Shown here piece after piece: positions 1 through 64,000 of a stretch of 64,000 nucleotides of DNA. The position numbers and the translations under genes are program-made. Numbering within the stretch: position 1 is the first letter of the stretch; each line of letters begins with the position of its first letter. The stretch is from a bacterium (GTDB lineage Bacteria; Ratteibacteria; UBA8468; B48-G9; JAFGKM01), in contig JALNXB010000003.1 in assembly GCA_023230585.1 (NCBI GenBank), forward strand, positions 22,060 through 86,059. Reading direction: 5' to 3'. The notes under the pieces are model-generated. The model was not told the origin of the DNA. It saw only the letters and a list, made by a program, of their open reading frames with translations, and did not search any database.

Positions 1-334
1 ATATAGGAATTTTATCTTTCTTGATTTGTAGTAAAGCTTCATTAAGAAGTTTAGACATATATCCTTTGCCTCTGTGTGGATACAAAGTAGCAACATTTCC
101 AATACCTGCACTCTTTATTGTCACATCTTTTAGTTGAAACGTTAAGGGAAATATTCTCACAAGCGAAACGATTATATTGTTATCTCTTACCAGCAATACA
201 TTACGAAAATCGGCATACTCTTTTTTCCAAAACTGAGGCCATCTTTGGGGAAACGATTCTCGAGAACTACCGTAAGCATCTTCTAAAAATTGTTTTACTT
301 CATTATATTGCGATAATTTTGCGTTTTCTATTTT
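1..334 (-). CDS. GNAT-family N-acetyltransferase, Eis-like (partial; C-terminus runs off window start)
   Basis: Reverse-strand translation from the ATG at 334 reads MKIENAKLSQYNEVKQFLEDAYGSS...ATLYPHRGKGYMSKLL. It is about 50% identical to the N-terminus of the downstream paralog (759..1895), including the GNAT acetyl-CoA motif RGKGYMSKLL. The RBS/5' leader is the same as that of the paralog. It is missing from the ORF track because it touches the window edge. Confidence 0.6.
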
Positions 335-394
335 CATTTTTTCCTCTCCTCCAATAATTTGCTTCTGCTTTCTTCTTATTCCTTTTTGTCATAC

Positions 395-660
395 AGAACT
401 TGTTTCAGGATCTATAATTTACCTCACATTGGTAATAGACGCAACGTAAAAAACGAGATTCCGGATCAAGTCCGGAATGACAAACAAGGGGGAATTCTCA
501 TCTCTTGTCCTTGCCTGCTAACAGCCCCTCCTCCTACGCTAAAATACAAGCTTCGGCGGACAAGCCTCATCCCATTAACCTCTCTGCAAACACCTAAGGA
601 TTACCTATACCTATAAGTCCCAAGGGTAGAGGGGAAAAAAGGGTAGTGAGTGAATGAACA
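395..660. repeat. Modular intergenic repeat, copy R1 (modules A, B, E)
   Basis: Contains the hairpin module aaaaacgagattccggatcaagtccggaatgacaaacaaggggg (inverted repeat attccgga/tccggaat), the module cctacgctaaaatacaagcttcggcggacaagcctcatcccattaacc, and cccaagggtagagg. The same modules recur at about 3540, 31800 (reverse complement), 49405, 60030 and 61340. Confidence 0.7.
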
Positions 661-758
661 CCACATACGTTTCTCTTTTATGCCTTTATCTTTATGAGCA
701 TTGTTTTTTGCACAACCTTTTCAACTCTATATTTAATTTCAAAAATTTAAGAATAACA

Positions 759-1895
759 TTAAATGTAGTCGGTTGGCCAAACAAAAATCTTAAAAGGAAG
801 AAAACTTCTTAGCAGGTTAAATACTTTTGAGTTTATATTAGAAGGAGCCCAGAAGGTAGAACCAAACAGTAGTCTTACCATATCATTTTCATTTAAAAAT
901 ATCTCATTTTTACCTTTACCTTCTTTGACAGAAACAATACCATCTGTTTTAGAAACAGTAACAGATTCCCTGCCTTTTATTGTAAAGGTTATCTCTTCTC
1001 CGTCAGGGAAACAGGCATCTGTTTGTCGTATAAAAAGGTTTAAGGTTTCTTTAAGGTCTATTATTTTTAACATTAAAAAAGTATGTTTTATATTCCAGGC
1101 AGAAGAAATATCAAGTAGATTTTTAGGAACTTCGTTTAAGGAAGGAAAAGGTAATGTGAAAGCAGATAAACTGAACCTTTCACTAAGATATTTCAAAATA
1201 CCGAGCAATAGTTCTGGGTTACCTCCAAACTCAAGGATATTTCCAGCACCAGAAGATTCGGTTGAAGGTAGAATCAGATAAGCAAACTCTTGATTATGAA
1301 AAGCGTAGTACGTAGCAGAACCTCTCCTGCTAGAAATATCAATAAATTCTTTCTTATTGCGTTCTCTTTTGTAGTTATTTGAATTGAAAGTCCTTATCAT
1401 CTCGTTCAAAGCAGGTTCTTCATAAAAAAACCTCTCTGTTTCTACTGATTTTATTCCAAACTTATTTAATCCTCGAGATTTGATCGACAATTCTACGCAA
1501 GTACCACAATTCTCATAACCAAAAAAACCGTACCTATGTCTATCTCCCCATAGAATAGATATCGGCATTTTTTTGCTATCCATCAACCTAAAAGACTCTT
1601 CTAAAAGTTTGGACATATACCCTTTACCTCTATGAGAATACAGGGTAGAAACGCTACCAATACCACCACTTTCTATTGTTACACCGTTCTGGTTGAGAGT
1701 TATAGGGAATACCCTTAAAAATGCTACTATACGGTTCTCCTCACTTATTAAAAGAGAGTTATCAAATTCTGTGTTTTCTTTTTGCCAAACCTCGAGCCAA
1801 CCTTCCTTAAAAGCCCCAGCAGAATGTCCATAAACCTCTTCAAGGAACTTTTGTAACTCTTCATATTGACAAGGTTTTGCTCTCTCTATTCTCAT
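759..1895 (-). CDS. GNAT-family N-acetyltransferase, Eis-like (GNAT domain plus C-terminal SCP2-like region)
   Basis: The ORF-track protein contains ...SVSTLYSHRGKGYMSKLLEESF..., a GNAT acetyl-CoA binding motif. Its ~380 aa length matches Eis-type enzymes. The likely true start is the internal MRIERAK Met (ATG at 1893-1895), preceded by ggaggagagg. The longer track ORF extends into the upstream repeat. Confidence 0.6.
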   Translation of the reverse strand: MRIERAKPCQYEELQKFLEEVYGHSAGAFKEGWLEVWQKENTEFDNSLLISEENRIVAFLRVFPITLNQNGVTIESGGIGSVSTLYSHRGKGYMSKLLEESFRLMDSKKMPISILWGDRHRYGFFGYENCGTCVELSIKSRGLNKFGIKSVETERFFYEEPALNEMIRTFNSNNYKRERNKKEFIDISSRRGSATYYAFHNQEFAYLILPSTESSGAGNILEFGGNPELLLGILKYLSERFSLSAFTLPFPSLNEVPKNLLDISSAWNIKHTFLMLKIIDLKETLNLFIRQTDACFPDGEEITFTIKGRESVTVSKTDGIVSVKEGKGKNEIFLNENDMVRLLFGSTFWAPSNINSKVFNLLRSFLPFKIFVWPTDYI

Positions 1896-1924
1896 TTTTC
1901 CTCTCCTCCAATAATTTGCTTCTA

Positions 1925-2110
1925 CTTCCTTCCCATTCCTTTTTCGTCGTTGCTTGTCATTGCGAGCCGAGTTTTGGCGTGGCAATTCCCCTCACAAATA
2001 CTATCGGGACAAGCCCTCGGGGGTACTCGGGATAAACTCATCTTTTATCCTTAAACTCGCAAAGACGGCAACAAGACGAAGACCCGACCTTCGTGATTAT
2101 TCCATACTGT
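1925..2110. repeat. Modular intergenic repeat, copy R2
   Basis: Contains gtcattgcgagccgagttttggcgtggcaat (module C in inverse orientation), gggacaagccctcgggggtactcgggataaa (module D) and ctcgcaaagacgg. Module D recurs at 58650, 60030, 50530 and 31965 (reverse complement). Confidence 0.6.
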
Positions 2111-2146
2111 TTTTACCTTCTCATTGTTTTTTGTACAACTAATAAT

Positions 2147-3460
2147 TTAAAAGTTCATCTGTAACTGCCATCTAAAAAATAGAGCGTTATCTCTGTCTGA
2201 AGCATAAAAATTTCCCGGCTTGAAATATTCAAGTAACATTAGACCATCTATATTTTTGTTAAACTTATGAAACAATTGTACCTGTCCCAGATGTCCTCTC
2301 TCTTTGCCTGTTCCAAAAAAGACTGCAGGCGCAGGGTTGTCGTTTGCCCTTAAATAATTGTAAGCAAGACAAAAACCTGTTTTATCTGTTATCTTCATAT
2401 CAGTTTTCGCTCGCCATATCTGCAAGTTTGTCCAATACCCAACCTCGTTCCTTTCTATAACTGAATGGAACACGTACAGTTCACTTAACCAGGGCCATTT
2501 TGAAAAGAGTGGGTTCCACCCTTTATCTTTATCTCCTGCATAAGGGTTACCATCGCCTGAAAGATAAGCATAACCAATATCAAGGGTAGGTGAAAGTTTT
2601 GCTTCTGTAAAAGCTCTTTTTAAGAAAATATAGCCACCTAAACCGCTCCTATCTCTGTTATCATCGTATTCACCAAACTGGTACGCAAGTTCGCCCCTTA
2701 AACTCCAAGGAGCAAAATTATAGACAGCCCTATTTCCAACAGTGTTAAGTTTAAGTTTTTCTATATAATTACCTGCTCTTGTATGAGCATCTTCAGTTTT
2801 ATGTATATAGTATGGTTCAACAGAGAGGTTATCATCTACCTTAAATTTACCGTAAAGAATAACTGCTCTTTCATCCATTTTAGGGTATATAATGTTTCTA
2901 TCTTGGTCGTTTATTAAAGGAAGGTATTCATCTTGATAAGTGTTCTGAGTGTATATAATATCAAGCGAGTTTTTTTCATCAAACCTTAGGGTAGCCTTTG
3001 CTGCGTTAAAATATAAAGACCTACCTCCATCGGAAGGAGTTCCATCCATTATTAAGAACCCTTCACCGTGGGTCATAAGAAAATCTTGTCGCCCTAACCT
3101 CAAATCGACAGGCATCCCAAAAGCGTTTTTAACATCAAGGTATAAGTTATCAAAAAATATTTCTTGATCTTTCAATTCTTTCCCACCCGACATCTGCCCG
3201 GTTGTACTCAAGTAATACTTAGGTTCTGTTGTAAGTTTTACAAACATATTCACATCATCAGAAAAATTCCATTTGCCCCAAACACTTGCTTTAAGACGAA
3301 AATAATTGTCATCACGCATTATATTGGCTTTATTAAAGTCAAACACATTCTCTACGCACTCTTGTCTGAGTCTTAAATAAAAACCGTAATCAAATACTCC
3401 GTCCGCAAAAACTGTGATAGAAAAACTCAAAAATACCAGAAGCAATTTAACTTTTCTCAT
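2147..3460 (-). CDS. Outer-membrane beta-barrel protein (alginate-export/porin-like), signal peptide
   Basis: N-terminal signal peptide MRKVKLLLVFLSFSITVFA. Composition is rich in Tyr/Gly/Asn/Asp with alternating amphipathic strands. The C-terminal residue is aromatic (ends ...WQLQMNF), the classic OMP beta-barrel signature. Confidence 0.5.
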   Translation of the reverse strand: MRKVKLLLVFLSFSITVFADGVFDYGFYLRLRQECVENVFDFNKANIMRDDNYFRLKASVWGKWNFSDDVNMFVKLTTEPKYYLSTTGQMSGGKELKDQEIFFDNLYLDVKNAFGMPVDLRLGRQDFLMTHGEGFLIMDGTPSDGGRSLYFNAAKATLRFDEKNSLDIIYTQNTYQDEYLPLINDQDRNIIYPKMDERAVILYGKFKVDDNLSVEPYYIHKTEDAHTRAGNYIEKLKLNTVGNRAVYNFAPWSLRGELAYQFGEYDDNRDRSGLGGYIFLKRAFTEAKLSPTLDIGYAYLSGDGNPYAGDKDKGWNPLFSKWPWLSELYVFHSVIERNEVGYWTNLQIWRAKTDMKITDKTGFCLAYNYLRANDNPAPAVFFGTGKERGHLGQVQLFHKFNKNIDGLMLLEYFKPGNFYASDRDNALFFRWQLQMNF

Positions 3461-3539
3461 TATTTCCCCTTTTTATAATAATGTTTTACCAAATTTGGAT
3501 ATTTACCCACTTTTACTTTTTCCTTTACATCCTATTTTG

Positions 3540-3775
3540 TCACCTCTATAGCGGTAGTGAAGACAAGATTCCGAAGCAAGTCCGGAATGACATACAAGGG
3601 GTAAAAGCACAAAGCCCCTCCACCTACGCTAAAATGCAAGCTTCGGCGGATAAACCTCATCCCATTAATCTCTTTGCAGACCCCTGAGGGCTCTCTATCC
3701 CAAGTACCTCAAAGGGGAGAAGGTAAAAAAGGGAAGGTGTATGCGCCGTAGTCCCAGAGTGAGTAGACACCCCAT
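3540..3775. repeat. Modular intergenic repeat, copy R3
   Basis: Contains tagcggtagtgaagacaagattccgaagcaagtccggaatgacatacaagggg (a variant of module A) and cctacgctaaaatgcaagcttcggcggataaacctcatcccattaatctctttgcagacc (module B), plus cccaagtacctcaaaggggagaagg. It is co-linear with copy R1. Confidence 0.7.
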
Positions 3776-3791
3776 ACTTTTTTACCTCTTT

Positions 3792-4217
3792 TTAGACATT
3801 AAAATTTTCAACACTTCTATAATTATTCTTCTTTAAAATATCTTCCGCTTTTTCTATATCTGTTGAAGCGACCTTAAGAATAAGGGCGGCTTTAACACCT
3901 TCATCCATTATAAATCCATAGGCGTCTTCTATGTTGATACCCTCATCCTCAAGAATTTTGGCAACCTTATGGAACGCCCCAACCTTATCGGGCATCTCCA
4001 CCACGACAACTTCTTGGAATGAAACAAGAAAATTTTCTTCTTTTAAAATAGCAAACGCTTTATCATTATCATCGGTTATCAATTTTATAATCCCAAAACT
4101 TCCGCTATCGGCTATTGTCATAGCCTTCATATTTATTTTGGATTTTTCAAGTATACCAGTTATTTTATTTATTTTACCAGGTTTATTTTCTACAAAAATA
4201 GAAATCTGTTTACCCAT
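3792..4217 (-). CDS. ACT-domain protein (tandem ACT domains)
   Basis: 141 aa. MGKQISIFVENKPGKINKITGILEKSKINMKA... follows the ACT beta-alpha-beta-beta-alpha-beta pattern, with a second ACT-like half. It lies immediately downstream of a paaK-like gene, the common paaK-ACT pairing. Confidence 0.6.
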   Translation of the reverse strand: MGKQISIFVENKPGKINKITGILEKSKINMKAMTIADSGSFGIIKLITDDNDKAFAILKEENFLVSFQEVVVVEMPDKVGAFHKVAKILEDEGINIEDAYGFIMDEGVKAALILKVASTDIEKAEDILKKNNYRSVENFNV

Positions 4218-4220
4218 TGT

Positions 4221-5516
4221 TCACAATCTCCTTTTATCTAATACTCTTTTGGCTTTACCAGTAGAGGTTGGAAGAGTACCAGGCTCAACAAGTTCAATCA
4301 CAGGGGTTACAAGAACCACTCTTCTCAAATTTTCTCTTAAAGTTTCTTGCAAATTTTTTAACTGTCTTAACTCACCTTTAAAATAAGTTTTCTGAATTTC
4401 AATCTGTATTAATAATATATCTAAACCTTCTTTTCTGTCAAGAATTATCATATAGTTCTTGTCTACTCCAGGCGTCTCCATCAGTACAGTTTCAATCTGA
4501 GAAGGAAAAATATTTACTCCTTTAACTATAAACATATCGTCGCTTCTACCTTTTATACGAGCTATCCTACGACATACCCGCCCACATTTACATCTACCAT
4601 TCAAGAATTTTGTTATGTCTTTTGTCCTATAACGAATAATAGGCATACCTTCTCTTTTGAGAGTGGTTAAAACAAGTTCGCCTTCTTCACCGTCAGGCAA
4701 AACCTCCCCGGTGATTGGGTCTATTATTTCTGCTAAATAGTTATCTTCCCAAAGGTGCATACCGTTTTGATGTTCACATTCAAAAGCAACACCAGGACCG
4801 TTCATCTCGGAAAGCCCATAACAGTTATGGACCTTTATATTAAATATCGTCTCCAGTTTTTTTCTGGTAGCTTCGGAGTATGACTCTGCGCCCATTATAG
4901 CTATCTTCAAGTCAAAACTTTTAGCAGGAGATAAACCTTTCTCTTCGAGAGCGTGCCCTAAATGTAAAAGATAACTTGGGGTGATATGGGCTACTGTTGT
5001 TTTAAGGTCTTTTAAAAAACTTATTTGTCTATCTGTATTTCCTGTGCCTATAGGTATAACCATAGCCCCTATTTTCTCTGCACCATAATGTAGCCCCAGC
5101 CCGCCAGTAAAAAGTCCGTAACTCATCATATTTTGAAAGATATCGGTTTTTCTTACCCCTGCAGAATATAATCCCCTTGCAACTAAATCTGCCCAGTTAT
5201 CAACATCCTTTTTTGTATGAAAAATAAGTGTAGATTTACCCGTAGTACCTGAAGAAGCGTGCATCCTAACAACATTGTCAAGAGAGGTTGCAAGCATCCC
5301 TGAAGGATAACTTTCTCTTAAATCGTCTTTAAAAGTGAAAGGATATTTTCTAATATCTTCCAATTCAACTATATGAGCATCCAATTTGTGTTTCTTAAAA
5401 AAACTTTTGTAATATACAGATTTATTCGCTGTTGAAACAGTTTTTTTTAATCTTTCCAGTTGAATGTTTTTCAACTCGTCTTCTAATATAATCTCTTCTT
5501 TCTCTTTCCAGTACAT
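4221..5516 (-). CDS. paaK: Phenylacetate-CoA ligase family (PaaK-like, AMP-forming)
   Basis: 431 aa, the length of PaaK. Contains the adenylate-forming motifs SSGTTGKSTL (P-loop-like) and YGLSE. Architecture matches the PaaK/F390-synthetase family. A paralog lies at 9411..10736. Confidence 0.8.
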   Translation of the reverse strand: MYWKEKEEIILEDELKNIQLERLKKTVSTANKSVYYKSFFKKHKLDAHIVELEDIRKYPFTFKDDLRESYPSGMLATSLDNVVRMHASSGTTGKSTLIFHTKKDVDNWADLVARGLYSAGVRKTDIFQNMMSYGLFTGGLGLHYGAEKIGAMVIPIGTGNTDRQISFLKDLKTTVAHITPSYLLHLGHALEEKGLSPAKSFDLKIAIMGAESYSEATRKKLETIFNIKVHNCYGLSEMNGPGVAFECEHQNGMHLWEDNYLAEIIDPITGEVLPDGEEGELVLTTLKREGMPIIRYRTKDITKFLNGRCKCGRVCRRIARIKGRSDDMFIVKGVNIFPSQIETVLMETPGVDKNYMIILDRKEGLDILLIQIEIQKTYFKGELRQLKNLQETLRENLRRVVLVTPVIELVEPGTLPTSTGKAKRVLDKRRL

Positions 5517-5581
5517 TATTTTCCTTTCTTTTACATAAATATCATAAAAATTATTTGCAATTTAATATATATATCATTCTT

Positions 5582-7108
5582 TCATCTAATAAACATACCT
5601 GTTTTACTTTCTTTAATAAGTTTTTTAGATGGTTTAGATGTAAATAAACTAACAATTACCATTACCAAAATTGATATTAAGAAAGCATAAAAACTAAAAT
5701 GGAACGGTAGAGGACTCTTAAATTTTGCGTACGCTCCAAAAACAAAAGCAAATATATACCCAGTAACCATAGACCATATAGCGCCGTGCTTATTGGCTCT
5801 CTTCCAATATAGTCCAAACAATATAGGAACAACAAATGTAGTTAACATTATTCCTATACCCATCCATATAAGCCACGCCAAAAGTGCAGGCGGGTTAATA
5901 GCAAGAAGAAAACTGATTAAGCCAAACACTATAACTGCCACCCTGCTTACAACAGTTACTTTTCTATCATTAGCATCTTTTTTGAACAACTGTTTATAAA
6001 AATCCCATCCACAACAGGTACCTATAACAAGCAATAACCTATCCGTTGTTGACATAACAGCAGCAAGTATGACCACAGCAAAAAAAGCCCAAGTAGCTCG
6101 AGGTAAAGCATATTTAATCCCAACAAGAAACGAATCGTCTGGTTTTTCTATTACAACAAGCCCGTTTTCAACTAGTGTTCTTACTGCCATCCCTGACATT
6201 TTAATCAGGTACATTATCATTATATACATAACAAAAACTAATAGAGGCGCCCACTTAAAATGTTTTTTATTTTTTACTGCTATAACATTGTTGACTATAT
6301 GAGGACCTGAACCAAGCCCAAAAGTCAACAAAAAGAAGAATGAGATAAGAAACAATGGTGTTGTGAAAGCATAACCAGGAACTGGTGGATGTGCCTGAGG
6401 ATAAGCAATTTTAAGCATATTAGGGTCTATATTTCCCATTGTTGTATTTATAGCAGACAACCCTCCTGCACTCTGTATTATAATAGGTGCTACAAGCAGA
6501 ACTCCAAAAAATATAATGAACCCTTGAAAAAGAGTTGTCCAGGAGACTGCATATAGCCCGCCAAGCAAAACGTAGATAACAACGATTACAGCCCCTATAA
6601 ACAATGCTTGAGTTTGAGGAATTCCAAGCAACCATTTTAAAACAATGGCTATTGCTGTATATTGCCCGACTAAATATATTAAAGAGGTTGTAAGAACAGC
6701 TATAGAAGAGATAGTTCTAACAACTTTAGGGCTTTCAAATCTGTATGCAAGATAATCTTGAAGGGTAAGAAACTTTTTATCTTTACATACTTCATATAAT
6801 TTATATCCGTAAAATATTATTGCTACAGCACAAGTGAGTGGAACAAAAATCTGTTCCCAAAAAGTTGGCCATCCTGCTATATATCCAAGCCCAGAAACAC
6901 CAAGAAGAGTCATCCCGCTTGTTGTAGAACCAAGTATAAGCATAACAAAAAGCCAAAAACCTAAATTTTTTCCTGCCGCTATATAATCTGAAGCAGTTTT
7001 AATCTTCTTACTTGAAACCATTCCAATAACAAGCATAAAAACAAGGTAAAGAACAACAACAATAATACTTCCTAATCCCATATTTCCACTGTCCATAAAT
7101 TCCTCCAA
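5582..7108 (-). CDS. Sodium:solute symporter family (SSF) transporter
   Basis: 508 aa with about 13 predicted TM helices. The N-terminal region matches the SSF signature (DYIAAGKNLGFWLF). A paralog lies at 7204..8762. Confidence 0.75.
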   Translation of the reverse strand: MEEFMDSGNMGLGSIIVVVLYLVFMLVIGMVSSKKIKTASDYIAAGKNLGFWLFVMLILGSTTSGMTLLGVSGLGYIAGWPTFWEQIFVPLTCAVAIIFYGYKLYEVCKDKKFLTLQDYLAYRFESPKVVRTISSIAVLTTSLIYLVGQYTAIAIVLKWLLGIPQTQALFIGAVIVVIYVLLGGLYAVSWTTLFQGFIIFFGVLLVAPIIIQSAGGLSAINTTMGNIDPNMLKIAYPQAHPPVPGYAFTTPLFLISFFFLLTFGLGSGPHIVNNVIAVKNKKHFKWAPLLVFVMYIMIMYLIKMSGMAVRTLVENGLVVIEKPDDSFLVGIKYALPRATWAFFAVVILAAVMSTTDRLLLVIGTCCGWDFYKQLFKKDANDRKVTVVSRVAVIVFGLISFLLAINPPALLAWLIWMGIGIMLTTFVVPILFGLYWKRANKHGAIWSMVTGYIFAFVFGAYAKFKSPLPFHFSFYAFLISILVMVIVSLFTSKPSKKLIKESKTGMFIR

Positions 7109-7203
7109 ATCTTTATTTAAATGTTAGAGCCCACCAGAGAAGCCAAACTATACCCGCTAACGGTAATACCAAAAAAAACATAAGAAAAGTCGATAAAGGC
7201 AAA

Positions 7204-8762
7204 TTAAACATTTTTCCCTCCAAATAGTTTCTTCAATGTTTCTTCAGAAACAGGTTTTGTCAATAAACTTACAACAAAATATACTACACCACAACCAATA
7301 AGAACTATAAACTCCAAAGTACCCATACCTATTTTATTTTGTGTTACAAATATACTACCAATTAAGGTTGAAACAACTCCATAAACCATACAAGCTATAG
7401 CCCCAGCAGCAGTAGCTCGTTTCCAATAAAATGAGACCGCTGTACAAAAGATAAAAATACCTCCCAACCCAATAGAAGCGTATCCCATAAATACGGCAAG
7501 TAAGGTGGAGTATTCTTAAATGCCCAGTAAAAAGGAATGAAAAGGAAAATACCTATAAACACTTTTGTCAGTTTTAATAAAGTGCTGGAAGATGTTTGAG
7601 GACGCCAAATATATATAATATCCCTTGTAACATTTCCTGCCATAACCATTATCATAGCAGAAAGAGTAGAAAGAGCAGCCGCAAAAACGCCTGTTACATA
7701 TAAAATCGTTAAAGGTTTTCCTCCTGCAACCATAGCAAGAAATGGAGCAGCAAGGTCCCCTTTCCAGGGGTTAATATTCAGCAACTCTTGACCAAAAACA
7801 GCTCTGCTACATAAACCTGTTATAGCATTAAGAAATATTGGAGGTCCAGCTACAAGAAAAACCATAAGGGTTACAAGAAAGAAATCTTTCTTATTCAATT
7901 TCTTCATACCTACAAATCTTGCCACATTATGGGGGAACCCGGTAGCCATAGTCAAAAATATAAAAAGAGTAGCGAGAACTCCAACAGGGCTTGAAAATAG
8001 TTGAGCATTACCTACCTTTGGCAAATCGTCTCTAATTAGATTAATAAGAGCTGGGTTTTCTGCTGCAAGTTTCATATTTAAAGCAGTCGGTCCCCCAACA
8101 AAAATAAGGGATACTATCCCAAGCGCAAAACAGGCAATTCCAAGTATAGCTCCCTGTATAGCAAGAGACCATTGTGTGCCAGTATAACCTCCAACCACCA
8201 TATATATAAAAACTACAACACCTGATATTAGAAGACACCATAACGCAGGAAGTTTTGTCACAGCATACCATATAGTTGCACCAGCTTTAAACTGACCAAC
8301 CGCGTAAAGAATCATAAAAAATATCATAATAAGAGCTGAAAGGGATTGCACCACTTTGCTGTCAAATCTTATGCAGAGCGCTTCAGAAACAGTTTTTGCC
8401 CCAAATTTCTGAGAATACATCTGCATTTTTTCCCCTGTAAAAAAAAGGCAAGGCATAATACCTACAATTGTCCATATACCTGCAAACCACATACCAGACC
8501 AACCAAAAGAATAAGTTATTCCCATCATTCCAAGAGCAGCCCACCCGCTTAACCAGGTTGCTCCAAGAGCAAGTCCGGTCACAATAGGACCTATATCATT
8601 ATGTCCTGACAAGAAAGATTCAAAAGATTTGGCCTGTTTTCTACTTAAAAATCCAACAGTAATACATACCAGCAACATTAAGCCAATACCGACAATTGCC
8701 CATAACGCATACGATTTATCAGGAGCAAGAAGGGTTTTTACTATATTGCTTGCCTCAATCAT
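7204..8762 (-). pseudogene. SSF transporter paralog interrupted by a frameshift (or sequencing error) near 7505-7520
   Basis: ORF 7395..8762 (455 aa) is SSF-like up to ...IPFYWAFKN, then becomes non-homologous. ORF 7204..7488 (94 aa, a different frame) reads ...FMGYASIGLGG...SFYWKRATAAGAIACMVYG, which aligns to the C-terminus of the neighbouring intact SSF (FGLYWKRANKHGAIWSMVTGY). The two ORFs overlap by about 95 nt. A single-base shift around gcatttaagaatactcc (rc) would fuse them into a protein of about 520 aa. Confidence 0.6.
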
Positions 8763-8922
8763 TTTTCCACCCCCTTATCCTTAAAATCAGCCCAACAATT
8801 GTGAATACTGTGCTTAATACAACAACAATCCACCATGTTGCCCAATTTTTGTCCATATATCTCCTTTGTCCCGTTTGTTACGAAAGTTTTAAGAAAAAAC
8901 GTCACAAGGTGTAATTAGTTTA

Positions 8923-9363
8923 TTATATTCTTTCTATATCCTCTCTTTCAAGAAGTTTTATGTTTTCTTCTCTTAATACTGTCGCAGCTTTTTCTGGTTC
9001 CTCCACCCTTACCACTACCAGAGCTTTGTCTCCTGATTTTTCTACAAATGCGTATATATATTCCACATTAACAGAGTTGCTCTCGAGAGGTTCTATTATA
9101 GCCAGAAGACCGCCAGGTTTATCTATAACTTCCGCAACAATCACAGGAGTAAGGTTTACAGAGATATTTTCATCTTTAAGAATTTCAACGGCTTTTTCTG
9201 TCTCTTGCACAATGAGTCTTAACATACCGTAATCTGATTTTTCAGCCAACGACATGGCTCTTATATTGATTTTATTTTTACTTAAAACAGCCAAAACTTC
9301 TTTAAGTCTACCCAACCTGTTTTCAAGAAAAACAGAGAGTTGCATAATAAACATATTCTTCAC
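8923..9363 (-). CDS. ACT-domain protein (tandem ACT domains), paralog of 3792..4217
   Basis: 146 aa. MKNMFIMQLSVFLENRLGRLKEVLAVLSKNKINIRAM... is the ACT pattern. Same gene order as the first cassette. Confidence 0.6.
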   Translation of the reverse strand: MKNMFIMQLSVFLENRLGRLKEVLAVLSKNKINIRAMSLAEKSDYGMLRLIVQETEKAVEILKDENISVNLTPVIVAEVIDKPGGLLAIIEPLESNSVNVEYIYAFVEKSGDKALVVVRVEEPEKAATVLREENIKLLEREDIERI

Positions 9364-9410
9364 CTCCTCCTATTGCTCATATTTTAAGGTGTTTGAAAGA
9401 TTTTTGTTTT

Positions 9411-10736
9411 TTATCTTTTATCTATAACTCTTTTGGCTTTACCTTCACTTCTTTGGATACTTTTTGGCTCTACAAGTTTAACTTTAACAGATATCCCGAG
9501 AGCACTTTCTATTTCTGAAACCATTTTTATTTCTAACGTCTCTAATTTTTTGATTTTATCAGAAAAAATATTTTCATTCATTTCTACCTGAACTTCCATT
9601 TTATCAAGGTACCTTTCTTTTGTTATAATAAGTTGATAATGGGGCGCAACTTCTGGCATATTCATTAAAACTGTTTCTATTTGAGATGGAAAAATATTGA
9701 CCCCTCTTATAATCAACATATCATCAATCCTACCTTTAATTTTACTTATCCTTGGCATTGTTCTACCGCAATGAGTACACGGTTGGTTAGTCAAAGTAAC
9801 AATATCTCCTGTTCTGTATCGTATCAACGGTAGAGCTTCTTTAGTAAGTGTTGTTATAACCAATTCTCCTTCTTCATCTTCTTCAAGAACCTGCCCTGTT
9901 GAAGGGTCGATAATTTCTGGATAAAAATGGTCTGCCCATATATGTAAACCTTCTTTACCTGCACACTCCATAGCAACGCCAGGACCTATAATTTCTGATA
10001 AACCGTATATATCGAGAGCCGTTATATTCCATTCTTTTTCTATCTGTTCTCTCATCCCTTCTGTCCAAGGTTCAGCACCTAAAATACCAACCTTAAGTTT
10101 AGTAGTAAAAGGGTTGAAACCGTATGCTCTCGCTTCTTCTGCCATAAAAAGCGAATATGAAGGAGTACAGGTTAAAGCCGTGCTACCAAAATCTTTCATT
10201 ACAGCAAGTTGCCTTTTTGTGCCACCAGCAGAAATAGGTATTACTGTTGCACCCAGTTCAAGTGCCCCGTAATGGACTCCCAACCCGCCGGTGAAAAGAC
10301 CGTATCCATAGGCGTTTTGTATTATATCGCCATTCCCAATATTGGCACAAACAAGAGACCTTGCCATAACCTCTGACCAGAGTTTAATATCTCTCTGAGT
10401 ATACCCTACAACAGTCATTTTACCAGTTGTACCCGTTGAAGCGTGTATTTCAAAAACTTCTCCCATAGGCACAGCAAAAAGAGAAAACGGGTAATGGTCT
10501 CTCAGCGTTGATTTGAGCGTAAAAGGTAAATATTGTAAATCTGAAAGACAAGAAAACTTTGAAATGTTTATCTTCTTTTCATCAAAAGATTTACTATAAA
10601 ATGGCACCTTTTCTGAAACGTACTTAACAACATCTTTTAGTCTCTCAATTTGTATTGCTTTTAATTGAGCAGAAGCAGCAATCTCAATATCTTTGTTAAA
10701 ATAGTTCATACCTTCTCCTATAATATTTCTTTGCAA
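9411..10736 (-). CDS. paaK: Phenylacetate-CoA ligase family (PaaK-like), second copy
   Basis: 441 aa. Contains [12 protein letters not shown] and [11 protein letters not shown], with the same domain order as 4221..5516. The copies have diverged (about 45-50% identity by eye). Confidence 0.8.
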
Positions 10737-10947
10737 TTATACCAATATTATCTTATAATAATCTATTATTTATCCTTATAATTTAGACTCTACTTGCTTT
10801 TTTGTCAAATATTCCTTCCTTACTTTAAAAGGAAAACAGGAATCCCCCTTAAACAGGTACGGTTAAGTTTGCAAACAATAGTGGAGAGTAGAAAAGAGGG
10901 TATAAAAGAGTGGAAATAGCAATAATTGTAATAAGGAAATAAAAGAT

Positions 10948-12729
10948 ATGACTAAAAAATATTTACTTGGAAATGATGCTATTGCGTATGGTTTAATTGA
11001 AGGTGGAGTAGAAGGTGTCTTTGGATACCCAGGAACTCCTTCATCTGAAATAACACAAAAACTTATTGAACTTTCGAAAGAATATAGGTTTTATGCAGAG
11101 TGGTCCGTGAACGAAAAGGTTGCTTATGAAAACGCCTACGGCGCTTCTTTGACAGGCAAAAGAACGGTTGTTATTATGAAGCACGTTGGCTTAAATGTTG
11201 CTTCAGACGCTTTTATGACATCCGCATACACAGGAGTAGAGGGAGGGTTTGTTATAATTGTAGCAGACGATCCTTTTGCTCACTCTTCACAAAATGAACA
11301 AGATTCCCGCAGGTACGCTATATTTGGTAAAGTTCCTTACTTTGAGCCGTCTTCAATACAGGAAGCTAAAGATATATCCACATTTGCTTTCTCTTTCTCA
11401 GAAAAGATTGGGCTACCTGTCATTATAAGAAGCGTAACAAGAATATCTCATGGTAAATCGGATGTGATATTAGGGAATATCAATAAGAACTACTCTAAAA
11501 CTTCTTTCAAAAAAAATCCTGAAAAGTTTGTTATGGTCCCTGCCAATGCAAGGACTGCACTAAAAAAACTTAATGAGAAACAAGAATATATTAAAACAGA
11601 GATAGAGAAATTGCCTTTCAATTCAGAAGAGAAAGGGGATGCAACAGGAATAATAGTTTCAGGTATTTCTTACCAATATGTGAAAGAAATAAAAGAAAAA
11701 CATAACCTATCTTTCTCGCTTCTAAAAATATCTTCATACCCCATACCAGATAAACAAATAACCAGTTTTATCAAAGATAAAAAAGAAGTTATAGTTTTTG
11801 AAGAAGGAGAACCTGTCATTGAAGAAAATATTTATATTATCGCAAAAAAATATGGTTCAAATATCCTTATAAAAGGTAAGTTAGAAGGAACTCTCCCCAT
11901 AGAAGGAGAATATTCTCTTGAATTGGTTGAAAAAACTCTTGTTGGTCAAAACATCCACACCTCAAACCTAACATCAAAATCTCAACCTTTGCCAGTAAGA
12001 GCCCCTGTGTTGTGCCCAGGATGTCCGCATATAGGGTCTTTCCATATACTTAAAAAAGTCTTTGGAAAAGATTCTATCTTTCCTGGTGACATAGGATGTT
12101 ACACTCTTGGTGTACAGTTGGGAACTATTGATACTTGTCTATGTATGGGGGCAGGAATAAGTATGGGGACAGGAATATCAAGATTTGAAAAGGATAGACC
12201 TGTTATATCAATAATAGGTGATTCTACCTTTTTTCATTCAGGTTTAACTGGACTTATAAACGCTTGCTATAATAAAGCAGACCAGATTGTGGCTATTTTA
12301 GATAACAGAACAACTGCAATGACTGGTCACCAACCTCATCCAGGAACAGGAGAAACAGCTATAGGTGAACCTACAATCAATATCAATCTTGAACAGTTAA
12401 TTCTTGCAATGGGTATTGAGAAGGTTATAACAGTTGACCCTTATTTCATTAAAGAATCTATTGAAAAATTAAAAAACTTCAAAGACTATAAAGGGGTTAG
12501 GGTAATTATTTTTAAGAGAAATTGTATTTTCGTAGGTAAACAACCTAAAAAACAGTTTTTTGTTGATAAGAACAAATGTACTGGGTGTAAACTATGTTTG
12601 CAACTTAAATGCCCTGCTATTATTTTTAAGGATGGGAAAGCAGAGATAACCAACCAATGTAGTGGTTGCGGGATATGTGTAGAAATATGTCCTTTTAACT
12701 CCATAGAGGAAATTAAAGATGGAAACTAA
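10948..12729 (+). CDS. iorA: Indolepyruvate:ferredoxin oxidoreductase alpha subunit (TPP-dependent, with 2x[4Fe-4S] ferredoxin domain)
   Basis: 593 aa. The N-terminus GYPGTPSSEI is the IOR/POR TPP-domain signature. A central TPP-binding GDIG-like motif is present (GDSTFFHSG). The C-terminal CTGCKLCLQLKCP...CSGCGICVEICP is a double ferredoxin motif, as in IorA. Confidence 0.8.
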   Translation: MTKKYLLGNDAIAYGLIEGGVEGVFGYPGTPSSEITQKLIELSKEYRFYAEWSVNEKVAYENAYGASLTGKRTVVIMKHVGLNVASDAFMTSAYTGVEGGFVIIVADDPFAHSSQNEQDSRRYAIFGKVPYFEPSSIQEAKDISTFAFSFSEKIGLPVIIRSVTRISHGKSDVILGNINKNYSKTSFKKNPEKFVMVPANARTALKKLNEKQEYIKTEIEKLPFNSEEKGDATGIIVSGISYQYVKEIKEKHNLSFSLLKISSYPIPDKQITSFIKDKKEVIVFEEGEPVIEENIYIIAKKYGSNILIKGKLEGTLPIEGEYSLELVEKTLVGQNIHTSNLTSKSQPLPVRAPVLCPGCPHIGSFHILKKVFGKDSIFPGDIGCYTLGVQLGTIDTCLCMGAGISMGTGISRFEKDRPVISIIGDSTFFHSGLTGLINACYNKADQIVAILDNRTTAMTGHQPHPGTGETAIGEPTININLEQLILAMGIEKVITVDPYFIKESIEKLKNFKDYKGVRVIIFKRNCIFVGKQPKKQFFVDKNKCTGCKLCLQLKCPAIIFKDGKAEITNQCSGCGICVEICPFNSIEEIKDGN

Positions 12730-13291
12730 AAATAGGTGCGATATTTTAATATCAGGAGTTGGGGGTCAAGGTATTCTTTTATGTTCAGATATACTTGGGG
12801 AGGCTTCTATTTATGAAAACCTTCCAGTAAAAGGTGCTGAAGTTCATGGTATGGCACAAAGAGGCGGTTCAGTTGAAGCTCACGTGCGTATAGGTTGTTC
12901 TTATGGACCTATGATACCTCTTGGTAAAGCAGATATACTATTAGCAATGGAACCTCTTGAAGGTGCAAGGTATTCTTACTATTTGAAAGAAGGTGGGTTT
13001 GCAGTAGTAAATACTAGAAGAATCCCTCTGCTCGGAGAAGAGTATGATATTGAAAAGACGCTCTCAATTATAAGAGAAAAAACATCAGATATTATAGCAG
13101 GGGATTTTTTTAACTCAGTTCAGAAGGTATCTTCCGGTAAAGCATTAAACATTTTTATGTTAGGTATAGCGTCATCTAAAATACCACTCAAAAAAGAGTC
13201 TTTACTGTTAGCAATAGAAAAGAACGTAAAAGAAAAATTTGTTCAGATGAACCTAATGGCTTTTGAGGAAGGAATTAAAATAGGTACCTAA
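12719..13291 (+). CDS. iorB: Indolepyruvate:ferredoxin oxidoreductase beta subunit
   Basis: 190 aa. ILISGVGGQGILLCSDILGEA is the POR-gamma/IorB Rossmann-like signature. The start overlaps the iorA stop by 11 nt. Confidence 0.75.
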   Translation: METKNRCDILISGVGGQGILLCSDILGEASIYENLPVKGAEVHGMAQRGGSVEAHVRIGCSYGPMIPLGKADILLAMEPLEGARYSYYLKEGGFAVVNTRRIPLLGEEYDIEKTLSIIREKTSDIIAGDFFNSVQKVSSGKALNIFMLGIASSKIPLKKESLLLAIEKNVKEKFVQMNLMAFEEGIKIGT

Positions 13292-13374
13292 AACCTATCC
13301 TGCTATTGTGGCAACATAAAAAAGAGAAATTCTCTCCAACTTAACACAAGTTGCTAACCCTTGATTAGAGCAAG

Positions 13375-14379
13375 TTAAATGCTTTTCTTTATATATTTCA
13401 TCTTCTTAGTAATCTCTTTAGAGAGTTTTAACGCTATCTCTTCCATACCAGCAAGTGATGGGTGCCCTAAATCAAATGATAGCCCGGAAATATCTGTAAT
13501 AAACTTTCTTCCATCAAGATGAATAACCTTATCAGAATTGATACTTTTTACGAGAGCCTTTACAATCTTTCTGAACTTTTTAGGTTTATCAGGGTCTGAA
13601 AGAATATAAGTTTTAAGGTAAGGGAATATATCAATACAGAAGAGATACTTGTTGGGATGCTTTTTATGAACTCGCCATAGAAAATATTCTACTCTCTCCT
13701 TAAACTCCGCCACATCAGACCGGTGAAGCATATTCACTCCTATCTCAAAAGAGGCAAAATCCCAATCGTCTCTTTCAGATATATAGTCTGCAAACTGGTT
13801 TTCAAAACGGGCTCCACCTCCAAACCCAAGATTAAACAGGTTAACCCCAAGCATAGTAGCAGTTCTCATAATATATGTTCCTGAGGAACTAACAGCGCTT
13901 GCACCGTGAGTTATGGAAGAACCATAAGCAAGATAGTTTAACGAAGGTAACTGGGACTTAGAGGGAGGTTCAAAATCACCTTCAATATCAATAATTTTCA
14001 TCTCTCCGTTGTAAGGGAGTATTACTCTGGTAAGAGAAGTATCAAAAGGTAGGTTTCTACCCTTAGACAGGTGATTTAAATGTTCAATATTAGCAGGAAG
14101 AGTTATAGGAATTGTTACGATTTTATTATCTATCAAATGAACACTCTTCTGAAAAACTCCCTGATAAACCTCCACGATCCCATTGGCAAGAAGCGTTATT
14201 TTAGCGTCCTTGCTTTTCAGATTAAATCTCATTTCACACCCTGAAGCCTGTCTTGCACCTATAACCACAGACGGGTTTGAGTTTAACCTCAAGCTTTCTG
14301 GAATCCTGTTTATATAAAAGCCTCCATCATCCTCTATAAGTTCAACCACATTATGAAACAAAATATTCTTATATATCAT
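13375..14379 (-). CDS. SGNH/GDSL-family hydrolase with N-terminal accessory domain
   Basis: The motif AYGSSITHG (GDS-like block I with a Ser nucleophile), followed by G and N blocks and a distal D/H region, fits the SGNH-hydrolase fold. There is no clear signal peptide. Confidence 0.45.
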   Translation of the reverse strand: MIYKNILFHNVVELIEDDGGFYINRIPESLRLNSNPSVVIGARQASGCEMRFNLKSKDAKITLLANGIVEVYQGVFQKSVHLIDNKIVTIPITLPANIEHLNHLSKGRNLPFDTSLTRVILPYNGEMKIIDIEGDFEPPSKSQLPSLNYLAYGSSITHGASAVSSSGTYIMRTATMLGVNLFNLGFGGGARFENQFADYISERDDWDFASFEIGVNMLHRSDVAEFKERVEYFLWRVHKKHPNKYLFCIDIFPYLKTYILSDPDKPKKFRKIVKALVKSINSDKVIHLDGRKFITDISGLSFDLGHPSLAGMEEIALKLSKEITKKMKYIKKSI

Positions 14380-14439
14380 ATTATCTCCATTTGTTAAAAT
14401 TCTTCTAACAAATTCAACGTATTTTACCCTCTCCCCGCC

Positions 14440-14520
14440 CTACTTTGTCAACATCTATTGAGCGGTAGTAAAAACGAGATTGCCACGTCAAGAAGCGCTC
14501 GCAAAGAGAGACCTGACATA
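14440..14520. repeat. Modular intergenic repeat, copy R4 (module C)
   Basis: ctattgagcggtagtaaaaacgagattgccacgtcaagaagcgctcgcaaagagagacc shares its leader with copy R3 (tagcggtagt.aa.ac.agatt) and its cgctcgcaaaga core with the copies at 60190 and 2060. Confidence 0.55.
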
Positions 14521-14599
14521 TTTTTTGTATATTTTAATCTATTTACGTAAAATATGTTACAATAATTAAAATGTTTTAAACTCTTTAATAAGGAACAAT

Positions 14600-15031
14600 A
14601 TGAAAAAAACACTCTATTCAGGACTATTCTTATTACAGTTTACAATCTTATTTGGGCTCTCAGGATGTAAAACCCCAGCAAATATCAACGTCGATACAGA
14701 CAATGCCTCAGTCTATAACAACTGGCCACAGGTTCAGTTTGAAGGTTGTAGAATACTTCTTGCTACAGAACCTCAACTTGCACATCAAGGGTTTGCTATT
14801 GCTTCTTATAGGGATTTTGACAACACTATTATTATATTCCCCAACATATCCGAAGGCACAAAATTTATTAACCATAACCAAGGATATGGCGCTGTAAAAA
14901 GGGACCTAAAAATAGTCTTTTTTGATTCAGAAATGAATATACTTAAAGAAGATATAATGACAAAAGAAGACGGGTTTTCTGTAGCGCCACCTAAAACCAG
15001 TTTTGCCATTGAAGGTTTGCCTGCCAAATAA
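14600..15031 (+). CDS. Small lipoprotein, DUF192-like (COG1430) candidate
   Basis: Signal peptide plus lipobox (LFGLSGC). Mature domain is about 120 aa. The spacing of conserved hydrophobic/acidic blocks (LLATEPQLAHQGF...IIFPN...KIVFFDSEMNIL) resembles DUF192. Confidence 0.35.
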   Translation: MKKTLYSGLFLLQFTILFGLSGCKTPANINVDTDNASVYNNWPQVQFEGCRILLATEPQLAHQGFAIASYRDFDNTIIIFPNISEGTKFINHNQGYGAVKRDLKIVFFDSEMNILKEDIMTKEDGFSVAPPKTSFAIEGLPAK

Positions 15032-15081
15032 ATACGGTTGCAAAAACTTCTATGTATATCAAGTAATCTTCACCTTTAAAA

Positions 15082-16521
15082 TTATTCTTTATCTGGACCT
15101 AAAATTCCGTAATCCCAAGGGGTACCTTTCTTATCTACCTGCGGAGTAGAAGGAAGTTGTCCGGGCTTAAATTTTTCAGCAATCTGAATGCTTGCTTCAA
15201 CAATCTTATCTCCTGCTCCTTCCTCAAGATTGGAATAACTTGTGAGAATAGTCTCATACCCTCCACCTGTAGATGAAAAGGCTTTTTTATCTGGAACATA
15301 ACCAACACCTCCATTGGCAAGTTCCACAACAAAAGTAAGAGGGAACAATGAAGATTTTTTTATTTTCAGACCAAGGTTACAAAAAAACTCAGCAGGGTTA
15401 GCAAGGAACACAACAGGGCCTACTTGTATACCTTGAACTTCAACTTCTTTAATAGGCTCTTTCTTGACAAAATAATCTGCTATAAGTAACTCTTTCGCAA
15501 AAGTCCATTCTGTATCAAACCTATTATTTTTCAACCCATCTTCAACAATTTTCAAACTTTTTGCAAGACGTTCTTTTGAAGGCTTTCTTCTTTTAAGTTC
15601 TAAGAATTTTTGAGCGAAAGATACAGGTGAACAATCGCCTTTTTCAGCGGTAACCATAACCTTGATAACTTCTGCTGCAACACGAGTACCCACAAAATCA
15701 GCGTATTTTTCCCCAAACTCTCTCTCCGACATAGACAAGTTGTTAACCTGAGTAACATCTCCGCTTGCTCCATTAAGAAAAACTACAATAGAATCTTTAC
15801 CCATTGCTCCTTGAATTCTTTTTTCTAAAAAATATATCCAATCAGCCGTGACCGCTCCGTAGTTGGTTGTTCCGTGGCAGGCATAATTTACAACGGTACC
15901 AAGAAGGTTACCTTTCATATCCCAAGCCGCAATAACGCCAACTTCTGGGTCTATAGGACCTGCAAAATCTATTATATCAGGATTACCTTTACCAGGGTGT
16001 GTATACGCCCTTCCCTGTTTCATTTTTACCCGACGGTTAAAAGCAACCTTATCTTCATAACCAGAACCGCAAGAAAGAACCGCTTCTTGCCTTCTTGTGT
16101 AAGCTTCACATATAGCTGTAACTGTTTGCCCGATTAAATATTCATAATATAGGGAATCTGTTACAGTTGAATGTTTTGAAATAAGAGTTTTAATTGGTTC
16201 AGGAACATCTGCATACTCATCTTCTCTAAGCCCAAAAAAAGGACCTCCTGCGTGAGTATGAGAAGCACCCATAAGTATAGCCCCTGCTTTTATACCTGTC
16301 CGTTTCTCTACCTCTTGCCTAATAATTTTAACAGGTTCAGCCGATTGTATAATGCAACTATCAATACCAACCAGAGCAACAGATTCTTTTCCACTTGAAA
16401 AGACCGCAGCCCTAACCTTAAGATTATCCCTATAACTTTTTACGTAACTTTTACCGTAACCACCGGGTTGTTCCATTCCAAGAGAAGGGGTTATATCTGA
16501 TTCGTAAAATCCAGCTTTCAT
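15082..16521 (-). CDS. Neutral/alkaline ceramidase-like hydrolase (N-terminal ceramidase_alk-type domain)
   Basis: N-terminus MKAGFYESDITPSLGMEQPGGYG...RAAVFSSGKESVALVGIDS. GASHTHAGGP matches the neutral ceramidase N-terminal catalytic domain, a zinc-binding H-x-H block. It is shorter (479 aa) than eukaryotic enzymes. Confidence 0.5.
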   Translation of the reverse strand: MKAGFYESDITPSLGMEQPGGYGKSYVKSYRDNLKVRAAVFSSGKESVALVGIDSCIIQSAEPVKIIRQEVEKRTGIKAGAILMGASHTHAGGPFFGLREDEYADVPEPIKTLISKHSTVTDSLYYEYLIGQTVTAICEAYTRRQEAVLSCGSGYEDKVAFNRRVKMKQGRAYTHPGKGNPDIIDFAGPIDPEVGVIAAWDMKGNLLGTVVNYACHGTTNYGAVTADWIYFLEKRIQGAMGKDSIVVFLNGASGDVTQVNNLSMSEREFGEKYADFVGTRVAAEVIKVMVTAEKGDCSPVSFAQKFLELKRRKPSKERLAKSLKIVEDGLKNNRFDTEWTFAKELLIADYFVKKEPIKEVEVQGIQVGPVVFLANPAEFFCNLGLKIKKSSLFPLTFVVELANGGVGYVPDKKAFSSTGGGYETILTSYSNLEEGAGDKIVEASIQIAEKFKPGQLPSTPQVDKKGTPWDYGILGPDKE

Positions 16522-16591
16522 TTTGTTATCTCCTATAATAAATATCGAGGTTAATAACTTGTTCTACTTTTAAGTTGTTTATAAAAAGTAT

Positions 16592-19500
16592 TTATTTAGC
16601 AAACTTTATAAACCCAGCATTTTCAACTCGCCATATAGATGTCCCCGTTGCTACCCAAGCAAACCAGTCAGTTTTCTTGTATGCTCCCATATTAAACGCC
16701 AACTGCTCAACTTCTTTCAGATCGATCCCTAAAGACTTAAATGGTATCTTCACCTCGGCAGTCCAGACCTTATTCTCATCATCAAGTACAACCCTCTTAT
16801 ATTCTATGTTTTTTTCTATCTCTGCAACATCTTTATAATTCATTTTAAAAAGATTGTTCACTCTATATTCACCATCATAAAAGAAACTCATTGTATATAT
16901 TGGTCCTGTAACCATATCATCAGACCACCAACTACTTGTCTGTGAACTATGCTGGCTCTCAATAGCAACCTCAAAAAGCGGTGAATGTTTCTTCATTCGG
17001 GTAAGCATACCTTCTTTAAACGGATCAGGATCGTTTTTTATCGCTATATACAGATTCTCATTATCGTGTAACAGCCATACATAACTTTTAGCACCCTCTA
17101 CCTGCTCTCCTTGAAACTGCTGTTCAATAACCATTGCTTTTTTTATATCAAGGTTACCCCACTCTTTAACATCAAGTTTACCATCTATAGTTACAGGGTT
17201 TTTCCTCACAGGGATTGTATAGGTAGAAGGAGATTTAACCCGCTTTAACGGAACAAGTATCGTCTTAGAAAGTTCGTCCATAGGTTTCCAGTCTGTATAG
17301 TAATATTTACCTATATCTTCTTGGCTTCTACTGATAGGCCAACTTGCCCTTAAACTGCTTTTGTATACACCTATACCATCCATAGTTATTGGTTCTGCTC
17401 CTGTTAACCCATATACAGGAGAACCGGGCCTGATTGCTAAATCTCTACCTTCCCTATCAAGAAAGAGAGGCTCATCTCCATCCCAGTTATTCTTGACTAT
17501 ATTATGCTCCTTTGCACCTCTGGAGAATGTAATAAACGGTCCACCTGTATTGATATTCCTTTCAATAAAGTTGTTCTGAGACAAACCTATAGGCCGTTCT
17601 CTGTAGAGCATATCAAACAATTGCGGATATCGATAACTCCAGGGCGGTTGTTTGTACCTAACATAAGCTAAACGTTGTGAAGCAAGATGTGATATAGTTC
17701 TATACTTTGGAGTTTCATCTTGGTTATAAAAAAGTGCCGACCTGTCCCCTTGAGATATGGCTCTTGCCTCAGAATCTATAAATACGTTATTCTCAATACG
17801 GTTTTCCGGCTGTGCATTAGAGACTCCATTAGGAATTCTATAGAAGAAATTTTTCTCTATCACAAGTCCGCCATTGATAGCATCAATATGTATCGCATTA
17901 AGTCCCTGGTTAGTATTCGGTGAAGAATGGGTACTTATATGATGAAAATAGTTGTTCCTTATAACCGTACCCCTGCTCATCAGATACCACGGTTCTCCGT
18001 ATATATATATTGAGCCTAACTCTCTACCTTCATAAACAACGTCGTGCATCTCATTAAACTCAACTATATGGTCGTTAGCATTAAAGTATATACCTTGCAT
18101 TGGTGAATCGTGTATAACGTTATGAGATACTATCTGACCTACCCCATCTATCCTAACACCCTGCCTGTAACCTCCATCAAACCGGTTAAACCTGTGTATG
18201 TGGTTATTGATAACAAGGTGTCTTGCTGGAATCAGTTTTTTTCTGAAAGGTGTTGTTTTACTTCTACCACCTAAAAAATCTAAAGAAACCCCTCCTTCAC
18301 CTGTATCAAAAATATCACACCCAACAATAGAGTGTTCAAACCCGCCGTTTATATTAACTGCCCATTCCCCCACATTCTTTATTGTGCTTGCAACTATATA
18401 GTTGTTCCTACCTCTCTTTATCTCTATACCGTGGGTACGGGTTGCTTCAAAAGTAACACCAAAAAATATAATGTAAGAAGTTTCATCCATACTTATCAAA
18501 GAAGTGCTCAACATAGAGGCTATGACTTCGCTATTTTCAATCTTATCAGGTGGATAAATATAGAGTTTCCCTGTTTCTCTATCTACATACCATTCTCCAG
18601 GGGTATCAATCTCACTTAACAGGTTATATACATAATATGGAGTATCTTTACTTATCGGCACACTGTAAAGTGGATAGGTTTCGCCCCATCTTGTGTCGTA
18701 ATATGTATTTATAACCTTGTTTTTTGTGTCTATTGATTTTAGTTTTACGTGGTCTTTAGAATATACATAATGCCAGAATCCATGTAACCATACATCCTTT
18801 TCTTCCAACCACCTCTCTGGCCTGTCCCCCGAATAGACAAATCCTGCCTTTTGAAACTCTCCCCTACCAACACCATCAACTCTAAAAAGGCCAGCAACCC
18901 GTGCGTGCCCCTCATTAGGCCAACGGGCAAGCCGCATTGGAGCCCCGTTAAAGAAGAGTTCCATAGCTCCCGGAACATCTCCTCCGTGTCCACCTCTGTT
19001 TAAAAGTTCTCCGTAATCTGTTATCCCTTGAGATTTTAAGTCAGCAGTCCAAACCTTACCCTTGGATTCTTCAGGTAAACGCTTAATAATAGCAGGGTCG
19101 GTAAGAAGTTTAAACCCTTTTACTTGCTTACCTCCAATAATACGAACTTTCTCGTTAGGGTAACTTCTATATACAATAGGAGAGTTTTCTGTGCCTGAAT
19201 CTTCTTTCCCAAAAGAGATGCTCTTATCTATAAAGTATCTTCCTTCCCTAAGATAAACAGATATTCCTCCGGCTGGTATTCCACCGCTTGCTTTGATTTT
19301 TCTAACCTCTTCCTGTGCCCTCGTAATGGTTGCAAACGGTCTTGCCTTTGTGCCAGAATTTGTGTCTGCGCCTTTAGGGGAAACATATATAAACCTTTTA
19401 GGACTTTCTATCAATTCCTCTATCTTTTTATCCCGACTCTTTATCTGAGAACCGTCTTTCAGGTCTTCTATCTCTTCCAACCTGTTACGTAAATCGAGCC

Positions 19501-20797
19501 GGTACCCTTCATGTGGCAAGGGAAGGCTCTCCTGTTCTACCAATAGCCGTTCATATATCTTTCTTGCTTCTGAATATTTTTTTTCGTCCCTAAATGTATC
19601 TCCAATTTTCTTATAAGAAGTAAACAGGTGATGCTCAAGAGCGTCATCTGTTTTTATAATTTGGTTATACAATTCTCTTGCTTTAATATAATTTTTCTGT
19701 TCAATATATACTTCTGCCTGCTGAAAAAGACCATATATACGGTAATAGGTAGATAGATTTGGGATTGAAAATATTTCGTTATACGTTTTATGCACATTAG
19801 CATAATCTTTCTCTTTCCTATATGATTCCGCTATATTAAAAAAAGATAGTTCCTTACCATAACTCGCTAACCCTTTAAGTTTTTCGTATTCTACTCGAGC
19901 TTTCTTATAATCGCCCGCCTTAATATATGTATCGGCTCTCATAAAAACATCGTCTTGAGAAACCCCAGAAGGTCCCCTACCGAGAACAGAGACCTCTTCC
20001 TCACTTAAAACCCTGTTATATATAACAACTTCATCTATATCAAGTTTGAGAGAACCAACTCCATGTTCAGAAAACCCTATCTTGAAAGGATAATCTGTTT
20101 TAACATACTCTCCTGAAAACTTGTTGACCTGTTGAGCTTTTCTATCAACCATCTCTGTCATAACCTGTTCCACAAATTTCCCGTTAACATACATTTTCAT
20201 TTGGTTACCGTCCCAGGTCACCACAAGATGGTGCCAGGTGTTGTCAGGTAAAGGTGTTTTGGTAAAAAGGTTGGCAGAACCAACTGGTTGCCCAATAGAG
20301 AAACGTATACTTAAATCACGCTCGTAAGCTGTAATAATACGCCACCCTCTTGTGTACCCTGAAACTCCCAAAATAGTACCATCCTGCCTTTTCATTGCTG
20401 CCACTATGCTTCCCGGACCTTGCCTTCTAAACCATACCTCAACACTAAACTGCTTGTCTTGTATGTTGTACGCCTCTCCTTGATAAAACCCTCTATCTAA
20501 ACTTACTGCTTTTTTTTCTGGCCACCTACCTTCTATTACTTTTAAATCGTTAAACTCTTCTTTGGTGGCAGGGTCCTTATAAGGAACAAACTTTAATGTT
20601 TTTCCTTCTTTACCTAAATCAGTTACCACGCTTTCAGAATCTTTAACGTCTTCAAATGTGTAGTACCTCATAACTGTGGCATCTTTAATTAATGATTCTC
20701 TTCTTTTTAACCATTGAGAGTATCCTTGGTTTTCGCTACAAAGAGTACAACTCAAGGATATGCAAAAAAGAGATATATAACCGAATATTTTTGACAT
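16592..20797 (-). CDS. Giant secreted multidomain protein: LamG/ConA-like lectin + TPR repeats + right-handed beta-helix (pectate-lyase-like) + C-terminal CBM9-like domain
   Basis: 1401 aa with a signal peptide (MSKIFGYISLFCISLSCTLCSE). The LamG-like block is ...WHHLVVTWDGNQMKMYVNGKFV. The TPR-like helical repeats are YKKARVEYEKL...YIKARELYNQII. Beta-helix repeats carry a NxxxHD periodicity (VSHNVIHDSPMQGIYFNANDHIVEFNEMHDV). The C-terminal DGKLDVKEWGNLD...YVWLLHDNENLYIAIKNDPD is typical of CBM9/DOMON-like modules. Confidence 0.6.
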   Translation of the reverse strand: MSKIFGYISLFCISLSCTLCSENQGYSQWLKRRESLIKDATVMRYYTFEDVKDSESVVTDLGKEGKTLKFVPYKDPATKEEFNDLKVIEGRWPEKKAVSLDRGFYQGEAYNIQDKQFSVEVWFRRQGPGSIVAAMKRQDGTILGVSGYTRGWRIITAYERDLSIRFSIGQPVGSANLFTKTPLPDNTWHHLVVTWDGNQMKMYVNGKFVEQVMTEMVDRKAQQVNKFSGEYVKTDYPFKIGFSEHGVGSLKLDIDEVVIYNRVLSEEEVSVLGRGPSGVSQDDVFMRADTYIKAGDYKKARVEYEKLKGLASYGKELSFFNIAESYRKEKDYANVHKTYNEIFSIPNLSTYYRIYGLFQQAEVYIEQKNYIKARELYNQIIKTDDALEHHLFTSYKKIGDTFRDEKKYSEARKIYERLLVEQESLPLPHEGYRLDLRNRLEEIEDLKDGSQIKSRDKKIEELIESPKRFIYVSPKGADTNSGTKARPFATITRAQEEVRKIKASGGIPAGGISVYLREGRYFIDKSISFGKEDSGTENSPIVYRSYPNEKVRIIGGKQVKGFKLLTDPAIIKRLPEESKGKVWTADLKSQGITDYGELLNRGGHGGDVPGAMELFFNGAPMRLARWPNEGHARVAGLFRVDGVGRGEFQKAGFVYSGDRPERWLEEKDVWLHGFWHYVYSKDHVKLKSIDTKNKVINTYYDTRWGETYPLYSVPISKDTPYYVYNLLSEIDTPGEWYVDRETGKLYIYPPDKIENSEVIASMLSTSLISMDETSYIIFFGVTFEATRTHGIEIKRGRNNYIVASTIKNVGEWAVNINGGFEHSIVGCDIFDTGEGGVSLDFLGGRSKTTPFRKKLIPARHLVINNHIHRFNRFDGGYRQGVRIDGVGQIVSHNVIHDSPMQGIYFNANDHIVEFNEMHDVVYEGRELGSIYIYGEPWYLMSRGTVIRNNYFHHISTHSSPNTNQGLNAIHIDAINGGLVIEKNFFYRIPNGVSNAQPENRIENNVFIDSEARAISQGDRSALFYNQDETPKYRTISHLASQRLAYVRYKQPPWSYRYPQLFDMLYRERPIGLSQNNFIERNINTGGPFITFSRGAKEHNIVKNNWDGDEPLFLDREGRDLAIRPGSPVYGLTGAEPITMDGIGVYKSSLRASWPISRSQEDIGKYYYTDWKPMDELSKTILVPLKRVKSPSTYTIPVRKNPVTIDGKLDVKEWGNLDIKKAMVIEQQFQGEQVEGAKSYVWLLHDNENLYIAIKNDPDPFKEGMLTRMKKHSPLFEVAIESQHSSQTSSWWSDDMVTGPIYTMSFFYDGEYRVNNLFKMNYKDVAEIEKNIEYKRVVLDDENKVWTAEVKIPFKSLGIDLKEVEQLAFNMGAYKKTDWFAWVATGTSIWRVENAGFIKFAK

Positions 20798-20852
20798 AAT
20801 TCACTCCTTTAGGTTGTATATAAATTCACAGTGTACATTTAATTAAATTCTG

Positions 20853-21773
20853 TTAAACATATTGATACGGGAATGCTCCCCATTCAGATAAGATTTGCGG
20901 TTCAATATTGTAAAACTTTCCTATAGCTATTCTTTTTACATTTTCAAGTTCAATATCTCTGGCTAAAAAATAGAAAAACAGTGGTTCCATACCGTATGGC
21001 ACAATCCTTACACGGCTAAGGTACCCCATCAAAACTTTGAACCTTTCTCTATCAAAAATATCTATTTCAATAGGAACATCTATATTTTTATAAACGTTTT
21101 TTACTGTTTTCCATAAAACTTCTTCTTTCAAAAAATGCTCTTTCTTTATATTTCCACCATCTATAAAATTTTCCTGTTCAAGATGTTTACCGGTAAGTCT
21201 CTTATGCATAAATAAAGAAATATTAGAAAAATCTATCTCAATTTGCAGAAAATAGTTTATCATAGAAGATTTTTGAGTTTTTAAGAGAAGACCTGCTACC
21301 TCATAGTAAGATTGTTTTAAAGATAAAGATATTTCTTCAAAACTTTTATCTTTTAGTTTATTAAGAATAGAAAGTGCAGGTTTAAGAAAAGCCGGTATAT
21401 TCTTATGGTTATTTGTTTTAAAAGATGCCTGAAGTATTTTGTAGTTTACAATTGAATAATCAGAAAAGTTTTCGTTCTTTCCGTTAGCAACAATATTTAG
21501 GTTATGATAATCATATTTTAAAACAAAATATTGGTATAAAGGGATAGGAAGATTTTTTTTAGACTCTTCAATTAGGATAGTTTTTTTGTTATTAAATAGT
21601 TCAGTAAGAGTTTCAATAGTTTTGATATTGTTAGGAATCTCATAAGGAGATTTTTCAAGGATAGTACTAAACTCGTTAAAATCTCGAGATAGAACCAATT
21701 TTTCTATTCTATCTGCCCTCAAAAAATGTTTCTCAAGAGATTTTATACGGCTACTAACGGACAAAATATTCAT
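20853..21773 (-). CDS. atpC: V-type ATP synthase subunit C (d subunit)
   Basis: 306 aa. The internal block VLKYDYHNLNIVANGK and the C-terminal EPLFFYFLARDIELENVKRIAIGKF match conserved blocks of bacterial NtpC/AtpC (KYDYHN..., E..NLR.I..GK). It follows atpK and atpE on the same strand. Confidence 0.7.
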   Translation of the reverse strand: MNILSVSSRIKSLEKHFLRADRIEKLVLSRDFNEFSTILEKSPYEIPNNIKTIETLTELFNNKKTILIEESKKNLPIPLYQYFVLKYDYHNLNIVANGKNENFSDYSIVNYKILQASFKTNNHKNIPAFLKPALSILNKLKDKSFEEISLSLKQSYYEVAGLLLKTQKSSMINYFLQIEIDFSNISLFMHKRLTGKHLEQENFIDGGNIKKEHFLKEEVLWKTVKNVYKNIDVPIEIDIFDRERFKVLMGYLSRVRIVPYGMEPLFFYFLARDIELENVKRIAIGKFYNIEPQILSEWGAFPYQYV

Positions 21774-22351
21774 TATATCTCCTTCAAGATACTAAAATCT
21801 TTCAAGAGAAGAGGCAATTGGTTAGGGTTATATACAGCTACAGCAGGATGATACAGCACAACGATTTTTATCCTGTTAAAAATATCCTCAGATTTTTCAA
21901 AAACTTGCCCGTGGAGACTACTTATAGTACCTTCAACTTTTATGTCAAACTTGTTAAATATATTCTTAAAAGCGTGCCTACCAAGACAACAGATAACTTC
22001 GGGGTTTATAATCTGTATCTGTTTTTCAAAAAACTCTTTACAGTTTTCAACCTCTTCATCTTGTGGGTCCCTATTCTTAGGAGGTCTACATTTTATAATG
22101 TTTGTTATATAGATTTGGTTTCTTGTAAGTTGTACAGATTCAAGAAGAGTATCTAAAATATTTCCAGCTTTCCCGCAAAAAGGGATACCTGTTTTATCTT
22201 CGTTAAAACCGGGAGCTTCACCCACAAAAAGTATTCGAGTATTTACATCCCCTGCACCAAACACAACATTATTTCTTGTTTGCCAGAAATTGCACCTTTT
22301 ACAACCTACCGCTTCCGCTTTAAGTATCTCTATTTGTTTTATTTTTGTCAT
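21773..22351 (-). CDS. udg: Uracil-DNA glycosylase, family 4 (Fe-S type)
   Basis: CKRCNF...GEAPGFNEDKTGIPFCGKAGNILD...IYITNIIKCRPP are the family-4 UDG motifs (GEAPG..ED, [4Fe-4S] cysteines). The likely start is MTKIKQ (22351). The longer track ORF overlaps atpE. A 1-nt overlap (ATGA) links it to atpC. Confidence 0.8.
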   Translation of the reverse strand: MTKIKQIEILKAEAVGCKRCNFWQTRNNVVFGAGDVNTRILFVGEAPGFNEDKTGIPFCGKAGNILDTLLESVQLTRNQIYITNIIKCRPPKNRDPQDEEVENCKEFFEKQIQIINPEVICCLGRHAFKNIFNKFDIKVEGTISSLHGQVFEKSEDIFNRIKIVVLYHPAVAVYNPNQLPLLLKDFSILKEI

Positions 22352-22889
22352 TATCTTCAAAAAGTTCTTTACCAATTTTTTCTCTTATGTATCCCTCTAT
22401 AGATTGGCTAAACCGTTCCCAATTAAAGAGAAGTTTCCAGTTTTTTCCTTCCAAAAGAAAAGAATCGGTAATATTAGCGTCTTTTACAATCTTCGCACCT
22501 TCTATATTTATATCAGAAGACGCCTCTGGAACTTTTATAACCAAATTTTTCTCTTCAACATCTTTCAGAAGACCAGTAATAATACTGGTTATATTCTCTT
22601 TTATGAAAAGATTGAACTTTTTTTTCAGTCCATCCATAACCTCTTTTATCAATACATTTTGAAGTAGAAGCAACTCTTTTTCTTTCTCAAGCCGAAAAAG
22701 ACCTACCTCGATTTCTTTTTCTTTATCTATATTTTCTTTCGCAGATAAAAGTTTTACTTCAAACTCTTTAGTAATAAGTTCTTTTCTTTCTAATAGAGTT
22801 TTTTCAAGTTTTTCAACTGCTTTTCTTATAGTTTCTTCTGATTTAGTTTCAGAGTCCAAAATAATTTTTTCTGTGAGTCGTTTTACCAT
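22320..22889 (-). CDS. atpE: V-type ATP synthase subunit E
   Basis: 189 aa with a long N-terminal charged coiled-coil (EKLEKTLLERKELITKEFEVKLLSAKENIDKEKE) and a globular C-terminus, the architecture of V/A-type E subunits. Located between atpK and atpC. Confidence 0.6.
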   Translation of the reverse strand: MVKRLTEKIILDSETKSEETIRKAVEKLEKTLLERKELITKEFEVKLLSAKENIDKEKEIEVGLFRLEKEKELLLLQNVLIKEVMDGLKKKFNLFIKENITSIITGLLKDVEEKNLVIKVPEASSDINIEGAKIVKDANITDSFLLEGKNWKLLFNWERFSQSIEGYIREKIGKELFEDNDKNKTNRDT

Positions 22890-22904
22890 TTTACTTTTTA
22901 ATAT

Positions 22905-23381
<477 letters not shown>

Positions 23382-23395
23382 TTAATTGCCTCCAT

Positions 23396-24583
23396 TTACG
23401 AATTTTTAGCCTTAATCTTTTTAAGCAAGGCAGGTACGACTTCAAAAACATCTCCTACTATACCCACATTAGCTACCTTAAATATAGGAGCGTCAGGGTC
23501 TTTGTTTATTGCTATAATATAATCTGAGGTTTGCATACCTGCAAGATGTTGTATTGCACCTGATATACCGCAAGCAATATAGATTTTAGGTTTAACAGTT
23601 TTACCTGTCTGACCTACCTGGTGTGGGTATGGCATCCACCCTGAATCAACAGCAGCCCTTGAAGCTCCCACAGCTCCACCAAGAGCATCTGCCAGTTCTT
23701 TAATAATAGCAAAGTTCTTAGGGTCTTTAAGCCCCCTACCACCAGAAACTATAACCTCAGACTCTTGTAAATCAACAATATTGTCAATTTTTTCTCTACC
23801 ACAAAATGTAACCTTATTTTTTATTTTTGACTTATCAAGTTCTTCAACAACAACTTCTGCTTTTCCTGATATTAATGGTGCATCATCAAAAACTTTAGGT
23901 CTTATTGTTGCCATTTGAGGTCTATGGTTTTTACATATTATCTTTGCCATAAGGTTACCCCCAAAAGTTGGTCTTGTCTGCAACAATAGTTTTGTCTCTT
24001 CATCAATGTCTATGCCTGTACAATCGGCTGTTAAACCGGTCTTAACAATGGCCGCAACCATAGGAATAAAAGCTCTACCCATCATTGTTGCACCAGCAAT
24101 AACAATATTAGGAGTATATTTTTCTATAAGTTGTGCCATAGCAAAAGCATAAGGTTCCTCTTGAAAATAATCTAAAGCAGGGTCGTCAATAACATAAACC
24201 TTATCAGCACCTCTTTTACCAAGTTCTTCAACTAAACCAGTAACATTGTTACCTAAAATTATACCAGACACCTCTTCATCAAGACTCTTTTTAAGTTTAA
24301 GAGCCCCGTTTAACATTTCAAGAGCAACCGAAGATAGTTGCCCGTCCCTACTTTCAGCAAAAAACCATATACCTTTATAATGGTCAATATTGGTTTTAAA
24401 GTCTTCTTTTTCTTCTTTATAGAGAGCGTCTTCAGGGCAAACCTTAACACATAAACCACATAAGGTACAGTTTTCGTTTATATATAGCCTACCATCTTTT
24501 ATTTCAATTGCTTCAAAAGGACATTCGTTAATACATTCCTTACAGAGAGTACATTTTTCGTATATTATTTTTACCATAGCCAT
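23396..24583 (-). CDS. etfA: Electron transfer flavoprotein alpha subunit with N-terminal 2x[4Fe-4S] ferredoxin domain
   Basis: N-terminal CTLCKECINECP...CTLCGLCVKVCP (double ferredoxin), then an EtfA FAD-binding domain (VVSGGRGL...ADALGGAVGASRAAVDSGW). The ferredoxin-fused form is common in anaerobes with bifurcating Etf (FixB-like). Confidence 0.8.
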   Translation of the reverse strand: MAMVKIIYEKCTLCKECINECPFEAIEIKDGRLYINENCTLCGLCVKVCPEDALYKEEKEDFKTNIDHYKGIWFFAESRDGQLSSVALEMLNGALKLKKSLDEEVSGIILGNNVTGLVEELGKRGADKVYVIDDPALDYFQEEPYAFAMAQLIEKYTPNIVIAGATMMGRAFIPMVAAIVKTGLTADCTGIDIDEETKLLLQTRPTFGGNLMAKIICKNHRPQMATIRPKVFDDAPLISGKAEVVVEELDKSKIKNKVTFCGREKIDNIVDLQESEVIVSGGRGLKDPKNFAIIKELADALGGAVGASRAAVDSGWMPYPHQVGQTGKTVKPKIYIACGISGAIQHLAGMQTSDYIIAINKDPDAPIFKVANVGIVGDVFEVVPALLKKIKAKNS

Positions 24584-24584
24584 T

Positions 24585-25370
24585 TTACACTACCCCCAAA
24601 TCTTCAAGTTCTTTATATAAAGCCGATGCAAGTTCTTCTGGCTCTCCTTCAACTTTTTTTCCTTCTTTCTGCAACTGTTCAGTCCAAACATCAACAACTC
24701 TTGTTGGAGAACCTTCCTGCCCAAAATTGCATTTTTCTCCTTCTACATCGCAACAACGACAAAACCCTACCTCAGCCTTTTTTGCTTTCAACATACCTTT
24801 AAGAGAAGGTATCCTCGGTTGGTTGATTTCTTTAATAACTGTTATAAGAACTGGTAGTTCTGCTTTTAACTCTTCATAATGGTCTTCCATAAGACGCACA
24901 CAATGTATCTGACCAGAAGAGATATCTATTATTTTGCTCACATAAGTAATATATGGAATACCAAGGTGATAGGCAGTTTCTGGTCCAACCTGCCCTGTAC
25001 TACCGTCAAGAGTCTCTCTACCACACAGTATAATATCAAAATCTTTCAATGTTCTTATACCACAACTTAATATATAAGAGGTTGCGAGAGTATCGCTACC
25101 TGCAAATTCCCTATCACTTAACAGAAGTGCTTCATCAGCCCCCATAGATATAGCCTCCCTAAGAGCTTTTTCTGCCTGAGGCGGTCCCATAGATACAGCC
25201 GTGACCTTACCTCCAAACTTCTCTTTTATTCTAACTGCTTCTTCTATTGCGTAAGTATCATAAGGATTTATAACACTTTCAACGCCTTCTCTTACAATCC
25301 TGTTGGTTTCAGGATCTATTTTTACTTCAAAAGTATCAGGAACCTGCTTAATGCAGACAATTATATTCAT
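24585..25370 (-). CDS. etfB: Electron transfer flavoprotein beta subunit
   Basis: MNIIVCIKQVPDT... is the canonical EtfB/FixA N-terminus. The likely start is the internal Met (25370). The 17-codon upstream extension in the track ORF is probably not translated. Confidence 0.8.
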   Translation of the reverse strand: MNIIVCIKQVPDTFEVKIDPETNRIVREGVESVINPYDTYAIEEAVRIKEKFGGKVTAVSMGPPQAEKALREAISMGADEALLLSDREFAGSDTLATSYILSCGIRTLKDFDIILCGRETLDGSTGQVGPETAYHLGIPYITYVSKIIDISSGQIHCVRLMEDHYEELKAELPVLITVIKEINQPRIPSLKGMLKAKKAEVGFCRCCDVEGEKCNFGQEGSPTRVVDVWTEQLQKEGKKVEGEPEELASALYKELEDLGVV

Positions 25371-25539
25371 ATACAAATCCCCTTGTAAACGAGTTTTAGA
25401 ATAAAAACTCTTCTTTTTCAAGTTTCTCTTTATTTAGAAAATTTATTATAGCACAAAAAGAATATATTTTAAAAAGTAACCTCTACTATACTCATACCTG
25501 TTAGCACCAACTGTTTACAAATTACCAGTCGTTTAAAAA

Positions 25540-25887
25540 TCATTCAATTGGAACTATATTAAATAGATACTCTTCTTGGCTTGCCATTACAGCCAAAATT
25601 TCATACCTGTACGGTTTATCAGTTTTTGATTTAAAAAGATAATATTGAGACGCTTTGAAAAGGTGCTTTTTCTTTCTATTAGTAACCGCCTCTTCCGGGT
25701 ATCCAAATTTTAAAGAACTTCTTGTTTTGACCTCAATAAAAACAATCTCTTTTTTATGTTCAGCAATAATATCTATCTCACCAACACGAGTCTTAAAATT
25801 CCTACAGATAATCTTATAACCTTGTCTTTTTAAAAACTGTGCCCCTTTTTCTTCCCCTTTAGCGCCTAACTTCTGTTTATCCATCAA
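25540..25887 (-). CDS. yraN: YraN-family (UPF0102) endonuclease-like protein
   Basis: 115 aa. GEIDIIAEHKKEIVFIEVKTR is the YraN PD-(D/E)xK signature. Conserved position downstream of rplS. Confidence 0.7.
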   Translation of the reverse strand: MMDKQKLGAKGEEKGAQFLKRQGYKIICRNFKTRVGEIDIIAEHKKEIVFIEVKTRSSLKFGYPEEAVTNRKKKHLFKASQYYLFKSKTDKPYRYEILAVMASQEEYLFNIVPIE

Positions 25888-25890
25888 AAA

Positions 25891-26241
25891 TTATTTAGCT
25901 TTTTTTCTAACGTAGTACATCTTTGCTCTTGGAGCCATTCTATTATTTTTACGTGTTTTAGTAATTTCTATCTTAACAACGTTCGGAGAATAAAGCATAA
26001 AAGTTCTTTCAACACCTTCACCATAAGAGATTTTTCTTACTGTAAAAGTTTGTCTCATCCCGCTACCTTTTTTACCAATGCATAACCCATTAAAGACCTG
26101 TATTCTCTCTTTTTCCCCTTCTTTAATTTTTACGTGAACAGAAATATCGTCACCTGGCCAAAACATTGGCACCTCTTTATCAGGGATTAACTCTTTTTCA
26201 AGTTCTTCGATTTTTTTAATCATTGTTTTCTCCTTTTTCAA
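25891..26241 (-). CDS. rplS: 50S ribosomal protein L19
   Basis: ...[59 protein letters not shown] is unmistakably L19. The start is either MKKEKT (26241, 4-nt overlap with the upstream gene) or MIKKIEEL (26223). Confidence 0.85.
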
Positions 26242-27230
26242 AAACTTATATGTTTTCCTGTCTGAGCAGAAAGATACGCTGCATCTATAACCATCATAGT
26301 ATCAAGAATTTTTCTACCACTCGAAATGGGTTCAAATTTTTCTCTTATAGCTCTTACAAAATGGTCAACTTCTTTAGTATACGGACTTACATCTGTTTCG
26401 GCTTTTTCGCAAACCCCAGACGGAAAATATTTTAGTTCTCCATCTTTACCAGCAGAACAAGCCCCTTTAACTATAACTGTGGATTCACTCCCTAAAATTT
26501 CAAGATTGTTAGAAGAACCCTTTTCTCTATACGAACCTTGAGCTATTCCCAAAATACCGTTATCAAACTCAATCATAACTATAGAACCACTCTCAACAAC
26601 AGAGCCTTTTTCTGTCTGTAAAAAAGCTGTAACTCTCTGTGGTTTACCAAAAAGGTATACAAGAAGGTCTATACAGTGAGAATTAACATTCATAATCTGC
26701 CCACCACCTGACATATTCTTGTTCTCTCGCCAACCATCAGAAAGAAGCCCACCTGGAATATTAAAAGACCAAATTGCCCTTGCAGAAGATATTCTACCGA
26801 GTTTACCTTCTGAGATTACCTCAGCAGTTCTTATGTTGCACGCCTTAAAACGTAAATGGTGTGCAACCATAAAAGTAACCCCTGCCTTATCACACATATC
26901 CACCATAAGACGTGATTCGACCATATTAAGAGCCATAGGTTTTTCACAAAGAATATGTTTACCTGCCTCTGCTGCTGAAATAACATTAGAACAATGTAAA
27001 TTGTTGGGAGTAGCCAACAACACAGCTTCTATCCGACTATCAGAGAGCATCTCTTCATAACTTTTGTAACATTTTACATCTGGTTCCACAGAAGCAAGTT
27101 TGCCACATCTATCTTTATTTTTATCATAAACACCAGAAATCTCTGCATAGTTAGAGGCTTTTATACCTGGCTGATGAAACTTCTCTGCAATAGCACCATA
27201 CCCCACTATGCCAATCTTTAATTTCATCAA
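26238..27230 (-). CDS. Gfo/Idh/MocA-family NAD(P)-dependent oxidoreductase
   Basis: An N-terminal Rossmann fold ([15 protein letters not shown]) and the EKP motif ([10 protein letters not shown]) of the GFO/IDH/MocA family. ATGA 4-nt overlaps link it to trmD upstream and rplS downstream. Confidence 0.75.
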
Positions 27231-27931
27231 ATATTCTCCTTATCTGACCTTTTTAGATATTTCTTATAAAGTTCTGGTTTTCTTTCTTTTGTTCTTTCTA
27301 AGGCTTGTTGTTGACGCCATTCTTCTATTTTTTTATGGTTGCCAGACAGAAGAACATCAGGCACCTTCATTCCTCTAAATACTTCTGGTCTTGTGTAGCA
27401 AGGCCAGTCCAGAAGTCCTTCAAAAAAACTCTCATAAGAAAAAGACTCTTCAGGTAAAACTCCCTGAAGGAGCCGAACAACTCCTTCTGTTACAACCATT
27501 GCAGGCAGTTCTCCGCCGGTCAAGATGTAATCCCCAATAGATATCTCTTCATCACAGATAGATGTTACCCTTTCATCTATACCTTCATAATGCCCGCAGA
27601 TTATAATTATCCCTTCCTCTTTACTAAACTCTTTGGCTTTATTCTGAGTAAAAAGAAGACCCTGAGGAGTAGTCAGTATTACTTTTGCATCATTATTCTC
27701 TTTCTTAATTTCTTCTACAGCTTTAAAGATAGGCTCACATTTAAAAACCATACCTTTCCCACCACCATACGGAGCATCATCAATTTTTTTATGCCTATCT
27801 GCAGGGTCAGCAAAATCTCTTAAATTCCATATCTTAATATAAACTAATTTTTTTTCTCTTGCTCTACCTATTATGCTACTTTCCAAAGGAGTAAACATCT
27901 CTGGAAAAATAGTTAATATATCGATTCTCAT
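27227..27931 (-). CDS. trmD: tRNA (guanine37-N1)-methyltransferase
   Basis: MRIDILTIFPEMF...APYGGGKGMV...LTGGELPAMV are TrmD SPOUT-knot signature blocks. 234 aa. Confidence 0.9.
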   Translation of the reverse strand: MRIDILTIFPEMFTPLESSIIGRAREKKLVYIKIWNLRDFADPADRHKKIDDAPYGGGKGMVFKCEPIFKAVEEIKKENNDAKVILTTPQGLLFTQNKAKEFSKEEGIIIICGHYEGIDERVTSICDEEISIGDYILTGGELPAMVVTEGVVRLLQGVLPEESFSYESFFEGLLDWPCYTRPEVFRGMKVPDVLLSGNHKKIEEWRQQQALERTKERKPELYKKYLKRSDKENI

Positions 27932-28191
27932 TTATCAACATTAGCTGGAATAAATATACCTTTCTTCTTCATCAAACTTTTAACCGTAGGTGAAGGTTTC
28001 GCTCCAACACTAAACCAGTATTGAACTCTATCTTCTTTAATTTCAATTACCTTTTCCTTTGGTATAGGGTCGTAATGTCCCAATATTTCAAGAACATCTC
28101 CTCTCCCATCTTTCTTTTTACTTATTGCCACAATTCTAAAAAATGGCCTATTTTTTTTACCTTTTCTTACTAACCTTATTGTTGCGGACAT
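27928..28191 (-). CDS. rpsP: 30S ribosomal protein S16
   Basis: MSATIRLVRKGKKNRPFFRIVAISKKKDGRGDVLEILGHYDP is canonical S16. Confidence 0.9.
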   Translation of the reverse strand: MSATIRLVRKGKKNRPFFRIVAISKKKDGRGDVLEILGHYDPIPKEKVIEIKEDRVQYWFSVGAKPSPTVKSLMKKKGIFIPANVDK

Positions 28192-28294
28192 ATTTATTTT
28201 TCTCCTTTCTAATATTTTTAAATAACAAAAACACAGGTTAAACTATTTTTAACTTTAATAGAAAACCTGAGACTAAAAAATTATTGTACAACTA

Positions 28295-29368
28295 CTAACC
28301 TACCTCCTCTACCTTTCCACTTTCAAGAGACTTATGAACAGCAACACCTATTTTTGTTGCTTCAAGCCCGTCTTCTCCTAAAGCAGTTATCTCCTTTTTT
28401 ATATCATTAAGAGTTCCACCTTTTCTAAGACGTTCAAGATTATACACGAAATCTGCAATACTTTCAATACCGTAACCTAAATATTTTATTCCTCCTGATT
28501 TATCGCTTTCTTCATATATAAAAGCAGGATTATATGTCATAACACCAGATTTCTCATAAAAAACCCTTGTTCCTCTGTCTTGACTGTCGCACTCAATAAC
28601 ACCTTTATCACCTACAAGTTTAAAACCTTGGTTAACAATCGATTCAAATTTTTCAGGAAAAATCCATGATACATCAAAATTTATTATAACCCCATTTTTA
28701 AACTCTATCATACTGGACACAAAATCATAGGTATCTATTCCCAAACTTTTTAACCTAACCTTACTACCTTTAGCATAAACGGTCTTTCCATCACTACCTA
28801 TTAGCCACCTCATAAGATCAAAAAAATGTACCCCAAGAAACCATACTGGAGAACTTTGAGCAGCCCAAGAAACAAACCAATCTCGAGGTACCACTATCTT
28901 ATCTTCCATATAAGCGTACCCGTATTTCAAGGTACCGGCTTTGTTCTTCTCTATATCTTTTTTGACAGCCAGATGGAAAGGGTCAAACCTTTTATGAAAA
29001 TCTACTTGTAGCAGAAGTTTATTCTTTTTACAAACCTCTATCATTTCCTGGCACCCCTCAACTGTTATATCAAGAGGTTTTTCTACAAAAATATGTTTCC
29101 CTAAATTGGCTGCATATAAAACAGGCTCTCTATGGAAAGGGTCTGGTGTAGCAATCGCAACAGCGTCAACATCTTTTTCAGACAACAACATCTCTTTATA
29201 ATCCAGATATCCCTTTTTTCCGTATCTCTTAGATTGACTTGCAAGTAGATGGGGGTCTATGTCGCACAGTGCAACAAGTTTACATCTACCCTGCTTTTCC
29301 ATTTGAGAAAACGTGTTCAAAATATTGGTGCCAAACCTTCCTGCCCCAATAACAGCCAGTTTAACCAT
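28295..29368 (-). CDS. Gfo/Idh/MocA-family oxidoreductase (second copy)
   Basis: MVKLAVIGAGRFG (Rossmann) plus the EKP motif (IFVEKPLDIT). 357 aa. Confidence 0.7.
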   Translation of the reverse strand: MVKLAVIGAGRFGTNILNTFSQMEKQGRCKLVALCDIDPHLLASQSKRYGKKGYLDYKEMLLSEKDVDAVAIATPDPFHREPVLYAANLGKHIFVEKPLDITVEGCQEMIEVCKKNKLLLQVDFHKRFDPFHLAVKKDIEKNKAGTLKYGYAYMEDKIVVPRDWFVSWAAQSSPVWFLGVHFFDLMRWLIGSDGKTVYAKGSKVRLKSLGIDTYDFVSSMIEFKNGVIINFDVSWIFPEKFESIVNQGFKLVGDKGVIECDSQDRGTRVFYEKSGVMTYNPAFIYEESDKSGGIKYLGYGIESIADFVYNLERLRKGGTLNDIKKEITALGEDGLEATKIGVAVHKSLESGKVEEVG

Positions 29369-29489
29369 TAACTTCTCCCATTTTTAACTATTTTCTGCCA
29401 AATTCAACAAGCTACCCCACACTTTCTATAACAAAAAAACACACTTCGCACTTATTTTAACCCCGCACCTATTTAAAATTAAGCATATC

Positions 29490-31043
29490 TTAAAAGACAA
29501 GATTACTAGAAGGGAAAGCTCCATCCGTTGTAATATATATTCGAAGATTCCTTAACCCTATCTCATCCCCAGGGATAGGAATATGAGTAAAATGAGCATC
29601 GCAACCTGAAAGTTCGTTAAGTTTTGCCATAGCAACCTCAGCTGAAGGATTTGTTGCCGCAGAAAAACTTAATACTATCAAAGTTTCCGCAAGATCAAGA
29701 ATTTCGCTTTTAAGGTTCAGAATATCCCTTTTCATAGTGGCAATATTCTCTATTACGTGTGGTGAAAGAAGATGTATCTGGTCAGGTATACCTGCCAAAT
29801 ATTTTATAGCGTTAAGTACAAGGGAGGAAGCAGCACTCATCAAACAAGAATTTTTTCCTGTTATGATAGTATCATCTTTTAATTGTAAAGCAGCCCCCCA
29901 ACTTATTTTCGGAAGATTTATTCTGTTTTTCCTTTCCTCAGAAGCAGCTTTTCTTGCTGGTTTTACAACCAACCTATCCTCTATTTTAGTTCCACATTCT
30001 TCCATTAGAAGAATCGTCTTATCAACAATCTCTTTACCTCCAACGCCAAGTATAGATTCATACCTATGCCTAAAATATCTTCTTATAAGTTCCTGTTGAG
30101 CCGCCTGCCTAACAAGACTATCATCTATAATTGCTGCTCCAACACGGTTAACCCCCATATCAGTAGGAGAAGAGTAAGGTATCTGCCCGTTTGTTATCTT
30201 TTCAAGAATCCTTTTTAGTACAGGAAAAATTTCAACATCTCTATTATAATTAACAGTACTTTTTCCGTAAGTATTAAGATGAAACGGGTCTATAACATTG
30301 GCATCGTTCACATCTACTGTTGCTGCTTCGTAAGCAAGGTTTACTGGGTGTTTTAAAGGAATATCCCATACAGGAAAAGTTTCAAATTTAGCATATCCCG
30401 AACGTATTCCTCTCTTATGGTCGTGGTAAAGTTGAGACAAACAGGTTGCCAGTTTTCCGCTTCCAGGACCAGGACCTGTCACCACAACAACAGGGTTGTT
30501 CGTCTTTATATAACTGTTTTTACCGTAACCTTCCTCACTCACAATAGTTTCTATATCTGTGGGATACCCTTTTGTAGCAGAATGAAGATATACAGTAATA
30601 TTATGGTTCTCAAGTCGTTTTTGAAAATTTATAGCTTGTGGTTGGTTATCAAAACGTGTTATAACCACCCCAAGAATATCTAACCCATAATCTCTAAGCC
30701 CGTCAATAAGTTTTAGAGTATCTACATCATAAGTAATCCCAAAGTCTCCCCTAATATGCCCTTTTTCTATATCTTCAGCATAGATACAAAGTAGAATATC
30801 TATCTTATCTTCAAGTTGTTTCAAAAGTTTAATCTTGACGTTAGGGTCGTACCCGGGCAAAACTCTGGCAGCGTGGTAATCATAAAGAAGTTTCCCGCCA
30901 AACTCTAAATAGAGTTTCCCTTCAAACATATCTATACGTTTAAGGATTTCTTTGCTCTGCTCTTCAAGATACTTTTCATTATCAAAACCTATACCAGTAA
31001 TCATACCTTCTCTCTTATTTGTAAATTTTTTCAACATCATCAA
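29490..31043 (-). CDS. UPF0371/DUF1846-family protein
   Basis: Extended similarity to the UPF0371 family known from Firmicutes: KLYLEFGGKLL.D.HAARVLPGY.P..KIKLL, GYPTD...GYGKN.YIKT, VTGPGPGSGKLATC...YH, SGYAKFETFPVW..PL.HPVNLAYEAAT.D..D.N.IDPFHL.TYG..TVNYNRD.EIFPVLKR and SPTDMGVN. 517 aa. Confidence 0.75.
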   Translation of the reverse strand: MMMLKKFTNKREGMITGIGFDNEKYLEEQSKEILKRIDMFEGKLYLEFGGKLLYDYHAARVLPGYDPNVKIKLLKQLEDKIDILLCIYAEDIEKGHIRGDFGITYDVDTLKLIDGLRDYGLDILGVVITRFDNQPQAINFQKRLENHNITVYLHSATKGYPTDIETIVSEEGYGKNSYIKTNNPVVVVTGPGPGSGKLATCLSQLYHDHKRGIRSGYAKFETFPVWDIPLKHPVNLAYEAATVDVNDANVIDPFHLNTYGKSTVNYNRDVEIFPVLKRILEKITNGQIPYSSPTDMGVNRVGAAIIDDSLVRQAAQQELIRRYFRHRYESILGVGGKEIVDKTILLMEECGTKIEDRLVVKPARKAASEERKNRINLPKISWGAALQLKDDTIITGKNSCLMSAASSLVLNAIKYLAGIPDQIHLLSPHVIENIATMKRDILNLKSEILDLAETLIVLSFSAATNPSAEVAMAKLNELSGCDAHFTHIPIPGDEIGLRNLRIYITTDGAFPSSNLVF

Positions 31044-31557
31044 CTATCTTTTCAATCGTAGCAAGACGACCTGTCCCTTTCTTGCCTGACGCAAGTTCCC
31101 CTGCTTCTGGTTCAACAAATAGATATCCAACCTTTTTTAACTTCTCTACATTTTCAGAAAGGATTTTATTATTCCACATATTGTCGTTCATAGCAGGCGC
31201 AAAAATCACTTTCCCCTGAAAAGCAATAATCGTGCTGGTCAATAAATCATCACACACGCCAGAGGCAAGTTTTCCTATCACATTTGCGGTGGCTGGAGCT
31301 ACAAGAATAATATCCGCAAATTCAGATAAAGATATATGGCTTATATCGTTAGAGGTGTACGCTTCTTTTGAAAACATATCCAAGTATACAGAATTTCCAG
31401 AAAGGGTTGCAAGGGTAAGAGGCGTAATAAAATGAGAAGCCGCCTTTGTCATAACAACCTTGACATTCCACCCTCTCTTTTTCAACTGCCTAACTATTTC
31501 ACAAGATTTATAAGCAGCAATAGAGCCACAAACCCCAACTACCACATTTTTTCTCAT
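31015..31557 (-). CDS. coaC: Phosphopantothenoylcysteine decarboxylase-type flavoprotein (CoaC-like, no CoaB domain)
   Basis: From the internal Met: MRKNVVVGVCGSIAAYKSCEIVRQLKKRGWNVKVVMTKAASHFITP...ILVAPATANVIGKLASGVCDDLLTS...FAPAMNDNMW...GELASGKKGTGRL is the Flavoprotein (PF02441) / CoaC signature. The longer track ORF would overlap the tRNA, so the start is moved to 31557. Confidence 0.7.
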   Translation of the reverse strand: MRKNVVVGVCGSIAAYKSCEIVRQLKKRGWNVKVVMTKAASHFITPLTLATLSGNSVYLDMFSKEAYTSNDISHISLSEFADIILVAPATANVIGKLASGVCDDLLTSTIIAFQGKVIFAPAMNDNMWNNKILSENVEKLKKVGYLFVEPEAGELASGKKGTGRLATIEKIVDDVEKIYK

Positions 31558-31615
31558 TAGCAACTCCTTAAAATTAGAAACCCCTCCTAAATACACTTTT
31601 TTATAATAAAACAAG

Positions 31616-31689
31616 TACCCCTGGCCCGATTCGAACAGGCGACACACGGTTTAGGAAACCGTTGCTCTATCCATCTGAGCTACAGGGGC
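31616..31689 (-). tRNA. tRNA-Arg (anticodon CCT)
   Basis: The reverse complement reads GCCCCTGTAGCTCAGATGGATAGAGCAACGGTTTCCTAAACCGTGTGTCGCCTGTTCGAATCGGGCCAGGGGTA. It has a cloverleaf with a D-arm GCTC/GAGC, an anticodon stem ACGGT/ACCGT with loop TTCCTAA (anticodon CCT), and a T-arm GCCTG-TTCGAAT-CGGGC. A 7-bp acceptor stem has a G1:U72 wobble. No encoded CCA. Confidence 0.8.
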
Positions 31690-31799
31690 ATTTTTTTTGC
31701 ACTCAAACAGAAATATATATTTATATTTTACCACATTTTTTTTTTTTAGTCCTGCATCACCTAATATTTTTCTTAAAAGTTGAAAAAAAGATTAAATAA

Positions 31800-32030
31800 T
31801 ACAGATAGAAACGAAGGTTATTCCTCGGAGGTACTCGGACAAGACACAGTAGGAGAGGAATGTAAAGATTGTCCCTTATATGTCATTCCGGATTTATCCC
31901 AGCTTTTGCCTTCTACCCTTGGGGGAGAGGGATTAAGGGTGAGGGGGCTATAGAGAGGTTAATGGGATGAGTTTTATCCCTCGGGGATACTCTGGACAAG
32001 TCGCCGAAGGCGAAAAGGGATTGGGACATC
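31800..32030. repeat. Modular intergenic repeat, copy R5 (reverse-complement orientation)
   Basis: gggctatagagaggttaatgggatgagttttatccctcggggatactctggacaagtcgccgaaggcg is the reverse complement of modules B and D. tatgtcattccggatttatcc is an A-like module. Immediately downstream of the tRNA. Confidence 0.6.
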
Positions 32031-32036
32031 TATAAA

Positions 32037-32645
32037 TTAACTATTATTTGCTTTCGGCTTGCTTATTTCAATCCAACCACCATTCTTGTATGCAAAAAAT
32101 TCCCAGAAAATTTCTCCATTGACTCTTGACCCCAAGATTACTAAATGTTTTCTCATCGTTGAAAAATCATCAAAAACATCGGCTTTTTTGAGAATCTCAG
32201 CATACGCATTTAGATACACATCTTTATCCCTACCTTCTGGATAAGTAATGAGAACCTTAAGAGGGGAATTAAAAATGGATAGTTTATTCATCTCAAGGCT
32301 ACTATCCTTCATATTGTTTTCATGCTCAATGATTACAGGCAAGTATTCTGCACAAGAATAAGATGGATTCATCAATTCCTTTCCTTCTTTCTCGTAAAAA
32401 GTAGTGTATAAAACAGCATCCAATAACCAGTATTCCCTGTAATACTTCAATTCTAATCTCTCTACCACCATATACAGCAAACTCTTGTCGTCAGCTGTTT
32501 TTACAACCATATTCTTAGTAAAATTACCGGGATAATTCCATGAATCTATCAATAATTGCTCAAAATCTTTATCTTTTGCTGTGTTCTCTTTAGGTGCGTC
32601 TTTCTTTGGCTCAAGAGCATCCTCCCCTGTTGTGCTAAAAATCAC
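32037..32645 (-). CDS. Hypothetical protein (no recognisable family)
   Basis: 202-aa ORF with a charged N-terminus (DAPKENTAKDKD) and no TM or signal peptide. It sits between the tRNA/repeat and the IS element. Coding potential is judged from length and codon usage only. Confidence 0.35.
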   Translation of the reverse strand: MIFSTTGEDALEPKKDAPKENTAKDKDFEQLLIDSWNYPGNFTKNMVVKTADDKSLLYMVVERLELKYYREYWLLDAVLYTTFYEKEGKELMNPSYSCAEYLPVIIEHENNMKDSSLEMNKLSIFNSPLKVLITYPEGRDKDVYLNAYAEILKKADVFDDFSTMRKHLVILGSRVNGEIFWEFFAYKNGGWIEISKPKANNS

Positions 32646-32676
32646 ATACTTTAATACAATAAGTTTGGATTACCCC

Positions 32677-34630
32677 CTAGCGTGAGTTTCCCACTTTCAT
32701 AACATAAAATAATACAAAATTAAGTAAGGATAAGGGTTTCCGCTTATTTTTTATGTATATACTAAAATAAATAATTAAAACAATATTATATACTCTTAAA
32801 ATGCTTGTTATTAAAAAGAATAAAAATATATTTGACAAAATAAAAAGGTATGTATATACTAATGTTATTATGGCAACATTACAGAAGAAAAAAGTAAATG
32901 GCAATGAATACTGGTATATAGTGGAATGCAGAAGGATTAATGGCAAACCTCAACCTGTTGTGCTTGAATATATAGGCAAGGTAGAGAATTTATTGAAACG
33001 TATTGAACAACAACGTGATAGAACAGTGAAGAGTTTTTCTCACGGCGCAGTATTGGGGTTATTAAATGCAAGTAAAGAGATAGAATTGCTGAACATACTT
33101 AATAAATATTTTCCTAAACAGAAGCGGGATGGGCTTAGCGTTGGACAGACCATCTTACTGGGAGCAATTCACCGGGTTGTCAAACCTGCAAGCAAGAGAA
33201 GTTTTAGTCAGTGGGTAGAGACCACCACTTTGCCTGAACAATGGGGTTTTGATGTGCGACGGATAACCAGTCAGCATTTCTGGGACCAGATGGATAAAAT
33301 AAGACAAGAAGATATAGAAAAGATAGAGGAGGAGATAATCAGGACGGTAGATAAGAAATATAGGTTAAACTGGTCTATATTGTTTTACGACAGCACAAAC
33401 TTTTATACTTATATTAATACCAGCAACTCAAAGAATACCATCGGGCAACGAGGCAAAAATAAACAGAAGAGAGATGACCTACGGCAATACAATCTCGCTC
33501 TTTTAACCACGAAAGATTTTTTTCTACCCATTTTTTCGTATATCTATCAGGGTAACAAGAATGATGTTTCTATCTTTCCTGAGTATTTGGAAAAAATGCT
33601 GCAAAGGTTGAAAAGCATTGTCGGGCAGGTTGAAGAAATAACGCTTGTTTTTGACAAGGGCAATAACAGCTCGAAAGGAATGGACATATTAAAGGAAAAG
33701 AAACTTGGGTATGTGGGGACACTCTCTATTTATTCTCATTCTGACTTAATAAAAATCCCTTATAAAAAATATGAACAAATAGAATTAGCGGACGGTAAAA
33801 AGGTTCTCGTCCACAGAGCTGAAAAAGAATTATGGGGTAAAGAGCACAGGATAATAATTAAGAGAAGCGAAAAACTAAAAGACGGACAGATAAGAGGTTT
33901 CTTTTTAGATATAGATAAAAAAGTCAATTCCCTGGAGTTGTTGAAGGAAAAGCTGAATTCGCCTGGTGCAAGAAAAAGAAACAAAGAACAGCTTCAAGAA
34001 CAGATAAGCAAGATTATTTCTGGAAAGCTGCTCAAAGGAGTTATAAAGGTAGAAATAAAAGAATCTGCAGAGAATAAAAGTGGGTTTGATGTATTATGGG
34101 TGATTGATAAAAAAGCCCAGAATAAAATAATAAATGAAGTTTTCGGCAAAAAGATATTTTTCACCAACAGGATGGAATGGACAAACGAAGAAATAATTGA
34201 AGCATATCATGGGCAAAGTAAAATAGAAAGAATATTCAGGCACCTTAAAAATCCATATCATTTTAGTGTACGACCTCAATACCACTGGACTGACCAAAAG
34301 ATAAAAGTACATACCTTCATTTGTCTGCTGGGATTATTGATAAGCGAGCTTTTGAGAAAAAAACTCTTTGACGCCGGTATGAAAATGTCGCTGGAGGAAA
34401 TCATAGAACGATTATCCAATATAAGAAAATCAACCACAATCTATTATACGGGTAAAAAGGGTAGACCAAAGGTTGAAAGCCAGTTGGAATCTATGAGCGA
34501 TATAGAAGAACAAATGTGGAAAATAATACAAAAAACAGCAGTTTAGTATATACAAGTCAAAATTGCTGTGTTATAATTATATCAATGGGTTCGACGCTTT
34601 TTTCCTTCTAAAGTGGGAAACTCACGCTAG
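32677..34630 (+). mobile_element. IS1634-family (IS4 superfamily) insertion sequence, ~1.95 kb, with 21-bp perfect terminal inverted repeats
   Basis: The left end ctagcgtgagtttcccacttt (32677-32697) is the exact reverse complement of the right end aaagtgggaaactcacgctag (34610-34630). A single 581-aa transposase ORF lies inside. Confidence 0.75.
32801..34546 (+). CDS. Transposase, IS1634 family
   Basis: 581 aa. The N-terminal ...KKVNGNEYWYIVECRRINGKPQPVVLEYIGK... matches the characteristic IS1634 N-terminus (gk.Y.Ylv.s.r..gk.rq..l.ylG). Size and single-ORF organisation fit IS1634. The alternative start is MATLQKK (32870). Confidence 0.7.
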   Translation: MLVIKKNKNIFDKIKRYVYTNVIMATLQKKKVNGNEYWYIVECRRINGKPQPVVLEYIGKVENLLKRIEQQRDRTVKSFSHGAVLGLLNASKEIELLNILNKYFPKQKRDGLSVGQTILLGAIHRVVKPASKRSFSQWVETTTLPEQWGFDVRRITSQHFWDQMDKIRQEDIEKIEEEIIRTVDKKYRLNWSILFYDSTNFYTYINTSNSKNTIGQRGKNKQKRDDLRQYNLALLTTKDFFLPIFSYIYQGNKNDVSIFPEYLEKMLQRLKSIVGQVEEITLVFDKGNNSSKGMDILKEKKLGYVGTLSIYSHSDLIKIPYKKYEQIELADGKKVLVHRAEKELWGKEHRIIIKRSEKLKDGQIRGFFLDIDKKVNSLELLKEKLNSPGARKRNKEQLQEQISKIISGKLLKGVIKVEIKESAENKSGFDVLWVIDKKAQNKIINEVFGKKIFFTNRMEWTNEEIIEAYHGQSKIERIFRHLKNPYHFSVRPQYHWTDQKIKVHTFICLLGLLISELLRKKLFDAGMKMSLEEIIERLSNIRKSTTIYYTGKKGRPKVESQLESMSDIEEQMWKIIQKTAV

Positions 34631-34692
34631 CTAGCTCCGACTACTGGACTTTGTCCGAACCGTAGAGAAATTGATAAAATGACATAAGCTGT

Positions 34693-34902
34693 TTATATCT
34701 TAATAGTAAGCTTCTTGCGTGAATTTGCGATATTTTTCCAAGATATTTCGTTTTCATGTGCTAAGCGATCTAATACAATATCAACGCTTATTCTATGACT
34801 CTTAGCAAAGTTTACGACTTCTTGTTTGTTAGAGTTTTGTAAATAGTCATCATCTTTAGTGGTAGCGAGGATTTCACTTACTATTTTTATAGAAAACCTC
34901 AA
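34693..34902 (-). other. Small ORF (69 aa) carrying a methyltransferase-tail-like block; probable gene remnant
   Basis: Contains ILATTKDDDYLQNSNKQ, encoded by a ~55-nt segment (34821-34875) that is nearly identical to 37878-37933 inside the frameshifted MTase tail ORF. The rest of the ORF is unrelated. Confidence 0.3.
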
Positions 34903-35378
34903 AAAAGAATACCCCCGCGGTGTTCATCCCATTTAGCAAGCTGAATTTTGCGATTAGTCATATACTCAAGCATGTCTTCACGCTGATATTTATTTATAAT
35001 ATTGTTTAAATGCACACTTAACCCTTGGGGAGATATCAGAATTGCTTGTGAAGGTCTTACAAGCTTTGAATAGACAAGGATTTGAGCAAGATGAGAAAAG
35101 TTTAAAGCTCCATATTTCACCTCTATAAATATCAATCCATACTTGTCTTTTTCTTTTACAACGCCTAATAAATCAATTTTGATTTTATATGTAGGATAGT
35201 CCGGAAAGTTTTTTCGAAACGTAGTTTTTGTAAAAAAATCGCTCAAGTAGATGTTATGAACATCATGAACCGTAACCTCAGCATTCCGATTCTTATTTTG
35301 CAGATAATCACAAAACCATTTTTTCATCGGTACATATAAAACAATCTCTCGTTTGGAAGTGTTTCCCTGCCTATTCAT
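34899..35378 (-). CDS. PD-(D/E)xK nuclease-fold candidate protein
   Basis: 159 aa. IDLLGVVKEKDKYGLIFIEVKYG gives a D...E-V-K arrangement typical of restriction-endonuclease-like folds. No further family assignment is possible by eye. Confidence 0.35.
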   Translation of the reverse strand: MNRQGNTSKREIVLYVPMKKWFCDYLQNKNRNAEVTVHDVHNIYLSDFFTKTTFRKNFPDYPTYKIKIDLLGVVKEKDKYGLIFIEVKYGALNFSHLAQILVYSKLVRPSQAILISPQGLSVHLNNIINKYQREDMLEYMTNRKIQLAKWDEHRGGILF

Positions 35379-35624
35379 TTTCTGTAATAGTAATTAAGTA
35401 ATTTAAAAGTTCCCTCCAATGGTTAAAATGTCGCCCTCGAAGAAAAACAGGTAGTTTTTCTGAAATTTCCTCTTTATGTTCTGGTTTTTCTTTTATCCTG
35501 TATGCCTTTTTTTTTCCTGCTGAGCGATAAATCATATTGCGATTTTTACTCGCCAATTCTTTAAGTACTTTATCTTTATGATTTAAATAGGAGCCTACCA
35601 GGGCAAATTGATTTGCAAAGATTT

Positions 35625-36259
35625 TTATTTGATGTTCTTTCGCCCAAAAACCCTTTGCTTTTTTTGTTCAGGATCTCTAAAATTCGGATGTCCAAAATCT
35701 ATAGTATGTATTGGCATTTCAATGTTATATAACAACTTAGCTAAATCAGCAATAAGCAACCAATTTCTCTGATCTGCTTCCAAATATATACGATGTTGAT
35801 CTTCTTTTCCAAAAGCAGCATTAGATTTTCTGATATGTCCAGTTGTATCAAAGTATCTCCTTAAAAATTCTTTTTGTATCTCTTTGTCAGCTTCAAAAAT
35901 TGTTCTTGGAATTCTAAAGGAATGAAAATCCGTAAATTCATCATTCAAAAGATATTTTAAGATTAGCCATGATAAATCCTCTCTATGCCAAGTAATTATT
36001 AACGATACATCGTTTTTATTACGATTCTCTTTAGCAAGATCAAGACTATATTTACGTATTCTATTTACGACTACATCTAAGCTATTTTATAACTCCAAAG
36101 GCTTATTGTATACATCTTTATAGCTTTTAGCAACTAAATTTTTATATGGAAAAGTAATTACCAAGCGCCATATTTGTCCTTCCTTAACAAAAATCCCTTT
36201 CCCCACAATAAGCCCTAAAAGATACGCTATGTCCTCGTTAAGAAAATCAGCAAATTATA
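35625..36259 (-). pseudogene. Degenerate double-motif LAGLIDADG homing-endonuclease-like gene with internal stop
   Basis: The reverse-strand reading frame gives ...FADFLNEDIAYLLGLIVGKGIFVKEGQIW...KPLEL*NSLDVV...KEFLRRYFDTTGHIRKS.... The two blocks YLLGLIVGKGIF and FLRRYFDTTGHI match LAGLIDADG motifs 1 and 2, but the catalytic acidic residues are replaced (K, T). An in-frame TAA lies at about 36096. Only the distal 107 codons (35625..35948) appear as an ORF in the track. Confidence 0.45.
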
Positions 36260-36388
36260 TTGGTTTTTTTCAAATATCAAAAGATGAGGCTTCTTATCAC
36301 AATTTAAGCATTTTTCTAACTTCAAAAGAAATAAAAAACTTTCGCAAAATATTCTAAAATTTTTTTATGATGGTCAATGTTATCGTTT

Positions 36389-37768
36389 TTACTCTATTAA
36401 CTTATAACCTAACCATTTTTCAAAAATTTCTTTATTTTCAACTTTTAATTTTTTAGATTGATACATTTTAGAATAAATTGCTTTAATCTCTGAAATATCC
36501 TCGCTTGTTAATAATCTTTTTTCGAACATCTGATACAATGTATCAGAAATTTTATTTGTTAAAATTAAGGACCTAACATTGGAAATTCTTTCAATAAGAA
36601 AAAATATTTCTGGCTCAGAAATTGACTTGCCTTTGGACCATTGAAAGAAATATTTGAGTGCCTCTGTAATACCATTTACTCTGTTTTCGAAGCGAACTGA
36701 AGATAAGTAAATTTCCAATATTTCTTCTTTTGAACATACTTTTTCAAACCACAGAGCTAAAATTATTTCAACTATTTTTCGCCTAAAAGTTTTATTCATT
36801 TCTTTTATGAACAATGTTCTAACTAATTGCTGAGTAATAGTTGAACCTCCTGAACGACGTTTTTTTCCTATAATACCTAAAATAGCTCTTGCGATTGCTT
36901 TTATGCTAATTCCTTTATGTTTATAAAAACCACGATCTTCGATGAATATTAGATTTTTTTTAAATACTGTTAAATCAATTTTCATACGTTGAGTTTCATA
37001 CACTGCTAATTTAGCTCTGTAGATTACGTATTCAAAATCTTTTACAAGTCCTAAATGAAAACAACTAGCAAGTCTTTTAGCAAGACTTAATACTAATCTT
37101 TCATTTGTATCGTATAATGCGAAACGAAAAGAGAAAGAAATTACAATGACCCACAACATAAGAAAAATAGCAGCAAAGGTTATTTGATTACTTGGAGATG
37201 ACATAATACTAGATAATGAAACGAAATTTTTGATTATATGTGGCAAAATTCCATACAAAAGAATGGTCGAAGTTACACAAATTAGCCAAAAGGGATATGT
37301 AACATACGAAAACCAGCCAGGAAAAAGCTTTATGGCAAATGGATTAGTGGCTCCCTCTATTCTCCAATTAGGTAAAACTAAGTGCTGGGTGCCATAATAC
37401 AAACCTAGCATGTGTCTTAAAATGACAATTTTTCTTGAATCAAAAATTATTGACTTTTGCCTCTCTGCAAAATATCTTACCGTTAACCAAGAAAAAGAAC
37501 AAATTATAAATGTAAGAATTAATAACGTTTGTGTTGATAACGCACCATTAAAAAATTTAGTAGGATTGTGGAGAAAACTTACAGCTATTGAACCGAGCAT
37601 AGCAGATATTACGAGGATAAAATTTGCTGCGTTTAAAAATATTCGTTCTTGAGATTGAATATTTGCGGCACAATTTTCATATTCCTTAAGCAAAATATCT
37701 CTATCCGTAAATTTAGAAGCTGGATAATATTGTTGCCAATCAGCTTCTTTCTCTTTTAATTTGGTCAT
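36389..37768 (-). CDS. Polytopic membrane protein with C-terminal GT51 peptidoglycan-glycosyltransferase (transglycosylase) domain
   Basis: 459 aa. The N-terminal ~230 aa hold at least 6 predicted TM helices. The C-terminal part carries the diagnostic GT51 motifs EDRGFYKHKGISIKAIARA (EDxxFxxHxG) and GGSTITQQLVRTLF (GGSTITQQ), plus RRKIVEIILALWFE and EILEIYLSSVRF...ISEPEIFFL. It lies in an accessory/defense context, not in a cell-wall cluster. Confidence 0.6.
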   Translation of the reverse strand: MTKLKEKEADWQQYYPASKFTDRDILLKEYENCAANIQSQERIFLNAANFILVISAMLGSIAVSFLHNPTKFFNGALSTQTLLILTFIICSFSWLTVRYFAERQKSIIFDSRKIVILRHMLGLYYGTQHLVLPNWRIEGATNPFAIKLFPGWFSYVTYPFWLICVTSTILLYGILPHIIKNFVSLSSIMSSPSNQITFAAIFLMLWVIVISFSFRFALYDTNERLVLSLAKRLASCFHLGLVKDFEYVIYRAKLAVYETQRMKIDLTVFKKNLIFIEDRGFYKHKGISIKAIARAILGIIGKKRRSGGSTITQQLVRTLFIKEMNKTFRRKIVEIILALWFEKVCSKEEILEIYLSSVRFENRVNGITEALKYFFQWSKGKSISEPEIFFLIERISNVRSLILTNKISDTLYQMFEKRLLTSEDISEIKAIYSKMYQSKKLKVENKEIFEKWLGYKLIE

Positions 37769-37773
37769 AAATT

Positions 37774-37956
37774 TTAGGTTGAAGATTCATTTTCGATGGT
37801 TTGGATTTCTTCTTCGGTTAGGTCGTGGAGTTTATAGACAAGTTGGTCGATTTGTTTTTCGTATTCTTTAACTTTTGCTTGTTTGTTAGAGTTTTCTAAA
37901 TAGTCATCATCTTTAGTAGTAGCAAGGATTTTAGAATTATTCAAATCAATCTTCAT
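37774..37956 (-). other. Displaced C-terminal tail of the adjacent methyltransferase gene (separated by a +1 frameshift)
   Basis: The 60-aa ORF ends ...EKQIDQLVYKLHDLTEEEIQTIENESST. This is the canonical C-terminal tail of type IIG/Eco57I/PglX-class MTases (...IDrLVYeLYgLTeEEIkiVE). Its start overlaps the MTase stop (37946), and the frames differ by one nucleotide around ggaaatgaagattgattt (rc). Confidence 0.5.
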
Positions 37957-40900
37957 TTCCTAATAACCTAAACTCTAGTTCATAATTTTTTACAAATCTC
38001 AATTCTTCTTGACTAAGCCCATACAGGGGCGCAATGTAATCATCGATTCCATCAATATATTTTTTTGATTTGCTTATTTTATACTCCTTGAAGGAATCTA
38101 TATTTGCATAATTCCTTGTTGTTCTTATGCGCGCATTTTCTTCAACGCTTTTTAGATAAGTGACGTATAACTCTTTAATTTTTTTGATATTTTCCTTGCT
38201 TATTTTATTTAGGGGAATTGGAAATGATTCAACCTCGTACGATTTTAGATTTAAGTTATCGGAATAAATCTGATAAAACCAAAAAAATAAATTACTACTT
38301 AAAATTGCCCCCACAATGTCAGCTATCTCACTATCAAAACATATTTTTCTTTCCGCGGAAGAACCCGTAGAGTAGTTCGTAACGACTTTGAAATATCGCC
38401 CTCCAGCAAAACGATAATATATTGGTTTACCGCTGTCGTTTAAAAGATCTTTAATTTTTATTTTTAATTTGAGCAATTTTTTCAACATATCGATTTCGAT
38501 AGGTAAGCCAATTTTAGGATACCTTCCTCTAAGCTTATAATCTTTTACGTCTATAAATTGAAGGTTCTTCAATAAGTTAGCTAAATCAAATCTTTTTCCT
38601 TTCCTATACATTTTTGTTGTCATAATCTGCTCATTTCTTGCAAGCGTCTTAATAAAAAAAAGAATAGCTGTATTTACAACAGAATTTTCAAATATAGGCT
38701 GTGGTCTAACAGCGTAAGATGAAATTTTGATAATCCTGCAGTTTTCTTCCAAAAGTTCGTGTATATTTGCCATCGAATCGCTAGAAGTTATAGATATCGG
38801 TAATATGAAATTGAGACTGCCATTCTTTATTAGAATATTAAAGCCCATTTCAGTAAATATGACAAAGGTATCTGTAGAACCCCTTTGTCCTTCATAAGTT
38901 TTTGTGCTTTTATAGCGCATTTTAAAGAACTCTTTTTCCTGATTCGAATATTTAGCTCCATACGGCGGGTTTCCAATAACTATATCAAAACCACCTTTTT
39001 CAAAGACTTCTGCAAAGTAGAGTTTCCAGAGGAAAAACGGTCGTGTTTTATTCTTGCTGGTAAATTCTCGAAGTTGTTTTTCTATATTTTCTAAATCAAA
39101 GCCGGTTTTTTTAGAAAGTTTTTGTTTTTCTTTCGATATTTGTTCTTCGCGTGTTTTCTTGTTAGGAAGTATCTCATATTTCCTTTCAATGTCTTCTATT
39201 TGTCTAAAATAACCTGCTTTCTGTTTTTTTATTTTTGATTCAAAGATTTTTATCATCAAATCTTCCACTTCTTGTTTTAATTTATTTTTTTTATGTCTGT
39301 CGGATTCATTTTGAAAATCAAATTTCTTTTGCTCAAATTCTTTAATAATAGAGTCTGCCTTTTCTTCAAATCCCAACCCTGTCTGCTCTTTTTCTTCTCC
39401 GTTTTCTTTATCAAAATCTATCCCAAGAAATTCAGAAATCAGACTATTGCCCTGCATAATTTTAAAATCAAGGTTTGGCAATGCTTCAATCCCATAGTTT
39501 TCTTTTGTTTCATCAATTTTTTCATCTACAAGAAGAGAAATGAAGAAGCGTAGTTTAGTTATTTCTACAGCGATTTGCTGAATATCCACGCCGTAAATAC
39601 ATTTTTGTATTAAGTATAGTTTACGTCCATAGTCAGCATTTTTGTCTTTGAAGAATTCTTCAATCTGCTGTTTTGCAATTTTGCTGACCTGTAGGTCTGG
39701 TATTTTATTTGCGGCTGCGAGTTGTGCCTGTTTCCATAATTCGTTGTCAGGGTCAATTTTACCAAGGATAAATACCATCTTGTTAAGTGCGCCCATTGGA
39801 AAAGCACCTGAACCCACAGCCGGGTCAACAATTCTAACGCTTTCAATTAGTTCCGCAAGTTCTTTAGATTCAGATTTATTAAAAGGGTTTTCCTCTTTTT
39901 CTTTTGAAAACAAGGTGTCAAGTTTCCCGTCAATATTGTCTATTTCTGAAAGGTGTGTCTTGAAATACGCTTTAAGCGATTCTACAACCATATAATCAAC
40001 AATTTCTCTTGGAGTATAATAACTGCCGGTAGCTTTGCGAGCGGTAGTGGATGTCTCAGGATTAAAACTTGCCAGAAGATTTTCAAAAACCCTGCCCAGA
40101 AGTTCTGGGTCAAGAGCAATATCTGCATCGTCTGGAGAGTTTTCGTCAATAGTAAAGTTAAATGAAGATAAAATATTCAAAAGTCCCTGTACCTTATAGT
40201 TCTTGTTTTTAGTACCATAATCAGAGTTTAAGTCAATATTTTGCTCATCGCTGAAGAATAGAAAATTCGGGACACTCGGTTGATATTCTTGTTTTCTTTC
40301 AGTAAAACCATCTATGTAAATATCATTTGTACCATCATCGAGACAGTCAAACAGCCCACCGTTAAGAAACGGAATATTTCCAAAATATTCTTCCATTTTT
40401 TCAGAGTTTGTAAAAAGGTCATGGTAACGATATACGTATTGATTGCTGAAATCGGGATTATATCCTTTATACCCACGTATTTCGCTTCTGAACTGTCGTT
40501 CGCCTTTTTTGGTATTTAAGGTAGCGAAAAACAGGTTTTGCAAGATTGCCCGATAGTAAGTTGAATCGTCAGAATCAATGTTTTTAAGAATTCCATTGAT
40601 ATTTTCTTTTTCAAACAGTTCTTTTGGCATCAAACCTTTTTCCCGCATAAACCAGATAAAAATCATTCTTGTTATTAGCCGGATAATAGCAACATTCCTA
40701 CCATTATCTTCTACCTCGGCATCCTTGGGGAATCTGGAATTCTTAACCGCCCAGAAATACCAGTAAGCTATATCTTGGTAAAATTCCTTAGTAACCTTTT
40801 CTACAGAAAAAATTTCCTTAATTTTTTCCAGAGAAGAAAAATTACCTTCAGAAATTCTTTGAAGAAATGTTTTATTTGTAAGATCTTTACTTACAAAATA

Positions 40901-41287
40901 GGTAAAGCGGCGGAAAGCGCTCCAATCACGACGTTTACCCAGATAGTTTGCGTAGATTAAACTGAAACGAAAGTTGCCATTTTTATCATAAAAAATAAAA
41001 ATACCTGCATCGGTCTGGGTCTCTTTAAGGATTTTCTTACCCAGTTCATACTGTACTTTTTTCCCTGCTCTTTCTGTTAGAGGTTTTTTAACAGGCAACG
41101 AACATACTATTAGGTTTCCATCTTCAAAATCAATTTCTTCCAATTTGGTGCCCTGTCCGAAGTTATCATCCTCGTGACGCAGAGACTCATTGGGATGGCG
41201 GAATTTATCATTCGCCTCACGAAAAAACCTTATGAATTTTTCTTCATTAAAATTGTTAATAATATCCTGGAGAATTTGTCTTTTCAT
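37946..41287 (-). CDS. Gamma-class N6-adenine DNA methyltransferase with N-terminal helical domain and C-terminal target-recognition region (type IIG/PglX-like)
   Basis: 1113 aa. AdoMet motif I is DPAVGSGAFPMGAL. Catalytic motif IV is IVIGNPPYG, with a long coiled-coil insertion between motifs I and IV. The N-terminal region carries ...ILQNLFFATLNT...RYHDLF...IPFLNGGLFD, blocks typical of Eco57I/MmeI/PglX-type enzymes. The C-terminal ~300 aa is TRD-like. The start overlaps the stop of the PLD-SNF2 gene by 4 nt. Confidence 0.75.
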   Translation of the reverse strand: MKRQILQDIINNFNEEKFIRFFREANDKFRHPNESLRHEDDNFGQGTKLEEIDFEDGNLIVCSLPVKKPLTERAGKKVQYELGKKILKETQTDAGIFIFYDKNGNFRFSLIYANYLGKRRDWSAFRRFTYFVSKDLTNKTFLQRISEGNFSSLEKIKEIFSVEKVTKEFYQDIAYWYFWAVKNSRFPKDAEVEDNGRNVAIIRLITRMIFIWFMREKGLMPKELFEKENINGILKNIDSDDSTYYRAILQNLFFATLNTKKGERQFRSEIRGYKGYNPDFSNQYVYRYHDLFTNSEKMEEYFGNIPFLNGGLFDCLDDGTNDIYIDGFTERKQEYQPSVPNFLFFSDEQNIDLNSDYGTKNKNYKVQGLLNILSSFNFTIDENSPDDADIALDPELLGRVFENLLASFNPETSTTARKATGSYYTPREIVDYMVVESLKAYFKTHLSEIDNIDGKLDTLFSKEKEENPFNKSESKELAELIESVRIVDPAVGSGAFPMGALNKMVFILGKIDPDNELWKQAQLAAANKIPDLQVSKIAKQQIEEFFKDKNADYGRKLYLIQKCIYGVDIQQIAVEITKLRFFISLLVDEKIDETKENYGIEALPNLDFKIMQGNSLISEFLGIDFDKENGEEKEQTGLGFEEKADSIIKEFEQKKFDFQNESDRHKKNKLKQEVEDLMIKIFESKIKKQKAGYFRQIEDIERKYEILPNKKTREEQISKEKQKLSKKTGFDLENIEKQLREFTSKNKTRPFFLWKLYFAEVFEKGGFDIVIGNPPYGAKYSNQEKEFFKMRYKSTKTYEGQRGSTDTFVIFTEMGFNILIKNGSLNFILPISITSSDSMANIHELLEENCRIIKISSYAVRPQPIFENSVVNTAILFFIKTLARNEQIMTTKMYRKGKRFDLANLLKNLQFIDVKDYKLRGRYPKIGLPIEIDMLKKLLKLKIKIKDLLNDSGKPIYYRFAGGRYFKVVTNYSTGSSAERKICFDSEIADIVGAILSSNLFFWFYQIYSDNLNLKSYEVESFPIPLNKISKENIKKIKELYVTYLKSVEENARIRTTRNYANIDSFKEYKISKSKKYIDGIDDYIAPLYGLSQEELRFVKNYELEFRLLGNED

Positions 41288-44200
41288 AATTTTTGATTTT
41301 CAATAGCAACAATAATTTCTTTAGTTAAATTCTTTTGTTGGAATTTCTCTCTTTCAAGATAATCAGCACCAAGTTTATCTTTCAAAGCATAGATTTCTTT
41401 GAGAGATTGGTTAAGTTGTTTTTCTGTGCTGCTTTCAAAGTTGGCTATCCTTCGCAATGTATAATCCGGCAATGTGCCATAATCGGTAATATCTTCAAGC
41501 AGTACTTTTAAGAAATTTTTTACCAGTTGTATTTCTTCTGTATGGTTTCTATATATAAGTGTCTTAAGGTTGTTCTTGGCTTGTTCTTCCAAACTTCGTT
41601 CAGTTGGCGGTCCTACTCTGTGATCCCTGAAGTTTTTTATACTTTCATAAGCACTCCAAAACTTTGCTCCGAGTTCTAACGGTTCTTCGTCAGGTTTACA
41701 CAGAATTTTATTGTAGGATTCTTCAAAAGTTGCCTGAAAAAAGGTATCTTTCTCTTCCTGCTTGTATATGGTTCCATGAATATACAGTCTGCCTTTTTTA
41801 AGAAAGACCAATAGTTCATCTGTATCAGCTTTTTTTGCCACTTTTATACGTGGAGGGAAAGTTTCCAAAGCAGCAATTAGACCTGGATTTTCTTTTTTTA
41901 TTCTTATAAACTCTTTTAAAGCCTTTGTATAAAAACTTTCTTCTTCCAGTTTGTCGGGATTTTGTTGCATTTTGTTATATAATTTGGCAGGAGACGGTTC
42001 TTCGTCAATAGCAAATATTTTAGAATCTTCACCGAGAGTATTATGAATCAAAAACATTTTATTGCTGGCAATCTCCCTTGCTTGTACCAATTCTGCCCCC
42101 TGTTCAGTAGGAAAGAAGTTGACGATAAAAAGTTTGTCAAACACTTTTTTACTTATTCGGTTGATACGTCCCAACCGTTGAATAATGCGAACAGGATTCC
42201 ATGGAATATCATAATTGATGACAATACCAGAACGGTTTAGGTTAAAACCTTCTGAAATTTTATCTGAAGATAACAAGATATCAAAATCATCTTTCTGTTC
42301 AGAGAAGGAAGCGTCAAAATTTGTGTTTATTGCAGATAGGTTTTTTGCTGTCAGGTCACCAGCAATAACCAGCAACCTATCGCCAAAGACTTTTTTAATA
42401 TGTGGTTCAAGATATTTCACTGTATCAAGATATTCGGAAAAGATAACAATTTTTCTGTTGGGCTCTTTTTTTAGTTGAGATTCAAGGTTTTTAATCAAAC
42501 AAGATGTCTTGGGATCATTTCTGACCAGATTAAATTTATTCAGAGAATCAAGAATTTCATTGAAAAGCTTCAGGTCAGATTTTATGTCTTCTATAAATTC
42601 ATCTCTATACTTAAAGTCAGCCAGTTTATAAACTTTATGGTTTTTAGGATACTCGCCTGCGTTGATTTTTTTCGTATATTCGTCCAGATGTTCTTCAATC
42701 TCTTCTGGTTCTTTGTCGTATATTCGTTCAAGCAAACTTCTATCCAGTATATATTTGCCTGTTCGCTCAATGAATGTTAAGACTGATTCAGCAATACGTT
42801 TGAAGTTTTTAAGACTTTGTTCAAAGGAGCCGAACGAACTTTCAAATCTTTTTACCAGCAACCGGCGCATAAAATCGTATAGATTACGTTGGGAATAAAA
42901 TTCAAAATTTTCTTTATCAGACAGTTTTTCTCCCACAATTTTTTCTTTTGCCGTTTCGTATTCAAAAGGCCTGTAAATCGCTCCCTTAAACATTCCGCCG
43001 TTATCAGGGTCGCCAAAGTATAATTTGATTACATTGTCATAAAGAACAGATTGTTCCTTTGTCAGTTCAAAGAACCATTCTTTAGGGTCGGCAACCTTAG
43101 ACAGATTTTTTACTTCTTTGTTATAATCTGGGTTTTCTTCCAAATCTAAACGATTGCGTCGAATAGTTACGGGTTCTATAACATCTCGTATCTGTTTTGC
43201 CAGATATTTTGAACGTCTTGCTACTTTTTCCAAACCAGAGACAACATCAAATTTTTCTCCAAAAAATGTTTTGTAATCACTATGTGCTTTACTACGTTTT
43301 TGCTGGTTTGTTGCATTCCAGTGTTTCTTGATATAACCGAGTCGGTCAAAAGAACCTTTGAAAGACTTGAAGCGATCAACAAGACTGTTTTCCATGGTTA
43401 TTGATGATTTCTTTGGAGTGATAAATAGTTTGAGAAGTGATAAAATGTCACCTGGGCGGTTGTTGAACGGAGTAGCAGTAAGAAGCATTACTAATTTGTT
43501 ACGACAGATATTTTTTAAATATTCATAACTCTCCGTATCTTGGTTTCTGAACCGATGTGCTTCGTCAACTATAACAACCTCTACATCTTTGGTTTTCTTT
43601 ACAAATTCCTGAAGTTTTTCCAAATCACCGAGAGACCATACCTCCCAGTCATATAAACCAAATTGCTCTTTATACATATTCCAGCCGGAATCTTTTTTTC
43701 TGGGGTCTCCCATAATACCGGGCGGGCAGATTATTACTCCTCTTTTCCGCAATTCTTTGGCAACGGAACAAGCAATAATAGTTTTACCCAGCCCTACAAC
43801 GTCAGCAAGAATAACACCATTGTTGTTTTCTATTATTGCTAATGCTTGGCGAATAGCATCCAATTGATATTGATAAGGTATATAGCCGTTGTCTTCGAGA
43901 GTTTTGATAAGAGATTGCCCAATTTCTCTTTTTTCAAAAGAATCAAGGTATATTTTCAGAATAAGAACAAACGCTTCAAATGGAGTGATTTTTTTGACTA
44001 GGGTTTCTTTTTCAACAAGTTCTATCAATCTTTTCTTAAGATCTGTATTTTCGGTAATTTTGACCGCTTCGTTCCATAAGGTATCATAGTATTCTTCAGC
44101 ACTTTCAAAACCGTAATCGCTGATTTCAACGTTAAACTCTTCTTGAGTAGTAAGCCCTAAACCTGTAAGGTTACTGCTACCGGTGATGAAGAGATTTTGG

Positions 44201-44649
44201 CGTCCTACCTGCTCATCCTGCAATTTGAATATGTATAGTTTCGCATGGTTAGGATGGAAGGTCTTTCTTATAATGAGCCGATTACTTTTTATAAGGTCCA
44301 TAAAAAACTTGACTTGTATGTAAAATTCTTTGGTGTCAAACTTTTCAGTGTTAATGGATTTTTTTATGGATTCAAAAAACCTTTGGCTTATTTCTTCATT
44401 AGATAAACGACCGCTGTGATCATCTAAATCAGCATACTCAACCAATTGAAAATTTAATTTATCAACATTGAGACCAACCAGGACTTTAAGTATTACTTTG
44501 GGGTTTTGCTTGAGTTCAGAGCAAAGTTCCCTTATACCAGAGAAATAAAAAAAACCGACCAAAAATTTTAATTCATCACTTTTGCTTATCAGTTTAACCA
44601 GTCGTTTTTTTAGGTTTTCTGCACCACTATTGGTTATGAAATTTTTCAT
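41284..44649 (-). CDS. PLD-family nuclease domain fused to SNF2-family (SF2) helicase/ATPase
   Basis: 1121 aa. The N-terminus has a single PLD HKD-type motif HAKLYIF...ITGSSNLT (HxK...GSxN). The SNF2 motifs are motif I ADVVGLGKTIIA, motif II VVIVDEAHRFRN (DEAH), motif III LLTATPFNN and motif VI IIQRLGRINR. The 3' end overlaps the MTase start (translational coupling). Confidence 0.75.
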   Translation of the reverse strand: MKNFITNSGAENLKKRLVKLISKSDELKFLVGFFYFSGIRELCSELKQNPKVILKVLVGLNVDKLNFQLVEYADLDDHSGRLSNEEISQRFFESIKKSINTEKFDTKEFYIQVKFFMDLIKSNRLIIRKTFHPNHAKLYIFKLQDEQVGRQNLFITGSSNLTGLGLTTQEEFNVEISDYGFESAEEYYDTLWNEAVKITENTDLKKRLIELVEKETLVKKITPFEAFVLILKIYLDSFEKREIGQSLIKTLEDNGYIPYQYQLDAIRQALAIIENNNGVILADVVGLGKTIIACSVAKELRKRGVIICPPGIMGDPRKKDSGWNMYKEQFGLYDWEVWSLGDLEKLQEFVKKTKDVEVVIVDEAHRFRNQDTESYEYLKNICRNKLVMLLTATPFNNRPGDILSLLKLFITPKKSSITMENSLVDRFKSFKGSFDRLGYIKKHWNATNQQKRSKAHSDYKTFFGEKFDVVSGLEKVARRSKYLAKQIRDVIEPVTIRRNRLDLEENPDYNKEVKNLSKVADPKEWFFELTKEQSVLYDNVIKLYFGDPDNGGMFKGAIYRPFEYETAKEKIVGEKLSDKENFEFYSQRNLYDFMRRLLVKRFESSFGSFEQSLKNFKRIAESVLTFIERTGKYILDRSLLERIYDKEPEEIEEHLDEYTKKINAGEYPKNHKVYKLADFKYRDEFIEDIKSDLKLFNEILDSLNKFNLVRNDPKTSCLIKNLESQLKKEPNRKIVIFSEYLDTVKYLEPHIKKVFGDRLLVIAGDLTAKNLSAINTNFDASFSEQKDDFDILLSSDKISEGFNLNRSGIVINYDIPWNPVRIIQRLGRINRISKKVFDKLFIVNFFPTEQGAELVQAREIASNKMFLIHNTLGEDSKIFAIDEEPSPAKLYNKMQQNPDKLEEESFYTKALKEFIRIKKENPGLIAALETFPPRIKVAKKADTDELLVFLKKGRLYIHGTIYKQEEKDTFFQATFEESYNKILCKPDEEPLELGAKFWSAYESIKNFRDHRVGPPTERSLEEQAKNNLKTLIYRNHTEEIQLVKNFLKVLLEDITDYGTLPDYTLRRIANFESSTEKQLNQSLKEIYALKDKLGADYLEREKFQQKNLTKEIIVAIENQKL

Positions 44650-44855
44650 ATAGATTTATTGTGCAATTCTTGCGTTAAAAATAAAAGCAGAGTTGCAAGC
44701 ATCTCATAGTTGGGTGTCCATACCTGCTTGAATGTGTACAGCATTGTATCTATTTTACACAATATTTAGAAATGTGTCTATTAAAAGCATATTCATTATA
44801 CTTTTAGAGAAAGAGAGTCAATACAAATATATCGCAAGTATTGTCTGTTAAGTGT

Positions 44856-45104
44856 TTATGTGCTAAGGGAAGAAATGTTTGAAATGATTTTATCGGCGAA
44901 TTTAAGTGCAGTAGTTCCTTGTGCTTCTATAGCTACAGACCAACTTTTATAATAATCTGCTTTTACTCGCAAATCTTTGAGACGATCTAAATTTATTCCG
45001 ACCTCTCTTTTCTTTATATCACTACTTAAACAAAATTCATTACTAACAAATAAATGGCTATTTATTGAGGGAATAATTTCGCCTTCTTTATCTTTTCCTC
45101 TCAA
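44856..45104 (-). CDS. Small hypothetical protein (82 aa), possibly a HEPN-like fragment
   Basis: Isolated ORF in a 600-bp gap between the defense genes and the GH42-like gene. It carries LRVKADYY, weakly resembling R-x4-H/Y HEPN-type motifs. Too short for a confident call. Confidence 0.2.
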   Translation of the reverse strand: MRGKDKEGEIIPSINSHLFVSNEFCLSSDIKKREVGINLDRLKDLRVKADYYKSWSVAIEAQGTTALKFADKIISNISSLST

Positions 45105-45267
45105 GGGTAGAAAGCAAAAGTGTAAAGGAGAAGGATTTTTTAGTACTTGAATAGGGAATACGGAAGCGTTTTATTTTTCTTAGTTTCTTTATAAACTATT
45201 AGTATCTTTTAGTAATAAATAGTAATATAATAGATATCATTCCAGCCCGTTAAACAATGGAGGGAAA

Positions 45268-48147
45268 ATGAAATATATACAGCAACTTGAACCTGAACCA
45301 CCTCAACCTGAAGAAAAAGATTGGGGATTTATTAAAATTCTAAGTGAACCTCTACATCAACCTTTCAAATGGAAAAGACTCAAAGCAAAGGAGAGAGAAG
45401 CCTCTCTTAAATACGGAGTCAAAATCATCAACAAGTTCCCTGATAAAGAAGGATTGCTAGAAACTGCATTTGAAGATTTTAAGAGGTTTTTTGAATGCGG
45501 AGAAATATCTGTAGAAGGTACCTTTCCCATTGTTATAAAAAAAGTTAAAACATCTACATTTGAAGAGTATATTATCCTTATTAAAAAAGATAAAATAGAA
45601 GTGCAGGCAGGGGATACTGAGGGGATAAGGAGAGGATTGGTATATCTTGAGGACGAACTTTTGCGTTCGGGAGGACCTTTTCTCAAGTATGGTAAAATAA
45701 AGCGCACCCCTGTTATAAAAACTCGTATATCAAGATGTTGTTACGGACCTATAAACCGCCCTCCTAAAAATAGGGATGAACTTAATGATGATATAGACTA
45801 CTACCCAGATGAGTATCTCAACAGACTCGCTCATAATGGAGTAAACGGGTTATGGTTAACGATTACTTTCGCAGATACTGTTCCCTCTAAAATCATACCT
45901 GAATATGGCAAAAACTCAGAAAAACGGCTCAAAAAATTAAGGGCTACTGTTGACAAATGTAGGCGTTACGGAATAAAAATTTACCCTTTCTGTATTGAAC
46001 CAATAGCTTTTGCTATAGGTGACCCTATGATAAAAAAATATCCTGAACTTCAAGGGCACAACAATAATGCTTTTTCTTATTTCTGCACTTCTACTGATAA
46101 AGGGAAAGCATATATAAAAGAATCAATATACAACTTATTTAGTAGCGTTCCTAACCTTGGAGGTCTCATAAATATTTCAGTAGGAGAACGACCTACAAAC
46201 TGTTATGCAGGTACCTCGTTAAATAATAACTGTCCTTTATGTAGTAAAAGGGAGCCGGCAGAGGTTGTTTCCGAAATGCTTTCTATTATGGCAAAAAGTA
46301 TGCATAAAGCCAACCCTTCAGCCCAACTGATTTCTTGGCATTACAGTCAGTACGTAGGTTGGGGCGAAAAAGCAACAGAAGAAGCTGCTGGTAAAATGCC
46401 AAAAAACATTGTTCTTCAATTTAACTTTGAGTCTGCAGGGAGAACAGAACAACTCGGTAAGGTAAGATATGCAGGGGATTACTGGCTTTCTTATGTAGGA
46501 CCAAGCAATCTATTCAAAAAATGTGCTATAAATGCAGTCAAAGCAGGGACACCTATTTTTGCTAAAATACAGGTAAGTTGTTCGCATGAAGTGGCTACTG
46601 TACCTTGGATTTCAGTCCCGAGTTACCTCTACCGTAAATTTAAATCTATGCATAAATTAGGCGTTACCGGGGTAATGGAATGCTGGTTTTTTGGAGCATA
46701 CCCAGGGCTTATGACAAAAGCAGCAGGAGAACTTTCGTTTGCGCCGTTCCCAAAAAATGAAGATGTTTTTTTAAAAAAACTGGCAGGTTGCTGGTGGCAA
46801 GCAGATACTGCAAAAACTGTTGAAGCGTGGGAATTGTTTAGAGACGCTTATTCCAATTACCCAGTAAACGCTATGTTCGGGTATTATGGACCAATGCACG
46901 ACGGACCTGTATGGCCACTACATCTGAAACCACAAAACAAGCCTCTTGCTCCCACCTATCTAATAAATTACCCGCCAAGCGGAGACAGAATAGGGCAGTC
47001 TTTCACTTTTACTCACACCATCCCTGAAATATTGAGTTTATGCAAAAATATGTCTGAAGAGTGGAATAAAGGTGTAAAAATATTAAAAAAAGAGTTGGTT
47101 AAAAATCAAGGCAACATTGATATTGAAGAAAAGTTGAGGGTAGATGAAGCTCTCGGAATACAGTTTGAGAGCGGGTACCATATTCTTAGGTTTTATGACC
47201 TACGTGAAAAACTTTTTGAGATGGAAGGTCTAAAGCGGTTAAATATTCTCAAACAGATGAAACAGATTGTAGTTGATGAACTTGATAGAAGCAAACAACT
47301 TTTAGAACTTACAAAAAAAGACCCTCGTTTGGGTTTTCACGCAGAAGCTGAAGGTTATAAATATTTTCCTGAAAAAATTTTATGGAGGATGAAGTGGCTT
47401 GAACAAGTTCTTAAAGAAGATTTTCCTTATGTAGAAAAAGAAATTAAAAAAGGTAACTTGTTGTTCCCTGAATATACGGGTAAAAAACCTCCACCTCCTG
47501 TTTATAGATGCAAGGAAATCTCTAAAACAATCAGAGATAAAACTGAATCTATAATTGACAACCTCCTTGAAGAAAACCTGCCTTTCTGGTTCTATTTTGA
47601 TAAGACAAAAAAAGAGTTTAAACCTGAAACTGGTAAATTTGTGCAGAAATATAAGACTTTCTGGAAGGCTTTTTGCATTGAAGATGCTCTAAATTTTATT
47701 GTCAAATGCCAGACACCAAATATAGCAACTCTACAAGTAAAAGGGAAGCAAGAGTTTGAGTATATTGAAACTGTTCAAATACAGATAGAGACCAGACGGC
47801 TCTTCCCTCCTTCTAATTTCGTTGTTGATTCTAAAGGAGAGAAAAATTTAAGAAATATTGCTCACGGAAATTACACCCAAAAAGATTCTTTATGGAATGT
47901 TACAGTTAAGGTAGAAAACGACTCTTGGACTGCTTTTTTTCGAATACCTTACAAGTGTTTACCTCATACAAGCGATAGGTACAGGTTAAATATCGTTAGA
48001 GGTGTATCAAAAAAAGAAGGAGAAAGAGGACTTTTTAAAAGTTATATAAACAAGTGGATAGATTACAAAACACTTCCAAAAAATTTACTTGCTTTTGGCA
48101 GAGAAGACCCTGCTTACAATTTCGGTTGGTTGATAAAAGATGAATAG
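45268..48147 (+). CDS. GH42-like glycoside hydrolase (TIM barrel with Cys-rich Zn-site-like motif) with N- and C-terminal extensions; C-terminus CBM9-like
   Basis: 959 aa with no signal peptide. DYYPDEYLNRLAHNGVNGLWL resembles the GH42 N-terminal YYPE.W......G.N.V block. FSYFCTSTDKGKAYIKE and NCYAGTSLNNNCPLCSKREPAEVV line up with the GH42 Cys-cluster (HYCFSSP.../C....CYCPRCQ). The C-terminal W/Y-rich block resembles the CBM9-like domain of the 1401-aa protein. Confidence 0.4.
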   Translation: MKYIQQLEPEPPQPEEKDWGFIKILSEPLHQPFKWKRLKAKEREASLKYGVKIINKFPDKEGLLETAFEDFKRFFECGEISVEGTFPIVIKKVKTSTFEEYIILIKKDKIEVQAGDTEGIRRGLVYLEDELLRSGGPFLKYGKIKRTPVIKTRISRCCYGPINRPPKNRDELNDDIDYYPDEYLNRLAHNGVNGLWLTITFADTVPSKIIPEYGKNSEKRLKKLRATVDKCRRYGIKIYPFCIEPIAFAIGDPMIKKYPELQGHNNNAFSYFCTSTDKGKAYIKESIYNLFSSVPNLGGLINISVGERPTNCYAGTSLNNNCPLCSKREPAEVVSEMLSIMAKSMHKANPSAQLISWHYSQYVGWGEKATEEAAGKMPKNIVLQFNFESAGRTEQLGKVRYAGDYWLSYVGPSNLFKKCAINAVKAGTPIFAKIQVSCSHEVATVPWISVPSYLYRKFKSMHKLGVTGVMECWFFGAYPGLMTKAAGELSFAPFPKNEDVFLKKLAGCWWQADTAKTVEAWELFRDAYSNYPVNAMFGYYGPMHDGPVWPLHLKPQNKPLAPTYLINYPPSGDRIGQSFTFTHTIPEILSLCKNMSEEWNKGVKILKKELVKNQGNIDIEEKLRVDEALGIQFESGYHILRFYDLREKLFEMEGLKRLNILKQMKQIVVDELDRSKQLLELTKKDPRLGFHAEAEGYKYFPEKILWRMKWLEQVLKEDFPYVEKEIKKGNLLFPEYTGKKPPPPVYRCKEISKTIRDKTESIIDNLLEENLPFWFYFDKTKKEFKPETGKFVQKYKTFWKAFCIEDALNFIVKCQTPNIATLQVKGKQEFEYIETVQIQIETRRLFPPSNFVVDSKGEKNLRNIAHGNYTQKDSLWNVTVKVENDSWTAFFRIPYKCLPHTSDRYRLNIVRGVSKKEGERGLFKSYINKWIDYKTLPKNLLAFGREDPAYNFGWLIKDE

Positions 48148-49402
48148 AAGTAAAAAAGGAGTTTTTATGAACAATGTTTATAGAACAAGTATATTGTTGG
48201 TTTTTTTATTTATTATTTCTTCTTTTTCTTTTATATACTCAGAAAATATTGTTAAAACAGGGTTAGATGTAATAAAAGAGAACCCTCCAGATATAATTAA
48301 GGGCAAAAATATTGGTCTTATAACAAACTATACTGCAGTTGATAATGAGATGAGGAGTGCTTTAGATGTAATATCTAACTTAAAGGATGTAAATATAGTG
48401 GCTGCCTATTCTCCAGAACACGGGTTTACTGGGGGCAAAATGGGGCATATAGATAACTCAGAAGACAAAAAAAGAGGTGTTCGAATTTTCAGTCTACACG
48501 GTAATACAAAAATCCCAACAAAAGAGATGTTAAAAGGTGTTGACCTTCTGATATTTGATATTCAAGATATAGGGGTACGTTCATACACATATATTTCAAC
48601 TATGAAAAACTGTATGGTGGCAGCAACCAAAAATAGAATACCCTTTGTTGTTCTTGACAGACCTAATCCGCTCGGAGGAATTGTGGTTGACGGTCCTGTT
48701 TTAGATATGTCGTTTGCTTCTTTTATAGGAGCCGGTCCCATAGCTTATGTTCATGGGATGACAATTGGAGAGATCGCTCTTTTTTTTAATACAGAACTTA
48801 AGATAAAATGTAACCTAACAGTTGTTCCTATGGTAGGGTGGGAAAGAAGAATGGATTGGCAAGATACAAAACTCAACTGGATACCTACCTCACCTCATAT
48901 ACCAGAAAACGATACCCCTTTATTTTACGCTACAACAGGAATTTTGGGAGAAACTCCTCTTGTAAATATAGGTGTGGGGTATACCCTGCCATTTAAAATA
49001 GTAGGTGCGCCTTGGATAGACGCTGAATTAATTACTCAAAAACTTAATGAGAAAAACCTACCGGGAGTATCTTTTCATCCTTTCTACTTTACTCCTTTTT
49101 ATCATCATTATAATAAAAGTTTTTGTCAAGGGTTCAAGATAATTGTCACCAATAAAGAGGTTTTTATGCCTGTATCTACCGGTTATCATATAATCGAAAC
49201 TCTTATAAAACTATATCCTGAGGATTTTAAGATAGGACAACTTTCAAACAATATTGTTAAGATGTTTAACCAAGCAAATGGAACAGACAGGGTGTTAAAA
49301 ATGTTGCTGAATAAAGATTCAGCTGAGATGATAATAAAAAGTTATGAACCGAAACTTACCAGTTTTAAAGAAAAACGGAAAAAGTATCTTTTATATCAAT
49401 GA
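48140..49402 (+). CDS. namZ: DUF1343-family exo-beta-N-acetylmuramidase (NamZ-like)
   Basis: GLDVIKENPPDIIKGKNIGLITNYTAVDNEMRSALDVI...AAYSPEHGFTG...RIFSLHGNTKIPTKEMLKGVDLLIFDIQDIGVRSYTYISTM is a near-textbook DUF1343/NamZ signature. The N-terminal signal/TM segment suggests export. The start overlaps the upstream gene by 8 nt. Confidence 0.75.
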   Translation: MNRSKKGVFMNNVYRTSILLVFLFIISSFSFIYSENIVKTGLDVIKENPPDIIKGKNIGLITNYTAVDNEMRSALDVISNLKDVNIVAAYSPEHGFTGGKMGHIDNSEDKKRGVRIFSLHGNTKIPTKEMLKGVDLLIFDIQDIGVRSYTYISTMKNCMVAATKNRIPFVVLDRPNPLGGIVVDGPVLDMSFASFIGAGPIAYVHGMTIGEIALFFNTELKIKCNLTVVPMVGWERRMDWQDTKLNWIPTSPHIPENDTPLFYATTGILGETPLVNIGVGYTLPFKIVGAPWIDAELITQKLNEKNLPGVSFHPFYFTPFYHHYNKSFCQGFKIIVTNKEVFMPVSTGYHIIETLIKLYPEDFKIGQLSNNIVKMFNQANGTDRVLKMLLNKDSAEMIIKSYEPKLTSFKEKRKKYLLYQ

Positions 49403-49404
49403 GA

Positions 49405-49700
49405 TTACCCTTGCTTCCCATTCCTTTTCCGCCTTCGGCGAGATTGCCACGCCAAAAGCCCTACTGCGCCAAGGTATACCTGCCGAAGCTTGTGTTTTAG
49501 CGTAGGTTGGCTTCGGCGGATAAAACTCGCAAGACAAACTACAAAAGCAAAATACCCCCTCATCCTTGATCCTTCTCCCCCAAGAGGAGAAGGCAAAAAC
49601 TCCTTATTTCTGCAAACCTCGAAGGTTTCCTCAGCTTAAAAACGAGATTCCGGATCAAGTCCGGAATGACAAGCAGGGGGGATCTTTGTCTTTATTTTAT
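49405..49700. repeat. Modular intergenic repeat, copy R6 (modules C, B-variant, E, A)
   Basis: ttccttttccgccttcggcgagattgccacgcc (module C) is identical to 60160-60190. gcgtaggttggcttcggcggataaaactcgcaagacaaactacaaaagc is a B-like module. aaaaacgagattccggatcaagtccggaatgacaagcagggggg is the module A hairpin. Confidence 0.7.
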
Positions 49701-49712
49701 TTTCAATCTATT

Positions 49713-50270
49713 CTATTTTTCTTCTAAATTTATTAGCCATTCTCCGGTAATTTTAAGTATATCCAATTTCATACTTAGGTTCTGCCGACGAACCGCAACC
49801 ATATCCAGAACATTAAACCCGCATAGATACAACACCTTCTCCAAACTAAAAGTGCATGCAGCAGAACCGCCTCCTCCACCACCAGCAACACAGATACCAA
49901 TAGTCGGTTTATTGGTTATTCCCTCTTTACCTTTATCGTTCATTGTTGTACGTCTAAGCCGGTCGAGAAAAGACTTTAAACTTTCACTTAGGTCGCTAAA
50001 ATACACAGGTGTAGCAAAAACAACTATATCAGATTTCTTGATTTTATCAACCAATAAAGCAAAATCATCATCTATTATACATCTTCCCTCTGAACGACAA
50101 ATACCCCAACCATTATCATTACATTGTCTACATCTTTCAATCTTTTGTTTTGGTAGAAACACTTCTTCTGTTTGGTCTGTTTTAGTTTTTACGCCTTTTA
50201 GTAAAGCTTGAACTGCTCTGGCTGTCTGACCTTCTGGATTACGGCTACCAAGAATTGTTAAGACCTTCAT
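49713..50270 (-). CDS. Flavodoxin-fold NAD(P)H-dependent FMN reductase / iron-sulfur flavoprotein (Isf-like)
   Basis: MKVLTILGSRNPEGQT...IVVFATPVYFSDLSESLKSFLDR is the NADPH-dependent FMN reductase fold. The compact Cys cluster CRQCNDNGWGICRSEGRC resembles the Isf CX2CX2-7CX5C [4Fe-4S] motif. The C-terminal ~25 codons extend into repeat R6 and may not be translated. Confidence 0.55.
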   Translation of the reverse strand: MKVLTILGSRNPEGQTARAVQALLKGVKTKTDQTEEVFLPKQKIERCRQCNDNGWGICRSEGRCIIDDDFALLVDKIKKSDIVVFATPVYFSDLSESLKSFLDRLRRTTMNDKGKEGITNKPTIGICVAGGGGGGSAACTFSLEKVLYLCGFNVLDMVAVRRQNLSMKLDILKITGEWLINLEEK

Positions 50271-50403
50271 ATCTCCCCCCTATTGTAGATTAAGTTTTTT
50301 GCTGTATATTACAACTATATATAACATATTTTATTACCTCTACATAAAAAGTCAAAATATTACTACACCTCTTATGTAAATTCTTGCTAAGTATGTTCCA
50401 CTC

Positions 50404-50432
50404 TTGACAACCACACAATTGTGTGGTATGTT
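50404..50432 (+). promoter_or_regulatory. Sigma70-like promoter (TTGACA-N17-TATGTT) with an embedded 18-bp perfect palindrome ACCACACAATTGTGTGGT (candidate LexA operator)
   Basis: TTGACA is at 50404-50409. The perfect palindrome at 50410-50427 exactly fills the 17-bp spacer. TATGTT is at 50427-50432. The element lies ~180 nt upstream of lexA and ~140 nt upstream of the divergent Isf-like gene. Confidence 0.35.
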
Positions 50433-50499
50433 TAATAGTGTTGATACCAAAAATTGTTAAATTATGTCAAAGATGGGTGGCAAATAAAAGCAAAAACAA

Positions 50500-50585
50500 A
50501 GACCAAAAGCCCCCCTCACCTTACACCCTCTCTTCCCTCGGGGGTTCTCGGGACAAGACCCAAGGGTAGAGAAGAGTATGGGAGA
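50500..50585. repeat. Modular intergenic repeat, copy R7 (modules D, E), in the lexA leader
   Basis: cctcgggggttctcgggacaagacccaagggtagagaagag carries module D (cf. 2010-2040, 60030-60058) and module E (cf. 615-640). Confidence 0.55.
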
Positions 50586-50608
50586 TTTGCTCCCACAAAA
50601 GGAGATAT

Positions 50609-51211
50609 ATGAGTTTAACAGAGAAACAACAAAAGATACTTGATTACATTAAAAAACAGATTCAAGAGAACGGCTACCCGCCCACAATACGAGAGATAGG
50701 TGAAAAATTCTCTTTATCTTCAACAGGTAGCGTTAGGGACCATTTAAAAGTTCTTAGTGACAAAAAATATATAGAACGTCTTCCTGGAATCTCACGAGGT
50801 ATTCGGTTACAGGATAAACCTTTACAATCTTCTTCTACTTCTATCCCCGTTGTAGGAAGGATTACTGCTGGCAAACCAGAACTTGCCATAGAAGATATTG
50901 AGGGCACAATATGCATAGATAAAAAACTTGTTGATAAAGGTACAACTTTTGCTTTAAAGGTTAAGGGAGATAGTATGATTGACGCAGGTATACAAGAAGG
51001 TGACTATGTAATTGTTAAACCTCAAAATGTATGTGAGCAGGGTGAAATTATTATTGCTTTGATTGAAGGTGAAGCCACAGTAAAAAGGTTCAAACGTAAA
51101 GGTAACAACCTTTTTTTACAACCAGCCAACCCTTCTTATGAACCAATAAAAATTGATGAAAGGGTCAAAATTATAGGTAAAGTAGTCGGTCTTATAAGGT
51201 ATTACAACTAA
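50609..51211 (+). CDS. lexA: LexA repressor (SOS response)
   Basis: The N-terminal winged-HTH is ...LTEKQQKILDYIKKQIQENGYPPTIREIGEKF. The C-terminal S24 peptidase domain carries the catalytic Ser in VKGDSMIDAGI and the Lys in GEATVKRFKRKGN. The autocleavage region PVVGRITAGKP holds the AG cleavage bond. Confidence 0.85.
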   Translation: MSLTEKQQKILDYIKKQIQENGYPPTIREIGEKFSLSSTGSVRDHLKVLSDKKYIERLPGISRGIRLQDKPLQSSSTSIPVVGRITAGKPELAIEDIEGTICIDKKLVDKGTTFALKVKGDSMIDAGIQEGDYVIVKPQNVCEQGEIIIALIEGEATVKRFKRKGNNLFLQPANPSYEPIKIDERVKIIGKVVGLIRYYN

Positions 51212-51226
51212 AAGGATAACCATAAA

Positions 51227-51475
51227 ATGATGGAAGAAATTATGGAAGAAATAGAGATAGAGGCACACTTTAGTAGCAACAAAATTAAACCAAAATGGTT
51301 CCTATGGAACAATAGAAAATATTATATAGATAAAGTAAACTATATCTGGCACAATAAAGACGGAGAAGAGGTTATCTACTATTTTTCAGTAGTTGTTGGT
51401 GCTAATCTTTATGAACTCTCTTTTTATACAAAAAAACTCAAATGGCTCTTAAGCAAGGTTTATATTGAGGGATAA
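51227..51475 (+). CDS. Small hypothetical protein co-transcribed between lexA and dinB
   Basis: 82-aa ORF with a good RBS spacing (aaaaggataacc). It abuts the dinB start. Family not recognised; YolD-like or other SOS accessory proteins are a possibility. Confidence 0.4.
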   Translation: MMEEIMEEIEIEAHFSSNKIKPKWFLWNNRKYYIDKVNYIWHNKDGEEVIYYFSVVVGANLYELSFYTKKLKWLLSKVYIEG

Positions 51476-51476
51476 A

Positions 51477-52700
51477 ATGGAACGGACTATTTTGCATATT
51501 GATATGGACGCTTACTTTGCTTCGGTTGAAGAGAAAAGCAACCCTTTTTTGAAAGGTAAACCTATAATAGTATCTGGTAACCCAGAAGCAAGGACTACTG
51601 TTTCCACAGCAAACTATATAGCAAGAGAGTATGGAATAAAAGCAGGGATGCCTTTAAGAGAAGCGTTAAGATTGTGCCCTAAGGCAGAGGTAGTGGTGGG
51701 TAATTCAGTTAAATATTTGAGCACAACTTCCAAACTCCTTAATATACTAAAAGATTTTACTCCTTATCTGGAAAGTTACTCCATAGATGAAGCGTTTTTG
51801 GATATAACCGGAACAAAAGAACTTTTTGGTGGTGCAGTGGAAACTGGTGTAAAAATCAAAAGCAGAATAAAAGAAGAGTTGGACTTGACTTGTTCTGTAG
51901 GTATAGCGCCCAATAAATTGCTGGCAAAACTTGCAAGTAACACAGTAAAACCTGACGGGCTTACCTGCATAAAAAAAGAAGATGTATCTGGTCTATTAAA
52001 AAATCTACCTATAGAAAAATTATGGGGTATTGGAGAAAATTTGACCTTCAAGTTAAACTGTCTTGGCATAAAAACCTGTAAAGAACTGGCTGATTATTCT
52101 ATGAAAAAACTGGTTTCCAAATTTGGGGTCCAAGGGTATATTTTGCATTGTATGGGTAAAGGAGAATATTCTTCTAAAGTTAAACCTTTTTCTCAAGAAG
52201 AAGAATATAAATCTATGGGACATTCTTATACATTGTTCAGAGATACTTCAAATATTCTTATGGTAGAATCTACCCTTTACAGGTTATGTGAGCAGGTTGG
52301 AAGAAGGTTAAGGAAAGACAAGTACCAAGGCAGAACAGTAACCTTGATTTTAAGGTTTCACGATTTTAATACATTGGTTAAACAACAAACCTTAAAGAAC
52401 CACATTAACGATAGTCGTATTATTTACAGAACAGCTACCTCAATTATGAGAACAATAAAAATAGATAAACCTGTGAGATTGATAGGGGTAAGTGTGTCTA
52501 ACCTAATAAGAAAGCAAAGCCAGATTTCAATCTTTGAAGAAGAAAAAAAGAGAGAAGAACTATTGTTTGCACTTGATAAAATCAACGATAAGTTTGGTGA
52601 GTTTACTGTTTCTCCAGGAGCTGTTTTAATGGAAAAAACTCTTAACAAAAAATATTCAATTAACCGCAGGTCTATTTTAAAGGACGATATAAAAAAATAG
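51477..52700 (+). CDS. dinB: DNA polymerase IV (Y-family translesion polymerase)
   Basis: MERTILHIDMDAYFASVEEK...KPIIV is the canonical DinB N-terminus with catalytic D/E residues. SIDEAFLDIT is motif III. 407 aa from the MERTIL start. Confidence 0.85.
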   Translation: MERTILHIDMDAYFASVEEKSNPFLKGKPIIVSGNPEARTTVSTANYIAREYGIKAGMPLREALRLCPKAEVVVGNSVKYLSTTSKLLNILKDFTPYLESYSIDEAFLDITGTKELFGGAVETGVKIKSRIKEELDLTCSVGIAPNKLLAKLASNTVKPDGLTCIKKEDVSGLLKNLPIEKLWGIGENLTFKLNCLGIKTCKELADYSMKKLVSKFGVQGYILHCMGKGEYSSKVKPFSQEEEYKSMGHSYTLFRDTSNILMVESTLYRLCEQVGRRLRKDKYQGRTVTLILRFHDFNTLVKQQTLKNHINDSRIIYRTATSIMRTIKIDKPVRLIGVSVSNLIRKQSQISIFEEEKKREELLFALDKINDKFGEFTVSPGAVLMEKTLNKKYSINRRSILKDDIKK

Positions 52701-52839
52701 GCACGTCAGGTTTCTCTTGCTTTATGAAAAATTGTTATATACCTTTACTCAGTACCTAAACTAAAAATATGTAAACATTTTTATTAGGCTGCTATTTCTT
52801 TAAAACAGTCTTTTTTTGCCCAATAGAAAATAGGTTATC

Positions 52840-54450
52840 TTATTTAAATTTTCTTAAAATTGTCCCACAACCTCCAACTACAAAAAAATGGTCGTTACCA
52901 TAAGAAACACCGTTAAGAGTAACCCTTGTTCCTGACTCTTTTGGTAACCAATTTGTTCCGTCAGAAGATACAATAGTTGTACCGTATTCCCCCGCTATAA
53001 CAAAAACATTGTTTCCGTAGGATATGGTCCGAAAAACCCTTTCTGTTCCTGATTCTTGTGGTAGCCAAACGATTCCGTTTTCGGAAGTTAATATTGTGCC
53101 TGCCCTGCCTACTGCAACAAATTTGCCATTACCATAAGCAATTCCAAATAGGGTTACTTTAATTCCTTCTTTTTGTTCTACCCAATTTATTCCGTCGGAA
53201 GAGACCACAGTTGTACCAGCAGAGGCAGCAATAAAAACATTATTGCCGTAACAAATACTAAAAATCCATCTTGAAATTTCTGATTTTCTTCTTGTCCAAT
53301 TTACTCCATCAGGAGAAGTGAAAATTGTGCCAAGTTCCCCTGCTGCAACAAATATGTTATTTCCATACGTAATACAGGTAAACAGATCATTTGTATTTAA
53401 GTTCTGCTTTGCCCAAGTTGTTCCATCTACAGAGGTAAGTACTGTACCTAACTCCCCTACCGCAACAAACATATTGCTACCATAAACAACACCGTTAAGA
53501 GATTTTTGTGTCCCTGAATATATCTCTTTCCAGCCATTCTCTGTGGAGGATAGTATTGTACCGTATTTTCCAACTGCTATAAATCTGTTTTTACCATAGG
53601 CAATACCATTAAGCCCGTTTCTACTTCCAGAATGTCGTTCTGTCCATTTTCTGCCTGTAGCAGAGCTTAAAATTATACCTCCCTCCCCTATTGCAATAAA
53701 CATTCCATTACCATAAGCAATTCCACAAAGTTTGTCCGTTGTATTTGAATGGTGTTTTGTCCATCTTGTTCCATTATAAGAATTCAAGATTACACCATTC
53801 CCACCAACTGCAGCAAATACGTTCTTTCCACGAACAATTCCACTAAGCCAAACATTTGTCTTTGAATTCTGCTCTCTCCAAATTATCCCATCGGTTGATA
53901 CTAAAATTGTTCCAGCAAAACCTGTAATAATAAAAACATTGTTTCCATAATCTATACCATCAAGAGGTTTTGTTGTCTTTGAATCTGCTTGTCTCCAGTT
54001 TATACCGTTAAGAGAAGTAAGTATTGTACCAGTCTCTCCTACTGCTATAAACATACCATTTCCGTATGTAATACCGCTTAGCCATTTTGTTGTATTTGAA
54101 CCTATTTCTCTCCAACTTACCCCATCAGGAGAGGTAAGTATTGTTCCTGCCCTACCTACTGCAACAAAGATTCCGTTACCATATACAACACCACTTAGCC
54201 ATTTTGTTGTCTTCGAGTCTGTTTGTCTCCAGTTTATTCCATTAGGAGAAGTAAGTATTGTACCGTTAGTTCCAACTACAACAAATATATTATTTCCCCA
54301 CGAAATATCATTAAGTTGGTTTGAGGTAGGCAATGGGTTTTCAAAATGGTAGTTTGTAGAATTTGTAGAAAAAGCTAAAGAAACATAAGAACCAATAAAA
54401 AAGAAGAGCAATATCTTTACAACCAAATAGGTTCTTCTTTTATTTCTCAT
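52840..54450 (-). CDS. Secreted beta-propeller-like protein built from ~12 tandem ~38-aa repeats
   Basis: Signal peptide. The repeats have consensus [ST]..DG[IV].W[RT].....T...L.GI.YGN..F[IV]AVG..GTIL[TS]S. Examples are GTILTSPDGVSWREIGSNTTKWLSGITYGNGMFIAVGETGTILTSLNGINWRQ. The pattern resembles Ycf48/BNR-like propeller blades. Confidence 0.5.
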   Translation of the reverse strand: MRNKRRTYLVVKILLFFFIGSYVSLAFSTNSTNYHFENPLPTSNQLNDISWGNNIFVVVGTNGTILTSPNGINWRQTDSKTTKWLSGVVYGNGIFVAVGRAGTILTSPDGVSWREIGSNTTKWLSGITYGNGMFIAVGETGTILTSLNGINWRQADSKTTKPLDGIDYGNNVFIITGFAGTILVSTDGIIWREQNSKTNVWLSGIVRGKNVFAAVGGNGVILNSYNGTRWTKHHSNTTDKLCGIAYGNGMFIAIGEGGIILSSATGRKWTERHSGSRNGLNGIAYGKNRFIAVGKYGTILSSTENGWKEIYSGTQKSLNGVVYGSNMFVAVGELGTVLTSVDGTTWAKQNLNTNDLFTCITYGNNIFVAAGELGTIFTSPDGVNWTRRKSEISRWIFSICYGNNVFIAASAGTTVVSSDGINWVEQKEGIKVTLFGIAYGNGKFVAVGRAGTILTSENGIVWLPQESGTERVFRTISYGNNVFVIAGEYGTTIVSSDGTNWLPKESGTRVTLNGVSYGNDHFFVVGGCGTILRKFK

Positions 54451-54468
54451 TTTAGTTTGTCTCCCTTT

Positions 54469-56889
54469 TTATTTACCGATATAAATTTCATCAAGCCAGT
54501 ATTCATCACCTTCTAGCACGCCAGTACCTCTACCACCTTCTCTCCCACCGCTAAAACTTAAACTTTGGAGAGTGTTCACTTCAGGGTATTCTTTTTGGAT
54601 AAGACGCACATCAAGTTCTATCTCATGCCATTCTCCGTCTGCTATCAATTCTTTCTCAAATTCCTCACGAACAGAAACCAAAGGCCTTGCTTTTTTTCTA
54701 TCAGGCACCTTTGGTGCAACCCTTGCCAGAAACAGACTTCTACTATAAGTATCTAACCCTTTTTTCAAATGTTCTTCCTTTCTTTGCCCTGAACTAAATC
54801 CAGATGCAACTATTGAAATAACAGTTCCTGGCTTAATTTTATATTTAATACGTACTGTTGGATATTTGTTTATATCCCACTCTCGTGGTGCAATATTTGC
54901 GCTTAACATAGAACCGTCACGCGGTGCAAAAATATGCATAATACCTTTACCCGTTTCTTTGTCCAATAGATGCTCATATTTTGTTGGCATAGGGCGATAA
55001 AATCTCCAATATATCCACCAATCTTTATCGTCTGTATCAAAAGTGGTCTTTATCAGAATGTCTTCATCCTTTGGAGGAGATTTAACATCAATATATCCCA
55101 CACCTACACAACTGTTTCCCGTAGAGTCGGTTACTCTAAGGCGAACACCGTAATCTTTCTCCTCAGAAAACTTGTGGGTGAGGGTCGCACTTGTCGATTG
55201 TGTGCTGTCTCCCAATATCCACCTGTATTGGAAAGGAGGAACCATCCCATTTATAACGGTTTTAAACTCAACAGGTTCCCCTGGCTTAACAACGCCTTTA
55301 TTTGGTATTATCTGAACACTTGCTCTGGGGTTCTTTCCATATTCAAAGGCACCTATATCAAGACGCTTTCCAACCCAAGCCAAACTAACAGGTTCGCCTT
55401 TTTTCCACTGGGTAGATTTATCCAGATGAAGCACTTTCTTTTCATAGTCCACCATTATAACACGAGCCTGGTTTTTGAAATTACCCACAGCTATAAGGTC
55501 TCCCCTTTCGCCTTCTATACCATATCCATCATAAAAATAATATGGGTCTTCAACAGGTAAAAGATTCCCTTTCCCTGCAGAACTTGTGTTTGTCAATGAA
55601 GCGCCTGCATCAATTAAAGGACTTTTAGAACTTAACGTATAATTAAAATTTTCTATTGACGCAAACATTGGCAATTTTTCTATATTATCTTTAAAAACCT
55701 CTCCGTGCTCTTCAACCCATTCGTCTTTTCTGGCTTCTGGTAAACTCATAACCTCAGCATCCTGCGGATGACCTGTTCGCCCCCACAAAATTGCCGTGTT
55801 AGGGTTAACGCCTGAAAAAACATTATTTATTACTTGCACCTTTTCGGAAGTTCCTCCGGTTAAATGTAAATGGGTTTGACTACCATACGGATTGTTTTCA
55901 TAAAAGACATTATTTTTAAAAATTAGGTCAGATATTTTCTCGCTTATACTGCCAACCCCAATCCAGCCAAGGTTACTATGAAAAACATTATTATAGATAC
56001 GGGTGTTACGAGTGTAATGCCATTCTCTATGGGGAAACATAGCTATTACATTTCCGCCGTAATTTTTGAACACTCTGTTGAATCGAAAAATGTTTTTATC
56101 TCCCAGAAGTTTCATTTCACCGTCTCCAGACCTTCCTCCTGTAAATGCATTGGTGAAAATATTGTCTTCTATCAGCACCTGAGGGTGTCCAAAATTTTCA
56201 AAATTCCTACACCAGCCGGCATGAAAAACATTCCCCCTTACAACTATTCTATTATTTCCTTTCGGACCTTCAGGTAAATGGATTGCCAATAGAGTATGAA
56301 GACCACGCGAAAAAGCGTTACCTTCAATTAACACCTGAGTAGAAGAATGTAGATGACAAAGGTCTCCACCTCTTTCACCTCCAACAAAATCGTTATCAAG
56401 CAACTTTATCTGATTGCTTTCATTAATTCTAAACGAGCCCGAGTATCCACCACCCGTAAATTCGCAGTTTTCAAAAGTTATATTATTAGATTTTCTTATG
56501 TCTGTCCAACCAGGAACAGCAGATTCAACACGCATATCTTTAATCTGAATAAAAGATGCTCCTGTTATTGTTATGGTTTTACCTCCAGGAGATTTAACCA
56601 ATCTTGCCTGCCTTGGAACAGTAGAACAAAAAATGATAGGAGCTTCCGGAGTGCCACTGTTTACAAGTTGAAGTTTTCCTGCATAGTCCCCTGGTAGAAA
56701 AAAGATAGTATCTCCAGCTTTCCCCATTTTTCCCGCATATTCTGGTGTTTTCCAGGGCGATTCTTTAGTACCCTTGTTTTTATCGTCCCCTTGCGGAGAA
56801 ACAAAATATTCGTTTGAAAAACAGGCAATAGTGTTATTCAAAAATAAGAAACCTACCAGTAATAAACAAGCATATAATTTTTTAAACAT
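54469..56889 (-). CDS. Secreted right-handed beta-helix protein (pectate-lyase/polysaccharide-lyase-like) with PKD domain and C-terminal beta-sandwich domain
   Basis: A signal peptide follows the internal Met (MFKKLYACLLLVGFLFLNN). The parallel beta-helix repeats are NITFENCEFTGGGYSG...IKLLDNDFVGGERGG...VLIEGNAFSRG. The PKD domain is PFQYRWILGDSTQSTSATLTHKFSEEKDYGVRLRVTDSTGNS. The C-terminal ~200 aa are CBM/galactose-binding-like. Confidence 0.55.
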   Translation of the reverse strand: MFKKLYACLLLVGFLFLNNTIACFSNEYFVSPQGDDKNKGTKESPWKTPEYAGKMGKAGDTIFFLPGDYAGKLQLVNSGTPEAPIIFCSTVPRQARLVKSPGGKTITITGASFIQIKDMRVESAVPGWTDIRKSNNITFENCEFTGGGYSGSFRINESNQIKLLDNDFVGGERGGDLCHLHSSTQVLIEGNAFSRGLHTLLAIHLPEGPKGNNRIVVRGNVFHAGWCRNFENFGHPQVLIEDNIFTNAFTGGRSGDGEMKLLGDKNIFRFNRVFKNYGGNVIAMFPHREWHYTRNTRIYNNVFHSNLGWIGVGSISEKISDLIFKNNVFYENNPYGSQTHLHLTGGTSEKVQVINNVFSGVNPNTAILWGRTGHPQDAEVMSLPEARKDEWVEEHGEVFKDNIEKLPMFASIENFNYTLSSKSPLIDAGASLTNTSSAGKGNLLPVEDPYYFYDGYGIEGERGDLIAVGNFKNQARVIMVDYEKKVLHLDKSTQWKKGEPVSLAWVGKRLDIGAFEYGKNPRASVQIIPNKGVVKPGEPVEFKTVINGMVPPFQYRWILGDSTQSTSATLTHKFSEEKDYGVRLRVTDSTGNSCVGVGYIDVKSPPKDEDILIKTTFDTDDKDWWIYWRFYRPMPTKYEHLLDKETGKGIMHIFAPRDGSMLSANIAPREWDINKYPTVRIKYKIKPGTVISIVASGFSSGQRKEEHLKKGLDTYSRSLFLARVAPKVPDRKKARPLVSVREEFEKELIADGEWHEIELDVRLIQKEYPEVNTLQSLSFSGGREGGRGTGVLEGDEYWLDEIYIGK

Positions 56890-57077
56890 AACAACTCCTT
56901 TTGTTTGTATTTTATACTGTATATATTCAGTCAACCTGGTTCATTCAACTCAATTTACAATATACGTTTTCTTATTTTATTTACACTATAGTTTTATTAG
57001 GGAAGTATTAAGATAGAAGTTATCTTAACTTAACACATTGCAGAAAAAAAGAAAGACTCAGCACTCTTCTATTTTAA

Positions 57078-57806
57078 TTACCATGTCAGTTGGTCAAACG
57101 TTCTATCTCCTTTTTTTATCCACCAGAAACCCCTCAAAGAATGCCTTGCTGTTGCCGCATTAAACCTTGACGGACTTGCAGATTCCACGTGCCCATCAAG
57201 AAAAAGAAGGTTCATAAATCCTTGGTGCCTAAAATCTGCTGTCCCTGTAGCACTTGGTCCTACATCCTTTGTTCCAAAACCAATAGACATCCACTGATGA
57301 AGATACTCTTTTCCACCTGCATCCGCATCTGCATGTCCTCTACCAGCAACAGTTATGGAATCACCCATTATCCAAAAATCCTCTGGATGGTCAATACCAA
57401 CTATATGGAGCCACCCACCATTTGAAGAGTACCTTATATTTGAAATATCTTCGTGTCTTCTCCCGTAAATAGTATTAGGTTTGGAAGGGTCTGGCGTATA
57501 TGGAAGAGCAGAAGGACAACATATTATTTCTGGGGATATATATGAATCCAGTTTTCCGTAAGTACCATAATGTGAATATGATGGCCAAGCTGTTTGTATC
57601 CGTAAATTTACCAATCCTTCCCAGTCTTCCGCATATAACTTTAAACCTAACCCTATCTGTTTCAAGTTATTTATACAAACTGCAGATTTAGCCCGTGCCC
57701 TTGCTTTTGAAAGTGCAGGTAAAAGCATTGCAGCAAGTATTGCAATAATTGCTATTACTACAAGCAATTCTATTAGTGTAAAACCTGTTTTTTTATGTTT
57801 TTGCAT
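57078..57806 (-). CDS. Prepilin-type N-terminal cleavage/methylation domain protein, DUF1559 (H-X9-DG) family
   Basis: [48 protein letters not shown] is the type IV (pseudo)pilin N-terminal motif, followed by a DUF1559-like C-terminus. The family is expanded in Planctomycetes/PVC and Omnitrophota-like genomes. Confidence 0.7.
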
Positions 57807-57865
57807 TTATTTCCACACCTCCTTAGCCAATTTTATTCTTATGCTAATATTTTTTTCATATCTGA

Positions 57866-58645
57866 TTAATATGAGTAATCTGTTGTGTTAAGATTTAGGT
57901 CCCTCAAAGTATACGGTCTTTGAGAAGGAACACCGCAATTAGGAAATTTCTCTTTAGGCAATATCCCTACAATGTAATTACCTATTTTTGCAGGTCTTCT
58001 TGCAGCGACCCATTGAGCATTCCCTCCAACATATAGCACATTCACTCCGTCTTCACCGTGGTTAAATTTTTTCCAGCAAGCCCACGTATAACTTTCTATA
58101 TTACTACCCCATTCAAAATAATAATCGGCAGTATTGGAATATCCTTTCTTACTATCAGCCATAATAGCAGTTTCTGGATGAGTTTGGAGGTTCAATCCGT
58201 AGGCGTACGCATAAGAACACGTACCACTTGGCATTACTCCTGCAACAACAGCACCATGTGGAATCAATTCCCCTGTTGGAGAAGGCTTATCTAAAGTACT
58301 TGGGCAGGTGAAAAGTTTGTAATTTGTCACATACGCAGAAGTATCACGAATATCATTTGAAGGGTCAGTTTCTCCGGTTAGCAATGCAAGAGACCTATTT
58401 GTTTGAGATCGTATGTCTTGCCCTTCTCTGGGTTCAAGAATAGGGAACCATCCATCCCAATCTTGTGCATATATATGAAGTATCAACCCAAGTTGTTTAA
58501 GATTGTTCAAACAAGTAGCTCTATTGGCGTTTTCTCTTGCTTTTGAAAGTGCGGGTAAGAGCATTGCAGCAAGTATTGCAATAATTGCTATTACTACAAG
58601 TAGTTCTATTAAAGTAAAACCGTTATTCTTTTTCATTCTTCTCAC
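57866..58645 (-). CDS. Prepilin-type N-terminal cleavage/methylation domain protein, DUF1559 family (paralog)
   Basis: [47 protein letters not shown]. The N-terminal 40 codons are near-identical at the nucleotide level to 57078..57806 (attgcagcaagtattgcaataattgctattactacaag is present in both). Confidence 0.7.
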
Positions 58646-58649
58646 CTCC

Positions 58650-58700
58650 TTTCTCCCATTTATCCCGAGTACCCCCGAGGGGCTTATCCCGACAGTTTTT
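58650..58700. repeat. Modular intergenic repeat, copy R8 (module D)
   Basis: ttatcccgagtacccccgaggggcttatcccgac. Compare gtcccgagtacccccgagggataaaac at 60030 and gggacaagccctcgggggtactcgggataaa (reverse orientation) at 2010. Confidence 0.55.
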
Positions 58701-58879
58701 CTGAGGAGTTTTTTTAGGGTGGGATTAGGTTTTATATTCTTCCCTATTCTACTCCTCCCTACTTGATTTTGTCAAGTATTTTCAAGTTCTTAATATAAGA
58801 TGGTTTTATATGAAGAGTAAAAGGTAATGATGATAAAAAAATTATAGGTAAGATGCGAAATATCTTAACACTTATAAAA

Positions 58880-59935
58880 TTACTCTTCTACTGGTTCCCC
58901 GCACGAGTTCAATAGCCATCTTGGTCGCTTAATAAATGGACCATTATTGAAAACTTGTTCTATCTCATTGCTTTTTTCAAGGTAATTAAAGCAACTGCGC
59001 ATACATCCACGCGAACCACCTATACCTAAACCTCTCTGCCCCCAATGGCTGATATAATAATGGCCTTCTATAATATATCCAGAAGGATGTTCTTCTGTTT
59101 TACGCCATTGCCCAGTAGACATAGGCCAGCAGAATTTATATGCGGTTTCTTCAGAAACATCTTGTTTCATCACATCAAAACAATATCCAGGCATGGCCTC
59201 TGATATGAACGGCGATAATCTTGGGTCTCCGCCATGATACATCAGGGTACATTTACCCATATCAACATCTGCCCAGCGATAGATTTTGTCTTCAATTTTT
59301 ATCTCAATAAATTTATTCTCTTTAATATGAGGAATAGCGCCAGTACAGCCCTTTACACATGCCATATCCAGTTTACATATAGAATTTGGCTCAACAAGAG
59401 GGTCTGGCTCAAGTTCAAGATCTGTTAGTATTGCTGCAAGCCTTTGTCTGGGTCCAAATTTTTTCGTAAGAAACACCTTTGACCACCCTATTTCTCCCAC
59501 TCCGGCAGCAACCCCTGCAATCCTTATAGCAAGATTAACATCAGGAACAATGCCCCCTTTTCTTAATGGTTTTGCATCAGGTGGAGGGTTCGTAAACGCC
59601 AAACCAGAATACGCAGGAACACCTTCATAACCAAAATTTTCTATAAAACAACAGGTCTCATAAAGAGGCATTTGTAGAAAGAAGGTATTAAGAAGCCCTG
59701 AATAATCAAAATAAGAATAATTAGGCCAGTAAGTACCTTCCTCTATCCCTCTCCATCCTCCTCTTACAATCCTTCTGCCAACGACTATCACCGACTTTAC
59801 TTCAGGAAAAATGCTCGCTGGATGCATCCGAGCAGGAGCACCTTCAAATCTTTCAATGTTTGCAACCCCAAAAAGGTCAAGCCCTCTTGATAAGGCATAT
59901 TCTTTTATTTCCTTTTTTGTTGGTTTTCTTTTCAT
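58880..59935 (-). CDS. QueG/reductive-dehalogenase-like Fe-S protein (family uncertain)
   Basis: The N-terminus KEIKEYALSRGLDLFGVANIERF is the characteristic QueG/RdhA N-terminal block (...GaDlvGvA...). Cys-containing segments CKLDMACVKGC and CTLMYHGG are consistent with [4Fe-4S] ligation. There is no TAT signal. A paralog lies at 60268..61113. Confidence 0.4.
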   Translation of the reverse strand: MKRKPTKKEIKEYALSRGLDLFGVANIERFEGAPARMHPASIFPEVKSVIVVGRRIVRGGWRGIEEGTYWPNYSYFDYSGLLNTFFLQMPLYETCCFIENFGYEGVPAYSGLAFTNPPPDAKPLRKGGIVPDVNLAIRIAGVAAGVGEIGWSKVFLTKKFGPRQRLAAILTDLELEPDPLVEPNSICKLDMACVKGCTGAIPHIKENKFIEIKIEDKIYRWADVDMGKCTLMYHGGDPRLSPFISEAMPGYCFDVMKQDVSEETAYKFCWPMSTGQWRKTEEHPSGYIIEGHYYISHWGQRGLGIGGSRGCMRSCFNYLEKSNEIEQVFNNGPFIKRPRWLLNSCGEPVEE

Positions 59936-60029
59936 TTGTTTCTCTCCATATTATAAATGGTTCTACCAAATTCAACGCTTTTTGCTTGTCTTACGAGGAG
60001 CGACTTAGCTCAATGTTTCTGTGGGAACT

Positions 60030-60240
60030 TGTCCCGAGTACCCCCGAGGGATAAAACTTGTAAGGCAAACTACAAAAAAACGAGATTCCGGATCAAGTCT
60101 GGAATGACATATAAGGGGGTAACCCTCGTCTTTATCCTATACACTATTGTTTATTACCCTTCCTTTTCCGCCTTCGGCGAGATTGCCACGCTAAGAGGCG
60201 CTCGCAAAGACGGAATGGGGGTAACGTATAAAAACGAAAG
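60030..60240. repeat. Modular intergenic repeat, copy R9 (modules D, A, C)
   Basis: gtcccgagtacccccgaggg (D), aaaaacgagattccggatcaagtctggaatgacatataaggggg (A) and ccttccttttccgccttcggcgagattgccacgctaagaggcgctcgcaaagacgg (C). These are the same modules as copy R6 in a different order. Confidence 0.7.
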
Positions 60241-60267
60241 CGTAAAGCAAAAGCCCCACCACAGACG

Positions 60268-61113
60268 TTAAATTTTAAACAGGTTAGTGTCAGGAAGTAC
60301 TACCCAAGGTTTTCTCTGTCTAAAATCCAACTCAAACTTGTTTTTTATTCTGTTGTTTCTCTCAAGATAATCAGAATAACTTCTTATACATACCGCTGCC
60401 AATCTATCAGGTTTACCGGCGGGGTGAGAAGGGTTTGCCATTGCTCCATTTTTACAGGATGAACAAATATTGTAGTCAATTTCTGCTACAAGCATCTTCT
60501 TACCAGCAATAGTAATTTCTTTTTCCCCTATAAATGCTCCAAGCGGACAGAAGTTTTTAAATTCGCTCTCACGCGGGCAAATATCTTCAACAACTATAGG
60601 GTCAGGTTCAATCTCAGCATCAGTAAGAATCATCTGTATACGTTGACGAGGTCCAAATTCTGGTGTAACAAGAACCCCACAGTACCCTATCTCTCCGACT
60701 CCTGCCCTAACTGCTGCATCTTCAAAATCAAGAAGAACATTCGGCTTTAATCCCCCTTGTTTAACTGAAACACCCATTGTTGGAACTTCAGGCGGAATAT
60801 TAGGTAGAGGCACGGCTTCCCATCCATTATCCTCAAGAAACTCTGATACTGAGAACGTCGTTACGGCAGTAAACCTATTTTCAAGCCAATCTGCGCCGAA
60901 AAACAGGTAGTTAGTAAAATTGGTACCTTCTTCAACACCCCTCAAAGTCCCTCTTGTAATACGTCTACCGATAATTATTATAGATTTTGTTTCAGGGAAA
61001 ATTGAAGAAGGATGTTTTTCGGCAGGCAATTCTTTGAATCTTTCAATATTTGCTATACCTACAATATCTGCTCCTACCTTTCTTGCGTATTCTTTTAGTC
61101 TGTTTTTGTCCAT
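60268..61113 (-). CDS. QueG/reductive-dehalogenase-like Fe-S protein, shorter paralog
   Basis: MDKNRLKEYARKVGADIVGIANIERFKELPAEKHPSSIFPETKSIIIIGRRITRG is co-linear with 58880..59935 (about 50% identity over the N-terminal 150 aa). CSSCKNGA and CIRSY are Cys motifs. Confidence 0.4.
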   Translation of the reverse strand: MDKNRLKEYARKVGADIVGIANIERFKELPAEKHPSSIFPETKSIIIIGRRITRGTLRGVEEGTNFTNYLFFGADWLENRFTAVTTFSVSEFLEDNGWEAVPLPNIPPEVPTMGVSVKQGGLKPNVLLDFEDAAVRAGVGEIGYCGVLVTPEFGPRQRIQMILTDAEIEPDPIVVEDICPRESEFKNFCPLGAFIGEKEITIAGKKMLVAEIDYNICSSCKNGAMANPSHPAGKPDRLAAVCIRSYSDYLERNNRIKNKFELDFRQRKPWVVLPDTNLFKI

Positions 61114-61339
61114 TTTTGCTCCATTAACAAAGTTTAAATTGTTTTTTTATAGTAACAGAAAGAATTTGAGAAGATATTAATAAATAATATCTCACTTGAT
61201 AAAAATACTGTAGTTTACAGTTTATTTTTAGGTTAAACCTATTAAAACTTGATAGTTTTACTATTATATCACTATATATCGATTTATCAAAATGCGTAAC
61301 TCCTTATACAAATGGGTTTTATGGAAGGGCAAAGGAGAG

Positions 61340-61420
61340 GTGAAATCAGAAAAAGGAAAGAAGAAAAACGAGATTCCGGATCAAGTCCGGAATGACATAT
61401 AAGGGGGCAAAGGCAGAGAA
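61340..61420. repeat. Modular intergenic repeat, copy R10 (module A)
   Basis: aaaaacgagattccggatcaagtccggaatgacatataagggggcaaagg, identical in its core to the copies at 449, 49637 and 60078. Confidence 0.65.
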
Positions 61421-61434
61421 AACAGTATAAATAA

Positions 61435-62766
61435 TTACGGCAGTTGCTTTGGATGAAGCAGAGGGTCGAATTTAAAATCTTTTGTTCCAGTTTCAAATTC
61501 CGCAACTACCTTATTGAGAAGTTTCTTGTCTGTAAAAAGATCGATAGCTGTGCCAGCAAGAACCTTAGCTGCTTTTAACATACCTTTATGGGCAAAAGGT
61601 AATTTTGTTTGCATAGTATATTCTCTGTTATGAGCAGTAGTTCCTTTGCAAACACAAGCAACCGAACACCCTCCCAAAGGAGCCAACCAAGAAACAGTTT
61701 GTTCATCGCTTGACGCTCGCCCTTGAGTACCTTGAAGGTTGGTAGATATTGTTTTTGAAAACTCTCCTTCTTTCCCAAGAAGTTTGACCCTTTCAATATC
61801 AGAGCGACTTACAGTTGGAGGTCCAAAAAGAAGAAAGTTGTCAAGAACTATTTGTGCCATAGATTGATTTTTTAGACGGTTATATATAGCAGAAATTTTT
61901 GAAACTTTCATTTTTGTTTCAGTAGATATAGATGCCCCTTTAGCGCATAGTGTAACCCGGCGGGTAATATCATCTACCTGTTCACGATTTTTGCTTCTTA
62001 CATAGTACCAAATTTTTGCGTATTCAGGTACAACGTTTGGAGCATTACCACCTTCAGATATAACAGAATGTATGCGAACATCCTCTGGAATATGTTCTCT
62101 TAAATAGTTTACAGATATATCCATAAGAATTGCGGCATCGAGAGCACTTCTGCCTTTGTGTGGTGACCCAGCAGCATGAGATGCTTTACCAAAAAACTCA
62201 AATACTAAAGAATCTACAGCAGACCCTCCTGCTGTTCTAATGCTGTTGCTCGCTGAAGGATGCCAACACAAACAAGCGTCCATACCTCTAAAACCTCCAT
62301 CTCGTGCCATATAAGCCTTCCCAGCAGAGGTTTCTTCCGCAGGACAACCCCAGTACACAACCTTACCTTTTAAATTTAACTTTTCAAGAATTCTGCTAAC
62401 AGTTACCACTCCAACTGCAGGTGCAACACCAAGAAGGTTATGTCCACAGCCGTGTCCATAGGTTCCAGGGTTTTCACCGCAGTTTGGTAATGCATCGTAT
62501 TCACCCAACATACCGACAACTGGTTTCCCATCGCCTTTTTCTGCTTTAAAAGCAGTAGGCAAAACCTTGAAAGGCCAAGTGATTTTAAATCCGTTTGATT
62601 CTAAATATTGAGCAATAAGTTTTGAAGATTCTTTTTCCATTAAAGGAGGTTCTGCAAGTTTCCATATCTCATCGGCAAGTTTTACAGCAACATCTTCTTC
62701 TGTTTTCACAATCTTTTTTATCAGATTCTTCTTTTTTTCTGTTTTAATGCCCAATATAGCCTCCAT
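61435..62766 (-). CDS. M20-family amidohydrolase/peptidase (AbgB/HipO-like)
   Basis: 443 aa. Metal-binding blocks are GHGCGHN, the Asp in EYDALP, EETSAGKA and HAAGSPHKG, with the arrangement of the M20D dimerisation domain. Confidence 0.7.
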   Translation of the reverse strand: MEAILGIKTEKKKNLIKKIVKTEEDVAVKLADEIWKLAEPPLMEKESSKLIAQYLESNGFKITWPFKVLPTAFKAEKGDGKPVVGMLGEYDALPNCGENPGTYGHGCGHNLLGVAPAVGVVTVSRILEKLNLKGKVVYWGCPAEETSAGKAYMARDGGFRGMDACLCWHPSASNSIRTAGGSAVDSLVFEFFGKASHAAGSPHKGRSALDAAILMDISVNYLREHIPEDVRIHSVISEGGNAPNVVPEYAKIWYYVRSKNREQVDDITRRVTLCAKGASISTETKMKVSKISAIYNRLKNQSMAQIVLDNFLLFGPPTVSRSDIERVKLLGKEGEFSKTISTNLQGTQGRASSDEQTVSWLAPLGGCSVACVCKGTTAHNREYTMQTKLPFAHKGMLKAAKVLAGTAIDLFTDKKLLNKVVAEFETGTKDFKFDPLLHPKQLP

Positions 62767-62795
62767 TAACTTTAGAAATCTCTCTTTAAAAAATC

Positions 62796-63932
62796 TTATT
62801 TCATATAAGCTTTTGCAACCTTATTGAAAACCTCTATATATTTTTTTAGATGCTCAACTTCATAAATAGGATGAGTAAAAAGAGATATAGTCCTATCAAA
62901 GAGCCATTTTGCTGTCTTACATTCTAATGTTGGGTCATACAAATTGCGTGCTTTCATATAATCAATATATGCCTTCTCTTTATACAACTCAGGCCATAAA
63001 GCTCCGTAGACAGGTACCCCTTCTGCTTCCATTGCTTTTTTAAACTGTTTGATATCAACCTTTAACTTATCTACATCAAGAACAATAGGTGCCCACCAGA
63101 AAGAGTTCTGTCTATCTTGGGTATCAAGCGGTGTATGTAAAACAAGTGGATGAGTTTTGAGAGTTTCAGTTAAAAATCTGCCATACTTTTTTCTTAAAGG
63201 TAAGTTCCAATCATCCATCCTCTCAAGTTCGCATAGACCTAACACCGACTGTATCTCTGTCATTCTATAGTTGAACCCTATCTTATCGTGAGTATAGAGA
63301 AACTCCTGTTCAAATTTAATCATATCCAGTCCTTCATCTGTATTAAAACCGTAGTCTCTCAGAGAAAAACATTTCAGGTATATATCTTTGTTATCAGTAA
63401 TAACAGCGCCACCCTCCCCACCAGTTATTAGGTGTTTGGTATGACACAGGTTAAAACAACCAACATCACCAATAGTGCCTGTTTTTTTACCTTTATACTG
63501 ACCTCCAAAACATTCGGTACAATCCTCCATAACGAAAAGATTGTTTTTTTGTGCAATATCCAAAATAGGCCCCATATCAGACACAACACCGTACATATGA
63601 GAAACTATAATCGCTTTTGTCTTTTTAGTAACCTTTTTTTCTACCTCTTTCGGGTCAATTGTATGAGAAAAATCAACATCTACAAGGATTGGTATTGCCC
63701 CTATATTTAAAATTGCAAATAGAGGAGGGAAATACATATAAGATGGACATATAATCTCGTCCCCCTCGCCTAACCCTGCAGCCAAAAGAGCTAAATGAAA
63801 CGCACCATACTCGTTTACTGTTGTTACACAGTATTTTGAATTATGCCATTCTGCAAGTTTTTTTTCAAACTGGTTACCGTAAGTGCCACCCCAATAATTA
63901 AGTTTTCTTGTTTTTAGAGGTTCAAGCACCAT
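62796..63932 (-). CDS. DegT/DnrJ/EryC1/StrS-family PLP-dependent sugar aminotransferase
   Basis: Blocks are ...KYCVTTVNEYGAFHLALLAAGLGEGDEIICPSYM, ...AIIVSHMYG and FNLCHTKHLITGEGGAV (PLP-Lys region). 378 aa. Confidence 0.8.
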   Translation of the reverse strand: MVLEPLKTRKLNYWGGTYGNQFEKKLAEWHNSKYCVTTVNEYGAFHLALLAAGLGEGDEIICPSYMYFPPLFAILNIGAIPILVDVDFSHTIDPKEVEKKVTKKTKAIIVSHMYGVVSDMGPILDIAQKNNLFVMEDCTECFGGQYKGKKTGTIGDVGCFNLCHTKHLITGGEGGAVITDNKDIYLKCFSLRDYGFNTDEGLDMIKFEQEFLYTHDKIGFNYRMTEIQSVLGLCELERMDDWNLPLRKKYGRFLTETLKTHPLVLHTPLDTQDRQNSFWWAPIVLDVDKLKVDIKQFKKAMEAEGVPVYGALWPELYKEKAYIDYMKARNLYDPTLECKTAKWLFDRTISLFTHPIYEVEHLKKYIEVFNKVAKAYMK

Positions 63933-64000
63933 ATTGAAAGATTTTTCAGAAAAAGCAGGCCATCCAGGAAACGGTTTATTGTTAACTGGAGTTCCGCCTT

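Follow-up and report, generated by a model that had tools for sequence, protein, structure and literature searches.

The intergenic gaps of a 64,000-nucleotide stretch of bacterial DNA (GCA_023230585.1, JALNXB010000003.1:22060-86059, in the following called the window) carry short repeats in mosaic arrangements, and the question is to which type of element these repeats belong. An annotation made from the DNA alone, here called the sequence-only reading, had described at least ten loci assembled from modules A to E in varying order and orientation, and had suggested a MITE- or BIME-like, non-autonomous family with possible roles in transcription termination, mRNA stability or recombination. 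The host is an uncultured, small-genome, Omnitrophota-like bacterium.

Extent and composition of the repeat family

Profiles built from related contigs were run with nhmmer on the window, giving 29 module copies in 12 intergenic gaps. This is far above chance, and all ten loci named by the sequence-only reading contain the sequences ascribed to them. The module carriers make up 12 of the 40 intergenic gaps, including most of those longer than 220 nt. Their G+C content is 34-46% (29% in the gap holding only a single copy of A), and that of the module-free gaps is 14-37%. Strict sites of the form 'GTCAT + hairpin + C' were observed 5 times against 0.28 expected from dinucleotide shuffles. A BLAST search of the window against itself gave repeat matches at E-values of 1e-8 to 1e-30, and a repeat search of the window recovered modules A, B, C, D and X independently. 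Likeness between copies is 82-91%, and 73% for module D.

Module E of the sequence-only reading is half of a longer hairpin, X, and module B consists of two units, B1 and B2. The first description also lacked module F, at 3733-3783 and in degenerate form at 648-672, module G (389-446), and further copies at 45087-45120 and within the 7.8 kb that precede the window.

The first array lies on the + strand. Module G (389-446, nhmmer E=4e-20) is a degenerate CGTC-type hairpin, GTCATACAGAACTTGTTTCAGGATC, with its tag on the + strand, plus a spacer, and is the right half of an A-G tags-outside dimer (389-490) that also includes module A at 449-490 (repeat search and profile, E=8e-16). Then follow B1 (524-557, profile E=2.5e-11, boundaries from the depth profile), B2 (558-591, profile E=1.4e-12) and, at 620-672, a degenerate half of X (the former module E, cccaagggtagag) with the degenerate F (E=6e-4). 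On the - strand we found a variant of module C at 1956-1986 (profile E=5e-4), which is an imperfect CGTC-type hairpin GTCATTGCGAGCC...GGCAAT, and module D at 2014-2035 (repeat search and profile), 100% complementary to 58659-58681. The next array, again on the + strand, has a copy of A with a mismatched stem and without a T-run (3561-3600, repeat search and profile), B1 (3614-3647) and B2 (3648-3681), both from profiles, a degenerate X/E half (3697-3722, from sequence alignment) and module F (profile E=7e-20), 9 nt from the stop codon (3792) of an ACT-domain gene. A module C hairpin with an A-type flank, AAAAACGAGATT, is located at 14475-14507 (+, profile E=8e-9).

The array at 31819-32025 is on the - strand throughout and consists of a diverged D (31819-31843, profile), a loop-truncated A (31873-31895, repeat search and profile), the X hairpin (31903-31946, repeat search and profile, E=3e-14), B2 (31952-31979, profile), D (31972-32001, repeat search and profile) and the left arm of C (32001-32025, repeat search and profile, E=6e-3). 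The additional copy at 45087-45120 is X-like (+, repeat search and profile, E=3e-4). Module C at 49417-49459 (+, profile) belongs to a long C hairpin, of which it forms the left part and into which a B1 hairpin is inserted. This B1 is inverted (49482-49515, -, repeat search and profile) and is followed by X (49556-49599, +, folding and profile) and by A (49638-49679, +), which lies 30 nt past the stop codon of an FMN-reductase gene and was flagged as terminator-like on the - strand, with its T-run, at 49667. The lexA start codon is preceded, at a distance of about 35-80 nt, by module D with an X/E half (50529-50575, -, profile). The remaining copies are on the + strand: D at 58660-58682 (repeat search and profile) and 60027-60056 (profile), A at 60076-60117 (repeat search and profile), a full-length C at 60157-60215 (profile E=3e-22), with a long-hairpin fold at -35.5 kcal/mol (z = -5.5), and A at 61364-61405, 26-30 nt past the stop codon of an M20 peptidase gene, which was likewise flagged with its T-run on the - strand (61393).

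Spurious open reading frames, which the sequence-only reading had attributed to the repeats, are indeed present, for example at 59957-60271(+) and as a 5' extension of 759-1985. Peptides with EIPDQVRND are an example of such spurious translations.

Copy number is also high outside the window. The exact 30-nt pattern of A matched at least 112 loci in public metagenomes, many of the matches being at contig ends, and the corresponding 718 kb of contigs served as the lineage sample. Modules B1, B2, C, D, X and F each have 20-56 copies in this sample and none in 0.83 Mb from other phyla, and the patterns of F and B had 0 matches in IMG/VR. Among the sequences searched, these modules were thus found only in this lineage. 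A literature search with bare module strings returned primer noise only.

Core hairpins and their class

Two published descriptions are relevant here. Di Nocera, De Gregorio and Rocco (2013, BMC Genomics 14:522, PMC3733652) reported CGTC-tagged REPs, including dRS3 of Neisseria and RPE-4 and RPE-6 of Rickettsia, from five phyla. One end of their palindrome carries an unpaired tag, CGTC or its variants TGTC and CCTC; the stem has 8-9 bp and opens with complementary A-T, T-A pairs, the loop measures 4-5 nt, and the unpaired tail of 3 nt is mostly CCA. They form dimers, mainly tags-outside (HH) and often heterodimers, with spacers of 20-100 nt, and are found in intergenic regions, mostly between unidirectional or convergent ORFs and near the 3' terminus of the preceding ORF. 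No transposase was linked to them (PMC3733652). Chenal et al. (2025, Nat Commun 16:2388, PMC11893778) described NTS and Ssn-related motifs (SRM) together with the GIY-YIG ssDNA nuclease SsnA. In the Ssn system a small single-domain GIY-YIG (cd10448) gene is typically flanked by the motifs and its product binds and cleaves the motif as ssDNA, strand-specifically; 19% of SRM-rich genomes are without an Ssn-type GIY-YIG gene (PMC11893778).

Module A consists of an unpaired TGTC tag, an 8-bp stem beginning with AT, a 5-nt loop and a tail. All five full copies in the window read TGTC-ATTCC... on the - strand, and the hairpin of 449-490 is, on that strand, TGTC-ATTCCGGA-CTTGA-TCCGGAAT-CTCGTTTTTT. 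The stem arms and the loop agree with the published dimensions of the class. The tail differs, as it is CTC followed by GTTTTT in this lineage; identical hairpins in other phyla have the tails CCA, CTA or CCG. The 25-nt core of A occurs at no fewer than 120 genome loci in more than 20 bacterial phyla, with unrelated flanks, and on 12 viral contigs. By its sequence, module A is a member of a pan-bacterial hairpin class already in the literature, which the sequence-only reading had not recognised.

Modules A and G form a tags-outside heterodimer with the hairpins 35-45 nt apart, and a third hairpin, the imperfect module C, has flanks of the same type (GTCWT...AATCTCG). Neighbouring GTCAT hairpins in the lineage are arranged as 21 tags-outside, 2 tags-inside and 5 tandem pairs (spacers 16-50 nt), and those in diverse genomes as 67, 14 and 15, respectively, so that HH dimers predominate here as in the published class. 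Canonical NTS-type hairpins also pair with A in tags-outside dimers. The flanks of A, GTCATTCC...GGAATC(Y), are identical to the NTS flanks, and the non-palindromic 5' flank gives the hairpin a direction; the inner stem is different. The published SRM string, HGTCWYN(0-2)YYVSBRHN(0-5)WNVSBRGN(0-2)RNCYNB, has 0 matches in the window, A and G included. It also misses the hairpins directly flanking the GIY-YIG gene of L132, and is therefore narrower than the class. Such hairpins flank GIY-YIG genes in three other genomes (L131, L132 and L254), and around the small GIY-YIG genes of L132 and L254 their polarity is tags-outside.

On these features, which are features of DNA sequence, the core hairpins are CGTC-tagged REPs or Ssn-related motifs, a bacteria-wide class that has already been described. 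The sequence-only reading was right in taking the family for BIME-like and non-autonomous, as the core hairpins are of REP type, numerous and different between close strains. Unlike the published CGTC REPs, those in the window occur in an Omnitrophota-like host, outside the five reported phyla, and the dimer is part of a composite of about 330 nt with a fixed order, lineage-specific modules and a strong orientation bias with respect to transcription. Modules B, D, X and F are without a known link to the CGTC/Ssn hairpin class.

The available DNA of the lineage yielded no ssnA homologue: regular expressions, jackhmmer and two profiles, one of them built from 116 Ssn-like proteins, gave no GIY-YIG ORF for the window, for its flanks of about 8 kb or for the 718 kb of lineage contigs. 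Protein searches with a GIY-YIG query returned CPR-type relatives only, none of them named Omnitrophota, and NCBIfam gave no useful name.

Order, orientation and variation between strains

The varying order and orientation of the first description make the modules look freer than they are. The full form spans about 330 nt and runs, along the direction of the upstream gene, stop codon-F-X-B2-B1-A-G. Module A has the same orientation relative to transcription at 47 of 55 independent sites in the lineage (47 vs 8, p = 8e-8), and the corresponding ratios are 20:3 for G, 14:1 for F and 21:5 for X. GC skew tracks the coding strand, and thus effects of replication and transcription on these orientations are inseparable by skew. 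The same A hairpin has no orientation bias in other phyla (28:21). Module F lies a median of 32 nt past a stop codon. Like the CGTC REPs, the arrays occupy intergenic gaps, mostly between unidirectional or convergent ORFs, and sit towards the 3' end of the preceding ORF; some copies lie in divergent gaps.

Comparison of strains and relatives showed that one syntenic gap is 331, 145 or 507 nt long, and the adjoining one 251, 734, 72 or 53 nt. At loci that are 92-97% identical, deletions, replacements and inversions at short repeats have reshuffled the arrays wholesale at orthologous sites, and several junctions lie directly 3' of CATTCCGTCT. Relatives at 72-73% identity lack the arrays. Among loci 92-98% identical we found complex deletions and replacements only: there was no clean pair of insertion and empty site, which counts against mobility by transposition, and no target-site duplication at the strain-level differences, five indels in all. 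The strain differences look like deletion and replacement, not transposition.

Variation of this kind is known from the NIMEs of Neisseria, in which dRS3 hairpins flank RS elements of 50-150 bp belonging to more than 100 families (Bentley et al. 2007, PMC1797815). In both cases intergenic arrays combine a CGTC-type hairpin with repeats of other families, and syntenic arrays vary in number and length between strains; a further point of resemblance is a regular alternation of A and C on some lineage contigs (L196). NIMEs are defined for Neisseria, however, and the arrays in the window are short, with 1-3 hairpins, and have non-hairpin modules in a canonical order instead of more than 100 RS families.

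Taken together, the repeats are probably lineage-specific composite intergenic repeats around CGTC/TGTC-tagged REP hairpins (NTS/Ssn-related motifs). A possible but clearly less probable explanation puts function first: the composite would in the main be a 3'-UTR or insulator cassette, with A as terminator and X, C and F as stabilising hairpins, retained through selection for its gene-end function while mobility is secondary. The orientation bias of A in the lineage and its absence in other phyla, the position of F next to stop codons and the two terminator-like copies of A would all fit, and a 3'-proximal placement was also reported for the REPs of Di Nocera et al. (PMC3733652). Against the cassette, presence and composition vary at the same site between 97%-identical strains, and with the absence from more distant relatives this means that the genes on either side do without it. 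Some copies moreover lie in divergent gaps or a short way upstream of lexA, there is almost no covariation in C and X, and the U-run lies at a distance from the stem and is absent from some copies. Of the roles suggested by the sequence-only reading, termination is the one with support in the sequence, from the two flagged copies of A, but the signal is weak: the stem of A is modest (-8 to -12 kcal/mol), the T-run begins 4 nt past it and the copy at 3561 has none.

Remaining alternatives and a possible mechanism

The conserved order, several stable hairpins and fixed polarity towards transcription could also indicate a multi-copy family of structured small-RNA genes, or a known riboswitch or RNA motif. 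This we regard as improbable. Rfam at the gathering score reported only tRNA-Arg in the whole window, and at E<=1 in three array regions again only tRNA-Arg, with none in 300-3900 or 49380-49720. Two outcomes would have spoken against the sequence-only reading, a structured-RNA family that fully explains the modules and a low copy number; the modules match no Rfam family, and copy number is high. RNAalifold on 24 copies of C and 32 of X found compensatory changes to be almost absent, and modules are freely lost, inverted and swapped between strains. A resemblance of the A loop to a tRNA T-arm was dropped after negative results from ARAGORN and Rfam. CRISPR and integron attC arrays were dropped as well, the spacing being irregular and no cas or intI being among the annotated genes of the window.

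Somewhat less probable still is an assignment to the REPINs, with a RAYT (IS200-like Y1 transposase) as mobilising enzyme, as for the BIMEs of Pseudomonas and E. coli. Those systems share tagged hairpins, inverted dimers, mosaic clusters and an intergenic position at gene 3' ends with the repeats studied here, and roles in termination and mRNA stability have been proposed for them. Their tag is GTAG, however, and not CGTC/TGTC, they carry a Y1 (HUH) transposase, which a seed search for IS200/RAYT did not find in about 1.7 Mb of fetched loci, and CGTC REPs are without a linked transposase in the published survey (Di Nocera 2013, PMC3733652).

Classical MITEs (Correia elements, RUP, Nezha), moved by a DDE transposase, are likewise short, numerous, intergenic and able to affect transcription, and an IS with a DDE_Tnp_1 gene and perfect 21-bp terminal inverted repeats (32677-34630) adjoins one array. 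This explanation is already largely refuted and has very little probability left. No module is related to the IS ends, CTAGCGTGAGTTTCCCACTTT; the terminal inverted repeats and target-site duplications of MITEs, which derive from DDE-type IS elements, are missing from the modules; and clustering of all ORFs in 0.8 Mb of lineage DNA gave prepilin-like paralogues and repeat-derived pseudo-ORFs only, with no multi-copy transposase. An assembly artefact or repeat chimera can practically be dismissed: repeats do break assemblies, and an independent assembly of the same strain breaks within modules C and B, but independent assemblies of other samples agree (L002 is 100% identical over 1666 nt) and the arrays of L135 (ENA) and L136 (JGI) are identical.

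If the repeats are composites around CGTC/TGTC-tagged hairpins, the A-G dimers may be gene-less derivatives of a hairpin-GIY-YIG-hairpin unit that would spread or recombine as ssDNA hairpins. The cut would come from an enzyme acting in trans, either a small GIY-YIG nuclease of the Ssn type or one outside the sampled DNA. Selection could then retain insertions just past stop codons in one orientation, namely that in which A supplies a hairpin and U-run able to end the upstream transcript. The mobilising enzyme and any terminator role are inferred and not shown, since the searches above found no GIY-YIG gene, Y1 transposase or Rfam family.

A more far-reaching version is doubtful. It holds that the CGTC-REP dimer has been built into a portable F-X-B-A-G cassette of about 330 nt, which inserts or persists just past stop codons in one orientation only and is kept without a resident Ssn nuclease, as a mobile terminator or insulator or as a recombination hotspot. 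If true, the enzyme would be an undescribed one or supplied in trans, for example by a phage, and outside Neisseria and Wolbachia no NIME-like system with defined polarity and grammar would have been described before.

Our verdict is a repeat system like the NIMEs of Neisseria and the BIMEs, in a new phylum. It extends the class of CGTC REPs and Ssn-related motifs to an uncultured, small-genome, Omnitrophota-like phylum, with one hairpin core that is common, nearly letter for letter, to more than 20 phyla and some viral contigs. Recognition of the repeats improves binning and annotation where they break metagenome assemblies and create spurious ORFs. The fixed order together with an orientation bias confined to the lineage offers a concrete test of whether such hairpins are co-opted as gene-end signals, and if a cognate Ssn nuclease exists, ssDNA tools would gain A, G and C as new candidate recognition sites.

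Repeat modules in the window and their host DNA

All loci listed by a sequence-only reading of the window contained, on inspection, the repeat sequences given for them. Matches between modules in a BLAST of the window against itself had E-values of 1e-8 to 1e-30, and repeat detection also recovered A, B, C, D and X. With DNA profiles derived from related contigs, 29 module copies were placed in the window; they occupy 12 of its 40 intergenic gaps and account for most gaps longer than 220 nt. Module-bearing gaps have a G+C content of 34-46% (29% where the sole content is one copy of A), and module-free gaps 14-37%. An assembly artefact was ruled out, as independent assemblies reproduce the repeats: a Logan assembly of this strain, derived from a different sample, matches the window at 100% identity over 1666 nt and stops exactly within modules C and B, and an ENA and a JGI assembly of a 97%-related strain agree with each other in their arrays.

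The sequence-only reading had described five modules, A to E, in varying order and orientation. Its module sequences hold, but E belongs to the X hairpin as one of its arms and is not a separate module, B consists of two units (B1 and B2) separable by depth profile, and two modules, F (3733-3783) and G (389-446), were overlooked. Order and orientation are far from free, as the arrays follow a grammar with a fixed order of about 330 nt.

The window is contained in the ENA metagenome contig ERZ27247376 k141_575763 (110,982 nt), where window position p corresponds to p + 43,444. Its G+C content is 36%, and the named relatives of its proteins are found in Candidatus Omnitrophota/Omnitrophica MAGs at about 50% identity. 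The gene content is ordinary chromosomal, including pyruvate:ferredoxin oxidoreductase, acyl-CoA ligases, V-type ATPase subunits, trmD/rplS, ETF, prepilin-like proteins and a lexA-polymerase operon. The latter (50610-52701, + strand) is of SOS type, comprising lexA, an 82-aa ORF and a Y-family polymerase (IMS), with modules D and X/E placed 35-80 nt ahead of the lexA start, in the region expected to hold an operator. A 115-aa predicted nuclease of the UPF0102/YraN type (25540-25887, - strand) lies beside rplS and trmD as a conserved neighbour of housekeeping type and showed no connection with the repeats. At 52841-54451 (- strand) a 536-aa ORF of about ten tandem 117-nt (39-aa) repeats, having no Pfam match, adjoins a Pel9A-like beta-helix/PKD protein. 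The low-GC stretch at about 34000-44650 (29-33%) is possibly an acquired defence island; it holds genes for an Eco57I/MmeI-like type IIG restriction-modification protein (37946-41287, - strand) and a SNF2-family helicase (41285-44650, - strand), and about 3 kb of it lies between the two copies of a 54-nt direct repeat (34821-34874 and 37878-37931, 94% identical).

tRNA-Arg was the only Rfam family found in the window; no Y1 (RAYT/IS200) transposase was detected in about 1.7 Mb of loci, and no multi-copy transposase in 0.8 Mb of lineage DNA. One complete IS is present at 32677-34630, with a DDE_Tnp_1 transposase ORF (32801-34546, + strand) and perfect 21-bp inverted repeats (CTAGCGTGAGTTTCCCACTTT), close to tRNA-Arg(CCT) at 31615-31689 and a repeat array at 31819-32025. 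It was rejected as the source of the modules, its ends being unrelated to them.

Module A and the CGTC-tagged hairpins of other bacteria

On the minus strand module A reads TGTC-ATTCCGGA-CTTGA-TCCGGAAT-CTCGTTTTT. Its TGTC tag is unpaired, its stem has 8 bp and opens with A-T and T-A, the loop measures 5 nt and the tail is short. The pattern 'GTCAT + hairpin + C' occurs at 5 sites in the window versus 0.28 in dinucleotide shuffles. The tail of A reads CTC, where CCA is usual in the CGTC-tagged REP superfamily, but the anatomy of tag, stem and loop is that of this superfamily, which has a CGTC tag (often TGTC), stems of 8-9 bp nearly always opening AT, loops 4-5 nt long and a tail of 3 nt, and which includes Neisseria dRS3 and Rickettsia RPE-4 and RPE-6 (Di Nocera et al. 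2013, PMC3733652). The Neisseria element has been redefined as NTS (CGTCATTCCCGCGMAVGCGGGAATCYRG), with relatives in many phyla called Ssn-related motifs (Chenal et al. 2025, PMC11893778). The flanks of A and NTS are letter-for-letter the same (GTCATTCC...GGAATCY), and the inner stem alone differs. The published SRM search string has no match anywhere in the window. It also misses the true hairpins flanking a GIY-YIG gene in the comparison locus L132, so this failure lowers literal membership and not resemblance. The core of the repeat family is a known class, the CGTC-tagged REPs, equivalent to NTS/Ssn-related motifs, in mosaics like NIMEs (the Neisseria mosaic arrays) and BIMEs.

Scanning one genome per species for the A core (GATTCCGGA-N(3-7)-TCCGGAATGAC) gave at least 120 matches. 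Among the matches listed are Patescibacteria, Chloroflexota, Bacteroidota, Ignavibacteriota, Planctomycetota, Campylobacterota, Alpha-, Beta- and Gammaproteobacteria, Rickettsiales, Nitrospirota, Thermodesulfobacteriota, Actinomycetota, Spirochaetota and others; the core also occurs in 12 IMG/VR contigs. The flanks are unrelated beyond about 29 nt, and 89 of the 146 copies in the listed loci have TCAAG as their loop. Neighbouring GTCAT hairpins in the listed loci from diverse genomes have their tags outside in 67 cases, inside in 14 and in tandem in 15; here the two hairpins of a pair usually differ in stem, and canonical NTS-type stems occur among the partners.

SsnA, a 94-aa single-domain GIY-YIG protein, binds the NTS hairpin as ssDNA and cuts one strand upstream of it, and ssnA genes are typically bracketed by the motif (PMC11893778). 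All three small GIY-YIG genes found in the comparison loci or in loci added to them (L132, L254 and L131) are bracketed by GTCAT-type hairpins. L132 (1667-1999) has GTCATTCTGGCTTGGCCAGAATC before the gene and GATTCTGGCCAAGCCAGAATGAC after it, and L254 (1501-1800) has CGTCATTCTGG...CCAGAATC before and GATTCTGGACAAGCCAGAATGAC after; the tags are outside in both, and the hairpins of L131 are co-oriented. The genes of L132 and L254 (PF01541, in other phyla) lie between DNA-repair genes, recA and recX in L132 and recR and yqeY in L254, and the L254 arrangement is identical in 24 contigs. Since hairpins bracket GIY-YIG genes in tags-outside polarity, the tags-outside dimer looks like a hairpin-GIY-YIG-hairpin unit minus its gene, and is probably the gene-less form of that unit. 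A profile of 116 Ssn-like proteins found no GIY-YIG ORF in the window, 8 kb of its flanks or 718 kb of lineage contigs.

Composite order and polarity in the lineage

Loci of the same lineage were collected from public metagenomes by an exact 30-nt lineage-specific A pattern, giving at least 112 loci (718 kb, median G+C 36.6%), which come mostly from few samples and with many matches at contig ends. Module copies in the listed lineage loci were 71 of G, 56 of C, 55 of F, 44 of B1, about 41 of X, 32 of B2 and 20 of D. In the loci of other phyla (0.83 Mb) nothing but the A core and three G cores was found, and F and B are absent from IMG/VR. Aligned full copies form a unit of about 330 nt which reads, in the sense of the flanking gene, stop codon-F-X-B2-B1-A-(35-45 nt)-G. 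G is a second GTCAT hairpin (GTCATCCTGAACTTGTTTCAGGATC) and is inverted relative to A, making A-G a tags-outside heterodimer; when A-G is folded as DNA, both tags are predicted to pair, closing a branched structure. Hairpin pairs in the lineage are tags-outside in 21 cases, tags-inside in 2 and tandem in 5.

The C core is an imperfect hairpin with flanks as in A (GTCWT...AATCTCG), and C folds to a long hairpin (-35.5 kcal/mol, z = -5.5). B1 is found in either orientation, between short inverted repeats. Copies are 82-91% identical (D 73%), and compensatory change is nearly absent from the C and X hairpins, a pattern consistent with recent spread or homogenisation that provides no evidence of selection for an RNA structure. 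A regular alternation, (A-83 nt-C-13 nt) three times, is seen in two lineage loci (L196 2373-3980 and L246), which are nearer to Neisseria NIME arrays than any array of the window.

Orientation was counted in gaps between co-directional genes, using each orthologous site once and comparing the GTCAT strand of A with the sense strand. A was sense in 47 and antisense in 8 cases (p = 8e-8), a bias not separable into replication-strand and transcription effects because GC skew tracks the coding strand here. The sense and antisense counts were 20 and 3 for G, 14 and 1 for F, 21 and 5 for X, 15 and 4 for C and 12 and 3 for B2; B1 (11 and 8) and D (7 and 9) are unbiased. F starts at a median of 32 nt after the stop codon, with 20 of 32 copies within 60 nt. 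The strand preference of A, strong in the lineage (L142-L253, 47:8), is not seen in other phyla (L015-L134, 28:21), and the T-run after A, present in the lineage, is lacking there.

Transcribed in the favoured orientation, A would give an mRNA hairpin with CUCGUUUUU after it. Two A copies (61393-61373 and 49667-49647) are picked up as terminator-like by a simple scan; the signal is weak, with a modest stem of -8 to -12 kcal/mol and a U-run that is offset by 4 nt and absent in the 3561 copy.

Variation between strains and probable mode of spread

Synteny around the alginate-export-like gene is kept in relatives, and both flanking gaps vary. The ACT-to-Alg gap is 331 nt in the window, 145 nt in the 97% strain and 507 nt, with different repeats, in a 73% relative; the gap from Alg to the next gene is 251, 734 and 72 nt, respectively, and 53 nt in a 72% relative. 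Between lineage contigs whose flanks are 92-98% identical, arrays differ by wholesale deletion, replacement or extension, and among these contigs there is neither a clean insertion versus an empty site nor a target-site duplication. Several junctions fall directly after the C-hairpin tag, CATTCCGTCT, beyond which at least two alternative continuations occur in dozens of copies. This variation is closer to that of the strain-variable Neisseria NIMEs than to cut-and-paste transposition.

The window has two Acetyltransf_9 paralogues, whose 50-nt leaders (338-387 and 1895-1944) are 92% identical. The 97%-related strain (L135 6483-7236) has a single copy after the alginate-export-like gene, indicating gene duplication or loss inside the repeat-rich region.

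Most likely, gene-less derivatives of the hairpin-GIY-YIG-hairpin unit would spread and reshuffle via ssDNA intermediates and local recombination, and selection would favour their placement after stop codons, where A may act as a terminator. New for this class of repeats are the host phylum, the fixed-order composite of about 330 nt with lineage-specific modules, and the strong lineage-specific polarity relative to transcription.

Follow-up and report, generated by a model that had tools for sequence, protein, structure and literature searches.

Among the described systems closest to the locus analysed here is a Bacteroides cluster in which a two-subunit indolepyruvate:ferredoxin oxidoreductase (IOR, encoded by iorAB) adjoins an AMP-forming ligase of the PaaK family, of the BT0428 type (PMC13285125). 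In assays, the ligase linked to this IOR proved to be an arylacetate-CoA ligase, and phenyl-, hydroxyphenyl- and indolepyruvate are all substrates of IORs; the authors argued for a biosynthetic role of the cluster on the grounds that ligases of the AMP-forming type favour the synthesis of acyl-CoA (PMC13285125). However, according to work cited in that paper, the B. thetaiotaomicron IOR is reported to contribute to the formation of phenylacetate from phenylalanine in vivo, in the oxidative direction, opposite to the one we propose below. In M. maripaludis aryl acids feed the synthesis of aromatic amino acids via IOR (MMP0713/0714), which makes arylpyruvates from the activated acids (Porat et al., cited in PMC4162585). 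Clostridia harbor oxidative clusters, such as HpdDEFG with the phosphate acyltransferase HpdJ and the kinase HpdK, or the C. difficile IOR with kinases, where the oxidoreductase is also clustered with an enzyme that interconverts aryl-CoA and arylacetate; in these clusters ATP is gained by Pta-like enzymes plus kinases or by ADP-forming ligases. Finally, the aerobic paa catabolon comprises ligases such as Burkholderia PaaK1 and PaaK2 (2Y27, 2Y4O), B. cenocepacia having two ligase paralogues with different pockets, as is the case for the organism studied here.

In the 64-kb window, the whole stretch of DNA analysed, iorA and iorB lie on the plus strand, and two ligases (lig1 and lig2), two ACT proteins, two Na+/solute symporters (SSF) and an outer membrane porin are encoded divergently, on the minus strand. 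Unlike the Bacteroides cluster, each of the two ligase paralogues has here an ACT_8 partner, and two symporters, two micro-ORFs and a porin are added; unlike the archaeal system of M. maripaludis, the locus belongs to an uncultured anaerobic bacterium that possesses an outer membrane. The AMP-forming ligases, importers and ACT sensors distinguish this locus from the clostridial clusters and, by analogy, point to a flux that would run in the opposite direction. With respect to the paa catabolon, the genes paaABCDE, paaFGHIJ and paaZ are lacking and the partner enzyme is an IOR. All the genes listed in the earlier note were found at their positions and with the divergent orientation it described. 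The conserved unit, however, is larger, as it includes the porin and the two micro-ORFs, and the proposed co-linearity of two cassettes did not hold: the minus strand reads lig2-ACT2-SSF2-SSF1-lig1-ACT1, and gene order therefore differs between them. As for their origin by duplication, the genes are indeed paralogous, but pairwise identities of 44% (ligases), 35% (ACT proteins) and 25% (symporters) speak against a recent event. The term duplication is misleading, since the paralogues are ancient and every ligase lineage is paired with a separate lineage of ACT proteins.

Both lig1 (4221..5516, minus strand) and lig2 (9411..10736, minus strand; probable start at the ATG at 10709, giving 432 aa) belong to the PaaK family, as previously noted. 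They are full-length proteins with AMP-binding and AMP-binding_C_2 domains and an intact P-loop (SSGTTGK in lig1) and A10 lysine, and TIGR02155 (PaaK) was their best NCBIfam model. The scores of 485.5 bits for lig1 and 558.7 bits for lig2 were both below the equivalog cut-off of 646.3, a difference from the paa catabolon; this observation counts against the salvage of arylacetates. The top PDB match of lig1 was 4R1L (B. thetaiotaomicron BT0428; 492 bits, 50.6% identity), and in a neighbour-joining (NJ) tree it fell inside the clade containing BT0428. On the other hand, the top match of lig2 was PaaK1 (2Y27; 432.8 bits, 48.9% identity); this ligase, of the canonical PaaK type, was located inside the '+ACT2' ligase clade and grouped with Burkholderia PaaK1/2, to which it is 47-49% identical. 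Phylogenetic placement thus put both enzymes within the aryl-acid PaaK clade, where their closest assayed relatives (BT0428-type and PaaK1/2) all use arylacetates. Neither ligase grouped with 2-hydroxyisobutyrate (about 30-33% identity), AjiA1 or F390-type ligases.

Six residues that presumably line the aryl pocket, four of them provisionally assigned after the PaaK1 structure, read Y-F-A-A-I-P in PaaK1, Y-F-V-A-I-P in lig2 and M-F-L-A-C-P in lig1. At these presumed positions lig2 matches PaaK1 in five of six, A147 being replaced by Val, whereas the lig1-type ligases depart from PaaK1/2. The differences between the two copies are conserved within each clade and fit the substrate specialisation suggested in the earlier note, as far as presumed positions allow.

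The genes for ACT1 (3792..4217, minus strand), which begins 3 nt past the lig1 stop, and ACT2 (8923..9363, minus strand; probable start at 9354, giving 143 aa, the length of a 100%-identical database copy) encode the partners of lig1 and lig2, respectively. Their reading as double-ACT proteins was borne out by matches to ACT_8 (PF19571, 'ACT domain pair'; 69.6 and 90.7 bits, cut-off 23.5) and to PDB 2F06 (E 4.7e-22 and 6.9e-27). The ACT_AHAS_ss model also matched ACT1 and ACT2 (E 5e-11 and 2.6e-10), and structures of the acetohydroxyacid synthase small subunit were weakly matched. The latter protein, IlvN/IlvH, is likewise a free-standing ACT protein encoded beside an enzyme, which it regulates by binding the end product; in contrast, ACT_8 comprises a pair of ACT domains within a single chain of 140 aa, and the enzyme constantly encoded beside it is an ANL ligase rather than a ThDP enzyme, many loci having the ligase-ACT pair but no ior. 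The solved Bacteroides ACT_8 protein, presumably deposited as BT0572, would lie apart from BT0428, provided that the gene numbers are correct. Among 101 ACT proteins placed in a tree, those downstream of lig1-type ligases formed an exclusive clade (14/14); a distinct ACT clade goes with each clade of ligases, and ligases and ACT proteins have co-diversified. We propose that the ACT proteins are amino acid-sensing regulatory partners of the ligases.

The two transporters had been recognized as SSF symporters, and both are. SSF1 (5582..7108, minus strand) is 508 aa long as an ORF and 504 aa as called, and it matches PF00474 across the full-length model (E 9e-62). SSF2 (7204..8762, minus strand) is split in the window into two overlapping ORFs (7395-8762, 455 aa, and 7204-7488, 94 aa) by a deletion of 1 nt, TTT to TT, at about position 7501. 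An independent contig of 9151 bp (L001) differs from the window solely by an additional T here and has an intact SSF2 of 519 aa; the gene is also intact in loci L006, L007 and L008. The best subfamily models for SSF1, PutP (198 bits) and PanF (177 bits), were both below their cut-offs, and the symporters are not of the ActP/PaaL type found in paa systems. Because PutP/PanF-type models match them better than those of the ActP type, an amino acid is a conceivable substrate; the ActP-type group is presumably the home of the phenylacetate permease. Two membrane micro-ORFs of about 32 aa, each with a single hydrophobic helix, are conserved, one ahead of each symporter. Micro-ORF 1 (7113..7211, minus strand, 32 aa; MFNLPLSTFLMFFLVLPLAGIVWLLWWALTFK) directly precedes SSF1 and has an ATG start codon that overlaps the 3' end of SSF2; its position and sequence are conserved in L006 and L007. 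Micro-ORF 2 (8755..8856, minus strand, 33 aa; MDKNWATWWIVVVLSTVFTIVGLILRIRGWKND), which shares an ATGA with SSF2, its stop codon overlapping the start codon of the symporter gene, is a gene call in L001 and L007 and shows 63-75% identity in L006, L007 and L008, with 16 invariant positions. Searches of Pfam and NCBIfam gave no match for either of them. The final gene of the unit (2147..3460, minus strand) encodes an outer membrane beta-barrel channel of the Alginate_exp family (PF13372, 51.1 bits, cut-off 25.2), not of the OprD type known from paa systems, with a signal-like N-terminal sequence and a C-terminal Phe; it directly follows ACT1 in L005, L006 and L007.

The alpha subunit gene iorA (10948..12729, plus strand) encodes an IOR equivalog (TIGR03336, 759.7 bits, cut-off 650.9) with POR_N, TPP_enzyme_C and Fer4 domains, the latter a C-terminal 2x[4Fe-4S] domain with two CxxCxxCxxxCP motifs. 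The top NCBIfam models for the beta subunit, iorB (12719..13291, plus strand; PF01558 POR, E 5.5e-34), were all IOR-beta, its score with NF005323 being 193.4 bits, below the cut-off of 238. In the intergenic region between lig2 and iorA (10737..10947), promoter-like matches were not clearly above those of shuffled sequences. Among 46 sampled species loci carrying iorA or iorB, this divergent layout was shared only by a close relative (L008); elsewhere ior and the ligase-ACT pair are mostly co-directional: they are so with strict adjacency in 35 of the 46, and most of the 10 loci left unclassified by the automated sorting also have them on a single strand.

These loci came from a survey of 80 species-level genomes found via the ACT protein. 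A PaaK-like ligase lay immediately upstream of ACT in 68 of the 80 species loci, and iorA was nearby in 43. Uptake systems were the dominant other neighbours of the module across phyla: the top flanking family was a Liv-type ABC binding protein (23 of 136 flanking ORFs), and SSF and porin homologues were present in 14 and 10 of the 80 loci, respectively. The cluster arrangement is not due to chance, because relatives with an ACT2 homologue of just 57-65% identity show the entire architecture as well.

Together, these results are best explained by a regulated salvage of environmental aromatic acids to aromatic amino acids, a function that we consider probable with modest confidence. For arylacetates (phenylacetate, 4-hydroxyphenylacetate and indole-3-acetate), the Alginate_exp-type channel, the presumed entry for anionic aromatic acids, would provide passage across the outer membrane, and the two Na+-coupled symporters, each perhaps assisted by a small membrane subunit, would import them. 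The two AMP-forming ligases, each specialised for its substrates, lig2 with a narrow PaaK-like pocket and lig1 with an altered, BT0428-like one, would then generate aryl-CoA, which a single IOR of broad specificity may reductively carboxylate to arylpyruvate at the expense of reduced ferredoxin. No aminotransferase, aromatic-pathway or shikimate genes are present within the 64-kb window, and an aminotransferase encoded elsewhere would complete Phe, Tyr or Trp. Each double-ACT protein could throttle the ATP-costly activation when the end product is plentiful. The earlier note had put forward uptake and activation coupled to a reductive IOR; family placement and the importer context fit this reading, the direction of flux being its inferred part, and it matches the published proposals for methanogens and Bacteroides.

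The opposite, oxidative direction we consider rather unlikely. Here the symporters, whose best models are PutP-type, would import aromatic amino acids; after transamination IOR would oxidise the arylpyruvates to aryl-CoA, reducing ferredoxin, and the ligases would convert aryl-CoA, AMP and PPi to arylacetate, CoA and ATP, with the ACT proteins switching the pathway on at abundant amino acids, which they would sense under either direction. MAG reconstructions routinely assign IOR this role (PMC9324843, PMC8542988), and the reported phenylacetate formation by the B. thetaiotaomicron enzyme agrees with it. The argument of the earlier note that AMP-forming ligases and importers disfavour oxidation is shared, as regards the ligases, by the Bacteroides authors, but in Syntrophus an AMP-forming synthetase is documented to run in reverse and yield ATP (PMC4992975). 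Nevertheless, the characterised catabolic arylpyruvate clusters use the clostridial type of ATP-yielding enzymes, and Pta, Ack and ADP-forming ligases, the hallmarks of catabolic IOR/VOR clusters, were absent from the 25 commonest flanking families of the 80 loci. Furthermore, two or three specialised ligases with their own sensors are unneeded for a simple ATP-yielding release, and dedicated importers and a porin adjoin them. The same module, with two SSFs, ligase, ACT and iorBA, was found in a Methanobacteriaceae MAG (L062), a lineage not known to live by amino acid fermentation, and it also occurs in many respiratory Desulfobacterota and Geobacter.

It is quite improbable that the substrates are non-aromatic, or mixed, such as branched-chain, imidazole, methylthio or other amino acid-derived acids whose salvage would feed other amino acids. 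The PaaK clade has expanded to non-phenylacetate substrates (PMC8388817), in other loci the module occurs together with further clades of ligases (B and D), and the scores of both ligases and of iorB below their cut-offs, as well as the lig1-type pocket, are compatible with this idea. Against it stand the iorA score above the IOR equivalog cut-off, the agreement of lig2 with PaaK1 at presumed pocket positions, the arylacetate use of the nearest assayed ligases and the distance of both ligases from the 2-hydroxyisobutyrate enzyme.

Most improbable is that import and activation start an anaerobic degradation of arylacetates for carbon and energy, in which an aromatic 2-oxoacid intermediate would be the substrate of an IOR-like enzyme (as on the route from phenylacetyl-CoA via phenylglyoxylate to benzoyl-CoA): the set of porin, permease and ligase recalls how aerobic paa clusters take up and activate their substrate, as in phaJ/phaK/phaE of Pseudomonas putida and the Pseudomonas paa clusters that also carry permease and porin, and phenylglyoxylate oxidoreductase shares the enzyme superfamily of IOR, but paaABCDE, phenylacetyl-CoA oxidoreductase, benzoyl-CoA reductase and ring-cleavage genes are absent from the window and the frequent flanks, iorA is an IOR equivalog and not PadG-like, and ACT sensors suit amino acid metabolism more than xenobiotic catabolism.

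In summary, for a salvage of aromatic acids to amino acids as proposed here the underlying chemistry has been described before, and clusters of this kind occur widely. The putative partnership of the ligases with the ACT_8 proteins is the sole part still uncharacterised.

The cluster proved to be one more member of a widespread operon equipped with a lineage-specific importer set. On the minus strand it starts with lig2, encoding an AMP-forming ligase of the PaaK family (10736/10709..9411; a 441-aa ORF whose called start differs), followed by the double-ACT gene ACT2 (9363/9354..8923), a 33-aa micro-ORF (8856..8755), the Na+/solute symporter gene SSF2 (8762..7204), a 32-aa micro-ORF (7211..7113), the symporter gene SSF1 (7108..5582), the second ligase gene lig1 (5516..4221), its partner ACT1 (4217..3792) and, after a gap of 331 nt, a gene for an outer-membrane beta-barrel, here called the porin (3460..2147). 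At a distance of 211-238 nt from lig2, the plus strand carries the indolepyruvate:ferredoxin oxidoreductase (IOR) genes iorA (10948..12729) and iorB (12719..13291), which overlap by 11 nt. The genes and coordinates of the earlier note were correct, as the Pfam and NCBIfam families agreed for the ligases, the ACT proteins, the symporters and iorA. Its description of two co-linear, duplicated cassettes had to be revised: the gene order is lig-ACT-SSF in one and SSF-lig-ACT in the other, and identities of only 44% between the ligases, 35% between the ACT proteins and 25% between the symporters rule out a recent tandem duplication. An Rfam scan returned tRNA only, with no T-box or riboswitch found near the cluster; promoter and terminator scans barely exceeded shuffled sequences (51 vs 37.5 ± 6.1 and 12 vs 7.8 ± 2.8, respectively) and gave no usable operon boundaries.

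The architecture common to the relatives of this locus is iorBA divergent from lig2-ACT2-microORF-SSF2-microORF-SSF1-lig1-ACT1-porin, with ACT2 homologues only 57-65% identical. It was found complete in L006 (a contig labelled Elusimicrobia) and in L007 (from an anaerobic digester); the related contig L008 ends after SSF2, and L005 (labelled Omnitrophica) has the order lig2-ACT2-SSF1-lig1-ACT1-porin. At a larger scale, an alignment scan for the ACT_8 family over one genome per GTDB species matched at least 600 stretches, of which 594 were confirmed among the matches listed, and 80 loci were kept. Their hosts comprise Desulfobacterota, Geobacter, Nitrospirota, Planctomycetota, Verrucomicrobiota, Bacillota, Omnitrophota, Elusimicrobia, Lentisphaerae, Armatimonadetes, Actinomycetota, Deferribacterota and a Methanobacteriaceae archaeon. 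When the proteins of the window were searched against the six-frame ORFs of these loci, 68 of the 80 showed a PaaK-like ligase gene directly upstream of the ACT gene and in the same orientation. An ior gene (A or B) was present in 46 loci and iorA in 43; further partners were a second ligase (44 loci), a second ACT_8 (11), an SSF symporter (14) and a porin homologue (10). Strict adjacency of ior to the ligase-ACT pair in the same direction was the rule among the 46 ior-bearing loci (35/46); ten were left unclassified, most of them also with these genes on one strand, and the divergent arrangement occurred only in L008, the close relative of the window.

We also surveyed the closest neighbouring ORF to the left and to the right of the module, a total of 136 ORFs submitted as one Pfam batch. 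The commonest flanking family was Peripla_BP_6, the binding protein of Liv-type ABC importers (23/136). The same module is thus accompanied by different importer types, uptake systems of various families having been repeatedly recruited to it. In Desulfobacterota, Geobacter and Nitrospirota the Liv-type gene lies directly downstream of the ACT gene (loci L009, L014, L017, L027, L030, L033, L038, L041 and others), often with an extra, ACT-less ligase gene about 5 kb downstream. In the Methanobacteriaceae MAG (L062, 4670-13027) two SSF genes are divergent from the ligase-ACT pair and iorBA is convergent, a composition that matches that of the window.

Ligase and ACT protein were tightly associated in these loci. 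ACT1 and ACT2 belong to ACT_8 (PF19571, 'ACT domain pair'; 69.6 and 90.7 bits against a gathering score of 23.5), are chains of about 140 aa with two tandem ACT domains, and both match PDB 2F06 (E values of 4.7e-22 and 6.9e-27, respectively). Two glycines, G18 and G84, one at the start of each repeat, were invariant in 30 sequences and are presumably the beta1-alpha1 ligand-loop residues of the ACT domains. A neighbor-joining tree of 101 ACT_8 proteins united all 14 whose genes come after a lig1-type ligase in an exclusive clade, implying that ligase and ACT protein diversified together. Since ligase-ACT pairs also occur with no ior nearby, as in Carboxydothermus, ACT_8 is the constant companion of the ligase, and iorAB usually shares an operon with the two. 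These pairs, together with the presence of two ACT proteins for a single IOR, led us to reject ACT_8 as a regulator of IOR in place of the ligase. This genomic partnership makes ACT_8 a candidate for a new regulatory subunit of ANL ligases. In the literature searched we found no discussion of this near-obligate, co-diversifying pairing, nor anything relevant on 2F06, BT0572, COG4747 or PF19571.

Both ligases consist of AMP-binding and AMP-binding_C_2 domains (Pfam), and their best NCBIfam model is PaaK, TIGR02155 (485.5 bits for lig1 and 558.7 for lig2, both under the equivalog cut-off of 646.3). They carry the ANL core (P-loop S/T-GTTGK, hinge GRxDD and the A10 lysine) together with a short AMP-binding_C_2 C-domain and the PaaK N-terminal region, and align over their full length with the Burkholderia ligases PaaK1 and PaaK2 (PDB 2Y27 and 2Y4O) and with BT0428 of B. 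thetaiotaomicron (PDB 4R1L). Identities as FlxY, DVU1553-type ligase, BagE or coenzyme F390 synthetase were rejected by score, the last one with 142.7 and 137.4 bits on TIGR03335 against a cut-off of 458.7. The ligases were placed in a neighbor-joining tree of 125 sequences, made up of the two from the window, those of the loci and four from the PDB, which resolved four groups: a large one, whose members are followed by an ACT2-type protein, which holds lig2 and has PaaK1/2 nearby; one of second ligases lacking an ACT gene; one whose members are followed by an ACT1-type protein, holding lig1 and BT0428; and a divergent clade. Scores against the solved structures agree with this placement, lig1 matching 4R1L (492 bits) better than PaaK2/1 (378/369) and lig2 matching PaaK1 (433) better than PaaK2 (421) and 4R1L (369). 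Judging from these clade neighbours, PaaK1/2 and the BT0428 type assayed in PMC13285125, lig1 and lig2 would act on phenylacetate or other arylacetates.

That the two copies are specialised for different substrates, as had been suggested from the duplication, was supported by conserved, clade-specific differences at six presumed aryl-pocket positions (Y136, F141, A147, A214, I236 and P245, in PaaK1 numbering). Of these, Y136, A147, I236 and P245 are residues that we take to line the aryl pocket of PaaK1; for positions 141 and 214, corroboration comes from Tyr164/Ser239 of HCL and Phe146 of 4R1L, which are published. The presumed pocket reads Y-F-V-A-I-P in lig2 vs Y-F-A-A-I-P in PaaK1; of the 74 members of the lig2 clade, 70 have Y at position 136 and 62 have I at 236. 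For lig1 it reads M-F-L-A-C-P, and S-F-F-A-S-P for BT0428; within the lig1 clade, the Y136 site is M in 14/16 sequences and the I236 site is S or C in all 16. These presumed pocket differences give no indication of which acid either enzyme would prefer. The ACT-less ligases designated clade B (e.g. those at L016:10493, L045:10434 and L082:6553) have Asn at the I236 site (24/24) and Phe at the Y136 site, which suggests a third, more polar substrate.

Of the oxidoreductase itself, the alpha subunit iorA reached 759.7 bits on TIGR03336, above the IOR-alpha equivalog cut-off of 650.9; its POR_N and TPP-binding domains are fused to a C-terminal 2x[4Fe-4S] domain with its cysteine motifs. The best matches of iorB were all IOR-beta models, at scores below their cut-offs (193.4 vs 238 and 175.7 vs 205.8 bits).

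With respect to transport, SSF1 is a full-length match to PF00474 (209.6 bits, over the gathering score). In the window SSF2 is split into two ORFs (455 and 94 aa); the frameshift-shortened ORF scores 94.8 bits on PF00474, and the C-terminal piece matches the ends of PutP and PanF. The independently assembled, near-identical contig L001 (Logan SRR6484323) differs from the window over 9151 bp solely by an additional T near 7501 (TTT vs TT), and there SSF2 is intact (519 aa), as it is in L006, L007 and L008. Given this single-base difference, SSF2 is split either through an error of assembly or through a lesion so recent that the gene is a fresh pseudogene. Each micro-ORF encodes one hydrophobic helix and directly precedes an SSF gene; the 33-aa one overlaps the start codon of SSF2 (ATGA), implying translational coupling. 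Both are kept in L006 and L007, and the 33-mer also in L008, and are about as well conserved as the proteins encoded around them (63-75% identity for the 33-mer, with 16 invariant residues). No Pfam or NCBIfam family matched them, even at E <= 10, and no mention of symporter-associated micro-ORFs was found in the literature searched; their products may be accessory subunits of the symporters. Beside the known chemistry and the known linkage of IOR to ligases, these micro-ORFs and the ligase-ACT_8 partnership are modest additions. The porin, whose gene is conserved at the end of the cluster in relatives, matches Alginate_exp (PF13372; 51.1 bits vs a gathering score of 25.2, model positions 19-389), with a signal-like N-terminus, MRKVKLLLVFLSFSITVFA, and a C-terminus (...QMNF) that ends in Phe. 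Within the 331-nt gap that precedes it there is a weak hairpin (3588-3568). In Planctomycetota and Verrucomicrobiota, too, porin homologues adjoin the ior-lig-ACT module.

Elsewhere in the window, the stretches 37946-44649 (minus strand) and 32801-34546 (plus strand) look like a defence or mobile island: an Eco57I/MmeI-type N6-methylase fusion (1113 aa) is encoded next to a SNF2/helicase protein (1121 aa), with a DDE transposase gene and a tRNA-Arg (31615-31689) nearby. V-type ATPase genes (AC39-like, proteolipid c) at 20853-25421 (minus) are interrupted by a uracil-DNA glycosylase gene, and beside them lie the genes of a bifurcating-type ETF, a beta subunit and an alpha subunit that carries a 2x[4Fe-4S] domain at its N-terminus. 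An SOS cassette at 50609-52700 (plus) consists of a LexA repressor gene followed by one for a Y-family (DinB/ImpB) polymerase. Two N-methyl/DUF1559 prepilin-like proteins, of a kind typical of the Planctomycetes-Verrucomicrobia (PVC) group, are encoded at 57078-58645 (minus), which agrees with the best ACT2 homologues being Omnitrophota-like in affiliation.

The direction in which IOR works here is a prediction that we argue from context. In our best model, which we consider somewhat more probable than not, the porin and the symporters would bring in arylacetates, the specialised ligases would turn these into CoA esters, and the single IOR would carboxylate the esters reductively; an unlinked aminotransferase would finish the amino acids, and each ACT_8 protein would exert end-product feedback on its own ligase. 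This model draws on published facts, on the association with importers, on the occurrence of the module in a methanogen (L062) and on the presence of an amino-acid-sensor fold beside the entry enzyme. Phenyl-, hydroxyphenyl- and indolepyruvate are published substrates of IOR; the AMP-forming ligase linked to IOR in Bacteroides was assayed as an arylacetate-CoA ligase, and its authors suggested a biosynthetic role for it (PMC13285125); and M. maripaludis makes aromatic amino acids from aryl acids through IOR (PMC4162585).

The main rival, in which the module would serve an oxidative fermentation and the ligases would work backwards, seems to us rather unlikely. A reverse ligase has a precedent in Syntrophus (PMC4992975), and the B. 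thetaiotaomicron IOR is reported to contribute to phenylacetate formation. The symporters also score nearest to PutP- and PanF-type models (197.9 vs 515.5 and 177 vs 328 bits, below the cut-offs), not to those of ActP type (73-91 bits, with cut-offs of 750-1099 not reached). Published catabolic arylpyruvate and VOR/IOR clusters of Clostridia carry a phosphate acyltransferase and a kinase, or ADP-forming ligases; Pta, Ack, ADP-forming ligase and aminotransferase families were all absent from the 25 most frequent families among the 136 flanking ORFs. That the substrates are non-aromatic is improbable, and that the module serves arylacetate catabolism highly so, because iorA belongs to the IOR equivalog, arylacetates are the substrates of the nearest ligases that have been assayed, and ring-degradation genes, including the ring-epoxidase genes paaABCDE, were found neither in the 64-kb window nor among the frequent flanks of the 80 loci kept.

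Taking the biosynthetic model further, we tentatively put forward as a possibility that ACT_8 proteins serve the IOR-linked arylacetate-CoA ligases as dedicated allosteric subunits, and that the co-evolving pairs differ in the aromatic amino acid they sense and in the arylacetate they gate into one promiscuous IOR. A salvage route of this kind, yielding aromatic amino acids under feedback control and equipped with a porin, symporters and micro-subunits for the symporters, would be widespread in anaerobic bacteria and methanogens, and IOR in MAGs would often denote biosynthesis, not amino-acid fermentation. An anabolic view of such modules has already been argued for methanogens and Bacteroides, and the usual reading of IOR genes in uncultured anaerobes is aromatic amino-acid fermentation. 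If the module of IOR, AMP-forming ligase, ACT protein and importer is anabolic, many metabolic reconstructions would need the opposite arrow, and arylacetates would be cross-fed amino-acid precursors in anoxic communities.

Follow-up and report, generated by a model that had tools for sequence, protein, structure and literature searches.

How did two near-identical direct repeats come to lie 3 kb apart at the 3' end of an MTase gene, and does either copy still serve a gene? The window analysed here is a 64,000-nt stretch of DNA from a bacterium that has not been cultured and is represented by metagenome contigs alone. A preliminary description of the window had proposed that the repeats bound one inserted cargo next to the MTase tail. 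Here, we report the origin of both copies and of the DNA between them, and weigh the recombination events that could have produced the arrangement.

The features of the locus, in window positions, are as follows.

32677 to 34630, plus strand: IS1634-family insertion sequence (IS) with 21-nt perfect terminal inverted repeats, uninvolved in repeat formation.
34631 to 34820, no strand: 190-nt segment separating the IS from the left repeat, without similarity to any compared locus and without a protein homolog.
34693 to 34902, minus strand: T2, a chimeric 69-aa open reading frame (ORF), probably not a gene, composed of R-M2 3' flank (34902 to 34881), about 7 nt, block X and 129 nt of unmatched sequence.
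34821 to 34874, minus strand: left copy of the repeat (block X), codons for ILATTKDDDYLQNSNKQ; isolated tail relic.
34881 to 36267, minus strand: module (b), what remains of a second R-M-like operon (R-M2), including 20 nt of 3' flank; MTase gene absent.
34899 to 35378, minus strand: intact 159-aa PD-(D/E)xK-fold protein of R-M2.
Within 34881 to 36267, minus strand: 300-aa LAGLIDADG-like gene of R-M2, a pseudogene (start codon lost, in-frame stop at about 36089, frameshift at about 35640).
36240 to 37884, minus strand: module (a), comprising the C-terminal part of the tail, a 5-nt gap, a GT51 membrane protein (36389 to 37768, 459 aa) and about 150 nt of 3' flank.
37774 to 37956, minus strand: T1, a 60-aa ORF, complete but orphaned MTase tail (profile positions 28/31 to 80), sharing 11 nt, in a different frame, with the end of the MTase ORF.
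37878 to 37931, minus strand: right copy of block X, codons for ILATTKDDDYLENSNKQ, inside T1 (tail-profile positions about 35 to 52).
37946 to 38947, minus strand: TRD_B, the replaced C-terminal (specificity) module of the MTase (residues about 781 to 1113), with its own stop after ...FVKNYELEFRLLGNED.
37946 to 41287, minus strand: Eco57I/PglX/DrmMI-like N6-adenine MTase, 1113 aa, mosaic (Pfam Eco57I, N6_Mtase and MmeI_Mtase; PADLOC).
41284 to 44649, minus strand: PLD (HKD) nuclease plus SNF2 helicase, 1121 aa, the conserved MTase partner (Pfam, PADLOC).

The repeat pair and the MTase tail

Block X was delimited by repeat search as a direct repeat of 54 nt (51/54 identical; start-to-start distance, 3057 nt), and repeat search and a degenerate pattern search both placed exactly two copies in the window (0 such pairs expected in 100 shuffles). 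The mismatches (repeat positions 19, 41, and 47; G/C, T/C, and T/C on the coding strand) comprise two synonymous third-position changes and one E/Q exchange, and the longest perfect run is 21 nt. When 170-nt flanks were aligned pairwise, identity dropped at once on both sides. The near-identical repeats in the same orientation are therefore real and sharply edged; of the four differences originally counted, three fall inside the 54 nt, and the fourth is the first flanking base. Six independent assemblies have the same arrangement and junctions in contigs that are at least 99.96% identical and give no evidence of the population heterogeneity once considered. A widespread dispersed repeat was rejected, as the window holds two copies and the one related metagenome match is an in-frame MTase tail.

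On the minus strand, both copies read ILATTKDDDYL(E/Q)NSNKQ, in the 60-aa ORF (37956 to 37774) and the 69-aa ORF (34902 to 34693). They derive from the same 18 codons (profile positions of about 35 to 52) of a C-terminal tail of about 80 residues that is conserved in a family of Eco57I/PglX/DrmMI-like adenine MTases. An HMM built from 11 natural in-frame tails matched T1 (E, 3e-25; positions 31 to 80) and residues 5 to 30 of T2 (E, 7e-9; positions 27 to 52, of which only about 35 to 52 are truly tail derived), and PADLOC type IIG profiles likewise match T1 with their last ~40 positions. Tails of this type terminate the MTases of two related loci in frame, L009 (...KILSITKTDDYLNNPDKQAQVKEYEKEIDQLVYKLYGLTPEEINIVEGN, then stop) and L021, and the natural MTase tail of a third, L047, carries ...RILATTKDDDYLQNPQKQAKVK... 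in frame, the same peptide as the left copy; in-frame relatives and profile alike thus uphold the view that both blocks derive from an MTase C-terminal tail. The 94% identity is limited to the 54 nt, and about 10 tail-derived nt just upstream differ, which could mean a gene-conversion patch, not two inherited alleles.

Neither copy belongs to a working gene today. The right copy had been assigned to the tail of the neighboring MTase, but that ORF stops at 37946, 11 nt into the 60-aa ORF and in another frame, so the tail does not end the MTase and is an orphan; T2 follows the 159-aa gene and so does not terminate an MTase ORF. A programmed frameshift joining the MTase to T1 was rejected from the sequence: GAT-TGA offers no slippery site, and a TAG closes the T1 frame two codons ahead of the start ATG.

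The MTase itself is a mosaic: past the NPPY motif, it continues into a specificity module of foreign origin that ends in a stop of its own. Residues 1 to 780 are 80 to 95% identical to L009, against 18 to 33% beyond residue 780, and residues 781 to 1113 are 53 to 78% identical to L028 and L035. NPPY is at residue 773, and the nearest relative changes abruptly (at about 780), as module substitution predicts. PADLOC matches split in the same place, with TRD_B corresponding end to end to PDLC03628 and the N-terminal part to PDLC03612. This replacement of everything beyond NPPY, stop included, orphaned the complete tail T1. The MTase family pairs with the PLD-SNF2 helicase-nuclease, whose gene adjoins the MTase in nearly all related loci.

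The left copy and the 3 kb between the repeats

The left copy, a fragment of the tail that stands alone, is joined on its 5' side to the 3' flank of R-M2 and on its 3' side to unmatched sequence. The flank boundary is set by L050, the closest R-M2 relative (89%), which matches the window up to 34881 and then diverges. By the same comparison, the T2 residues N-terminal of the repeat come from the 3' flank of the R-M2 operon and not from a tail; the initial FSIKIVSE, which the profile aligned, was accordingly rejected as tail derived, L050 showing it to be 3' flank of the 159-aa gene. The string AAATAG(T) at 34881 to 34887 recurs in the R-M2 flank, as seen in L050, and in a natural tail, that of L047, which represents a different lineage and not the actual resident.

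T2 matched only itself among 5.8 billion proteins, and its trailing 42 aa had no homolog among 1.84 billion representatives. Those 42 aa were rejected as a diverged C-terminal part of the tail (profile score, -0.5; E, 0.24; no homolog). By eye, the end of T2, ...SVDIVLDRLAHENEIS, looks like ...QIDQLVYKLHDLTEEEI of the tail. The 190-nt segment resembles none of the compared loci and nothing else in the window, and the R-M2-type MTases of L048 and L051 contain no tail motif that could explain the left copy. The IS was discarded as the maker of the repeat: it ends at 34630, 62 nt from the T2 stop and 190 nt from the repeat, and its inverted repeats are unrelated.

The idea of one 3-kb inserted cargo bounded by the repeats did not survive, as the interior combines the R-M2 operon remnant with another module that is unrelated to it. 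Over 1651 nt, module (a) (36240 to 37884) is 87% identical to L041 at the nucleotide level, with the tail and the GT51 gene likewise 5 nt apart; there, the module follows another MTase, one whose tail is in frame. T1 is natively contiguous with the GT51 gene and the 5' end of the decayed R-M2, and the same contiguity is found in L041; the loss of the ATG of the 300-aa gene is also common to both. The right repeat edge is not an insertion junction, because it runs natively into the rest of the tail and then GT51, as in L041.

Module (b) is 73% identical to L048/L051 at the nucleotide level (76 to 78% aa identity over 292 aa), where the native operon order is MTase (about 615 aa), 300 aa, and 160 aa. 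No evidence was found of a former complete second MTase gene at the locus. Among the domain calls made from the letters alone, GT51 was borne out (Pfam Transgly, 1e-35), and PD-(D/E)xK was supported by fold search and invariant D69/E86/K88; the 300-aa gene is a pseudogene, as intact 300-aa homologs exist, but its LAGLIDADG assignment is just subthreshold. For annotation, neither the 60-aa nor the 69-aa ORF is a gene, both being relics; the "107-aa" and "54-aa" ORFs are two pieces of a single pseudogene; and the intact 159-aa nuclease-fold gene is the orphan of an operon without its methylase.

ORF and domain searches returned no integrase or recombinase in the island and no transposase or integrase domain between the repeats. 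No RNA element was found besides a tRNA 3 kb away, and the far island edge holds no repeat of this neighboring tRNA-Arg, only unrelated short dispersed repeats. The GT51 membrane protein had no match on plasmids. On viral contigs, its matches were at the level of the GT51 domain only.

Recurrence and origin of the repeats

The layout of a full tail, new material, and a 5'-truncated tail relic on the same strand recurs independently in L047, L041, L015, L028, and L033. A 74-nt direct repeat (92%) surrounds one 310-aa gene in L047, a 50-nt direct repeat (82%) surrounds GT51 and a lipase-like gene in L041, and L015 has a 40-nt repeat (73%). In L028 (profile positions 51 to 80) and L033 (55 to 78), independent tail-end relics lie right after the stop of an MTase with the same module type. 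All convincing relics (E < 0.02) are downstream of the MTase on the same strand, and their start positions vary by locus (profile positions 27/35, 51, 55, 61, and 68), with no fixed crossover position. The left relic of the window is truncated on both sides, the other relics on the 5' side only, and a second, unexplained event at 34821/34820 is needed there.

We lean, if not strongly, toward reading the repeats as scars of serial homology-anchored recombination at the MTase 3' end. Each event would have brought in DNA from a related MTase locus. On the left, this DNA may have paired through MTase/tail homology; its right end would have been attached by an illegitimate joint within the resident tail, and the 6- to 7-nt microhomology AAATAG(T) is the probable site of that joint for the left copy. 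Since the right joint would lie inside the resident tail, the tail remnant would have been pushed downstream of the new cargo, by a logic resembling homology-facilitated illegitimate recombination. The relics might then be read as stratigraphy, T2 being the older resident tail and T1 a tail displaced by the later specificity-module swap. We infer the direction and order of these events, because no empty-site or donor sequence was found; neither an empty site nor a deletion variant was detected in the six assemblies, among 5.8 billion proteins (chimeric ORF), or in one metagenome pattern scan (only L047). Dating and selection arguments from the repeats are very weak because there are only three mismatches. 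The repeats probably have no present function, and RecA-type deletion between them should be rare given a longest perfect run of 21 nt. The early suggestion of a recombination footprint at the MTase 3' end was well founded, and of the causes it listed, homologous capture or cassette exchange reads best.

Integration by a single crossover (Campbell type), or insertion with long target duplication, is an alternative that we regard as unlikely. A 3.0-kb unit carrying block X would have recombined with a resident block X, making both copies hybrid junctions around the whole insert, whether the unit was circular or linear. Direct 54-nt repeats do bracket a 3.0-kb segment without a transposase or integrase, R-M genes flanked by 41- to 423-bp direct repeats are a documented class (PMC2853133), and the 1007-nt unit of L047 with its 74-nt repeat looks alike. 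Yet the unit would be an odd composite of tail C-terminal part, GT51, an R-M remnant lacking M, and flank; the preinsertion site would need a tail already fused to unmatched sequence; the right repeat is contiguous by nature with what follows it (L041, L047, and L009); the M gene required by the published criteria is missing from the insert; and an empty site was not found. Local copying, either as a 54-nt gene conversion of an old left relic from T1 or as templated filler copied from T1 at the R-M2 joint, would account for 94% identity within the block and random-level identity directly outside it on both sides, with a template 3 kb away in the same orientation. We consider it decidedly unlikely: after the block there is no trace of tail (profile score, -0.5) and so, on that side, no old relic to convert, the relics in other loci do not need it, and, as a weak argument, two synonymous changes plus Q, a natural variant in L047, look more like functional alleles.

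Site-specific integration would make the repeats the attL and attR of an island that targeted the MTase 3' end and whose integrase later disappeared. Integrative elements that insert at the 3' ends of genes bring a substitute 3' end with them and generate direct repeats of similar size, and serine recombinases do lie close to related cargo (a large one 2.4 kb past GT51 in L043 and a resolvase between tail copies in L015). The chance of this is nonetheless very small: the repeats neither enclose nor adjoin any integrase or recombinase gene or gene fragment, relic starts differ (profile positions 27, 51, 55, 61, and 68) where a fixed crossover site is expected, and the interior is a patchwork of decayed modules. 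Across the small sample of loci compared, tail-flanked cargo has neither a consistent recombinase nor constant junction positions. We give hardly any credence to a functional switch, in the form of programmed cargo deletion or amplification or of a diversity-generating VR/TR pair, even though direct repeats can mediate deletion or amplification and the variable repeats of DGRs sit at gene 3' ends: junctions are identical in all six assemblies, no chimeric deletion-product ORF occurs in 5.8 billion proteins, the longest perfect run is just 21 nt, and both copies are in nonfunctional ORFs. The VR/TR pair was rejected outright, as the island has no RT domain and the mismatches are not adenine specific.

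A wider claim would make the conserved MTase tail a recombinase-free docking site, through which accessory defense cassettes, traveling as "tail-piece plus gene(s)" cargo, enter any related MTase locus by RecA-type pairing with its tail as a general, active mechanism; we think this improbable. If it were true, the tail copy of the cargo would restore the MTase frame, and the direct repeat would permit later excision, amplification, and onward transfer, amounting to integron-like accretion in which a protein-coding anchor takes the place of attI/attC. In that case, the nested relics (T1 and T2; L041; L047; L015) would record an active mechanism, not occasional accidents. The block of tail C-terminal part and GT51 common to the window and L041 suggests travel as a unit.

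Known systems and meaning

Insertion with long target duplication (Nobusato et al. 2000; Furuta, Abe & Kobayashi 2010 [PMC2853133]) has published R-M-linked long-repeat examples that include 44/46, 59/64, and 417/423 (PMC2853133). The locus resembles these in its few-kb restriction-gene segment, in direct repeats far longer than transposon target duplications, in the lack of a transposase or integrase inside, and in a repeat that overlaps a gene 3' end. In contrast to those examples, the repeat here is part of an R-M gene, one of its copies is natively contiguous with the "insert," the interior is a two-module patchwork without an M gene, and the event looks homology driven, not like insertion into an unrelated target. 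Measured against the criteria of Furuta et al. 2010, the direct repeats exceed 30 bp (54 nt) and the insert is below 20 kb without other mobile-element genes (3.0 kb, with the IS1634 element outside), but in place of both R and M homologs, there are only the R-M2 pseudogene and the nuclease-fold gene.

The MTase shares with type IIG TRD/C-terminal substitution a conserved N-terminal/catalytic part, an unrelated C-terminal module, and a breakpoint at NPPY; it differs in that the swap was imprecise at the 3' end and left the old 53-residue tail out of frame, and leftovers of this kind are also found in L028 and L033. With attL/attR islands at gene or tRNA 3' ends, the locus has in common ~50-nt direct repeats, one completing the target and the other orphaned at the far end, but here there is no integrase, junctions vary among loci, and the repeats are imperfect. 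A transposon or IS target-site duplication (<15 bp) does not fit 54 nt and segment edges without inverted repeats.

Homology-facilitated illegitimate recombination usually deletes recipient DNA and does not duplicate it; it was reportedly demonstrated by experiment in naturally transformable bacteria by de Vries and Wackernagel in 2002, with deletion of recipient DNA. Its one-sided homologous anchor, its joint at a microhomology of a few bases, and its capture of DNA beside a conserved gene would have counterparts here, and the homology of MTase and tail, together with the module common to the window and L041, makes a left anchor plausible. The difference is that the joint would lie inside the anchor-homologous region, and this is why a duplication would remain. 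Accessory genes embedded in R-M operons are also known, such as prrC within the type I hsd locus. The resemblance is that unrelated defense-type genes are lodged beside or within an R-M operon; the cargo here is partly decayed, and its genes are known as neighbors only.

The arrangement is an ordinary but unusually legible scar of restriction-system evolution and not a new kind of element, and it leaves current concepts unchanged, as module substitution and repeat-flanked R-M insertion have been known since 2000 to 2010. It presents two routes of change at base resolution, a specificity-module swap at NPPY and downstream gene capture at the tail. Imprecise events of this kind leave datable tail relics, which are cheap markers that could be used to order acquisitions in defense islands and to find anchors in other defense genes.

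The repeat pair and the methyltransferase tail

The window carries exactly two copies of a 54-nt block (block X; 34821-34874 and 37878-37931), which are directly oriented, spaced by 3057 nt and identical at 51/54 positions (perfect runs of 18, 21, 5 and 7 nt), with zero such repeats expected in shuffled sequence, which confirms the near-identical direct-repeat pair of the preliminary description. When the flanks are aligned, identity is at background right away on both sides. On the minus strand, each copy encodes ILATTKDDDYL(E/Q)NSNKQ within a small open reading frame (ORF), and the gene order on that strand is helicase, methyltransferase (MTase), T1, GT51 protein, broken gene, 159-aa ORF, T2 and an IS1634-family element.

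Features of the locus (window coordinates, strand, description)
45268-48147, +, 959-aa ORF at one edge of the defence island
44649-41284, -, PLD-SNF2 helicase
41287-37946, -, Eco57I-type MTase
37956-37774, -, T1, 60-aa ORF with the right copy of block X
36389-37768, -, 459-aa GT51 transglycosylase-domain protein, four hydrophobic segments at the N-terminus
34902-34693, -, T2, 69-aa ORF with the left copy of block X
32677-34630, IS1634-family element with 21-nt perfect inverted repeats
32037-32645, -, 202-aa ORF (orf202) at the opposite island edge

Contigs from six assemblies share the junctions of the window and match it at 99.96% identity or more, and an ENA metagenome contig differed by two SNPs, both inside the IS. 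No deletion junctions or chimeric ORF at block X were found (six assemblies; 5.8 billion proteins), and the repeats are probably inert today. SNPs at 33962 and 33994 (IS1634 transposase gene) were the sole differences from several same-population assemblies and suggest that this population has several copies or alleles of the IS.

The island lies on the 5' side of a tRNA-Arg(CCT) gene (31615-31689, minus strand), which is ~350 nt from its left edge (orf202); the opposite edge showed no repeat derived from the tRNA. A family of short repeats, 17-44 nt long and 88-100% identical, is dispersed over intergenic regions of the window (31873-32001, 566-585, 3581-3673, 45102-45120, 49416-49598, 60027-60117 and 61386-61405), the other copies being inverted relative to that at 31873-32001. 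Since one copy is placed between the 959-aa ORF and the helicase gene, the island is bracketed by those at 31873-32001 and 45102-45120. The 959-aa and 202-aa edge ORFs had no match in Pfam, NCBIfam or PADLOC and no counterpart in related MTase loci.

Relatives of the MTase were recovered at 32 loci, from MAGs of many phyla; most of the loci also have the helicase gene, usually directly upstream. Their MTase is a single ORF of ~1190-1200 aa whose last ~55 residues are the T1 homolog, as at the C-termini of L009 (...KILSITKTDDYLNNPDKQAQVKEYEKEIDQLVYKLYGLTPEEINIVEGN*) and L021 (...KILSLTQFKDYLENPQKQARVKQYERQIDQLVYKLYGLTQDEIKIVEGEI*). A search of metagenome contigs with back-translated ILATTKDDDYL gave one additional locus, L047, whose MTase terminates in frame with ...RILATTKDDDYLQNPQKQAKVKALEREIDQMVYQLYGLTEEEIRIVEGA*. 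A profile of 81 positions made from 11 natural tails matched T1 over positions 31-80 (E, 3e-25) and T2 over its residues 5-30 (E, 7e-9), and several PADLOC type IIG profiles also matched T1 at their extreme C-termini. Block X therefore belongs to an MTase tail, as had been proposed.

The mosaic methyltransferase and its orphaned tail

The window MTase ends in ...FVKNYELEFRLLGNED* (stop at 37946). T1 starts 11 nt upstream of this stop in a different frame, with a TAG in the T1 frame two codons ahead of its ATG. The MTase was compared by binned identity profile with L009, which has its tail in frame, and with L028/L035, which end as the window MTase does, without an in-frame tail.

Binned identity of the window MTase to its relatives
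Residues 1-600: L009, 80-95%; L028/L035, mostly 10-58%, one bin 70%
Residues 601-780: L009, 42-75%
Residues 781-1113: L009, 18-33%; L028/L035, 45-78%, mostly 53-78%

The NPPY motif sits at residue 773, and the change to the foreign module falls at about residue 780. The PADLOC matches are split likewise: PDLC03612 for the N-terminal part, with T1 matching the last 40 positions of that profile, and PDLC03628, end to end, for the C-terminal part. The C-terminal specificity module, between NPPY and roughly tail position 28, was therefore swapped for a foreign module with its own stop, and the old tail was left behind. A leftover tail follows the same module type, independently, in L028 (profile positions 51-80) and L033 (55-78); none follows it in L035.

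The L028 homolog, from Chlorobiaceae (ORF 9383-13468), has an in-frame insertion of ~237 aa (10889-11599) between the equivalents of window MTase residues 447 and 450; it contains a Y1 transposase domain of IS200-like type (Pfam Y1_Tnp; E, 9e-9) and leaves the ORF unbroken.

Two modules between the repeats

The interior had been described as a single 3-kb cargo; it consists of two modules, namely the C-terminal part of a tail joined to the GT51 gene, and the remnant of a decayed second restriction-modification (R-M)-like operon (R-M2).

The nearest relative of the window GT51 protein is in L041 (83% aa identity), where its gene lies 5 nt past the stop of a different MTase with an in-frame tail (...ILSILQSNDSLKQAKVKQYEHQIDQLVYKLYGLTEDEIKIIENKHST*). 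Window positions 36240-37884 match L041 at 87% nucleotide identity over 1651 nt, spanning 7 nt within the right repeat, the remaining tail, GT51 and ~150 nt past it. This contiguity makes the sequence after the right repeat its native continuation, and the right repeat does not mark the edge of an insertion. The right copy lies in an orphan tail, T1, natively linked to GT51.

The GT51 membrane protein family has >1500 full-length homologs of ~450 aa each, with the four hydrophobic segments at the N-terminus; its catalytic motifs (EDxxF..H, GGSTITQQ and RRKxxE) are intact and a transpeptidase domain is absent. Four of the five contexts examined are defence-type neighbourhoods: members (window, 36389-37768, minus strand; L041, 1311-2663; L043, 4593-5936; L055, 4868-6244) lie behind type IIG-like MTases (window, L041 and L043), beside GmrSD (L041) or, in L055, adjacent to a reverse transcriptase and TIR proteins. 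PADLOC has no model for this family, and our literature search found no paper on it; it may be an unrecognised defence-associated effector. In L043, where GT51 follows an MmeI-like MTase, a large serine recombinase (8335-9795; Resolvase, Recombinase and Zn_ribbon_recom domains) is encoded 2.4 kb downstream from GT51, and the block there may be an integrative element.

Native R-M2-type operons (L048, 5260-8483; L051, 1084-4313; window counterpart, 34881-36267) encode a fused D12 and N6_N4 MTase of ~615 aa, a 300-aa protein and a 160-aa PD-(D/E)xK-fold protein, the counterpart of the window 159-aa ORF; we found no description of this operon type. Window positions 36267-34908 match the operon at 73% nucleotide identity, and the 300-aa and 160-aa genes overlap by 8 nt in all three loci. 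In the window, the MTase gene is missing, the 300-aa gene is dead and the 160-aa gene is intact. The supposed LAGLIDADG pseudogene is indeed this 300-aa gene, broken by one stop and one frameshift (76-78% aa identity over 292 residues once both are bridged); intact homologs match Pfam LAGLIDADG_3 just below the curated cut-off (E, 2e-4 to 7e-4). The 159-aa ORF has ~40 homologs (65-90% identity) with D69 and K88 invariant and E86 nearly invariant. Its AlphaFold model (pLDDT, 74) gave weak Foldseek matches in the PDB (E, about 0.01-0.1), the best being mostly PD-(D/E)xK nucleases (MspJI, BstEII, EndoMS, Hjc and BamHI). The window and L041 have in common the ~25 nt with which the 300-aa gene begins, its ATG being lost in both, so the GT51/R-M2 junction is older than their split.

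Left edge, recurrence and proposed origin of the arrangement

The window aligns with its nearest R-M2 relative, L050 (89% nucleotide identity), past the stop of the 159-aa ORF and over 20 nt of flank (...TATAAAAATAG, as far as 34881), where the two diverge, so the start of T2 (MRFSIKI...), judged by this alignment, is R-M2 flank and not tail. The left block X begins ~7 nt past the end of this flank, and this relic is also truncated 3', at 34821/34820; a 190-nt stretch (34631-34820) separates it from the IS. The 42 T2 codons after block X, considered as tail sequence, were not tail-like (profile score, -0.5) and had no homolog in 5.8 billion proteins (word-indexed search) or 1.84 billion representatives (full HMMER search). 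The left small ORF is thus a chimera of R-M2 flank, block X and non-tail codons. The heptamer AAATAGT occurs at the R-M2/X junction, and the natural L047 tail has it in the equivalent position (GAA ATA GTT, encoding EIV), which suggests a microhomology joint. Over the 30 nt upstream of block X, T2 is identical to the L047 tail at 15/30 positions and to T1 at 6/30, so simple local copying of T1 with its flanks does not seem to account for T2.

All fetched loci were translated in six frames and scanned with the tail profile. Besides in-frame tails, tail-end relics, short and in small frames, were found in L015, L028, L033, L041, L047 and the window, always downstream of the MTase on the same strand and starting at profile positions that vary by locus (27/35, 51, 55, 61 and 68). 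L047 has a 74-nt direct repeat (92%; 1711-1784 and 2718-2791) of the MTase tail end, which takes in the stop/start overlap with the next gene and brackets one 310-aa gene with no Pfam match; it resembles a cleaner, one-gene version of the window structure. In L041, a 50-nt repeat (82%) surrounds GT51 and a lipase-like gene, and L015 has a 40-nt repeat (73%). Behind the L015 MTase tail (13537-15022), a partial ORF in convergent orientation has a tail of its own and a TaqI_C-like specificity domain; a serine recombinase of resolvase type (199 aa; Pfam E, 4e-34) and a further tail-end relic also lie there. The arrangement is possibly an invertible specificity cassette (phase variation).

The pattern is a complete tail by the MTase, then new material, then a 5'-truncated older tail on the same strand, with variable truncation points and no recombinase. 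Because of these five elements, a double event fits, in which the left crossover would have occurred within MTase/tail homology and the right end of the incoming DNA would have joined illegitimately inside the resident tail. This proposal shares the logic of homology-facilitated illegitimate recombination, reportedly described by de Vries and Wackernagel (2002). A random insertion that creates a long target duplication fits less well, since over its first 100 nt the supposed insert is exactly what naturally continues the target. Other possible origins are single-crossover integration of a circle with block X on it, a patch left by gene conversion or templated copying, and a site-specific element that has decayed. 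The predicted empty-site junction would read '...AATTCTAAAATCCTTGCTAC...AACAAACAAGAAGTCGTAAAC'; genome-contig and metagenome-contig scans recovered no empty site, donor or resident sequence. The earlier reading as a recombination footprint at the MTase tail, with homologous capture, is retained, and its anatomy gives way to multiple modules, an orphan tail and a chimeric left ORF.

The window locus adds a new and well-resolved case to the known kinds of R-M gene rearrangement. Most worth systematic follow-up are the tail relics, which recur, and the family of GT51 membrane proteins in its defence contexts.
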